This document shows positions 1-57,062 of a stretch of DNA of 57,062 nucleotides, piece by piece (position 1 is the stretch's first letter; every line of letters begins with the position of its first letter). Both the position numbers and the translations under genes were made by a program. This DNA is from Reclinomonas americana ATCC 50394 (Eukaryota). The notes below the pieces were generated by a model. The model did no database searches and had not been told where the DNA came from. It saw only the letters and a program-made list of their open reading frames with translations. The stretch covers positions 131,695 through 188,756 of the forward strand of contig PS015070.1 in the NCBI GenBank assembly GCA_048213135.1, in the 5' to 3' direction.

Positions 1-1
1 T

Positions 2-2972
2 CCTCACACGCTGCGCAGCTACTTTGAGGCTCTCTGCACCGACACGCAGGCGGCCAACATTTTTGTCAACAGCTCCCTCATGACACTCTTTGTCAAGATG
101 CTGAACGCGTTCAAGACGCCAAATATCAAGTCTCGCATCTGCACCATCATGGGCCTGCTTGTGCGCCACGCGACCTACATTTCACCGAAACTGAGGTGTG
201 TGTGTGCGCGTGTTTGCCTAACCTGTGCACCGCCACGTTGGAGGCAATTGCTCACCGTTCACTTCGTCATGTAGTTCGTCGGGCATTGTTGCTGCGCTCA
301 CCAACCTGCTGCGCGACCGCAACACACGATTGAGGCGGCGGGCTGTGAGCTCTCTCGGAGAACTGTTGTTCTACGTGGCGACACAGCAGCTGGACGGAAA
401 TCCAGAGGTATGTATGGTGTTTGTCTCGTGCTCATTCGACATGTGATGGCTGATTCGCTTGTCGTTCTCGCGTCGTGCAGGACGATGCATGGGATGTCAC
501 CAATGCCACCATCAACGGCCTCATCGCCTGCCTCAAGTCCTCGGAGGACGAAACCGTGCAACACTATGCGTGCAAGACAATTGAGAATGTGCGTCGCCTT
601 TTGCCAGCTATACACGCACATGGTAGTTCACATCCCTTTGAATCCCGCTTTGCAGATTGGCTCGCTGAGTCCGCATTTCAGTCGCCGCTTTGCCACGCCC
701 GAGACGTGCACCTACATGCTCTCTCTCTTCTACAACACGCCCAATGAGCACCTGCAACTGGCTGCCATCTCCGCCATTGTGCGCTTGTGCCGGCACAGCC
801 GCCAGTTTGCGGATGCGTTGCTGGAGAAGGACGCTCTCCGCATTCTGCGCACCAGCCTCGAGGATCGCAATACGCGCATTCAGCAGTGCGGCCTAAATGT
901 CATGAATTTGGCGCTCACTCGCGGCATGCCCGGTCGCCTGCAGAGCGATCTCCTCGACGACAAGAACATTATCAAATCGTTTCGTGTCGTCGCGTTCACT
1001 GCAGTGGAATATGCGTTTTCATTCACTTACCCGCCTGCGTCTGTGTGCAGGGTGGTTCGATTGTTGGAGTCGTCGACCGCGGTACTGCAAGCCAAGGCCG
1101 TTCTCTGCGTCGCGCTGCTGTCGTGCATCCACACCCCGACGCTGCACATGCTGTGTGAGCTCAAGTTGTGCCTGCTGGCCGACAAGATTCTCAACGTCAC
1201 CGACGGCTACGTGCAAGACTGTTTGGCAGTTGCGGGGTCTCGTGCTGCTGATTGCTGGATAATAGTGCGTGCTGACGCGGTGTATGCGCCCGACAGGTGC
1301 TGGTCGACTGCATGAAGTGCATCGTGCCGCAGATCTTGGCGCAGGTGCACAGCATCCTGGAACGCGTGGTGGCCGATCCGTACGCAGTCGTGTCGTTCAA
1401 GGTGCGTGGTGTAAGTGCGCGTGCTCTGTGTACGTGTGGGGTGCTGAACTTGCGTGTGGTGGATGCAGACACAAAGCGATCACTTCTCCATACTGCTGCA
1501 CGTGGTCCTGTGCCATGCCATGCGCGGAGCGGTGGTGACGAGTGAAGTCGTCGAAACGCTGGCCTCGTTGCGTTCTCCCTTCCCGCTCCTACACGTCATC
1601 TGTCACCCTCGGGGTTTTCACCCATCCATTTCTGCAGTCTGTTGCCATTCATCGAAAACTTGTCGTTCCCTGCGGCCTCTGAGTTCAAGCAGACGCTGCT
1701 GTTTGTCATTGAGGCCATATCGCAGGTGCGATCTCTGTTTCTCTCCTTGTGTGCATATGGCATTCTCACGTCTTTACTTGAATTCCAGAATGCTGTGTTG
1801 CTGGCCAACGCCAAGAGTGCAATTCTTGGACGCTTGTTGCCGTCACTCTCCGACTTGCTGCAAACAGAAAATGGCGACGTGCGGTTCTACTGCCTAAAGA
1901 TCTTTACCGATTCGCTGGTGTTTTACTTGCGCGACGAGCGACATTATGACGTTGCGTGATTTCGTCACACCTCTTTCTGTCTTCTCTTTCTCTCCGTCTC
2001 ATTTCCTTCTCCTCATCAACAGGCCGCACAACCGGACCACCAGTCCACCAAGGAGATCAATGCACTCATCATCCAGCATCTCTTCTCGCGCTACGCCAAG
2101 ATTTTGGAGGACGAAGACCCGATTCCACTGTTTCGTCCCCGTGCCTTGTTGTTGTCTTGTGTGTGATTCGAGGCTCATTTGGTGTGCGCAGCTACGGCCT
2201 GAAACTGATGAGCCACATTGTGGAGTGCAACCCGGCGTTTGTGGCGATTGTGCGCCAGTTGAAACTCGTGCCGCTGCTGTTCCAGTTCTTCGAGTTGCAA
2301 CATCGCAACAACAACATTCACAATGTGCGACTGGTGCGCATGATTGTCGAGAGCTCCGAAGTGGAACCGGAGGAGGTCTACAATCTCGGTGCGTCCATTG
2401 TCAGCTGTTGCTCTTGTGCATGCTGCTCACTGTACTATGCAGGCCTGGTCGCGAAACTGAATGCCGTGCTTGCATACGCTTACGAGAATCTGGTGGACTC
2501 GTTCTACGAGCCGTGCCTCGACATTGTCAGCACGGCGCTCTTCAAGGCCTCCGAGTCGCTGAAATCGAGTCCACGCAAGGTAGTTGGTCGACAATCATTC
2601 TTTCCCCTGGTGTTGCTGTTGCTGCAGCCCTCCTCACACGACTGCAGGATGACATTTTGGCGCGCAATGCCGGCTTCACCGAGGGACTGGAGGTGTATGT
2701 GTCGCTGCTGGATCACCTCGACGCGGCAGTCACGGAGAAGAGCGCCTCCACCCTGCAACTGTGCGCGCAAATGTACGACGGCGTGTGCGACACTCTGACC
2801 ACTATGCGCCTGCGTGGCGACGGCCCGGCGACGTCGCTGGAGATGCTGACCAAGGTGTTGACGGGCACGGAGCCGACCACATCGCAGACAACACAACGGG
2901 TTGGTTCTTCTTGTTTTTTTGTGTGCTCGTTGGTGGACTGTTCTTGCTCATTCCAGCGTAGCGAGTGCTCAA
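2..2972 (+). CDS. ULK4: ULK4/RUNKEL-like pseudokinase, C-terminal armadillo/HEAT region (5' part lies outside the window; about 13 introns)
   Basis: Spliced exons give AANIFVNSSLM, GLLVRHATYI, RRRAVSSLGELLFYVATQ, EDETVQHYACKTIEN, GDVRFYCLKIFTD and LEDEDPIPLYGLKL, motifs I recall from ULK4/RUNKEL C-termini. All introns are GT-AG, about 60-80 nt. Confidence 0.85.
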
Positions 2973-3027
2973 NNNNNNNNNNNNNNNNNNNNNNNNNNNN
3001 NNNNNNNNNNNNNCCCCCTCGCTGCAG

Positions 3028-3158
3028 CCGAGGAACTCGGCCTGCAACCCGTCAACCAGGCGGATGTGGACTCGGCATTGACGGCCACGAAACCATCAGC
3101 GAGGATGTTTGCGCAAAAGTACAACGAGTGGGCCGACGAATTCGGCTCAGTCATGTAA
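3028..3158 (+). CDS. KATNAL2: Terminal exon of KATNAL2 (Vps4_C-type helix), on an inverted contig
   Basis: Acceptor gctgcag at 3021-3027, then EELGLQPVNQADVDSALTATKPSARMFAQKYNEWADEFGSVM*, typical of katanin p60 C-termini. Phase matches the donor at 3753(-). Confidence 0.85.
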
Positions 3159-3263
3159 AAAAAAAAAACGCTGCTCGCACTCAACTATCGGGAGGTTATT
3201 TGTTCACTGTTGCACACACTCACACATACTCGCTACTTGTCGCCCATCGCCGTCAATCGTCCC

Positions 3264-3411
3264 TTACTTGACGGTGAGGAGGGCGTCGGCAAGCTGCGCC
3301 AGATCGCGGCTGCGTGACTTGGAGAGGTCGCGCACCGCAGTCCACAATGGAACGCATGCCTTGACGCGCGCCGATCGTGTTGGTTTCGACGACATGACTC
3401 TCCACAGCACC
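3264..3411 (-). CDS. ULK4: End of the ULK4-like gene, on an inverted contig
   Basis: 2962-2972 (CGA GTG CTC AA) joined to the reverse complement from 3411 (G GTG CTG TGG) reads RVLKVLWRVMSSK...LAQLADALLTVK* in frame. Confidence 0.75.
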
Positions 3412-3432
3412 NNNNNNNNNNNNNNNNNNNNG

Positions 3433-6854
<3,422 letters not shown>

Positions 6855-7492
6855 GATTGAAAGTGATTGGTGGGACAAGACGCGACGTTCTTCTCGGTGA
6901 GACAAGCTCCAAGAGCAAGTCTCTGAACTCTCTGGAATCGCGCTCAACGTTTCACAAGTGTAGTACGTTCTTAATGACTCGCTTCGCGTCACGCATGAAT
7001 GCAGAGCGTCCTGCTTGCCGAGGTGCACCTGTGACGTGGCCTTGACCAACTGTATTCTGTTGTATTCGTTCAAGGATGGGCCATCTGTCACATCCTCCCA
7101 TCTCTCGTAAACCCTGCGTTGACTCTTGATCCGAACCGTCACCTGTGCGCAAAGGTAGAGGGCCAATCTATCGCTTCGTTTGCCTTGTGCTGACCCGTGA
7201 CCCTTCTCCTTGAGCCTCACCTGTTCACAGACTTGACCCTTGGTATGAAAGTCTGCATGACAGTCTGCCCACCTGGTCCATAACTGCATGTTGTGTGACA
7301 CCTGTTGGTGATCATATTGGCCGTACCATCGAGCCAATCACGATCGCAGCAGGTGATCTCCCGCAACTCCTCTCCTCACACAGACTGACCATTCACGTTT
7401 CCACGACGAGTTTCCTCTGTGCGTGCTTCACTCAAACGAATACAAGAGTCTCCATAAGACGACAAACAACAACAACTTGGGCTGTGGGCTTC

Positions 7493-9089
7493 TCAAGGCT
7501 CAATCTTGGCGTACACGGCGGCAATCCTGCAATATTCAGGCAATGAGCAACGGCAATCACGCGAACGGGAGAAGCACGAACACAAGACGCACTGCTCGGC
7601 GTAGCGGCGAGCCAGAATGGCGCGCTTGATCTTCATTCTGTAACACCAACAACAACGTGAGAACCGAAGCCACGGACCGGAGCAAGCACAGCAAACTACG
7701 CAACGTTGGGGTCAGCGCGTCGTTCTCCACCGTCCACGCTTCGCCGTCGATAATGACGGCGGCCGGGATCTCGAAGCTGTGCAGCTGCTCCACCAAACAG
7801 AGATGATGAGAACGGCGACTCATTTGACCTCAGAAAGATCAACCACCACCCACCTTCTCGCCCTGTGCCACCTCGCGTATTTGAGCCATAATGTCGCCGG
7901 CAAGGCGCTCAGAGTGCTCCGGCAGCGCGACCGTTTGCACCATGTTCTACGAATAAAGAGTGAGAAGACGGGATATGAGTTGTCGATTCTCTCGCCAGTC
8001 AAGTACCTTGCCAGGCACAGGCTCAATGTTGTGGGCCTTTGCCCATGCACCAATGTTGTCCTCGCTCGGCACCACAATGGCCATGATCTTGCTCTTGTGG
8101 CCGTCGCCGTGGATCATGATCTGACCAATCAGAGGGCAGCCACCGCTGAACACACCCTCCAGCTTCTCCGGTCTGCGCGCCACGAAAAAAGAGAGTGAGT
8201 TGGGTGTGCTGAGAAGACGACTGGCTGCAACGTGATTTGCACGCAACGCAATGTACTCGCCCAGCGAGTTCTTCATGATGGACTTGGCGCGATCCACAAT
8301 GGCAAACGTGCCGTTGGGGAACACGCGTGCAATGTCGCCGGTGCGGAACCAGCTGTGGATTGGAGAAATGTTAGGGGAAGTCTGTCACACAAGGTGCGTT
8401 TATGAATGACACACACCCGTCGGCGAGGAACACCTCGGCGGTCTTCTCCGGCTCCTTGTAGTAGCCCTTGGACACGTTCGGGCCGCGGATGCACAACTCG
8501 CCGTACTGAGGATATGGGGGAAGCAGAGGTCAATGAGAGAGTCAATTCGCCACGCACCAACGACGGAGACAATGACACACAGTAGAGCAACACTACGAAG
8601 AGGAACAAAGATGGCCGGCATGCTCAAGCACGGGAAACGAGAAAGCAAAGTGAACATACCTCGGGCAGGCGGTACGGTCCAAAGTCCGACGCGTCAAGGA
8701 ACTTGATTTCTGTGGTCAACCATCATGTCAGTTTTCAAGTCACAGAGAATGCGATATGAGACGAGGCAGATCACCGCACCGCAGCACGGGATGGGACCAC
8801 CGAGAATGCCGGACGACAGATCGGTAGCGAGCTGGACTGTGGCACCGGCGCACTGCGAGGAGATCGATGAGTAACAACATGAGAATCCTTGACTGCCACG
8901 CAATAATCTCACCGTCTCTGTCAGACCGTAGCTGTATCGGAGCACACAAGGACATGTGAGTCAACTGAAAGAAGGACAGAGGAGTTCACAAAGAGACACA
9001 CACAGACGCACAAGCACCGCAAGAAAGCACGCACAATTAGACACGCATCAGCACGCACACCTTTACACACACACACGAGAGGCAACAAA

Positions 9090-9120
<31 letters not shown>

Positions 9121-11330
9121 TTCACGGGTGCAAGGATGAAGCCCTCACGCGTGCACCCCAACACGCAACAAAGTGCACAACACACACTCACACGTGAAGC
9201 AACAATACACAAACATAGACACGCAGCAAAACTCACGAAAATACACACAGACGAGAGGCAACGATGTGAGCACAATTTAAGTTGCACAACACCCCGTGAT
9301 ACAGGGCGACATATTATCCTTCTTTCGCACGCGCAGATACACACAACGCACAAGCAGCACAACAACCCAGAGACCCAGGCTGTTGTATCATCCCACTACA
9401 CAGGTAGCACCGTATCCTCGACACACATCATCCTTCCCTCCCTCCCTCCTCTCTCTCTCTCTCCCTCCCTCCCCCCTCACCCTTGCACGACCGGGCAGCA
9501 GAACACACTGCGACACAACACGGACAGTGAGCGACACCAACAACCAAACAAAACATCTTTCGACAGCTGCACCACCACCACGCAACACACGCAGGAAGTC
9601 CTGAATGTCGGGTCGCAGCGGTCCGCCACCGCTGATAATGGTGTGCACCTCGCCGCCGAGACGGCTCTTTGTCTTGGAAAAGACGAGCTTGTCGTAGATG
9701 GGAGTGGAATCGACGACTCCTGTGCACGGACATACTCAAATTCAGAGTCACTATATAAAAAAAAAACAATAGTCACCGATCACACATGCATCGACTCACC
9801 CTCCTTCAACAGTCGGAGCTTCTTGTCGAAACCCATGGTGAAGAGCTTGCGGCGGAGGAAGCTGGAGCCGTGCACCACGCTCCAGATCTTCTCGTGCAGG
9901 CGCTCAAAGATGCGCGGCACACCGATAAAGATGGTCGGCTTCAGCTCCTCAATGTCACTGATCAGGTTGCGCACGTCGCCGGAGAAGTAGCCGACGGCAC
10001 CGCCCATGGCCAGGATGCCGGCCTCGGCCACACGCTCAAAGATGTGCGCCAGCGGCAGGAACGACAGCAGGCGCTCACCGGGTGTGAAAGTGCGCAGGTT
10101 CATCTGGATGCCCGACACGGTGGCCATCATGTTGAGGTGGGTGATTTCCACGCCCTTGGGAGTGCCAGTGGTGCCACTGCACGATAATGATAATGATGAG
10201 TGGGGGAGAAGGGAGAGAGAGAGACTTGTGGAAGAGGTAAAGGGACGAGCACCCAGAGAAACGAGAGCGCCAACAGAAAAGGGGAACCGATCACATGAAC
10301 GAGTGCGAACAAGAAGAGCGACCAAGCGAAGACGAGGGTATGCAAGGGCACGGGTGCAGGGCGATTAAGCAGAAGAGTGAAGGAGAGACAATAAGAGATG
10401 GCAGTTGAAGTAGAGGGTTGGAGAAGAAGGAGAGAGAAAGAGGGAAAGAGCGCAGAGAAGTGCGAACTCGCTCTGACAAACACACACACTCTCAAGACAG
10501 ACAAGGCATCTCACCTCGTGTACATGATAATGGCGGTGTCGGCGGGCTCCGGCGGCTCCTCAGCGCACGGCTCCTCGGTGCCCAGTTGCAGGACCTGGGC
10601 GGGGAGAAAAAGTTAGCAGGGGACGCAGTAATGGATGGAGATTTCAACTTCTATCTCACACAAACCTCATCGTACGAGTGCACATGCTTGCCGTGCTCCT
10701 CGCACTTGGCGCGCACTTCGGGAGTGATGGCGGCCGCGTCGAACACAATGACGGTGCGGAGGGCAGCGCATTGCGGCAGAATCTCCAGCAGCTTGGGCAG
10801 GCACTGGCCCGAGACGACCACAAACGACGACTCGGAGTGGTTCACAATGTACTCGACGGCGTTCGGGCCGAGGGTGTCGTACAGGGCGACGGTGATGGCG
10901 CCGTGGCGGTAGCAAGCGTGCTCGCACACCTGCCACTCGAGGCGGTTCTTGGAGTAGAAGCCCACCTGAAAGAGGCAAGGGGAGGGTGAACAGGGGAAGG
11001 GGAAGACGGAAAGGGAGGGTTAGGGAGAGGGAGAGGGAAAGAAGGGGAGAAAATGGAAAGGGAGGGTGAGGGACGGGCTGAGATAAATACGAGAAAGAAA
11101 CGAAATACTGATCTATTCAAAGAGAGGGCGAAGAGAAGCGCTGCAGGTGATGAATGTGAAGAGAAGGACATGAACTGAAAGATGGAATTCGACTGGCGAT
11201 ATGATCAAAGACCAACCAAGACACATGATGGAGAGAGAGAGAGAGACAGAGAGAGAGAGAGAGGAGGACACACACAGAGAGAGGACACAGAGAGAGAGAG
11301 AGACAGAAGAGAGAGAGAGGACAGAGAGAG

Positions 11331-11364
<34 letters not shown>

Positions 11365-13043
11365 NNNNNNNNNNNNNNNNNNNNNNNNNNNNNNNNNNNN
11401 NNNNNNNNNNNNNNNNNNNNNNNNNNNNNNNNNNNNNNNNNNNNNNNNNNNNNNNNNNNNNNNNNNNNNNNNNNNNNNNNNNNNNNNNNNNNNNNNNNNN
11501 NNNNNNNNNNNNNNNNNNNNNNNNNNNNNNNNNNNNNNNNNNNNNNNNNNNNNNNNNNNNNNNNNNNNNNNNNNNNNNNNNNNNNNNNNNNNNNNNNNNN
11601 NNNNNNNNNNNNNNNNNNNNNNNNNNNNNNNNNNNNNNNNNNNNNNNNNNNNNNNNNNNNNNNNNNNNNNNNNNNNNNNNNNNNNNNNNNNNNNNNNNNN
11701 NNNNNNNNNNNNNNNNNNNNNNNNNNNNNNNNNNNNNNNNNNNNNNNNNNNNNNNNNNNNNNNNNNNNNNNNNNNNNNNNNNNNNNNNNNNNNNNNNNNN
11801 NNNNNNNNNNNNNNNNNNNNNNNNNNNNNNNNNNNNNNNNNNNNNNNNNNNNNNNNNNNNNNNNNNNNNNNNNNNNNNNNNNNNNNNNNNNNNNNNNNNG
11901 ACAGAGAGAGAGAACGACGCAGAGTCGGTCACAAGTTAACTGAAGGCTAGAGCAATAAGGTGATGGGATGGAGAAATTTCGTAGTGTGCAGACGAATGAG
12001 AAAACAAGCTTGTCGAGCAATGAGAATGACGGTGGGCGAGATGAGAACAAACAGAAGGAACAGTTACGCAGTGCTTTCACTTCATGAGCGAGCATGAACT
12101 GAGAACATGTCGGAACCACAGCAACTGTTCGCCACCTCACCTTTTCACCGCGACGCAGTCCGAGTGCCTTGAATCCGCTGCCAAACTTGCCGACCTTGTC
12201 CAGCACCTCGGCAAATGTCATCCACACAAACGGTCCCTCGCCGTTGACGCGCAGGCCAACCGCATTGCCGTCGGGATTGGTCGCGTGGCCGCACCTGTTT
12301 GCAGGGGAAGCGTGAGGGAGAGGGGGAGAGGGAGAGGGAGGGAGAGGGGGAGAGGGAGAAGGAGAGGGTGAGGGAGAGGGAGAGAGGAGACGAGAAGTGA
12401 ACACAAGCAATACCACAAAAAGATGGCGCAGGTCAGAAAAGGTGAGAGGGAAACAGAAAGAGACTTGTGTACGCGCGCGTGTGCGTGACAGGGCGGGCAA
12501 GAGAATGGGCACTGGCGGATACACAGAAGAGAGTCACAGGGTGGGAGAGGACGAAAAAAGAAATGGAGACTGTAAAGCGAGGAGACGAGAAGTGAGAAGG
12601 ACAATGAAGCAAGCACTGCCAGAAACGAACAGAGGGCGCGGATCACGAGAGAGGGGGAGAGGGAGGAGAGGGAGAGGGAGAGGAAGCAAAGCAACGACGC
12701 AAAGAATGCCAGGAGTGAGTGACAAAGAATTGTCAGTCACAGAATCGCAAAAGACAACAGATACGAGTGCCAGCTGGCACAAAACACATACATCTCGTCT
12801 CTGACAATGAAATAAAAGGCACGAATGCGTACATGTGTCGAACAACACAAAAGACTTGTCAGCAATCTTTCTCCGATAACTCTCTCACAAGACTCTCTGT
12901 GCACAAGTGAGAGAGTGTGCGTGGACTGTGGACTGGTGTGTGTGTGTGTGAAGTAGAGAGAGAGAGAGAGAGAGAGAAGTGGGGACTGCAGCACCTTAAC
13001 ACAAGACTCTCTAGAAAAAGTGAGAGTGCGTGGACTGTGGACT

Positions 13044-13081
<38 letters not shown>

Positions 13082-13349
13082 NNNNNNNNNNNNNNNNNNN
13101 NAAAGAGAGACACAAAGAGAAGAGTGTGTAAGTCTCCCTTTGTTGAGAGTGGTCGCCAATGTCTGACGTGCGTGGACATGACAACTGCACACTGCATCAC
13201 TTGCTTTCTTGTCTTGTCTTGTCTTCCTCTCTTATCTCTATGTGTGTGTGTGTGTGTTGCTCACCATCGCCAATGTTGCGGCCTTGCTGATCGACCTCCG
13301 CAAAGTGCGCGTACTCGGGGATGACTTGTGACGATTCTCCTGCTCCCAT
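7493..13349 (-). CDS. Long-chain fatty acyl-CoA synthetase (ACSL/LACS family), about 17 introns, spans gaps
   Basis: Motifs [73 protein letters not shown] and LTPTMKIKR. Predicted start MGAGESS at 13349 and stop at 7493-7495. Confidence 0.93.
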
Positions 13350-14213
13350 TTGTGTTTGTTTGTTTGTAGCTTGTTCTGATCTTCTTTAGTGTCTGTCTGT
13401 CTCTCTGCGCGCGCTGAGAGTGTGCAAAGTTGTAAAGACAATGCATTGATCCGAACAGGACAGCTGCGGGCAATTGTCCGCTCACGGTTTCTCGTGACCG
13501 CTGGAGCCTGTATCGCACAAGAAAGAAAAGAGACGATGCTGTGGGATTCAGAGCTGGTATGGCCTGTCGTTGAGCTGCGCTTCGACAGGAATTTCGATTT
13601 GCGACGTCGTGGCAGCTGCGTGACGCAACTGGCGTCCGTGCGCAGTTCTGCGGACCCAAGGGTGCACAAGCAGCTGTGAAAGCAGCTGGTGGTTGTGCTG
13701 GCTTGGTGCAATGGTGGATCCCTGCGCATGCGTTTTTCTCACGTGTTCGCGATCGGATTTTAGTTGCAGCTGCAGGCTCAGCAACGCGCGCCCTCACAAT
13801 CCAGGAGGAGGATGGAGACGCAAGGCCTACTCCGCGCTCGTAACTGAGGAAGCAATTGGCCAGGGCACATGTGCAGCAGCGTTCGAGTGCGTACAATATC
13901 GAACTTCGCAGTCGTCGAACCATGTGCCCTCCTCCCTGTCGTCGATGCAACAGCAGCACACAACAGTGCAAACCGAGCTGTGCATTTGCAAGCGCTTCGT
14001 ATAACAGAGCAGCACATCGACGTACGCGTCATCTCGACGTTCATTCTCTCCTCTTGCATTCTTCTCGCACCTCCGCAGCACCCTGCAGCAACCACTCTAC
14101 TCTATACTCCTCCACTATTCCGACAAGGAACGAGAAGAGAAGACGCGAGAGCGACGACGTCTGCAGTCAAACTCTTTTGTCAGTCAGTGTGTTTTTCCGC
14201 GCGCGCGCACACA

Positions 14214-17200
14214 ATGGAGGGCTCTGTCACTGTTCTCGCCGACAATGGTCCTCTCATGCGATATGCGACACCAGAGGAGGCGACGATTGTGGAGTGGTGG
14301 GGTGAGTGACTCACTTGAGAGAGAGAAAGGGAGGTGTGTGTGTGTGTGAGAGAGAGAGAGTACTGAGTGAGGGAGCGCTGTGTGCAGTCAGTGTGAGAGT
14401 GAGGAGTATGTGTGTGCGTAGGGAATGAGAGAGAGAAAGTAAAGAAGAAGAGAGAGAGGAATAGAGAGTGAATGAGTCAGTCAATCACTTTCTTTCTCTC
14501 TCTGCCTCCCTCCCTCTCCCTCTCTACCTCGTGCACTTGTTCTCTCATTGACTCAGTCCCTCATTGCAGAGTTGCAATCAAACACTCTTACACTGTCTTG
14601 TACACAGACACACTCCCTCACTCATTCTCCTTCTCTCACTCTCCAGTCATTCACTCTCTATCAGAGACACACTCCCTTACTCATTCTCCGTCTCCCCCTC
14701 TCCCTCTCCAGTCATTCATTCACTCAGTCCCTCGTTGCACGAGAGTTGCACTCAGTCACACTCTGTCTTGCACACTCTCTTCCTCTCTCTCTCTCTCTCT
14801 CACACACACAAACTCCCTCACTCATTCTCCTTCTCGCCCTCTCCCTCTCCAGTCATTCACTCACTCAGTCCCTCGTTGCACGACAGTTGCACTCATTCAC
14901 ACTCTGTCTTACACGCACCCTTCCTCTCTCTCACAGACACACTCCCTCACTCATTCTCCTTCACCCTCTCCCCTAGTGCTCCGCGGATTCAAGGTGTTCT
15001 GCTACCCTGCACGAACGGTGAGCATGCACCCTTCTCTCTCTCTGTTCTCCCTCCCTTCACTCACACTCACTCCCTTGCTGATACCAAGGCCCCCGTGTAC
15101 ACCGGTGTCATCTCTCTCCTCGAGTGCACCTCTGTGTGCCGCTCCTTCCCGCCCGACTTTATCATTTCGCGACCGGAGGAGAAGGGCGGGACGGTGGTGG
15201 TGCGTGCGGCCTCGGACGATGAGCGAGAGATGTGGGTGGCCACACTGGAGAGTCTGCTGGCGGCGTCGCTGGAGCTGCGTGAGCGGAAGCAGCGAGAGGA
15301 GGAGTTGGAGCGCAAGGTGGCCAGGCATCAGGCGAAGATTGCGGAGGAGTTGCACAAGCAGCAGGTAGGGAAGGGAATGGAGGAAAGGGAGGGGAGAGAG
15401 ATGTGCTCTCTCGCCACTCCTTGCCGCTCATGTTGCTCCTCTCCTCGTCCTCGCATCGCATGATCCTTCATCTTGCCGTGACAAGCGGGGAACACTCTTA
15501 TGTTCCCTTCTTAGCCATTGCGCTTCATCCTCGCATCGCATCATTCTTTCACGCATTCGTTGCTCTGTTCTCGTGCTTCGCTCTTGGCCATCACACAGAG
15601 TTTTTCCGTGCACTGTGTGGTGGGAATTCTACTCATCTGTCACCACATGATCCATTCAACAGCTTGTTACTACTCTGTCGAGTGGCAAACTCGCTTCCGT
15701 CCTCTAATGCTCTTCTCGTGCGTTCTGTCATCCACTCTCCTTCCAGCGTCAATGTGGCTTGCTGCTTGGTGTTCATTGCCTTCGCCTCCGTGCGCCACCC
15801 TGGTCTTTTCTTCTGCGAGTTGTGCTGTCGAGCAAGAAGTGTGCCTCTGTGCTGTTGTCGTCAGTTGTTCTTGTCTTCTTGCTCCACATTTGCTCCCTTC
15901 TACGAGTTTTTCTGTGCCACCCTTACTCCTTTCTCCCTCTCCTTCCCCCTCTCCTCATCCCCCTCCTTCTCCCCTTTCTCCTCATCCCCTCCTTCTCCCT
16001 CGCCTCCCCCTTTCCCCCGCAGACCGCCCTTGCCGAAAAGCGCCTCTCCGCCGCCTTTGACGTGGCCATTCGCGGCGAGTACATCTGGAAGGCCTGCGAC
16101 CGGAAACCAAAGGAGGTCCGACGATACCTCCGTCTCTCGTCTGACAGAACTAAGCTGCAAGTTGCGCTCTCTGCTCTCCTCTTCCCTCCCCCATTGCCAC
16201 TCACCAGTCGAGGCGCGATACAGTGGGGACCATCGCCGAGCAGCATGACATCGCAACTGCTGCTGTCCGAGTGCAAGGCGCTCTTTCGCGGTGTGCAGAC
16301 TGAGAACATGCGCAACGTGTGCACGCACATTGACGACGACGGCACAAATTGCTTCTCGGTGCTGACGCCCAAGCGAACACTGGACATTGCTTGCGAGTGC
16401 GTGGGAGATGGAAGGGGCATTCCTCCTTGTTTCGCACGTGCTTCTNNNNNNNNNNNNNNNNNNNNNNNNNNNNNNNNNNNNNNNNNNNNNNNNNNNNNNN
16501 NNNNNNNNNNNNNNNNNNNNNNNNNNNNNNNNNNNNNNNNNNNNNNNNNNNNNNNNNNNNNNNNNNNNNNNNNNNNNNNNNNNNNNNNNNNNNNNNNNNN
16601 NNNNNNNNNNNNNNNNNNNNNNNNNNNNNNNNNNNNNNNNNNNNNNNNNNNNNNNNNNNNNNNNNNNNNNNNNNNNNNNNNNNNNNNNNNNNCACCATCT
16701 CCGCGATTAGGTCGGAGGACTCGCGCGAGCAGTGGATCACGGCCATGCGCGCCGCTGTGTTGGGCGAGTCGCAGTTCTTTGCGAATCAAATGTTCCGCGT
16801 GTTGATGACGGGGCTGGATGGGGCCGGCAAGACGGCGCTGATCCGCTCGTGGTTGCACCAGGACCTGACGAACTTGGAACCCACGCATCGTTGCGTCGCT
16901 GATTATCTGTCACTCGTGTGCCCTTCGTTTTTGATGACATTGGTGCTGTGCAGGCGGTCACATGGTGACCTACGAGGCCGACGCCAACATGATTCTTGCC
17001 TTTTGGGACTGCCCCGGTGGCGAGGAGCAGCGCTGGAAGTGGATGGCTCACGACGAGAACTCTCTGAGCTGCATTGTGTTTGTCGTCGGTACGTGGGCGC
17101 ATGCGTGCAGAGGCGTCGACTCTTGGTGCACTCCCTCTCGCTCTCCCCCTGTCGCTCTCCCCCTGTCGCTCTCCCCCTCTCGCTCTCCCCTCACTCGCTC

Positions 17201-18502
17201 TCCCCTCTCGCTCTCCCCTCACTCGCTCTCCCCTCACTCGCTCTCCCCTCACTCGCTCTCCCCTCACTCGCTCTCCCCTCACTCGCTCTCCCCTCTCGCT
17301 CTCCCCCTCTCGCTCTCNNNNNNNNNNNNNNNNNNNNNNNNNNNNNNNNNNNNNNNNNNNNNNNNNNNNNNNTCGTCCGCTCTCCCCCTCGTCGCTTTCC
17401 CCCTCGTCGCTTTCCCCCTGTCACTCTCCCCCTGTCGCTCTCCCCCTGTCGCCCCCCTGTTGCATTCCCCCTGTCGCTCTCTTGCTCACCCCTCTCTCTC
17501 CCCATCACGTCAGATGCGCTCGACCAGTCGCGATTCGAGGAGGCGAGCAATGCGCTGCATGAGTTGCGTGCGTGCCTCTGCCCATTTCCCCTCTTTGTTC
17601 AATGGTTCTGACACTCTGGGGACGACAGCATGTGCACGGTCCTGTCGAACAACATTCCGCTGTTGATCCTCGCCAACAAGATAGACCAGGAAGGCGCGCC
17701 ATCGGCGGCCATTCTGTCTTCCGCTCTGCGTCTGGATCGTCTGCGCAAGCGACGTGAACACACACTGATAATGACCTCTGCGTTTTTGGCAGGTTGGTGA
17801 TTGCTCTCCCTCGTTCCCGTCTCCCTTTTCCTCCTCTCCCTTTTCCCCCTCTCCCTCTTTCCATTCTACCCACAAAACAGTTGAGAACAAAAACCTCACC
17901 CTTATCCGCGTTGCGCAGAAAACACGTATGTGGCACTCGATTGGATGATTCAGCGCATCAAGATTCAACGACGCACTGTCATGCAAGCCGTCAAGGAGAG
18001 TGCCGTTCGCGGTCTTCACCAACTGCAGGCCGGTTTCGACATTTCGAAGCCTGCGCCGGCGGTGAACGGAACGGCGACGGCCACCTCTGCCGCTGCTGCA
18101 GCCAGTGGCGCCGCCGACGGTGCTGCAAAGACCAGGAAGCGTGGAGCCACGCTCGCGCAGCGCATGATTGCTGTCGACCAGACCAAGACCGCAAACAGTT
18201 GCGATGCAGTTTGGGCGGGGAGAGGTAGTCCGGCTCTTGATGTTCACTCCTTTATTATGTCAGCCTCAACACGAGTGCCTGCGTCGGGTGGCACGCCGAA
18301 TCCACTGGCCGCATCCGCCAATGCCCCCGCGCGGGTTCCTGCGCCCGCCACGTCAGCGCTGCCACCACCGCCCTCCGCACCTGCATCGTCACGCTGGCCG
18401 ACCCACCAAGCCTCCGCCGCCGCCGCCGCTTCGCCTGTACAGGCACCGGCATCACCGACTCCGGCACCACCGAGCTCGGCAGTACGTTCGCCTGTGCGAT
18501 GA
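14214..18502 (+). CDS. PH + coiled coil + second PH + Arf/Arl-like small GTPase + Ala/Pro-rich tail
   Basis: PH1: WWVLRGFKVFCY...GVISL...VVRAASDDEREMWVATLE. PH2 (PLC-like): RRYLRLSSDRTKLQW...CFSVLTPKRTLDIACESEDSREQWITAM. GTPase: FRVLMTGLDGAGKT (G1 at 16811-16834), EPT, FWDCPGG, IVFVVD, IPLLILANKID, TSA. All joined in frame by GT-AG introns, two of which contain gaps. Confidence 0.8.
17135..17480. repeat. Intronic minisatellite, about 15-bp unit ACTCGCTCTCCCCTC
   Basis: Direct tandem copies at 17190-17317, with degenerate copies before them and after the gap. Confidence 0.9.
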
Positions 18503-18619
18503 TGTCGTGGAGAAGATTTTGATATTCTTTCTTGTTTTACCCACATGGCTTGCTTGCTTGTGTGTCTTTTTTTTTTCTCTTTCTACGCTCGCTGCTACTA
18601 CAACATCAAAAATGGAGAC

Positions 18620-20882
18620 AAATAATCATCGCCCATTGTCGACCATCAGCGTTGATCCTGCGTGTGTGCGAGGTTAGCAAGGGGAGGGTGAAGGGGGACG
18701 GAAAGGAGAAGGAACAGAGGAAGAGAAGAAGGAGAAGGAGGACGGACAAGAACAATAACTACATCAAAAGAAGGGGGAAGGTCGCGTCAATGCGTCTAGC
18801 AAATCACGCGACGCGAGTGGAGGCACAGATGGTGGCAGTTGCGTGCGTGAGAGAGAGAGAGGGATAGTTGCATTCGACGAATAAGAGCAAGAGGAAGAGA
18901 GAGTGGACAAGAAGAGGCAAGAGAAGAGTCGCGGGAAGAGAGGCAGAAGAACATCCAGAGTGAGAAAAAAAGGAGAGAAACGGGAGGTATAAAAAAGAGG
19001 AGGAGCAGATGAGAGAGAAAACCCCTTCCGGAACACGGAGGAAGTGAGAGACGGGAGATCAAGGCGCGCAGTCGTCAGAGGAGAGGTAGAGATAACGACA
19101 GAAACCAGGAGGAGCAGAAGAACATCCAAAAACAAGAAGGAGAAAGATGGACGTGTGTCAACAAACCTGGCACCGTCGGCGGTCTGGCCACCCGCATCAA
19201 CAACGGCAGATGCCTCTCGCAAAACGCCTCCGTGCCCTCCCACACATGCGGAACGGCCAGCCATCGCCTTTCCCCTCCAGCAGTCGACGACGACGACGAC
19301 GCCACAGAAGCTACTCTCCTCTGCTGCGCACGCTTTCCCTTGCCAGACTTGCCTCCACCCTGCTGCTGTTGCGGAGCTGCTGCTGGCGATGAAGGCGACG
19401 AGGGAGGCGACGACGAGGCAGAAGAAGAAGAAGGCGGAAGAGGAGGTGGAGGAGACGAGCTCTCCCTCGCTCCCTCCTGCGTCGACGACAACTCCTCGCC
19501 GCACGTCTGGCACACCAAATGAATCGACTCCAGCGATGGCGATGCCCAGGCCCATCGTCGCGAGGTGGTCTCCAGGTGCTGGCTCAGCACAGAGGGAGTG
19601 ATGGCGCGTGCGGGTGGCAGTGTTCGTGGTTCCACTGAGGGATGAGAAGGGAAAGGGAGAGAGGTGAGAAGGGAAAGGGAGAGAGAGAGGGAGAGAGAGG
19701 GGATAGGGGAGACAAGGAGAGGGAGAGGGAGAGAGGTGAGAAGGGAAGGGAGAGAAGGAGAAGGAGGGGAGAGAGGGAGAGAGAGAAGGAGAAAGGGAGG
19801 GAAAGGATGGGAGAGAGAGATGATTGATCACAGAGAGAGAGAGGGAGAGGGAGACAACGAGAGGGAGAGGGAGAAGGGAAAGACAGAGAGAAAGGGAGAG
19901 TCTGCTGTGCATTGTTGTCTCTCATTCATCACTCACTCCTCTCTCTATCACTTCCTCTCCCTTTCACACAGTCTCTCTCTCTTTCTCTCTCTCACACGCG
20001 CTCTCTCTCTCTCTGTGCACTCTTTTCTCTCTCTCTCTCNNNNNNNNNNNNNNNNNNNNNNNNNNNNNNNNNNNNNNNNNNNNNNNNNNNNNNNNNNNNN
20101 NNNNNNNNNNNNNNNNNNNNNNNNNNNNNNNNNNNNNNNNNNNNNNNNNNNNNNNNNNNNNNNNNNNNNNNNNNNNNNNNNNNNNNNNNNNNNNNNNNNN
20201 NNNNNNNNNNNNNNNNNNNNNNNNNNNNNNNNNNNNNNNNNNNNNNNNNNNNNNNNNNNNNNNNNNNNNNNNNNNNNNNNNNNNNNNNNNNNNNNNNNNN
20301 NNNNNNNNNNNNNNNNNNNNNNNNNNNNNNNNNNNNNNNNNNNNNNNNNNNNNNNNNNNNNNNNNNNNNNNNNNNNNNNNNNNNNNNNNNNNNNNNNNNN
20401 NNNNNNNNNNNNNNNNNNNNNNNNNNNNNNNNNNNNNNNNNNNNNNNNNNNNNNNNNNNNNNNNNNNNNNNNNNNNNNNNNNNNNNNNNNNNNNNNNNNN
20501 NNNNNNNNNNNNNNNNNNNNNNNNNNNNNNNNNNNNNNNNNNNNNNNNNNNNNNNNNNNNNNNNNNNNNNNNNNNNNNNNNNNNNNNNNNNNNNNNNNNN
20601 NNNNNNNNNNNNNNNNNNNNNNNNNNNNNNNNNNNNNNNNNNNNNNNNNNNNNNNNNNNNNNNNNNNNNNNNTTATCCTCCTTCTCTCTCTCTCTCACTC
20701 ACAAACTGAAACACCAACGTCGCGGCCATCGACACGGCCACCACGAGCGCGGGAGCAGACAGAAGGCCAAGAGGAGCAGCACACCCAGTGCTGCAGAGAG
20801 GGAGAGAAGCACAACAGTGGCGGAGATGCCGGCCAAGTCTCCTCCTGTTGTTTCCATTTCGTTGTCAAGTGCGTGAGTCATA
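18620..20882 (-). CDS. Hypothetical protein, partial and interrupted by a gap
   Basis: An exon-like block at about 19168-19636 is bounded by ccctcag and gtttgt (VEPRTLPP...LVCQTCGEEL...AFCERHLPLLM). A hydrophobic segment at about 20715-20860 may be the first exon and about 18620-18657 the last. No family recognised, and the linkage across the gap is uncertain. Confidence 0.35.
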
Positions 20883-21284
20883 AGTGAGAGGGGACAGACT
20901 CTGTCAAGTTCGACTTCATGCCTGAACAACAACAACAGCTGTCTTGATGACCAAGTTCAACCGTATCCAAAGCATCAACACGAACACCGGTCTTGAGGCA
21001 ACAGCAGGTTTCTTGAACATGCATATGTACATGTGTGTGTGTGTGTTCGCTCTCGCTAGCGGAGCTCCCTTTCTTGTTGTTCTTGAACTCGTGAAGCACT
21101 GTTCGCCTTTGTATTACACATCCAGTGGCAAACGTGTGGTCTTCGTGCCTGCAATTTTGGTAATTCCAACTGCATCTGGTATCAAGCACCCAGTGGCAAC
21201 CATGCGCCGCGCTCCCATTTGCAACCCTTGACCTCCTGAAGTCCTCATACATTACAAAGGTCGACGTCGCAAAAGGTCAAGCAT

Positions 21285-23975
21285 TCAAGGATCCGGATTA
21301 CGTGGCTCTTCTTGCTTGACATCGACCTTGTTTTGCAGAATCTCTGCCGCGGTGCCGTGTGGACTTAGCGGCGCAGTGTTGGTGGCTCCGCTCACATGCA
21401 CGGAGTATGTTACTGCTGCGCGCGCGGCAGGAGCAACATGCCTCAGAGACAATCGCGACGACGGATCAAAATGCAGACCTGCGGCGGCAGCATCAGCGGC
21501 CGCAGTTACCGCAACGACTGTGATCTCGAGCTCCAACGACTGCAATGGATTGTACTGAGCGGCGGCAGAGGCAGCAGAATCCGCAGCGGAGGCAGCAGGC
21601 TGATTCTGTGCAAAGGAGAGTGTCACAGGAAAGATGCAGCTTTCAGCACAGCAGCACAAAGCACCTCTTCGCTTGATACGCCCGAGCCAGTCGAGCGCTG
21701 CCGTTTCATCGGCGGACTGCCATCGCCATCATGATCACGTTGGGCCATCGATATCGGCCGCTTATCGCCAGCATGCGGTTCAGAGTCCGGGGAGCCATGC
21801 AAGTGGAGGCCATCACTCATTTTCGCAGACGCAGCATCGACTAGTTGAGCAGCCGCCGACTCTGCCATCAGCGGGTGCACGTGGCTGGCGTTGTGCCGAT
21901 CGCGATGCGCAGTGCCAGCTCCCGACGGCAACCGATCGTCACCTGGAGGAGTCGTCGCGGATCCGGATGTGGAGACAGAGTGCGGTCTCTTGGGTTCCCT
22001 CTCATCGATTTCCGCAGACGACGCCGCGGCTGAACGTTTTCCAGTTGTCTGCGGCACGAGAGATAAGTAGACGACGGCACAACGCAAAGAAAGTGAACTT
22101 GTACCGAGCGTCGCGGCTGATGAGATTCCGAAGCTTCCGCTCCAACATCTTGCGCAGGCAGTGAGACACTGGAGACACGCACGCGATATGCAGTGCGCAG
22201 CTGTTTACTCACCGGTTGACGGTGACGGAGTGCGATGCAGCGAGGAAGCGACAACCGGCTGTGCTGTTGCTGCTGCAGCTGCAGTTGGTGCCGACCTCTG
22301 CAGCTGCTGTGGTAAACAGGGGTAGAACATATCAGCGACGAGTTAACAGCATCAATGGTGATAAGATATCTGTGCGCACGAACCGTACGACGGGATGGAC
22401 TGACACGGTTGTCTGCTACCAACTCGAAACAATAAGCACACTTCTTGGCATGACTCATAACGCAAAGCAAGACGCACCCGGTTCACCTCTTCGTGGAGTC
22501 GAGTTGCTTGCTTGTTCGGTGTTGCTTGCAGTTCTCTTTGTGCGTGGGGAGGCGAGTGGCGGCACCGCAGCGACGGCGTCCGATGAAGCTGGCGATGCAG
22601 GATCTGAGGTTGATCTGTTGTACCCAATGACGCGGAGGCATGATCACGAGATCGCGCAACGCGTGAAAGAGAAGAGAGAGCGAAACTCATTGCGATACCT
22701 AGAGCGCGGTAGTTGCGTGTCTATAGGGTTGGCCGGCGGCTCGCGATAGGAAGGAGCGTTCGAGGACAGTGAGCCGCGGTTGGCAGCCGAGGACGACAGC
22801 CTCATCGTCGCGATCGGCTGTCCACTGCTCGTTGTCTTCTTGACAGCGAGAAGCGTGGACGGCGGAGCAGCAGCAGTTAACGTTGTAGAAATCCTGTCCA
22901 CCGCAAGCGCAGGCACGGTTGATGGCGAAGCAGAGGCGATCGTTGAGGAAATCGGCCTCGCCGGCACAGACGGCGCTGGCAGTCGTAGCGGCATCAGAGC
23001 GCCATACTGCAGCGACGGTGGCACTGGCCGCTCCACAGCAGGATGCATACGCATCGGCGATCGCGCTGGCTGTGGTGGTGGCGATGGCTGTCGTCTTGGG
23101 GGCGCTGGCGGCGGACGTCGTCCTGGATCCGGAGGCGGAGGTGGTGGTGGTGGTGGCGGTGGTGGTGGTGGTGGTGTCGGCGGCGGTGGCTACAGGGAGC
23201 GGTACCAAGCGACCTCAGCACGGGCGATCACTCAAGCAGACTGATATCGGTATTCTCACCGAAGACGACGAAGGCGGCCCTGGTAGAGACTGCGGACTGT
23301 TTGCACCACCTCGCCTGAGCAGCCAGACCACCAGCACCACATTCAACACAGCGAACAGGATTGCAGCAAGCATGATCGAGTACGACGCTATGTAGGCGAC
23401 AAGCAGGTTTCCGAAGGCCGAGGCACCAGCAGACAACATCAGTATCAACGCAGGGCGTTGCACAAGCCTTTGCACGTATCCAGCTAACAATCGCAAACGA
23501 AGCCGTTGCAGCACCGGCAACAAGCACAAGAGGCGAACCCACATCACGATCATCACAGGCTGCGCCAGCGCGCCTGCAACTACCGCCCATCCCTCGTTGA
23601 CGATTTCATCCAGTCCTTGCACTATCACAGTCAACAGTACCCAAACGATGTATATGCACAGCACAGAGCACGAGATCAGCTTGTCTAAAGCGTCCAGCCG
23701 CCACCACCACGCAAGTACGGGCCGAGTAACAACAAGCACCAGATATCTCAGTGCGATAAACAAGCAATGTACCACCACCGCGAAGGCGCAAAGCAGGTAA
23801 TAAGGGAGCAATGCGACATGTTTCTGCAACATCCAACCCACGAAAAAAGACGCGGAGAGAGAGAGAGTCAGGAAAAATGCATGATCTATGATCGGTTATT
23901 GTGACATGTGCACGCAAGCAAGCTCACCGCCAGTGTGATGCAGCCTCTTAACGTCCTCCACAAGATCGTCTCCAT
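21285..23975 (-). CDS. Tandem family copy A: about 4 N-terminal TM segments + long Pro/Ser/Ala-rich disordered tail (about 8 introns)
   Basis: Splices in frame from METILWRTLRGCITLA|KHVALLPYYLL through WRLDALDKLI, a poly-Pro tract and KRPHS/PPMKRQRS to KQEEPRNPDP*. Intron positions are shared with copies B and C. Confidence 0.7.
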
Positions 23976-24173
23976 GCTTTGCGCAAAGGGCGATGTCTCC
24001 TGTACGCCGTGCGTTGGTCGTGCGTTGTGTGTTCGGTTGGGTTCGGTTTGCATGACAGGACATGTCGACGGCCTTCCGCCCCGTGCTGTGTTCCTATCAA
24101 CGACTGCCCGGAAGATGCCGTACTTCCTGGCTTGCTGCTGTTCTTTCTAGCTTGTCAGCTGTTGTTTTCGAAT

Positions 24174-24486
24174 TCACTCATGCCGATCATTCATGGTGGC
24201 TCTTGCTTGACATCGACCTTGTTTTGCAGATGTCTTGCCGCGCGACCGTGAGGACTCAGCGGCGTAGTGTTGGTGGCTCCGCTCACGCGCATGGAGTCTG
24301 TGACTGCAGCGGCAGGAGAAAACATGCGTCAGAGACAATCGTTGCGACGACGACGGATCTACTTCTGAGGGGTTTTCGCAACTTTGTCTGCTCATGATTC
24401 CTGGCTGCAGACCTGCGACGGCAGCAACAGCGGCCGCAGTTGTCGCGACGACCAAGATCTCATCCTCCTGCAAAGGATGGGACGCA

Positions 24487-24526
<40 letters not shown>

Positions 24527-24866
24527 GTGGTGGTGGTGGTGGTGGTGGTGGTGGTGGTGGTGGTGGTGGTGGTGGTGGTGGTGGTGGTGGTGGTGGTGGT
24601 GGTGGTGGTGGTGGTGGTGGTGGTGGTGGTGGTGGTGGTGGTGGTGGTGGTGGTGGCGAAGTCGTGGCGTGGTACGGCGAAGGCGGAGTGGTACGGTACA
24701 GCGAGAGCGAACGAGGATTGCAGCAAGCAGTGATCGAGTACGACGCTATGTAGGNNNNNNNNNNNNNNNNNNNNCGTCGCAGACTGCGACGGCGAGCGAC
24801 AGCGGCCGCGAGTGTCGCGACGACCAACGAGTCGTCACTCCGTCCTGGCAACGGAGTGGACGGCGA

Positions 24867-24906
<40 letters not shown>

Positions 24907-27900
24907 GTGGTGGTGGTGGTGGTGGTGGTGGTGGTGGTGGTGGTGGTGGTGGTGGTGGTGGTGGTGGTGGTGGTGGTGGTGGTGGTGGTGGTGGTGGTGG
25001 TGGTGGTGGTGGTGGTGGTGGTGGTGGTGGTGGTGGCAATGGAGGCGATGCATGGTAGTGAGCGATGGCAGAGGCAGCAGAATCCGCAGCAGGCTGATCC
25101 TGTGAACGGGAGCAGGTCACAGCAATGAAGAAGCTTCTAGCACGGCAGTTGTGAAGCACCTCTTCGCTTGAGACGCCCGGGCCACCATTCGAGCGCCGCC
25201 GTTTCTCCGGTGGGCCGCCATCGCTACTGACACTTGCAAGACCATCACGTTGGTCCACTGTCCGCTTGTCACCAGCATGCGGCTCAGACTCGTGGGAAGC
25301 ATGCGAGTGGAAGCCATTACTCGCTTCCACGCCGACAGCCGACTCTGCCGTTGACGAGCGCCTGGTTGTGCGCTGACGCGTTGTGCCCGTCTCCGACGGC
25401 GACCAATCTTCACCTGGAGGAGTCGTCGTGGATGTGGAGACCGAGTGCGGTCTCTTGCGGCCCCTCTCATCCGCAAGCGACGCCGCGGCTGGACGCTTTC
25501 CAGTTTTCTGCGAGATGAGAGATAAGCAGCTGACGACACTACGCTTAGCAAAGTGCATCCGAACCGAGTGTCGCGGCCGAGGAGATGCTGCAGCTCCTGC
25601 TCCTGCAAGTCGCACATGGAGTAAGATATCGGAGTCGCACATGCGTTGTGCACAGTTGTATACCCACCGGTTGGGGGAGACGGAGTGCGAGGCAGCGAGG
25701 GCGAAGGGACCGGCTGTTCTGTTGCCGTGGTTGCAGTTGGCGCCGACCTCTGCCGTGGGGGAGAACACATCAGCGACAAGTGACCATTGCCAATAGTGAT
25801 CATATATCTGTGTGCACGCGAACCGTACGACGAGATGGACTGACACGGTAGTCTGCTGCCAGCTCGAAACAATGAGCACACTTGTTGGCATTACTCACAA
25901 CGCAAAGCAAGACGCACCCGGTTCACCGTTCCGCGGCGTCGAGTTGCTTGCTTGTTCGCTGCTGCTTGCGGTTCTCCTAGTGCGTGAACAGTGAGGCATG
26001 CATATGAGATCGCACAACGAAAAGAAGCGAGGCAGCGAAACTTATCGCGATGCCGAGACCGCGGCGGCTGCTTGTCGTCGTTGTTGATCGGCGGCTCGGA
26101 ACCGCCATTCGAGGACGGTGACGACGACGGTACTCCACTGCTCGTCGTCTTCTTGACAGCAGGAAGCGCGGACGGCGGAGCAGCAGCAGTCGAAGAGGTC
26201 CGCTTCACCGCAGGTAGCGAAGGCGGCGCTGGCGGAGCCACAGCAGAAGCTCCTNNNNNNNNNNNNNNNNNNNNGGCGGATCACCGTCCTCGAATGGTGG
26301 TTCCGAGCCGCCGATCAACAACGGCGACAAGCAGCCGCCGCGGTCTCGACATCGCGACAAGTTTCGCTGCCTCGCTTCTTTCGTCGCGCGATCTCATGCC
26401 TCACCGGTTGCGACAGATCTACATCCGACGCTGCACCGTCAACCAGGAAAACAGCGCGTCGGGGGCGACAAAAGAAGCGTATGGTAAGTGCTGGTAGCAT
26501 CCTCTCACTTGGTCACTCCGCTCTGATCGTCAAAGTTGACAGTCGCCTCCATTGTCATCGCCGTCGTCCTCGCCGCCACCCCCACCACCGCCGGCTGGNN
26601 NNNNNNNNNNNNNNNNNNNNNNNNNNNNNNNNNNNNNNNNNNNNNNNNNNNNNNNNNNNNNNNNNNNNNNNNNNNNNNNNNNNNNNNNNNNNNNNNNNNN
26701 NNNNNNNNNNNNNNNNNNNNNNNNNNNNNNNNNNNNNNNGTTGGCAGCCGAGAGCGACGACGGTACTCCACTGCTCGTTGTCTTCTTCACAGCTGGCAGC
26801 GTGGACGGCGGAGCAGCAGCAGTCGAAGAAGTCCGCTTCACCGTAGGCAGCGAAGGCGGCGCTGGCGGAGCCACAGCAGAAGCTCCTCCAGCCGGCGGTG
26901 GTGGGGGCGGTGAGGATGAAGGCGATGACGATGGTGGAGGAGGCTGTGACGCGCATATTCAATGAGACTTCAGTACGACCAAGCCACACAACGATAACGT
27001 TGTCAGTTTACACTTACGGTTGGCGGTCTTCGCCTCTCTCGTGTCGCCCTGTCAGTTACCGGTGGTGCAGGATCGGTGGCTGATCTGCTGGAAACAACGA
27101 TACGTTATAAAGAAATCGTGCAAGGCGGGCCCAAGGGTGGCCACCGTAACTTGGTACCGCGACGACTGCTTGACGGTCGGGAATCACTCTCAGACTGCTT
27201 CGCTGCAGGCGGCGATGACGGAGCGGCGGCAGTTGCAGTCTTCGAAGACGGCTTCGCTGCAGGCGGCGATGGTAGAGCGGCAGCAGTGGGGCGAGTTGCA
27301 GTCCTGGAAGACGGTCTCGCGGCAGCCGGCGATAGTGGAGCGGTAGCAGTTGGGCGAGTTGCTGCTGTGGGAACCCCCTTCGTCACATGCGGCCGCGGGG
27401 ATGACTGAGCGTCTACCGCGGGGCGAGTTCGTGCATTTGAAGGCTGTCGGAGTGCCGCTCTTGCCGCGGGTGCTGGCGGTGGTGGTGGTGGCGATGGCTG
27501 TCGTCTTGGTGGCGGTGGCGGCGGGCGTCGTCCTGGATCCGGAGGCGGAGGTGGTGGTGATAGTGGCGGTGGCGGTGGCTACAGGGGGCGGTACCAAGCG
27601 ACCTCAGCACGGTCGATCACTCAAGCAGACTCATGTCGGCTTGCACTCACCAAAGAAGGCGAAGGCGGAGCAGGGTGAGGCTGCGGATTGTTTGCACGAC
27701 CTCGCCTGAGTAGCCAGACTACCAGCACCACTGCCTGCACCACATACTGCACAGTGAACAGGATTGCAGCAAGGAACACAGAGTACGGCGCGGTGTTGGT
27801 GACAAGCAGGTTTCCGAAGACCGAGGCACCGGCAGATAACATCAGTATCAACGCAGGGCGTTGCACGAGCCTTTGCACGTTTCCAGTCAACAGTCGCAAA

Positions 27901-28384
27901 CGAAGCCGTTGCAGCACCGGCAACAAGCACAAGAGGCGGACTCCAACCACGTTCATCACAAGCAGCACTGGCGAGACTGCGAATATAGACCATCCAACGG
28001 CGACGGCCTCATCCAGTCCTCGCACTATCACATTCAACAGTACCCAAACGAAATATCCGCACAGCACTGAGTACGCGATCAGCTTGTCCACAGCGTCCAG
28101 CTGCCACAACCACGCGCGTGTGCGACGTGCAACAGCATGCAGCAGATCTCTCGCTACGTAAAACAAGAATGTCACCCCCACCGCGATGGCGAGGAGCAGG
28201 TAATAAGGGAGCAATGCGACATGTTTCTGCAACATCCAACCCACGAAAAAAGCGGAGAGAGAGAGAGTCAGGAAAAATGCATGATCAATGATCGGTTATT
28301 GTGACATGTGCACGCAAGCAAGCTCACCGCCAGTGTGATGCAGACTCTTAACGTCCTCCTCACGATCGACTTGATTGCCTCCAT
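24174..28384 (-). CDS. Tandem family copy B (gapped, internal repeats, apparent frameshift near the 3' end)
   Basis: Starts MEAIKSIVRRTLRVCITLA|KHVALLPYYLL and contains WQLDAVDKLIAYSVL. Same exon structure as A and C, with extra PAVKKTTSSG repeats and a (GGT)n poly-Pro tract. Confidence 0.62.
24487..25037. repeat. (GGC)n(GGT)n trinucleotide tracts, poly-Pro on the minus strand; present twice, probably through unmerged contig ends
   Basis: Seen directly at 24487-24658 and 24867-25037, either side of the gap at 24755-24774. Confidence 0.9.
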
Positions 28385-28568
28385 GCTTTGCGCGAAGGGC
28401 GATGTCTCCTGCACGCCGTGCGTTGTGTGTTCGGTTTGCAAGACAGGACATGTCGACGGCCTTCCGCCCCGTGCTGTGTTCCTATCAACAAGGACTGCCC
28501 AGAAGATGCCGTACTTCGTGGCTTGCTGCTATTCTTTCTAGCTCGTCAGCTGCTGTTTTCGAATTCAC

Positions 28569-31439
28569 TCATGGTGGCTCTTGCTTGACAACGTCCTTGT
28601 TTTGCAGATGTCTTGCCGCGCGACCGTGAGGACTCAGCGGCGTAGTGTTGGTGGCTCCGCTCACACGCATGGAGTCTGTGACTGCAGCGGCAGGAGCAAC
28701 ATGTTTCAGAGACAATCGTTGCGACGACGACGGATCTACTTCTGAGGGTTTTTCGCAACTTTGTCTGCTCATGATTCCTGGCTGCAGACCTGCGGCGGCA
28801 GCAACAGCGGCCGCAGTTGTCGCGACGACCAAGACCTCATCCTCCTGCAAAGGATGGGACGCAGGTGGTGGTGGTGGTGGTGGCAATGGAGGCGATGCAT
28901 GGTAGTGAGCAACGGCAGAGGCAGTAGAATCAACACCAGGCTGATCCTGTGAACGGGAGCAGGTCACAGCAATGAAGAAGCTTCTAGCACGGCAGTTGTG
29001 AAGCACCTCTTCGCTTGAGACGCCCGAGCCACCATTCGAGCGCCGCCGTTTCTCCGGTGGGCCGCCATCGCTACTGACACTTGCAAGACCATCACGTTGG
29101 TCCACCGTCCTCTTGTCACCAGCATGCGGCTCCGACTCGTGGGAAGCATGCGAGTGGAAGCCATTACTCACTTCCGTAGCGGCGGCATCGACGAGTGGAG
29201 CAGCCGCCGACTCTGCCGTTGACGAGCGCCTGGTTGTGCGCCGACGCGTTGTGCCCGTCTCCGACGGCGACCAATCTTCACCTGGAGGAGTCGTCGCGGA
29301 TGTGGAGACAGAGTGCGGTCTCTTGCGACCCCTCTCATCCGCAGGCGACGCCGCGGCTGGACGCTTTCCAGTTGTCTGTGGGACAAGAGATGAGCAGCTG
29401 ATGACACTACGCTTAGCAAAGTGCATCCAAACCGAGCGTCGCGGCCGAGGAGATGCCGCAGCTCCTGCTCCTGCAAGTCGCACATGGAGTGAGAGATATC
29501 AGAGTCGCGCATGCGTTGTGCACAGTTGTATACCCACCGGTTGGGGGAGACGGAGTGCGAGGCAGCGAGGGCGAAGGGACCGGCTGTTCTGTCGCCGTGG
29601 TTGCAGTTGGCGCCGACCTCTGCCGTGGGGGAGAATGCATCAGCGACAAGTGACCATTGCCAATGGTGATCAGATGTCTGTGTGCACACGAACCGTACGA
29701 CGAGATGGACTGACACGGTAGTCTGCTGCCAGCTCGAAACAATGAGCACACTTGTTGGCATTACTCACAACGCAAAGCAAGACGCACCCGGTTCACCGCT
29801 CTGCGGAGTCGAATCGCTTGCTTGTTCGCTGCTGCTTGCGGTTCTCCTTGTGCGTGAACAGTGAGGCATGCATATGCAATCGCGCGACGAAAGAAGCGCG
29901 GCAGCGAAACTTGTCGCGATGCCGAGACTGCGGCGGCTGCTTGTCGTCGTTGTTGATCGGCGGCTCGGAACCACCATTCGAGGACGGTGACGACGACGGT
30001 ACTCCACTGCTCGTTGTCTTCTTGACAGCAGGCAGCGTGGACGGCGGAGCAGCAGCAGTCGAAGAGGTCCGCTTCACCGCAGGTAGCGAAGGTGGCGCTG
30101 GCGAAGCCACAGCAGAAGCTCTTNNNNNNNNNNNNNNNNNNNNNNNNNNNNNNNNNNNNNNNNNNNNNNNNNNNNNNNNNNNNNNNNNNNNNNNNNNNNN
30201 NNNNNNNNNNNNNNNNNNNNNNNNNNNNNNNNNNNNNNNNNNNNNNNNNNNNNNNNNNNNNNNNNNNNNNNNNNNNNNNNNNNNNNNNNNNNNNNNNNNN
30301 NNNNNNNNNNNNNNNNNNNNNNNNNNNNNNNNNNNNNNNNNNNNNNNNNNNNNNNNNNNNNNNNNNNNNNNNNNNNNNNNNNNNNNNNNNNNNNNNNNNN
30401 NNNNNNNNNNNNNNNNNNNNNNNNNNNNNNNNNNNNNNNNNNNNNNNNNNNNNNNNNNNNNNNNNGTTAGCAGCCGGGCGCGACGACGGTACTCCACTGC
30501 TCGTTGTCTTCTTGACAGCAGGAAGCGCGGGCGGCGAAGAAGAAGCAGTCGCAGGCGGAGCCACAGCGGGATGCATCGGCGGCGCTGGCGGCGGTGGCGG
30601 CGGCGGCGGTGGATTTATGACAGGCACCGGCGCATTGTTGACATTCCGCAGAGCACTGGTCGCAGACCGAAGCACCCGCGGTACCGGTTGTGGAGGAGGT
30701 GACGGAGGACGTGGCCGCGCTTCGGCTGCAGCGACAAACTCCTGATTCACCGCCACTCGCACACCAGCGCCGTCTCGCATGACGAACAACACCACTGGCA
30801 ACACCGCTAGCATGACAACCAGCATAGCGAGCACGATCGAGTACGACGCGATGCCCGCGACAAGCATATTTCCGCAGCTCAGCGCCACAATCACCGCCGG
30901 TCGCAGGAGTCTCCTCTGCGTGTCTCCCTGCAAAAGACGCGCCCGTTGCTGCTGCACGACAGGCACGCGATACAGGAGCCGACCTATCGCCACGCACACC
31001 ACGGCCATGGCCAGTGAGGCCGCCACAGCCACCGACACAACACTGATATCATCACGTGCAGCCGGTCTCATGAGCGACTGCAACATGCTCCACGCGAGGT
31101 ACCCAAAGAGCACAGAGTACGCGATCAGCTTGTCCACTGCGTCCAGCTGCCACCACGCACCAGTGCCTTGTGCGAGTCTTCCCAGCGCGAGTGTAACGTT
31201 GGCAGCCTGTGCCACCAGTGCTCTCCAGACCGCTTTCACCGATCTTCCCATGAGGAGAGTCACATGCGCTCCAGCAGACACGACGCGGAGCAGAAGGTGG
31301 AGTGTGAGTGACCACGCGCGCGCCTGCAACACACCATGAGTGGAAAGAGTGCATGCATGCAAGCAAGCAACAATGAACGCACTGCGAGTGTGATGCACGC
31401 GCGCATCGCTCGAGTCAGTCTCGCCTTGATCGCCTCCAT
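28569..31439 (-). CDS. Tandem family copy C (gapped)
   Basis: Starts MEAIKARLTRAMRACITLA|ARAWSL, contains WWQLDAVDKLIAYSVLFGY and ends LQNKDVVKQEPP*. Confidence 0.68.
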
Positions 31440-31579
31440 CGGGGGTTTGCTGTCCGCCGCTCTTGTATCCTACTGTGTTTCATGCAGGACACGACCTTTT
31501 CCCGCCTAGATGCTTTCCCCTCGTCCAACAAACACCTCTGAGCGTACATGCCGTTTGTAGTTGTTTGTTATCCATCCAT

Positions 31580-34194
31580 TTACTCATCACCCACAATCGG
31601 TATGATTGTCAGCCCGCTCTTCACGGCCGCGCCACGCTCGACGACCCATCGGCCGAGACGCGGTTCAATGGCCACTGTGCCCACCAGCAGTCGCGCATCG
31701 GGCGTGAAGGCCATGGATGTTATCCACCCGTGTGCCGACGTGGCCGCGGCCAGCGGCTCCAGCAAGCCCATTTTGTGGTGCGACTCGGTGTGGTTGCGGT
31801 ACGAGGCGCGGTAGAAGCGAATCGAGCCTGTGTGAGACGCCGAGGCGACCAGATCGCCACGGCGCGTGCAGGCGAGCGAGGAAATCCACGAGTCTGGTCC
31901 GTGGGCATCCGGAATGACACACACGGGCCTCTTCTTGTGGGCGACCCACATGCACACGGAGCTGCGGGAAAAGGAGTGTGAGCATGAAAATCGTGAGCAG
32001 CAGAAGACTCCTAGTGACCCACGCACCCGTCCTGCGAGCCCGACACAAACGACTCGTCGTCGAGGCCGCGCACGCATTCGACAGGGGGAGCAGCCGAGGA
32101 CTGCTCGTACACCAGTTGCGATTCTTCTGCCACCTTCCACAGCCTCACCGTGCCGTCCACGCCGCAGCTCAGAGCGCGTTCCTGGGGGAAGGGGAGGGGT
32201 TAGGGAAGGGAATGGGGGGGGGAGGCAAGGGAAAGACATGGAAGAACATCTCACAGAGATCTGCCTTCACTAACTCGCTGTTACAGAGGAAATATAAAGG
32301 GAAGAAGCTGCGAACTGCAGTAACTCTGCTATGTCTGTGGAAGCGGAAAGCAATCACTGCAGTTCGAGAGAGAGATACAGAGGCTTGCCACCGCATGCTC
32401 AACAGTGCTCGTCAGCGGCTTACGAAAAATAAAGAATTACTGCAGTTCTCAGAGACAGAGAGAGAGAGTGAAGGGAGACACAGAGAGTAAAGGAGAGAAA
32501 ATACAGAGGCTCGCCACCACATGCTCTCTTGCCGAGCACTGAAGCAACACTGCTCGCCACTTGCTCTCTCCGTCTCTCTCTTCAGGCACGAGAGCGACTT
32601 TTGAATAGCATCACTGCGCTCCAAAGAGAGAGAGAAAGAAAACACAGAGGCTTGCCACTACATACTCTTGCCGAGAATCGCTTTCCACCTCATCTGCCCA
32701 AGCTGAATGACCTTAGAATTCGCAGAGAATCACTCACTCTCTTCTGCAGAAAAGAGACGAGATCTGCAGCAACTCTTCCCAAATCCTCACTGTCTCAACA
32801 GACCCAGCAGAGCAACCTTAGAATTCGCAGAGCTATCACTCGCTCTCTTCTTACACAATGACAGAGGTTCTGCTTGTCACTCGCTCTCTACTCTCCCAAC
32901 CACGTGAAGAGTCTGCATGTAACTCACTGCTTTTCGCTCCCGCTCTCTGCAGAGGTACTACTTGTCGCTCTCCTCCCACGGCGTACAGTCTGCATATCAC
33001 TCATTCCTTCTCGCTCCCGCCCTCTGCAAAGGTACTGCTTGTCGCTGTTGTCTCTTTCGACCACGATGAAAGCACGTTAGACAGTCTGCACATCAATCGT
33101 TACTTGTCTCACAAGAGCGTGCCTTCAATCACACCCTCCGCCTTCAGCTGCAACAACTTTGTTCGTGATCTCATCTCATATTCCCCCTCACTCATGCTTC
33201 TGCAACGATAATGGGCAGAGAATTCTCATAGCTCCCTTCTCTTTTTCATCGTTCCCCTCTCCTTCTCCTCTCTCCCCCCTCTCCTTCTCATCACTCCCCT
33301 CTCCCTCTCTCATCGCTCCCCTCTCCCTCTCTCATCACTCCCTCTCCTTCCCTCATCTCCTCCCTCTCCTTCTCATCACCCCCTCTCCTTCTCATCACTC
33401 CCCTCTCCTTCTCATCGCTCCCTTCTCCCTCTACCATCGCTCACCTTGTTCACATGGAAACCATTCGTGTCCACATCGGTGACACCACTGCGATGCCCGT
33501 ACAGCGCATCCACATAGCTCATCAACGACAGACTCCACATCTTAATGGTGCGGTCGGCGCTGGCCGAGTACAACTCTGCGCCCGATCCCGTGCCACCCAT
33601 GCTGCCGGATCGGAACGCAAGCGCATTCACTGCGCCCTTGTGGCCGGTCAGTGCATCAATCTGCAATCACCCCACAGATGAGAGCCGAGAGAATGGATTC
33701 AGTACCAATGCATGCTTGCAGCAGCAATCAACGACGACGACGACGCACAAGACTGCCCGATCGTGTGTCCCACACACGAATGAGTCCATCGCGGCTTCCC
33801 GTGACCAGCAAGCTGTTGTCGCCATTCACTGCCACCGACAGCACGTGCGGTCGCTGGTTGTTCTGCAACGGCTTGACGAACCCGGCAGCCACGACGGCGG
33901 CCGACGGAGCGGCAGCAGACGCCACTTTCGCGCCCGCTGTACTGGTGCTGGTGGTCGTCGTGGTCGACGTGGCGGTCCTTCCATCGCTCTTCTCGGCATA
34001 GACGCGTAACCGCTGACCGGTCTCCAGATCCCACTGCAGCACAGCACAGTCCTTGCCGCCCGTGAATGCCTGCGTGCCATCGGCCGACAAGCACAAGCAC
34101 GTCGCCGGTGCACGGTGGCCATTCAGTGCGCGATATCTGCAAGCAGAGAGAATGAGGAGATGACAGACAGGAAGACACATAGATCTCTCTCTCA

Positions 34195-34267
<73 letters not shown>

Positions 34268-34773
34268 GTCTCTCTCTCTCTNNNNNNNNNNNNNNNNNNN
34301 NCCACACCGCGTCGCCTCTGATCGCGCGCCACGTCATCCTCATCTTCGTCGTCCTCATCGTCGTCTCCATCCTCACCCTCGTGTTCTGTGTGCACCGCAT
34401 TGTGTAAGCGCACGCGCGCACACACACACTTGCATGAGCGTCGTCTTGCATCGTTGCACGCACCTTTCCGCAAGTCATCCAGTTTGCGCAAGTACTCCTT
34501 GGCCAGTCGCAATCGTCGCTGCTCGACACTCTCATCCTCGTCCTCCTCCTCTTGCTGCTTCTGTGCCACTCCATTGACCTTGCTCTTTGCGGCCTGTTTC
34601 CTCTTCTTGTCAAGGTCGCCATAGTCGTTCTCCTCCTCCTCGCCCGCCGACGACTCCGACGAGGCAATCTCCTCGTCTAGTCGCAGGTCGGCAGTGCGGC
34701 TGCTGGGTGCGCCTCCCTTCTTGCTGCGCTTGCGTGGTGGGCCACTGCTCTTTCCGCCGCGTGCTCTCTTCAT
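31580..34773 (-). CDS. RRP9: U3 snoRNP-associated WD40 protein RRP9 (U3-55K)
   Basis: Basic/acidic N-terminus with ESVEQRRLRLAKEYL. WD repeats: GHKGAVNALAFR, LYSASADRTIKMW, YVDALYGH, RLWKVAEESQLV, WISSLA...DLVAS and EPRLGRW. Confidence 0.92.
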
Positions 34774-35231
34774 TGTGAAATGAATGGATTTGCATGAAAT
34801 CAATGGAGTGGATTGTGGAAATCGAAATCATCACGCGGCACCACACCCTTTCATTCCAAACACCTCCGGCACTTGCAACAAAACAAAACAGAACATCACA
34901 CGCACACATACACACACCCACCCACCCGCCCACAGATGCACACACACACCGAGGCATCGGGGGAACGAGAAAGGAGAGAGAAGAGAAAAATGACGACAAT
35001 GACAAGACAAGACAGAGAGAGCGAGGGGGGTGTGGGAAGCAACAACGTCAGTCATTACTCCCACCACCACCACCTCCACCTATCCATCCTCAGAAGACCG
35101 CAGAGCCTCCCAACAAGAGCATCGTCATCATCAACATCATCATCGTCCTTCCCATCCCATCAAGCGTTATCCGGCAAGTGCACAAAGTGGGGGGATCGAT
35201 GGAGTGAAAGTGGTAAGAGTGGTGGTCCGCC

Positions 35232-36188
35232 TTACAGGGCGAGCTTCGTGCGGCGCCAGTTGCGGCGCTTCGCGTTGTAGCTGCGGGAAGAGGAGGAGAA
35301 AGTGGGAGGGAATGGTCAGTTAATGAAGCGAGACAAGCAAGAGAGAACGAAAGGCTGAGTGTGATAGCAGCGAGGGACACAGCGTGCGTGGGAGACATAG
35401 AGAGAGGGAGAGAGCTACGCAAAGCGCGTGCACATATTCGAGTGGGACACATGACGACGTAAATCACTGAGTGATCAAGAAGTGGCAGAGTGCACGCCTT
35501 CAGTAGATGGAGGTGAGGGAATGTAGAACACGCACGCGTGCATGAGTGAGTGTGCTTGCGTGCGTGAGAAAAGAGAGGAGAGCAAGGGACAGTTAAAGAT
35601 GAGAGAGAAACGTGAACTGTGAACTAATCACAACAAAAGGAGCAAGGAGAGTGGCAGAGAACACGCTGTCTTACACAGGCTGTGAGAAGAGTGAGCTGTG
35701 TGCTGTGTGTGTGCGAGAGAGAGAGAGAGCAATCACTGTCGTTTCTCTCATACTTCTCATTCTCACTCTCACTCTCTCTGTAGTGCCATCTCGTGTGTGC
35801 GTGTGAGAGAGAGGCCAAAACTCACCGAATCTTGGTGTCGATCTTGTAGGGGAACCAGCGCGGCAAGGGGCGGTTCTGTGAGGCCTTGCGAGCCAGCTTC
35901 TTCTTCAGGCGGAGTGTCTTGTGTGAGCCCTGCATATTGACAAGAGAGACAAACACATGAACACACACAGACAAACGATAAACAGAGAGCGAAGTGAGCA
36001 ACAGAGACGGAGAGAAGGGGGGGAGAGTGTGTGCGTGCGTGAGGGCGGTCATCATGTGCACATGCATGGCCCCCCTTTCACACACGCGCGCACACACTTG
36101 CGCGCTCATTTCTGTGTGAGGTGCTCTCACTTGCTCACTGCACGCACGCACACATCAACACACACACACAAACACGCGTGCGAACCAT
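35232..36188 (-). CDS. RPL39: 60S ribosomal protein L39 (eL39); coding exons 36186-36188 (ATG only), 35826-35929, 35232-35280
   Basis: M|GSHKTLRLKKKLARKASQNRPLPRWFPYKIDTKIR|YNAKRRNWRRTKLAL*, 51 aa. Confidence 0.96.
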
Positions 36189-36262
36189 GGCGATGTCGAC
36201 GCGATTAAGAAAAGTGAGTGGCACGTCGGTCCACCCGACCGGACCGTGGAGCCGTGCACAAC

Positions 36263-37360
36263 ATGATCATCGACCACGCCGGTGAGGTGTGGTGCGTGGC
36301 AGTGTGGCGCGACCTGCTGGCCACTGCCTGCGCCGACGGTGGCGTCCGTCTGTTCAACCCGCTCGCGTCGACATCGACATCTCCAGTGGCCGAGGATCGC
36401 GCGCACGGCGATGAGCCGGTGCACGTGGTCGCGTTTGGCCACCACAGCGACGGTGAGGTGTCACTGATCAGCGGCGACGAGAGCGGCACGATTGTGCGAC
36501 GACGATTGGAGGTCAATGTCGATCGTTGCGAGTTGTCGATATCGTGGGTGGGCGAGGGCGGACACAAGGATGGAGTGTACTCGGTGGCGTCGTCGGCGTC
36601 GCTCGTGTACACTGGATCGTATGATATGACGGTGTGCGTGTGGCGAGCGGAGAGTGGCGAGCGAGTGCGATCGATTCGTGGAGTGCACGGGCATTGGGTG
36701 ACGGCGTTGGCGCTGGTCGGTGTCACGCTCGTCAGTGGATCGTACGACGGGAGCATTGTGTGGCAATCGGCGGGCGATGTTGATGAGGGTGATGGCGAGC
36801 ACGACAAGATCGACGCCAAGTCGCCCGTGTGCGCGCTGGTGCTGTTGCCGGAGGAGCGCTGCCATCATGCGGTGGTCAGTGGGCATGTCGATGGGCGCGT
36901 ACGGGTGTGGTCGTCGGCGACGCGCGGCAAGCCGAAGCTGCTGCATGTGCTGGAGGGGCACGAGTGTGATGTGTCGTCGCTGGCGGTGTCGGCGGATGGA
37001 CAGGTGTTGGTGTCGGGGTCGCATGGTGAGAGAAAGGAGGGAGGGAGAGGGAGGGAAACAGACAGGCAGAATAACAGACAGCTGCAGGCCTCTTCTCTCG
37101 CCTTCTGATGGTCGCCCTGTCGGCGTTGCAGACTTGGCAAAAAGAGGCGCGCGCGAGGCATCCGTATTTGTTGCTCACTCCCGTCTCTGTCTCTCGCAGA
37201 CGACACAGTTCGGGTGTGGAAGGTCGCCGCCAACGGCCGCGGTCAGTGCGTGCGGGTGCTGGAGGGCCACTCCAAAGTGGTCAACAGCGTCGCGCTGCTG
37301 AGCGACGGTCGCTGTGTGAGTGGCAGTCAAGACGGAACCGTGAGGGTGTGGGATATCGAG
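36263..37360 (+). CDS. WD40-repeat beta-propeller protein (3' end uncertain; possible last exon 37701-37772)
   Basis: About 7 WD repeats, e.g. GHKDGVYSVA...TGSYDMTVCVW, LEGHECDVSSLAVS and LEGHSKVVNSVALLSDGRCVSGSQDGTVRVWD. Intron at about 37026-37199 and a donor at 37361. Confidence 0.85.
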
Positions 37361-37979
37361 GTGAGCGGGAAGGAGAAGAAAGAGGAGGGGAAGGAGGAGG
37401 AGGTGAAAGAAGAGGAGGAGGAGATGGAGGAGAAGAAAGAGATGGAGGAGGAGGAGGAGGAGGAGGAGGAGGAGGAGGAGGAGGAGGAGGAGGAGGAGGA
37501 GAAGAAGAAGAAGATAGAGAAGAAGAAAGAGAGAGAGAGAGAGAAGAGAAGAAGNNNNNNNNNNNNNNNNNNNNAGGAGGAGGAGGAGGAGGAGGAGGAG
37601 GAGGAGGAGGAGATAAAGAACAAGATCTAGAAGAAGAAAATAAGAGAGTAGAAGAAGGAGAAGAAGAAGAAGAAGAAGAAGAAGAACAACAACAAGGCAG
37701 TTTCTCGATGGCCTTTTGATTACTGTGTACGGCAGTGATTCGCTGCTGACGGAGTCGGATACCGATGTATAATGAAGAAACGGCGAGCAACCTTGTTTGT
37801 ACGTGAAGTTGAGCTGGCCGAATGTTGTAAAAGTAACCTGCGAAAGTGTGTCTTGAATGACCATTCTTCCATCCAAAGCGTCGACTGGAAGTCCAGCAGG
37901 TTCCACGATTCCCAGCGTGGCAAGATAGGAACAAAGCTTTGTTGTCCCACGCGAGCTCACATAAAATCCGAACGCCACC

Positions 37980-40238
37980 ATGGGCAACGCCGGTTGCGTC
38001 TCTCTCTCGCCCCTGCTCCTCCTCCTACCAGTCTTCATCTCACACTAACACGCAGCCTCCACCGCCTCATCCTCCTCACCATCCTCCTCACCTCCTCTCC
38101 CTCCACCTCTCCCGCCTCCTCCACCTCCACCTCCACCTCTCACCGAACCCGCCGACGAGATCCTCCTCGCCACCGTCGACCCCGCCGCGCTCCTCCCCGC
38201 GCCCTCTCACAGCGAGCCTCCTCCTCGCATCGACGCAGCAGACGCCCTCCACGCGCTCTTCCCCTCGGCCTCAGACTCGCGCGAGCAGTACCGCCTGCGC
38301 GAGGTCATGGTCGCCGCGCACCTCAGCGCAGCCGCCTACCACGTCGACTGCGCGGTCGGCGTGCGCGGAGGCCCGCTGAGTGTGTCGGCGTTCTCGGCCC
38401 GGCGAGTACTGGAGTCGCGCGGGCTGTTGCGCAGTGTGAGGGCCGTGCAGCGGGTGTCGCTGTCGCGCTATCAGCAGGGATCGTCGTCGTTTGAGGGCGA
38501 GGACAGTGAGGATGAGGGTGAGTTGATGTCGTCGCCGTCGAGTGCGGATGCGTGGCCGTTTGGGCCGCCGTTGTTGCAGCGCGTGCAGGTTACCATTGCT
38601 GAGGCGCCGCAGGTGGGTGAAGGGGGAGGAGGGAAAAGAGTATTTTTACACAGTTGTCGCGTTTGTCGGGCTCACGTTCTTCTCCTTCTTGTTCGTGTCC
38701 TTCTCCTTCTCTTCGGTGTTCTTCTTGCCTTCTTCCTCCCGTCTCCTTCCCTTCGTTATTTCTTTCTTCTTGGTATTCTGCTTCTCCTTCTCTTCCTTCT
38801 ACTTCTTGTTCGTGTCCTTCTCCTTCTCTTCGGTGTTCTTCTTGCCTTCTTCATCCATCTCCTTCTCTTCGTTGCTCTTCTTGCCGTCTTCTTCCTTGCC
38901 ATCTTCTCCATCTTGCTCCTTCTCTTCGTTGTTCTTCTTACTTGCTTCTCCACCTTGTTCTTGCCCATCCGCGCTCGTGTTTTTCGCCTTCTTGTTCCTC
39001 CCCTTCTCCTTCTCTTTCTCCTCCTTGTTCCTCTCCTGCTGCGTGTTCCTCGCCTTCTCCTTTCTTGTGATTCATCTTGCCTCATTCACCTTCTCCCCCT
39101 CCTTCTCGTTCCTCCCCTCGTTTCTCTCCTGCTTCTTTCATCCTTCTTCTTGTTCCTTCCGTCTCCTGCCTTCTCCTCGTTATTCTTCCTGCCTTGCTTC
39201 TTCTTGTTGTTCTTCTCACTCTCTTCTTGTTCCTCCTCTTTGTGATTCATCTTGCCTTCGTCGTCTTCTCTTCCTTCTCCCGCTCCTCTTCCTCCTCCGT
39301 CATCTTCTTCTTTATTTCTTCGTTGCTCCTCTTCTCCTTCTCTTCGTGGTTCTTCTTGCCTTCCTCTTCTCTCCTTGTTTTGCTCTGTTCCACCTCCTCG
39401 TCCATCTTCTTGTTCTTCATTCTCATCCTCCCCTCCCCTTCCCCTTTGTCCCCTTCCCCCTTATCCCCTCCCCTTCCCCTTAACCCCTCTCAGTTCTGCA
39501 TGCTGGCGGAGGACCCGGAGACGCTGTACGTGTGCTTCAAGGGCACCTCGCTCTCCGACGCCGCCGACATTGTGGCCAACGCGCGTCGCGTGGCCATCCC
39601 CTTCCCCGGCCTGCGCAACGTGCTGGTGCACGAGGGCTACTATGCGCGCGCCAAGACCATGCAGATTCGCGAGATTGTCGACCGGGCGCGCCGCACACGC
39701 CGCCGTCTCGTCTTTTGCGGCCACTCGCTGGGCGGAGCAGTGGCGGCGCTGGTGGCGCTTCGTGTCATCACCGAGGCACGGGTGGGCTCGCCGAATCACA
39801 TTGCGTGCTACACGTTTGGTGCGCCGCTCTTTGTGGCCGCGGACTCGGTGCCGGCGATGCTGGAGCGGCGGCTCGACAATATCTTTTTCAACTTTGCCAT
39901 GGAGGGCGATTGGATTCCGTTCTGCCACATGCGGCTCAACGAGGCGCTTGGTGGGGTGGTGAGTGGGTGGGAGGTGAAGGGGGAAGGGAAGGGGGAAGGA
40001 AGGGGAAGGAGAGAAAGAGAGAATATATGTCAGAGGAGAGTGAGATGGAAAGAGAGGGAGTCAAAGAGAAGAGTGTACCAAACCGAGTGGCGAAATAGTG
40101 AGCAATAGCATCTGTACAAGACAGACAATCGAGTGCTCGGAGTCTCGTTCTTTCGTTCTTTAGTTCTCTCTCTGTCTCTCTCTCTCTCTCTTCGTTCTCT
40201 TTCTTTTCTCCCTCGCCCTCTCCTTTTTCTTATGCTTG

Positions 40239-40285
<47 letters not shown>

Positions 40286-43133
40286 GTCTCATTTCATCTC
40301 TCTCACTGTCCTCGGACTCGCTTTCGTTCTCTTTCTTGCTCTGTCTCTCCTCGTTCTCACTTTCGTTGTCTCTCCCCTTCCATCTTCCCCTCCCTCTCTT
40401 TCTATCCCTCCCTCTCCCTCCCTCCCTCTCACTCTCTCTCCTTCCCTCCTTCTCCCTCCCTCCCTCCCTCTCCCTCCCTCCCTCCCTTTCGCCCTCTCAC
40501 TCTCGCCCTCTTACTCTCTCTCTCTCTCTTCCACCAACAGGCCGCCTCGCTGGTGCAACAGTACGCGTCGCCGTGGGACTGCCTGATGATTGGGCAAGAC
40601 GGGTGCACACGCATGTATCCTCGCGACATCTTCAGCCAGGCGGCGCCACCGTTCCCTGTGAGTGCCGAGTGGCATCGCGCCGTCCTGTATCGGGAGCGAT
40701 TGGACTCGGTGGTGCGCAGTTACACGCCGCTGCCGAGTGCCTCGCTCGACAGCTTTGACAATTACGGAACGCTGCCGGGTACGCTGTTCCGCGGACTCTC
40801 GTGGATCGAGCAGACCGTGTCGCCCACGTCGCCCACTGCCGTCACACCCGGTACAACAGCGGCAGCACCAAGCGCCACGGCTACTGCCGCCGCCGGTCCC
40901 TCCTGCTCGACTGCTCCAGTGGTGGAGAGCGACGATGTGGTCTTTCCGCCGCCGGTGCTGCCGGACGAGGTGTCATTCCAATATGTGCCCAGTGACAAGC
41001 ACATGGTGGGAGAGATTCAAGGCGATCGTCTCCAGCAAATCACTCATGCCGAGCTGGTCTACGAAGGTGTGCTTGTCGTCCCCTACTTGTTGGCCAAAGG
41101 CTGTGCCGCGAAACTTCACCCATCATGTGTGTTGGCAGGCGAGGTGTACCCGGCCACCATTGTCAACTCGCGACACACGCTATCGTTCCGTGTGTCGATT
41201 CCGCGTGCCACCTCTGGTCGCTCATCGCAAATCACCATGCGGTTGCTGTCGCCCTTCCACAAGTGCGAAGTGCTGGCTCACATTACGTTCCTGCGGTGCG
41301 CACTCATCGCTTTTTCCCTCCTCTCGTTCATCGGTTCTCTGACGATTTCTGCCCTTTTCTGCAGCGTGCTGCTCCTGGGCCCCACTGGCTCCGGCAAGAC
41401 GAGCCTTTGCAAGGCGCTGATGGAGGAGGCGCCGGGGAGAGCGTACTATCAGTCGCAGGACCCGATGGGCAGTGGGTTCCCGCAAGAGTCGTTTGTCGTA
41501 CCCGGTCGCATCACGGGTGCGGTGCGCATGAAGTTCCTGGAGATTGTCGATCGAACCGGTCTCGAACGCTACGGTCCAGAAGAGGTATGTCACATGTGGG
41601 ATGGAGACGCATACGTGGTGAGCTGATGAGGTAGGAGTACAGGTCGACCAATTCCGTCGCGATTTCATCGACACGGCCACGCCGCCAGCGCTCGTGCTCT
41701 TTGTCACGTCCCCACTGTCACGCCTGCTGCTCGAGGAACCCGCAGGCTCTTCGTCGCAGTCACCGGTAGCGACGGCCGTCGGTGCTGGCGGCTCTGGCAT
41801 TGGTGCCTCCTTGTCGGCCGCGTCCTCGATGCCGCCTGCGCCGCCCCAACCGCCACCGCCACCACCACCACCTTCTTCACTCTCGTCGCCGCCACCGCTG
41901 CTCTCGTCCATAGCCGCGGCCTCGTCGGCAGGGTCAGCAGTCTCAGCTCAGACGGTTGCCGGTAGCAGCGGCAGTGGCAGCGGCGGTGCGTCGTCTTCCA
42001 GCTCCGCGACCTCGGTGCGCCTCGCCGTGTGCACTCTGCTGGAGGAAGTCACGCGACGCGGTCTGCCGCTGCTCTACGTCATGTCGAATTGCTTTAGTGT
42101 CGATCCGAGTGAGCTCGTCAAGATCAAGGACGTGTACCAGCAGAGGTTGGGCGTGGAGCCGCGGCAGTGGATCGATGTCAACTCCAAGCCGATTCACCGC
42201 TTCCCGGTAACCATGAACAACCTGATTGAGCAAATGGTGGCGCGTATTCGGCACGATTTGCGTGGCCCGCTGTTGGAGTCGCTGCCGTCGCGATGGGTGA
42301 CGGAGGTGAAAGGTGAGGGGAAGGAAAGGGGGAAGGGGGAAGGGGGAAAGAGGGAAAGGAACAGAAGGGAAAGGAGTATGAGGTGGATAGGAGAGGTTTG
42401 ATTTGTTGGCTGTGTGTCTCTTCGTGCATGTCTGTCTGTCTCTGGTTCACTGTGTCTCTCACTTTGTGGCTGTTCCCTGTCTCTAATGTTAATCTCTGGC
42501 TCTCTCGAGGTGAACGTCCGTGCGTCTTTGTCTTCCTCTGTTGCTAAGTGACTGGACTAGCTGCTGTGCGAGTGTCTGGCTCTCTGTGCTTCCTCTCGCT
42601 GTCCATTCTCCCCTCCTCTCTCTCTCTCTCTCTCGTAACCTGTTTCAGTGTCTGTGTGTGAGAGAGAGTTAGAAAGAGGAGAACTAAGATCGAGGGAGAC
42701 GATCAGCAACGCAGTCTGTCAAGGCAGGAGTGAGATCGGCCATCAGCAATCGAAAGAGATATAAGCAGTGCACACCACGAGAAGGCGGACGAGGCAACAG
42801 TGCATGTGAGAAACGGAACGACAGGCAGACGGACAGACGTGCACAAAGGAGCCATATAGAGAGCAGTGCAAGAGACCGAGACAGCGCACAAGCTGTCTTT
42901 CAGACTTGACTGGATAGCTCTTTCTTTCTTTCTCCTTCGACCTCTTTCTGTCTCGCTCGCTGTGCTTTTTTCAAGGTCTTCTCTTCCCTTTCTCTCCCCT
43001 TTCTGTGCTTATCCGCTCACCACCCCCTGCCCCAGGTTGGCTGCAATCGCTCGACTGGGTATTCGTCGGCAAGGTGGCAGCGGTGGCTGGTATCGGCCTG
43101 GGCGCGCTAAAGTACGTCTTGGGCAAGAGGTGA
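37980..43133 (+). CDS. Class-3 lipase fused to a P-loop GTPase-like domain, with N-myristoylation motif and C-terminal tail anchor
   Basis: gccaccATG start giving MGNA|ASTAS. Lipase motifs: HLSAAAY, YVCFKGT, VHEGY, VFCGHSLGGAVA, CYTFGAP, GDWIP, WHRAVLYRERL. P-loop: VLLLGPTGSGKTSL (41378-41401) and IVDRTG. Ends WVFVGKVAAVAGIGLGALKYVLGKR*. Six in-frame GT-AG introns and no gaps. Confidence 0.82.
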
Positions 43134-43184
43134 CAGCGACGGAGGAGGTTACACACAAAGCGAAACAATTGTCTATTAAAATCA

Positions 43185-43557
43185 TCATTGTTGAGGTCCC
43201 ACGCGCGACATGGCCCGCAAGAACTGTTTCCTGGTGCGAATGGCTTCGCGAGCCAGCAGAATGTCGAGCTCAAGTTCCAACTTGCGGCGAGAGCGCGGTG
43301 ATAGGGAGTCGGGTACCGCTGTGTGGTGGAGGGAAAGGAAAGGCGTAAGGGAGTGGTGTTCGCACTCGGAACAGGTCGCAGAGAAAAGAGAGGCTGTGAG
43401 AATGAGCGGAGGCCAGTGCGGAGCAGCGAAAGCGAAGGAGACAGAAGAGGGAGAGGGAGAGAGGGATTGGGGAGGCTGTGAGAATGAACGGAGGCCAGTG
43501 GGCGAAAGCGAAGGAGACAAAAGAGGGAGAGGGGGAGAGAGAAGGAGATAAAGAGGG

Positions 43558-43616
<59 letters not shown>

Positions 43617-44309
43617 CGAGAGAGAGAGAGAAAGAGAGAGACAGGAGAGACTGCGAGAAAGATCAGTGGCCAGCGAAAGCGAAGAAGGAGAGGGAGAGAA
43701 CAAGTCTCACCTGTGGACCTCTCGCGCAACCAATCCGTCAGCTGTACGCTCTCCCTCAGCGACCCACTCTGTGTCAGCAACGGCCGTCCCACTCGCCCAC
43801 CAGCCGCAGTGGGAGGTCTCGGTGGCGACGGAGACAACACCAAGCTCGCTCGCGATCGCGGAGGTGACACGCGATCCAACTCATACGATGCCGGCGATGC
43901 AGGACTGACCAGTGGAGGCGGCTCTTGCTGCGACACAGCCTGTGCATCGTCATCCATCGAGTCCTCTGCGACTGGCCACCGATCACTGCTTGTCTGCACA
44001 GCTGTCGACGCGCGCAGCGGAGTCATGGACGACTCGGTCCACATTGGCTTGTGTGTGTGGCGCACAGTGGTCAGTGTGAGCTTGCGCGGGAGAGGCACCA
44101 CGGCGCCGGGTGAGCGGAAGGCACCCTCGATCTCGCGACAGATCGCTCCGTAGTCCTCCAACGCCTGTCGCATGCGAGCGCGTACTCGGTGCCCGCGGAA
44201 TACTCTCTGTGTGTATGGTGAGTGAGAAGTCATTGAGAGTGTGTGTCGGAGCGTGTGAGAAAGTGGGACGCACTTGAATGACAGTGGCTGCGCGACGCCT
44301 TCTCTCCAT
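43185..44309 (-). CDS. IQCC: IQ-motif protein, IQCC-like (3 exons)
   Basis: AATVIQ|RVFRGHRVR...EDYGAICREIEG, plus C-terminal LELELDILLAREAIRTRKQFL. These match the two conserved IQCC blocks as I recall them. Confidence 0.72.
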
Positions 44310-44528
44310 CAATCACAATCTCGTAACGACTAGTTTTTTTCGAGGCAAATGCAGAGAAAAGTCATGCGATCGGACCAAGCACACTCTGCCAGTGTGTGTG
44401 TGTGTCGCTCTCAATGAAGACGCTCGCAAAGCCCCAGAGAGAAAGCAGAGTGCATTCAAACAACTTTGTTCATTTTGCAGTGCTCTCTTTGTGACTTTGT
44501 CTCTTCTCCAGTCTCTCTCTCCACTGTC

Positions 44529-45133
44529 TCAGTGGGAGCTGCCGAGCAACACAAACGGCGTGAACTGGCAGCGATTTCCGTACCAGTAGCCGCAGCAGTT
44601 ACCGTTGCCCACGTTGGTGCTGGTGCCTGGGCAGGGTGCGGTGCCGGCGGCCACCTCTGCGTAGGTCGCACAATTGTAGTGGCACGTGCAGCTGTCGAAC
44701 TCGTTGCAGTTGCCGTGTGAGCCGCAGGCGGTGGCGGACTTGTCGTCGGTGCACACACCCACGGGCCACTTGTCGGGGAAGGGCGAGATGTCGCAGTTGG
44801 GGCCGGAGAGGAAGCCGCAGCAGTTGCCTGCGAGAGGGGAGGTTAGATTCGCATCAACGTTGACTGAAGTGAGAGGGAGACAGAGACAGGCGTGTGCGTG
44901 GACGAGAGAGAGAGGGAGAACGCATGCACAGAGCACAGTGCAGAACGACCAGCGAGTGGAGAGAGGAAGAGAGAGAGCGCAGGCGCACCATTGCCAACGG
45001 TCACGGTGCCTGGTGGGCAGGGGGCGCCAACGGCGTACGTCTTGCAGTTGCGCTCACAGGCAAGTGCAAGTGGGGCCATGGTAGTGATTGCGATCACGAC
45101 GAGGAGGGCGAGGCGCACAGCGGACGACGTCAT
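44529..45133 (-). CDS. Small secreted cysteine-rich, EGF-like repeat protein; exons 44989-45133 and 44529-44827
   Basis: Signal peptide MTSSAVRLALLVVIAITTMAPLALA. Two copies of C..NC.TYA...APCP....VGNGNCCG...G..C...PF and an EGF-like CGSHGNC....CTC. Confidence 0.8.
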
Positions 45134-46037
45134 TCTTCTTGGCTCCCAAAAAACGATGGAAAAACGAGTTGATTGAATTGTGCGCATCTTTTCATTTTGT
45201 TCGACCTCGCTCTGTGTTTCTCCGGATCCGCAGATGCGGACCGTGGGAAGGGGAGTGGATGCGAATACTCGAATATGTGCGGTGACCACAGGTGAGTGTG
45301 CAGAACTGCAACCAGCTGCAGTGAATGAATTCGAATGTGGTGCGAGCAATCGTTCGATCGCGCTCGACTCGAAGATCATCAAGGCCAACGACGGCAGCCA
45401 CTTCACGAGCCTCATGAGTACGTAACTTATGGCTAGAAGTCTAGGGGCCAAGGAGCTCGAGGGCCGCTTCGGCGAGCGTGCATGAACCAAGCATTTTTGA
45501 ATTCGATCGCGAATTCCGGATCCTGATCATGACGCGACTCGCTGCGAGAGCCCAATTGCAAAGCACAAGCAACAGGAGGACAAATGCACCACGTCGCTGA
45601 GCCAGCGGAGCTTGAGCCGAGGTTTCTCTTCCAGCAACGCCCCATGAGCCATATGCATCTCGCGATCGACTTTTCTGCACCGCTGCGTTTCCGCGATGTA
45701 TCTGTTTCTGGTTCTCACTCAAGATGGTGATCATCATGCAGCTATGTTGCTGTTTGGATTAGTAAATCAAGACAGCTGTTGCTTGTTTGTTGGTGAATGA
45801 ATTTTGTTGTTGTGTTGTTGTTGTTGCTCTAGATCTGTGTGCCACGTGCACGAAAATCGCGATCGGAGCGACTTCGCAATATCAACATCACCACAATCTC
45901 TCCGACCTGTCGCGCTCTATCGCTAGCCATTGCAGCCTTGTCTCATCCCAAGTGTTATACACGCGACTCGGACATTGCAAACCCCTTCCCATCAAAGTGC
46001 GTCCCACGTGACAAAAGAACAACTCAATCAATCAATC

Positions 46038-46976
46038 ATGCGGCGCCGGTTCGCCGAGACCGCTCTCCCACACGAGGGCGGCACCACTTCAACCACAACC
46101 ACCACCACTGCAACCAGCGCAGCCTCGGCGCTGTTCATGGTGCAAGAGGAGCTGCTGCGCTCGCGTGGACATGGCACCAAGTACTCCACTTCCGCCACCT
46201 CCTCGCCTCCGTCGTCGTCGTCAACGGCAACAGCGACAACGGCTGTGCGTGTGGTGCTCGCTGCCTTGTTCGTCGCCAGCTCCATGTTGAGTTGGACTTG
46301 TGTGAGCGAGTGTGTGAGAGTGAGGGAGAGACTGAAGTGGGGGGAAAAACGCGCGAATCTCTGCATATCGGTGCTTTGTGTGTGCCGACCGATACTCGCG
46401 TGCTGGCCTGTCACGTGTGTGCACGTGCGTGTCTCTCTCTCTCTCTCTCACACACAGTGTGCATACGTTTGCATGCGCATTTCCGATGCATTCCCGCTGT
46501 TGTCATTTGTCTGTCTCCGCACTCTCACTCGCTCTTGCACACTCACGCACTCTTAGCACACACTGTGTCAAAGCGAGCTGCATACAGTGAGTGAGAAGCG
46601 CAATGCTTCGACTGATAAGATTACATAAGGCGACTTCAGCAACCTTCAGACACACTCTCACTCACACTCTCACTCCAACATTCATACACTGTGGCGTAGT
46701 GAGCTGCACATGATGAGAGAAGAGAGCAACAACTTGACAGAAGGGATTACAGAAGGCGACTGGAGCAGTCTGGAGGTGTTTCCTCTCTCGCACTCTCTCT
46801 TTCACTCTCACACTCTCTCACTCTCACACTATCATGCACACGCTGTACAAAGTGAGCTGCATACAGCGAGAGAAGGACTTGACAGAAGAGATTACAGAGG
46901 GCGAACTGAACGCGCGCCCAAACTTGGACTCTCTCTTCTCTCTGCTTCCTTCCCTCGTCTCTCTCTCTCTCTCTCT

Positions 46977-47023
<47 letters not shown>

Positions 47024-47417
47024 GGTTCTACGTACGTACTCGTACGTNNNNNNNNNNNNNNNNNNNNNNNNNNNNNNNNNNNNNNNNNNNNNNNNNNNNN
47101 NNNNNNNNNNNNNNNNNNNNNNNNNNNNNNNNNNNNNNNNNNNNNNNNNNNNNNNNNNNNNNNNNNNNNNNNNNNNNNNNNNNNNNNNNNNNNNNNNNNN
47201 NNNNNNNNNNNNNNNNNNNNNNNNNNNNNNNNNNNNNNNNNNNNNNNNNNNNNNNNNNNNNNNNNNNNNNNNNNNNNNNNNNNNNNNNNCCTTCCTTCCT
47301 CGACATCCACCTGCTGTACCGTACATACCGCCTTCGGTCCGTACAGAGAGAGTTACAGAGGCGGACGTAGAACGACGCGCCAACCTACGTACGTACTCTC
47401 TCTCTCTCTCTCTCCTC

Positions 47418-47465
<48 letters not shown>

Positions 47466-49175
47466 CACTCTCTGACCTTCTTGCGTGTGTACAGAATTGG
47501 ACTCTTCATGGTCGACGTGCATGTGTTGGCGACATACGGCGATGTTTCGGCCATGGACACGTACTTGATGTGGCTCGGCAGTGTACAATACGACCACGTG
47601 CTAGCGGCGCAGCTATTAGGGCCGTCGGTGTCGCCGTTGGAGTTGGAATCGACGTTGCAAGTTGAGTTTTCTCATTTAGAGTCCGACTTGTCGGCTTTCT
47701 CGCTCGTTCTAGACTCGCCCTCCCTCACTCACGCACACACAGACGCACACACACTCACCCTCCCACGCTCTCTCACTCACTCGCTGACGCTCTTGGCTGA
47801 GCTTCGCGTTGTAGTCGCTGGCTCTCTTCTTTTCCTCCCTTGTCTCTTATTCTGAGGGTTGCTCACCTTGACTTATCCTGGCTCACCTTCAATCTCACGC
47901 ACTCGCTCATGCTCACTCTTGTTGATGGGCGTTCGCTTTGCAGTCGCTCATTCTCTTGTCCATCGTCGTTTGTCTTCTCTTCTCATTGGTGTGAATGCTT
48001 GCGCATCGTCTCACTCATTCTCATGCACTCTCTTTTCGCCCTCTTCTACCTCTTGCATGTGATTCTGGTCCCTTTTCACCAAGACTCGCCTCAGTCGCAC
48101 ACGCGCTCTCTCTTGCTCACTCTCCAGCTTGTCTACACTCGCCTTCCACTCACTCCTCTCGCTTCACACTCAGCCACACTCATTAACACAACTTTTCTCA
48201 CCCTGTCCTCCATCTCCCCTTCCCTTCTCCCGTCTCCCTTCTCCTTCTCCTTCCACTTCTGCCTCGCAGGCATTAAAAGCCCGGGCAAGTCGCACCTCTG
48301 GCAGCGAAGACGAACGCTGCAACGCCATGATGAAGCTGGCCAGGTTGCACGACGAGTTGCTGCAGGATTGGCCCGTCGCGCAGCACTTGTACAATACAGC
48401 GGCGGCGGAGTCGAAGCGATGGCGTGTCGATGCGTGGTATCATTTGGGTCGCCATTTTCGACGCGCTGGTACGTGATCACCGCCGCGATTGTTTTCTTAG
48501 CCTTCTCCCCCCTCACACTCCTCCTCCTCCTCGTCCTCGCAGGCGACATCAAACAAGGCCTCCGATACCTCTCCCAGGCCGTGGCACTGGAGGCGTCGGA
48601 GACCAACGCTGCGCCGTCGCCGCTTCCGCTCACCTCGGCCAGCCCTCTAGACCCCTCCTCCGAGTTCACCATCGGCATTGGCACGCGGGGTGCCTCGTCG
48701 CACGCCGCGCCCAACAGCACTCCGCTCTACCCGCTGCTGGATCGCTGTATCCTGCACCTCGAGTACCTCACCAACGCCGTACTCGCGCTGGAGCCGTCGT
48801 CTCCTGAGTGGGTCAATGCGGTCAAGCGCAGCTTGGCGCAGGTGTGTGTGGGCGGGGGAGGGTGAAGAGAAGGAGTGTGACAGAGAGAGAGAGAGAGAGA
48901 GAGAGAAAGAAAGAGAGTGAGGCAGGGAGAAGCAGATTCATAGTCACGCCCAGAGAGGAGAAAGAAACAGATTCAAAGACACTCTCTATCATTCTGCTCT
49001 CTCAGTGTGTCTATGAATCTGCCTCTCTGCCTCTCTCTTTCTCTCTGCCTCTCTCTTTCTCTCTCTCTCCCTNNNNNNNNNNNNNNNNNNNNNNNNNNNN
49101 NNNNNNNNNNNNNNNNNNNNNNNNNNNNNNNNNNNNNNNNNNNNNNNNNNNNNNNNNNNNNNNNNNNNNNNNNNN

Positions 49176-49232
<57 letters not shown>

Positions 49233-49708
49233 TTCCTGTTTCCTTTCCTCTTCCTTACGCGCACCCTTACTCTCAGTCTTGGAGATACGTGAGCGATCTC
49301 GTGTCCTCACCTCCTTCCCCCCTCTCCCTCCTCATTCTGACTACGCCCCCACGCAGCGCCCTGTCGCCCTTCCAAGTCTGGGAGTACTGGTCGACAGCCG
49401 TGACTCGCATGCACGGCTTCTGCGGCCACATGTCACTGCCACCACCCAACAGTAGCACCGCTACTTCTACTACCACGTCCTCGAGCACCACCGGTTTGCC
49501 GTCTTCATCGTCTGCGGCGCCCTCGGCATTCTCGACAACTTCGACTTCTGCGTCATCGTCGACAACAACAACAACAACAACACCTGGCGCAGCAAGCGCA
49601 GCACCAGCATCCTCAGCACAGTCTACAGATACGCAAAAGCCCGCGTCTTCTTCATCGTCGTCAGAGAGCAAGGAGAAGAAGAAGAAGAAGAAACGGGTTG
49701 GAAAATAA
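46038..49708 (+). CDS. TPR-like helical-repeat protein with an N-terminal membrane anchor (incomplete, two gaps)
   Basis: Hydrophobic VRVVLAALFVASSMLSW. Exons at about 47495-47660, 48270-48468, 48543-48841 and 49357-49708 give TPR-like DERCNAMMKLARL...VDAWYHLGRHFRRAGDIKQGLRYLSQAV. Lys-rich C-terminus. Confidence 0.55.
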
Positions 49709-49901
49709 TGAAAAGAAGGAAGTCCCTCCGTCCTTCTCGTGTCCACACAACGAACTACGTAGAACGAGGCGTCATGATGATGCAGGTGAGCAGCGCATGA
49801 GTGAGAGAAGGCTGTGTGAGTGAGAGGCATTCGGAGCAATGTGCTCAAGCTTCTCTCACACACTGCTTTCTCTCTCTCTCTCTTTCTCTCTGTGCTCCCT
49901 C

Positions 49902-49957
<56 letters not shown>

Positions 49958-50474
49958 NNNNNNNNNNNNNNNNNNNNNNNNNNNNNNNNNNNNNNNNNNN
50001 NNNNNNNNNNNNNNNNNNNNNNNNNNNNNNNNNNNNNNNNNNNNNNNNNNNNNNNNNNNNNNNNNNNNNNNNNNNNNNNNNNNNNNNNNNNNNNNCAGCG
50101 TGAGAGCAGAGAGACGTGATACTTGCAAGTTGGGTGTCTGTCACACTCTCGAACACGTACACTGAGAGACGAGCGTACTGCACGCATACACACATACTCG
50201 CACATACACCACACACATACACACAGGCACACTCACAGAGAGAGAAAGAGACAGAGTGAGAGGTACACAACAAACAGAGGGGGCTGGAAGGGAAGAGAAG
50301 AAGAGAGTGCTGCAGGCCGCATACACACACGTAGGCGGGCGCACCGAGGGACGAGCATGTTGCACGCATGTGTGCACGAAAACATAGATTCAAGCGCACT
50401 GCACTCTTTGCAGAAGCAGCGCAACTTCCGACTCTTGAGCGTGTGTGACCTCACTCTTTGTTCTGTCCATGCAG

Positions 50475-53400
50475 TGTCATGGGGAGGCGACAATCTGCGC
50501 AACATGCCCGACAAGGAGCACTTGCCGGAGGTGCTGCCGATTGTGCAAAAGTCCACCGTTTTCAAGGTTTGTGCTGGCTGTGTCGTTGCTCAGAACGCAA
50601 TTGGCTGACTGAGTGATGATATTAGTACCGGTACGCGTGGAACACGTGCACCTTTGGCTACAGCTCCGTCTTCTGGTCGTGGAATCGGTGGGAGCGTGAA
50701 ATTGACTGGATGGCTCTGCACGGTTCCGCCCAACTGTGTTGCCGTGCTTTTGTTGTTACGCACTGATGCTCACCACCGTGTCGTCGCAGGCATCAATTTC
50801 CCGCTGGCCCTGATCGGTCAGGAGTACGTGTGGCTGCAGGTTCGTTGACGCGCTGCTCCTTCATGTCGACTGGCTGGTGTGTTTCTCACGCGCTGTGACA
50901 CTAGGTGTGGGAGTCCCTCGGTCTCAACTCCACGGATGTTGTCTCCGAGTTTTACAGTGGCCCTGCATTCCTTCCATGGTACGTGAAGTGGTTGAATCGG
51001 GGTGCATGAGCGCTGCATGCACTCATTCGCCTCGCAGGCATCGCATGGGCAATCTGAATGGCTGGATGTCGCCGCTCACCGACAACTGGCTCACCGGTCA
51101 GCGTGATCTGCAGCTGAAGATCCTGCAGCGCTTCCGTGCGTTCGGCATGAAGCCGATCCTCGGCGGCTTTGCTGGTCACGTGCCGAAGAGTCTGTCGCTG
51201 AAGTACCCGCAAGCGAACATCACGCAGGTAACAGCAGGCTTCTGGAGTAATTGACGCATTCTATCTTTCCGCGCTTTTCTTCTGCTTCCATTCTTCTTTG
51301 CATTTCGTTTATCTCTTTCGTGCCTCTCCCGTCTCCCTTCTCTCTCTTCTCGTTCTCTCTTCTCATCCTCTTCCCCTCTCACGCAGCTGGCGGAATGGGC
51401 CGACTTTGAGGGCACCTACTTCCTCAGCCCCACCGATCCGCTCTTCCAGACCATCGGGCGCACATTCATCGCCAAGCAGACTGAGATCTTTGGCACCGAT
51501 CACTATTACTCGGCCGATCCCTTCAATGAGGTGCGTAGAGGATGAAAGAGAGATGAGCTTGTGCATGCCTTTCTCATCGCCTCCTCAACAGCTGGAGCCA
51601 AGCAGCAACGACCCGACGTACTTGCGCAACGTGGGCAGCTCGATCTACAATGCCATGGCGTCGTCGGATCCACAGGCCGTGTGGGTGATGCAGGCGTGGT
51701 ACGTGGGGGGAGGCACTTGACCGATCATCCCACCCGACTGCCGCTCACTTGCACCGTGACGCACAGGTTCCTGGAAAATGAGGCCGACTGGTGGCAGCCA
51801 CCGCAAGCAGAGGCGATTTTGACGAGCGTGGTGCGTCGCTCCTCCCTTCTCTTTCTCCCTCTCGCCGCCCTCAGATTCTTCTTCTTCTCATGCGCTCCTC
51901 CCGCAGCCTGGCGACAAGCTGCTCATGCTCGATCTGTGGTCCGAGGTGGCTCCAGTGTACACGACCACGAAGAATTTCTACGGCAAGCCGTTTATTTGGA
52001 ACATGCTGCACAAGTTGCGCCACCGCACTCACATCACTCCCTCTCCTCACCACTGATCTCAACGCACTCGACAGCTTTGGCGGCCGCTCCGGACTGTATG
52101 GACGCATGAACCAAGTCAATGTTGGTCCCGCCGCCGCCATTGGAACACAAGAGAGTAATGTCGTTGGTATTGGCATGACACCGGAGGCGATTGAGACGAA
52201 TCCAGTGCGTCGTATCCGATCTCTTCCGTGTCCACTTGTTGTTGCTCATCAACTTCGGCAGGTCATGTACTCACTGCTCACCGATCACATCTGGCACTGG
52301 CGACCGTTCGATTTGGAGGACTGGGTCACCAAGTACCCGCTGCGTCGGTACGGCATCAACGACCTCAACCTGCAACTGGCCTGGCGCCTGCTGGCATCGT
52401 CGGCCTACGATTGTCCCACTGGGCAGCAGGGCACGACGGACTCCATCGGTGCGCTGCTGGTCATTTTCCACTGCTGCTGCGAGGCTTCTCTCGTCCCTCA
52501 CTCGATGTTCACAGTCGCCTTCCGACCCTCCATCTCCATCACCGGCGCGACTCTTTACTACGACACATCGCTGGTCAGCGACGCCGCGCAGTTGTTGGTC
52601 GCTGCTCGTTCGCAGCTGGCCGGTCTGCCGACGTACGAGTTTGATGTTGTTGCGTCGCCGAGTCCGCCAGCCTCCGCTCGTCGCCTCGTACTTATGTCTC
52701 TTTCTCTGCGCAGGTTTCCGTCGGCGTTCAAGTGCTAAAGTTAGTTGACCAGCTCGATCATGGCTCTCTGCTTTTCGCTGAACTGATTCGTCTCTCCCCA
52801 CGTATCGCAGCAACCAGGCAGTCGTCGAATACCAGAACATGGTCAAGGCCGTCAACGCTGGCGACGGTAATCAGTTCTCGGTGGCCGCCGCCGAATTCCT
52901 CTCTCTTGTCGACGACATTGAATCGGTGCTGGCGAGCAACAGCTTCTTCTCACTCGACAACTGGTTTTGTCATCTTGCTCTCTCTCTTCTCTTTCGTGCT
53001 CGTGCGTCAGTCCTCATTCCTTTTCGTCGCCACTTGTAGGTTGCTGAGTGCACGTCAGTGGGCAACAAACGCTGCTGAGCGTGTGCAGTACGAGCTGAAC
53101 GCCCGCACGCAGTTGACGTTGTGGGGACCGTCGGACTCACCGCTGCACGACTATGCCTACAAGCTGTGGTCCGGTCTCGTCAGCGTTGCGTCACATGTTT
53201 GCGCGTCGTGGCAGTAGCTGTTGTTGTTTTTGTTTGCTGACTGCCCGATGACAGACCTTTTATCGCCCGCGATGGGCGCTGTTCATCAGTCGTATGCAGC
53301 AAGCTCTGGATTCACGCCAGCCGTTCGACGACAAGGCATTCACGCGCGACGTCGAGGCCCTCGAGTTGGCATGGACGAAGCGCTTGAGTGCCAACGAGAT

Positions 53401-53497
53401 GCCGCGCGTTGTCGACAACGCGAACGAGGTCAGCTTGCCGTCGCGCAAGTCGGCTGCCGATGTGCTGCACAAGATTTTCACCGCCCGCTCTCTGTAG
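50475..53497 (+). CDS. NAGLU: Alpha-N-acetylglucosaminidase (GH89), 5'-truncated, about 15 introns
   Basis: [105 protein letters not shown] and YRPRW. Confidence 0.95.
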
Positions 53498-53656
53498 TGT
53501 GCGTGTTGCGCGTGGGGGGAAGAATGAAGCGCGCGTCTCGATCATACATTCATGTCTTTTGAGGGCAAACACTCGAAAAGCAACGCGGAAAGAACAGGAG
53601 GCATCAACAGCAACAACAACAACAAAACACATTCAGGAAACAGCAGACACGCGCGC

Positions 53657-56600
53657 TCACAGGAATTCCGTCCTGCGCAGGCTCATGAACTGCACCAGCA
53701 GCCACACAATGATTGCAAACAAGGGGATTACGGTGGCCCACTGGCCAAATACGTTCTGCCGCCGAACGAGCGCGCGCATCTGTCGGTTTTCTGCCTCGTA
53801 GGCCTCCACCAGTGACAAGAGCGAGGCAGCGGCCTCCTCACGACGTGCCAGTGCTGTCTCGATCTTGCTCAGCAGTGCCGGTGGCACCGTGGACAACTGC
53901 TCCACCTCCTTTCCAACAACATTGTCCTCCACCTGTGCGCAAAAAAACAAGTGAGATTACAACAAAGCTGTGTGGGAGACATGGATGGAGAGACCTCGGT
54001 GGTGAGCGGCACAATGGCGGTGGCCATCGACGGCCCAGCCGTGGGTGTGGTGACAAAGGTGAGCTTTGTCGGTCGCGGCACCGAGGCCACCACCACCGGG
54101 GCGGCACGCTTCGCCTGCGAGGTGTTGGGCTTGAGTGCCGACGCCAAGGGCGGAGTAAACGTGTCGTCGTGGCACATGGAGGAGATCATGTCACGCGGCG
54201 AATTGAACACGGTCGACTTGTTGATGCCAGACACTGAGGTTCCGACCACCACCACATCCTCATCGTCTTCGTCGTCATCGGCCTCCTTGGCAAAGTACAC
54301 GCAGTCGTCCTCCACCGAGGCGGCCACTCGAGCCACCACGTCAGTGTGCGGCACCGGTACCACGATTTCCTTCTCCACCTCACCATCCTCGTCCACAGCG
54401 ACGTCATCCAAGTTGTGCAAGGCCGTTGTGTCGCTCAGGCTGCTGTTCGTGCACTGCGAAATCGCCGTGACATTCGGCAGCCCGTACGCAAACGCGCGGG
54501 CGGCACTGCCGGTGCGCGCCGAGGCCACCAGTGTGGAGTCGGGAGACGGCGACAGGGCGGCCAGCGACATGCCGGATTTACCGGGGGTGACCGACACCAC
54601 GGTGAATGACGACGACGAGGCGGATGGCGATATGACCGAGTCGTGCGTGGTGGTTTCTGTGGCGCTTGCGGGTGAGCAGAGGGTTGACGGCAAGAGGAGA
54701 GACATCAAGACACACATACCGTCAGCAGCAATGGTAACCAGCGTCGAGTTGCCTTCGTCCTCGGGCGCTGTGCGAGGAAAGGAATTCGGTCGATGGAGCA
54801 CAGACACGCTCTCCCGCTCAGCACACTCACCGTCGTCGCGCGGCGCAGTCAGCTCCTGCCACCCGCGAGTGAGATTGGGAGACGGGGCAGGGGCGAGTGG
54901 CGGCGGCACTCCATCCATGGACGATCCCACTGGCACCCCACCGCCTGCGGCAAACGACGAAGGTGGTGGCGGTGCGGGCGAGCTAATGTGCAACGATCCG
55001 TTGGGTGACTGCCACATGCGGTCGAGCACGCCCTCCAGGCGGCGAATGGTGGCACCCGGTGTCTCGCAGGCGGCGAGGCTGGTGCTAAGAGGCTGCGGAG
55101 GTGTGAGACGCGACCGGGGCGATAATGATGATGAAGAGCAGAGTGTGCATCTCACCCCTGCAATGGCGGTGGCGGCGGCGGGTGTCGGCGGCGCGGCGGC
55201 AGCCGGAGACGGGCTACTGGCCACATGCGCCTTTTTCGGCATGGCGACTTCGGGAGTTGCCTTGAGCGGTGTGTTGCGCGCGACCTTTTGCTTCTGGCGA
55301 CGCGATGCCGACGATGCGGGTGTCTTGTTGAGGCTGTTGTCGGTCATGGGGGACAGCGGGGTGCGAGTGACGGCCGAGAGGTTGGCGCTGCGCGTCTCGC
55401 GGAGGGGGGAGGGGGTTTCGATGCCCTGATTGAGGGGAAGGATTTGAGGGGAAGGAGGGAAGGAGGGGGGAAGGAGGGAAGGAGGGGGAAAGAGGGGAAA
55501 AGAGGGGAAAAGAGGGGGAGGAGGGGAAGGAGGGGAGAGGGAGAGGGGAAGAAGGGAGGGGGAAGGGGGAAGGAGAACGGGAAACACGGGTTCGGTGAGA
55601 GGAGAGGAACGGTCCATGAGCGATGAAACATCGCGAAGACAAGAGAGGGCGAACAGAGTCGATTGCCATGAGATGGCGACACAGGTTACTGCACCATGGT
55701 TAAGGGTCTCAAGTGCGTGAGAGAAGAGACGTCGGCGAACCGAGACCGCAACAGGGAGAAAGCAGAACGAGAACACAGAAGAACCATGATAAACGACAAG
55801 TGTGCTTGGGAGAGAACGAAGCCATCAACAATACGGATCGCTGGAGGAGAGAACTGAACAAGAAAGGCGATGAGCACGACAGATCGCGTTGCGAAAGAAG
55901 GAAGGGTATTTGTGAGAGAACCGAGTCGATAACTGGGAGAACGCAGATCGCAAAGGATCGCAAAGGAAAGAGGCGTAACGTACGGGAGTAGAGCTGCACA
56001 GAGAGAACAACCCGTAAAGAAGAGATGACTTGAGTGGCGAGAAGAAGAAGAACAGAGAAGCGATCGGTTTGTGAGACTGCGACTCAGCTCAACGCAGAAG
56101 GAAAGAGTACTGAAGAAGGCGAATGTCACTGCGAAAGATGGAACCTCACAAGGCACAAGAGTGAAAGTAGCGTTGAAGATCAGTGCACTGTCAACGCCCT
56201 CCTCGGCAATGACGAGGGGCTGGTACACAAGAGACAGCACAAACGTGGCTGCAGATTGCGTCACACACACCTGGCGATTGCTCATTCGAACGTGCACAAG
56301 AACAGGAACAACAATTCAACAACAAAACGTGCTGTCTCCCACTCCCACTCTTCCCTTTCGCTCGCGCACGTGCACTTGTCCTCTCCCCTCTTCTCCGCAC
56401 GCAACTCTCATGGCCTCCTCCTCCTCCTCCGCCACCTTCCTCCGCTCCAAATCCCGTTGCAACGGCGTCTTACCCCCCTGCAGTCCCGTAATCACACGCT
56501 CCGCCTCGCGCCCACCCACCGGAGGCTCCAGCGCACGAATCGCAGTCGCAGCAGGCTGACGCGGAGTGCGCATCACCATGGCCGCCCCGACGACCACTGG

Positions 56601-56714
56601 CGACTCAATCGTGTTCTCCTGAAACGAAAAGTTGTTGCGTGCAGGCGACGTGCGCGACGGCGACTTGTGCATGCCGCGACTGAATCGCCCAGGCTTCACT
56701 GTGGCGCTGTACAT
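53657..56714 (-). CDS. Hypothetical tail-anchored protein: long SP/TP-rich disordered region, coiled coil, C-terminal TM
   Basis: Exons at about 56406-56714, 55156-55426, 54718-55084, 53960-54660 and 53657-53932. Ends LVEAYEAENRQMRALVRR...WATVIPLFAIIVWLLVQFMSLRRTEFL*. Confidence 0.65.
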
Positions 56715-56861
56715 TGCGGATGGGAGAGAAGGTCTTTTCTCGCGCAATGCCACAAAGCTTGTGTAACGTTCGCGAAATGGCGCAAGTCAAATTGCAGATC
56801 ATCGACGACAACAATGGGAAAGGTGGGCCCTTGACCAGGGGAGGATGCTGACTTGGTCTGA

Positions 56862-57027
<166 letters not shown>

Positions 57028-57062
57028 GACGTACGACGTACGTCGTCGTCGTCGTCGTACGT

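Follow-up and report, generated by a model that had tools for sequence, protein, structure and literature searches.

A 5′ splice-site class with one extra U and G at +6 in an intron-rich window of the Reclinomonas americana genome

Introduction

In humans, a few dozen 5′ splice sites use the shifted register. According to the available sections of Tan et al. (2016, PMC4856993), this register and the +2/+3 bulge register have both been established experimentally in humans; the bulge is predicted there for 68 of 201,541 sites (their Table 3), the validated non-canonical registers together make up 1.5%, and U12-type sites are quoted at 0.36%. The human counterparts of the donors described below amount to well under 1% of sites. 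A trade-off between position −1 and the intron side is a known 5′ splice site property, and the part of Parker, Fica and Simpson (2025, PMC11732430) that deals with this seesaw linkage distinguishes two classes, AG//GUNNN and NN//GURAG.

The window analysed here, a whole stretch of 57,062 nucleotides from Reclinomonas americana ATCC 50394, is rich in introns, and a sizeable share of these start with GTTGCGT or GTTTCGT, in which one T is added to the usual donor. On the RNA the form is GUU(G/U)CGU, compared with the usual GU(G/U)CGU, and the extra U lies between the invariant GU and the G-U of positions +5/+6. No literature report of so abundant a class was found, and the organism may routinely read the intron start signal in two spacings.

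The donor motif in the window

The original prediction had named 19 such donors, each with a hexamer and a strand; all 19 motifs are in place on both counts, and its statement that 18 of the 19 do not follow a G also holds, the sole exception being 37993. Against 100 dinucleotide-preserving shuffles, GTTGCGT is about twofold enriched (17 occurrences on both strands vs 8.4 ± 2.8, with 17 reached by 1 of the 100), and the more permissive GTTKCGT is found 23 times vs 15.2 ± 4.2, a count that 7 of the 100 shuffles reached. Nine of the 17 GTTGCGT occurrences are homology-supported donors, and the surplus over shuffled sequence matches the count of supported donors.

Placement of the junctions

Junctions were placed by spliced protein-to-DNA alignment, in which any GT..AG was admitted at a flat penalty and no donor model was used. 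Together with solved structures and the length of domains, these donor-blind alignments support 14 of the 19 sites as GT-AG intron starts, and protein homology together with the reading frame supports the view that the listed GU is the probable cut site at these 14. All 14 of the introns run GT...AG, with boundaries taken from the donor-blind alignments or from structure continuity.

The genes with supported sites are a ULK4-like gene, a katanin-like gene, an acyl-CoA synthetase gene, an Arf-like gene and NAGLU. In the ULK4-like gene, for which 11 homologs were used (3 of them cluster mates of others), the variant introns are:

979..1050, plus strand: atc/GTTTCGT...CAG, phase 2; donor and acceptor placed here by 8/11 homologs
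1229..1296, plus strand: gca/GTTGCGG...CAG, phase 0; donor placed by 6/11 homologs
1567..1637, plus strand: ctc/GTTGCGT...CAG, phase 2; 7/11 homologs
1951..2022, plus strand: gac/GTTGCGT...CAG, phase 0; 3/11 homologs
2130..2191, plus strand: act/GTTTCGT...CAG, phase 2; 8/11 homologs

The junction at 2130 is aligned without a gap (EDEDPIP/LYGLKL). For the intron at 1229, the acceptor was 1296 with 4 homologs and 1317 with 2, and the rival donor 1211 would delete 18 nt that hold a conserved Y-V-x-x-C-L motif. At 1567, 3 homologs took 1595 with another acceptor. At 1951, 4 homologs preferred 1979, solely via a frameshift, and an in-frame TGA lies 9 nt inside the intron; the donor was fixed at 1951 because of the conserved ...Y-D/N exon end.

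In the katanin-like gene and in the acyl-CoA synthetase gene (12 homologs), the variant introns are:

4601..4677, minus strand: aca/GTTTCGT...CAG, phase 2; katanin-like AAA ATPase gene
7638..7704, minus strand: aac/GTTGCGT...CAG, phase 2; acyl-CoA synthetase, 10/12 homologs, LTP/TMKIKR contiguous
8173..8247, minus strand: tgc/GTTGCGT...CAG, phase 2; acyl-CoA synthetase, 12/12 homologs, GEYI/APEKLE contiguous
9508..9586, minus strand: tgt/GTTGCGT...CAG, phase 2; acyl-CoA synthetase, 9/12 homologs

The exons flanking site 4677 end and start at consecutive residues of the katanin chains 5zqm_A, 5zql_B and 6b5c_A, with no gap, and at site 9586 P0001, the closest relative, has the same 13-letter protein stretch.

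The Arf-like GTPase gene holds two variant introns:

16890..16953, plus strand: atc/GTTGCGT...CAG, phase 1; supported jointly with 17563
17563..17628, plus strand: tga/GTTGCGTGCGT...CAG, phase 2; same domain-length argument, supported jointly with 16890

The Arf profile match stops one residue ahead of donor 16890, near which no in-frame alternative GT was found, and use of the canonical GTGCGT that lies 5 nt downstream of 17563 would, with the one acceptor at hand, change the reading frame and lead to a stop. Two anchors that lie 61 residues apart both in Arl2/Arl3 chains and in the Pfam Arf profile are separated by 62 in the Arf-like model; the two donors are supported as probably real, jointly only.

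The NAGLU gene, aligned with 3 homologs, contributes three variant introns and two further donors of similar form:

52014..52074, plus strand: variant intron caa/GTTGCGC...CAG, phase 2; 3/3 homologs, NMLH/NFGG contiguous
52649..52713, plus strand: variant intron gtt/GTTGCGT...CAG, phase 0; 2/3 homologs, gap-free
53185..53254, plus strand: variant intron agc/GTTGCGT...CAG, phase 0; 3/3 homologs, SGLVS/TFYRPRW contiguous
52964..53039, plus strand: related donor ctg/GTTTTGT, absent from the original prediction, with G at +6, T at +7 and G at −1; 3/3 homologs
50723..50789, plus strand: possibly related donor acg/GTTCCGC, with G at +6 and G at −1; 3/3 homologs

The intron 52649..52713 is directly followed by a 26-nt exon (52714-52739), and an in-frame alternative donor, 52646, lies 3 nt upstream of its start.

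Five sites (16161, 22686, 37993, 47661 and 56405) stay candidates:

16161..16223, plus strand: candidate intron caa/GTTGCGC...CAG, with motif, CTCAC branch-like site and CAG
22680..22686, minus strand: candidate donor motif tga/GTTTCGC, conserved in three tandem paralogs
37993..38055, plus strand: candidate intron ccg/GTTGCGT...CAG, 13 nt after the GCCACCATGG start context, read by eye
47661..47667, plus strand: candidate donor motif caa/GTTGAGT, present as a motif, read by eye, with no clear acceptor
56399..56405, minus strand: candidate donor motif aga/GTTGCGTGCGG, present as a motif, read by eye, with no clear acceptor

The 63-nt segment at 16161 is open in frame and has no Pfam match, and the trained parse described below favoured an in-frame alternative donor at 16116. 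At 22686, the paralogs differ by an 82-nt indel after GTTTCGC, as expected of non-coding DNA, and the acceptor differs by copy. The candidate intron at 37993 has an in-frame TAA inside, and the frame reopens past its CAG; the sequence downstream of 56405 is purine-rich, unlike other introns.

Composition and frequency of the class

Donor statistics were drawn from 41 homology-supported donors, including 14 core variant and 25 canonical ones. G is found at +5 in 24 of the 25 canonical donors (96%); every core variant donor (14/14) combines C at +5 with G at +6, and 12 of them have T at +7. Seventeen of the 41 lack G at +5, and since 16 of these 17 share T at +3 and G at +6, the donor set cannot be described as general degeneracy, which bears out the distinct +6 G class of the original prediction. 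At the last exon base, G is present in none of the 14 core variant donors, which carry C (7), A (4) or T (3), vs 21 of the 25 canonical ones (84%; Fisher p = 2e-7). Among these donors, the proposed anticorrelation between G at −1 and G at +6 is borne out, as is the claim that canonical donors usually follow G; the supported donors without G at −1 comprise 14 variant and 4 canonical ones. When GTTTTGT and GTTCCGC, both preceded by G, are added, G at −1 is not significantly rarer than expected from background (P(<=2 of 16) = 0.12). Taken as a whole, the data support a +6 G donor class that is real, abundant and distinct, and in which the last exon base is almost never G.

The variant class makes up roughly 15-30% of introns here. 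Of the 38 introns in three genes with full alignments, 11 belong to it, as do 19 of the 121 predicted by a trained parse of the whole window, which matches the predicted "roughly one intron in six" and is partly circular, as its variant model was trained on the same sites; the variant shares of 29-34% come from genes flagged in the original prediction, and there are few or none in other genes of the window. When the class was allowed in the gene parse, the total score rose to 1776 (1593 without it), and 121 introns were called in place of 106.

The 3′ halves of the variant introns resemble those of other introns, with a CTSAY branch-like motif, a terminal CAG and lengths of 61-79 nt (median 69 nt, vs 68 nt for canonical introns). 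Specifically, CTSAY or TTCAY is found upstream of the acceptor in 12 of 14, as read by eye; the exceptions are 16890 and 52649, with no more than GATGAC and CTTAT-like sites, and all 14 end in CAG.

Pairing with U1 and possible mechanism

Pairing was computed against the standard 5′ end of U1 (the sequence given by Tan et al. 2016, PMC4856993), which may differ from the organism's own U1. The mean predicted duplex energy is −1.36 kcal/mol for variant donors, −2.73 for random GT sites and −6.6 for canonical donors, and no stable or extended helix with this 5′ end is predicted for variant donors in any register. The original prediction had put forward a shifted or bulged U1 register, or variant U1/U6 snRNAs, and had proposed pairing in both registers as a check; the outcome weakens the register idea in its simple form. 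The shifted register also predicts A as the last exon base, which is seen in 4 of the 14 (C 7, T 3). The lack of a preference for G at −1 is easier to reconcile with the shifted register than with a +2/+3 bulge, in what is a small sample.

We favour, at a probability of about 0.6 and from sequence evidence, the reading that these are GT-AG introns of the major spliceosome whose intron-side signal is read one base further from the cut. They would be ordinary short introns of the U2-type spliceosome with a 5′ splice site carrying one extra U, and a single spliceosome would handle both donor classes, the human parallel being the shifted or the +2/+3 bulge register. The first G of the intron may take the slot normally filled by the exon's G at −1, so that such donors would be defined from the intron side. 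Because the variant donors pair more weakly than random GT sites, this one-base offset is offered as the best interpretation rather than as an established fact; and because the standard U1 5′ end pairs weakly in any register, the decisive contacts probably come later, with the U6 ACAGAGA box, U5 loop 1 or proteins, or else would involve a U1 with a non-standard 5′ end.

Alternative explanations

A dedicated variant snRNA, either a second U1 complementary to GUUGCGU or a variant U6, would imply two snRNPs and not two registers. The class has a sharp profile, with conservation that extends to +7, its pairing with the standard U1 5′ end is very weak, and U1 5′ ends have co-evolved with atypical donors in Entamoeba and Mastigamoeba, according to the available part of the preprint by Roy and Bowser (2022). 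The same part of that preprint records only the standard U1 5′ end in Mamiellales and Thecamonas, which have GYGCGY-type donors; moreover, no snRNA gene was found within the 57,062-nt window, and a hypothetical U1 matched to GUGCGU pairs with the variant class no better than with random GT sites (−5.9 vs −5.3 kcal/mol). Such an snRNA appears unlikely, if still the most plausible of the alternatives. Identity as U12-type introns of the minor spliceosome has in its favour only the departure from the major donor consensus, and is hardly credible: neither an RTATCCTT donor nor a TCCTTAAC-like branch near the 3′ end (the consensus sequences of that type) occurs in the variant introns, their 3′ halves share the CTSAY...CAG signals and the lengths of canonical introns, and 15-30% of introns is far above any known minor-intron share.

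It is also improbable that the junctions are wrong, i.e. that other GTs are used or the segments are kept in the mRNA, with the motif a by-product of composition. Junction use is deduced from homology and frame, 5 of the 19 sites are only candidates, and in-frame alternative GTs exist at 994, 1211, 4662, 17572 and 52646. The original prediction had itself named the use of nearby GTs as a possible refutation; even with no donor model, the homolog alignments settle on the listed GTs, and conserved motifs run across the junctions without a gap, the katanin chain numbering is unbroken across 4677, and the GTTGCGT excess noted above argues against composition. Retention, the other outcome it had named, is disfavoured for 12 of the 14 supported introns, where it leads to a frame break or a stop; the introns at 979 and 8247 have lengths that are multiples of 3 and no stop, and their retention would leave the frame intact. 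A degenerate GTNNGT consensus with frequent misses, and with G at +6 by chance, is more improbable still. Donors here do vary at +3 and +4, and T at +3 also occurs at normal spacing (GTTTGT, GTTCGT, GTTAGT), but the near-constant +5 G of canonical donors, the joint +3 T and +6 G of nearly all others, the +7 T in 12 of 14 core donors and the contrast at −1 all speak against it.

Comparison with known systems

The human shifted (+1) register sites (Roca and Krainer 2009, as covered in the available sections of Tan et al. 2016, PMC4856993) resemble the variant class in that they are cut at a GU, lack G at +5 and carry G at +6 followed by U at +7; there too, the first G of the intron can replace the exon's G at −1 opposite C9 of U1, leaving the last exon base unconstrained. 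The sequence pattern is thus shared here (+5 C and +6 G in 14/14, +7 T in 12/14), but clearly better pairing upon shifting is not seen with the standard U1 5′ end, as the core UGCGU/UUCGU pairs poorly in that register. Moreover, those sites are rare in humans, whereas here the parse assigns 19 of 121 introns to the class, and the three aligned genes have 11 of 38.

With the human one-nucleotide +2/+3 bulge sites (ascribed to Roca et al. 2012), as described in the same sections of Tan et al. (2016), the variant class shares the GU-U form, in which either U may be bulged and the rest is the local consensus. Indeed, GU(U)GCGU becomes GUGCGU, the commonest canonical donor, and GU(U)UCGU becomes GUUCGU, also canonical here. 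A bulge register should still favour G at −1, opposite C9; that G is absent in 14/14 variant donors, compared with its presence in 21/25 canonical ones.

In terms of the seesaw linkage, in which strength on the intron side is coupled to an unconstrained exon end, the variant class acts like the intron-defined NN// class, with the difference that its intron-side signal is displaced by one base; furthermore, the canonical donors of the window carry both G at −1 (84%) and G at +5 (96%), without a two-class split.

The canonical donor here, (A)G/GTGCGT together with a CTGAC/CTCAC branch-like site, is close to the consensus of Mamiellales (Irimia and Roy 2008; Verhelst et al. 2013, in the portions available), and C at +4 is reported for Thecamonas and Mastigamoeba too (Roy and Bowser 2022 preprint, available part). 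No mention of GTTGCGT or of a +6 G class was found in the available text of Irimia and Roy (2008), the available main text of Verhelst et al. (2013) or the available part of that preprint, and introns are much denser in the window than in the Mamiellales genes that these texts cover.

U12-type introns likewise form a second sharply defined donor class beside the major one, but the variant introns differ from them in donor and branch sequence and have 3′ halves of the major type. The agreement is with U2-type GT-AG introns: GT...AG boundaries in 14/14, and a branch-like motif, a CAG and a length class like those of the other introns.

Gene content of the window

The window (57 kb, about 55% G+C, N runs n = 16) is intron-dense and eukaryotic, and gene identities were assigned by a Pfam search on its stop-to-stop frames.

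Genes of the window identified by Pfam
1-2970, + strand: ULK4-like HEAT gene
~3.4-5.2 kb, - strand: katanin-like AAA ATPase
~7.5-12.5 kb, - strand: long-chain acyl-CoA synthetase
16.7-18 kb, + strand: Arf-like GTPase
50.1-53.5 kb, + strand: alpha-N-acetylglucosaminidase (NAGLU)
in the window: WD40, PolD3, RPL39 and lipase genes

The best relative found for any gene of the window, that of the acyl-CoA synthetase gene (P0001), is 62% identical, and a metagenome scan returned relatives (L001-L003) at 38-44% identity only, so that orthologous introns are not comparable. A homolog search with positions 2192-2579 as query gave no match, and an Rfam search of the whole window at gathering threshold gave 0 matches.

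Paralogous gene copies stand in tandem at 21310-30121 (unit ~3.9 kb) and are without a match in the same Pfam search; blocks of the array are 71-93% identical, examples being 25017-26252 and 28864-30121 (93%) or 23072-24507 and 27482-28884 (85%). The intergenic DNA includes long microsatellite tracts of CT/GA and CA/TG (5425-6860, 47380-47470, 56850-57062 and elsewhere), which produce long spurious open frames that mislead codon-usage training. Training was seeded from Pfam stretches, and unseeded self-training settled on CT-rich low-complexity frames.

Use of the variant donors

The original prediction listed 19 donors in which an extra T moves the G from +5, its place in canonical donors, to +6. 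The hexamer named for each was found at the same coordinate and strand in all 19 cases, and the last exon base is indeed not G in 18 of them, the sole -1G being at 37993. Donor use was assessed by spliced alignment of homologous proteins to the DNA; every GT..AG was permitted as an intron at one flat penalty, and therefore the result cannot be biased by donor sequence. For acyl-CoA synthetase, the donors at 9586, 8247 and 7704 were picked by 9, 12 and 10 of 12 homologs, with gap-free variant junctions (including LTP/TMKIKR, the slash marking the junction). The ULK4-like gene was aligned with 11 homologs, of which three are cluster mates, and the counts were 8 at 979, 6 at 1229, 7 at 1567, 3 at 1951 and 8 at 2130. 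At 1951, a rival donor at 1979 was favoured by four homologs, only via a frameshift; an in-frame TGA lies 9 nt inside the intron and the donor is fixed by a conserved exon end. The three NAGLU homologs chose 52014 (3/3), 52649 (2/3) and 53185 (3/3).

At 4677, the exons on both sides match consecutive residues in three katanin chains. An Arf-like model with donors 16890, 17089 and 17563 places 62 residues between two anchors, for which the Pfam Arf profile and chains of Arl2/Arl3 have 61. This spacing supports 16890 and 17563 as a pair and neither of them singly. Used as a PDB query, the second Arf-like exon returned only spurious lectin-like matches. At 17563-17573 (+) the window reads GTTGCGTGCGT, an 11-mer that also begins at 18838(+) and 56405(-), in which the variant donor is followed, 5 nt in, by a canonical GTGCGT; judged by reading frame this is not the site used at 17563, as it would lead into a stop. 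Near 16161, a PH domain was looked for and gave no Pfam match at E <= 10. Judged by protein homology, structure continuity or domain length, 14 of the 19 sites are supported as donors, and 16161, 22686, 37993, 47661 and 56405 are candidates only.

Placing the true donor at a GT at +6/+7 would lengthen the exon by 5 nt and disrupt the frames fixed by homology, and this option was rejected, as was an introner family, given that the intron sequences have, by reading, nothing in common except the donor. Retention would break the frame or introduce a stop in 12 of the 14 supported variant introns. A donor-agnostic parse, which was noisy and had many antisense calls, reached nine of the 19 sites on its own and shifted others to adjacent in-frame GTs.

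Two features of these gene models stand apart. NAGLU has a 26-nt micro-exon (52714-52739, +; two of three homologs) between a variant-donor intron and a GTTAGT intron, and acyl-CoA synthetase has a 549-nt intron (8932-9480, -) against a norm of 54-80 nt, with a purine-rich start and an unused GTTGCGT at 9169.

A discrete donor class

Among 41 homology-supported introns, which form the comparison set, +5G is missing in 17 donors, and 16 of these have +3T and +6G: the 14 of the GTT[GT]CG core together with GTTTTGT at 52964 and GTTCCGC at 50723, both absent from the original prediction. The lone exception is GTAACAG. Canonical donors have +5G in 24 of 25 cases. Among supported donors, -1G is present in 0/14 of the core variant and 21/25 of the canonical sites (Fisher p = 2e-7). 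Relative to a background of 28.5%, the depletion gives P = 0.009 for 0/14, and P = 0.12 once the two related donors are added (2/16). That 5' splice sites trade -1 against intron-side positions is already known (Parker, Fica and Simpson 2025, PMC11732430).

Variant introns have a median length of 69 nt, compared with 68 nt for the others; all 14 end in CAG, and 12 show, by reading, the CTSAY or TTCAY branch-like signal of the other introns, which is weaker in the remaining two, 16890 and 52649. Phase 2 occurs in 9/14 variant and 9/27 other introns, a trend only (p = 0.10).

Supported donors lacking -1G comprise 14 variant and four canonical sites, the latter at 589 (after aat), 7592(-) (after gca) and 52205 (after cca), all GTGCGT, and 52740 (aaa before GTTAGT). 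In most eukaryotes +3 is usually a purine. Here, +3T with normal spacing (GTTTGT, GTTCGT, GTTAGT) is common, as at 10665(-), 5231(-), 50567(+), 50840(+), 52740(+), 29693(-) and 22383(-), and 19 of the 41 supported donors, variant class included, start with GTT.

At the level of raw counts, GTTGCGT occurs 17 times in the window against 8.4 +/- 2.8 in shuffles (17 reached in 1/100), and GTTKCGT 23 times against 15.2 +/- 4.2 (23 reached in 7/100). Upstream of branch+YAG anchors, GTTGCG occurs 20 times against 10.7 expected, an uninformative figure, as the 369 anchors span ~40% of the window and GTGCGT itself is unenriched.

Frequency

Core variant introns make up 11 of 38 in the three fully aligned genes, a share biased upward because these genes were the ones flagged beforehand. 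Window-wide, the by-eye estimate of one intron in six is matched by 19/121 introns in a gene parse that was trained on supported sites and is thus in part circular. When the variant model is left out, the parse yields 106 introns and a score of 1593, and with it 121 and 1776; omission thus costs 15 introns and 183 score units. The trained parse also contains GTT[GT]CG candidate donors additional to the predicted ones, at 3087-3093(-), 18198(+) and 28718(+).

Possible modes of recognition

The variant donor sequence fits two non-canonical ways of U1 pairing described in human by Tan et al. 2016 (PMC4856993), namely a shifted register, in which the intron G occupies the -1G slot, and a +2/+3 bulge. 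The shifted scheme is favoured, because the variant donors have no preference for -1G, from which the bulge register should gain. Against it, the A-rich last exon base that it predicts is not seen, as core variant donors have C in seven, A in four and T in three cases.

With the standard U1 5' end in the form given by Tan et al. 2016 (PMC4856993), mean predicted duplex energies are -6.6 kcal/mol for canonical, -1.4 for variant and -2.7 for random GT sites, and with a hypothetical GUGCGU-matched U1 they are -9.9, -5.9 and -5.3 kcal/mol, respectively. The four canonical donors without -1G have predicted standard-U1 pairing of -1.1 to -1.7 kcal/mol, as weak as the variant class. Because the predicted duplexes of the variant donors are weak, the class is not explained by U1 pairing alone. 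These energies suggest that the variant sites are probably defined by later contacts (U6, U5, proteins), or that the snRNAs are non-standard. As analogies, precedents on U1 change cut both ways: in the preprint of Roy and Bowser (2022), the U1 of Entamoeba and that of Mastigamoeba have evolved together with atypical donors, yet Mamiellales and Thecamonas combine GYGCGY-type donors with a standard U1.

A further-reaching reading, to which we give roughly one chance in five, is that the major spliceosome of this lineage recognises 5' splice sites in two parallel ways, by an exon-anchored AG/GUNNGU mode, the usual one, and by a GUU-N-CGU mode that is confined to the intron and displaced by one base. 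The latter would act through a dedicated U1/U6 variant or an altered protein contact, and would be preferred where the coding sequence gives no exon-end G.

Significance and comparison with known systems

A genome in which a single offset register served roughly one in six to one in three introns would be a natural system for asking how the cut site is set when the U1-facing and U6-facing parts of the signal are displaced by one base, and if changes in snRNAs or proteins permit this. Gene finders that use a single matrix would misplace exon ends at variant donors. In the full-text literature, the donor logos in the Micromonas supplement aside, neither a comparably abundant class nor a GTTGCGT/GUUGCGU donor was found. 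In human, validated non-canonical registers account for 1.5% of 5' splice sites altogether, and the +2/+3 bulge has 68 predicted cases among 201,541 sites (Tan et al. 2016, PMC4856993). Such registers are therefore a small fringe in human, whereas here one offset class would account for approximately one in six to one in three introns.
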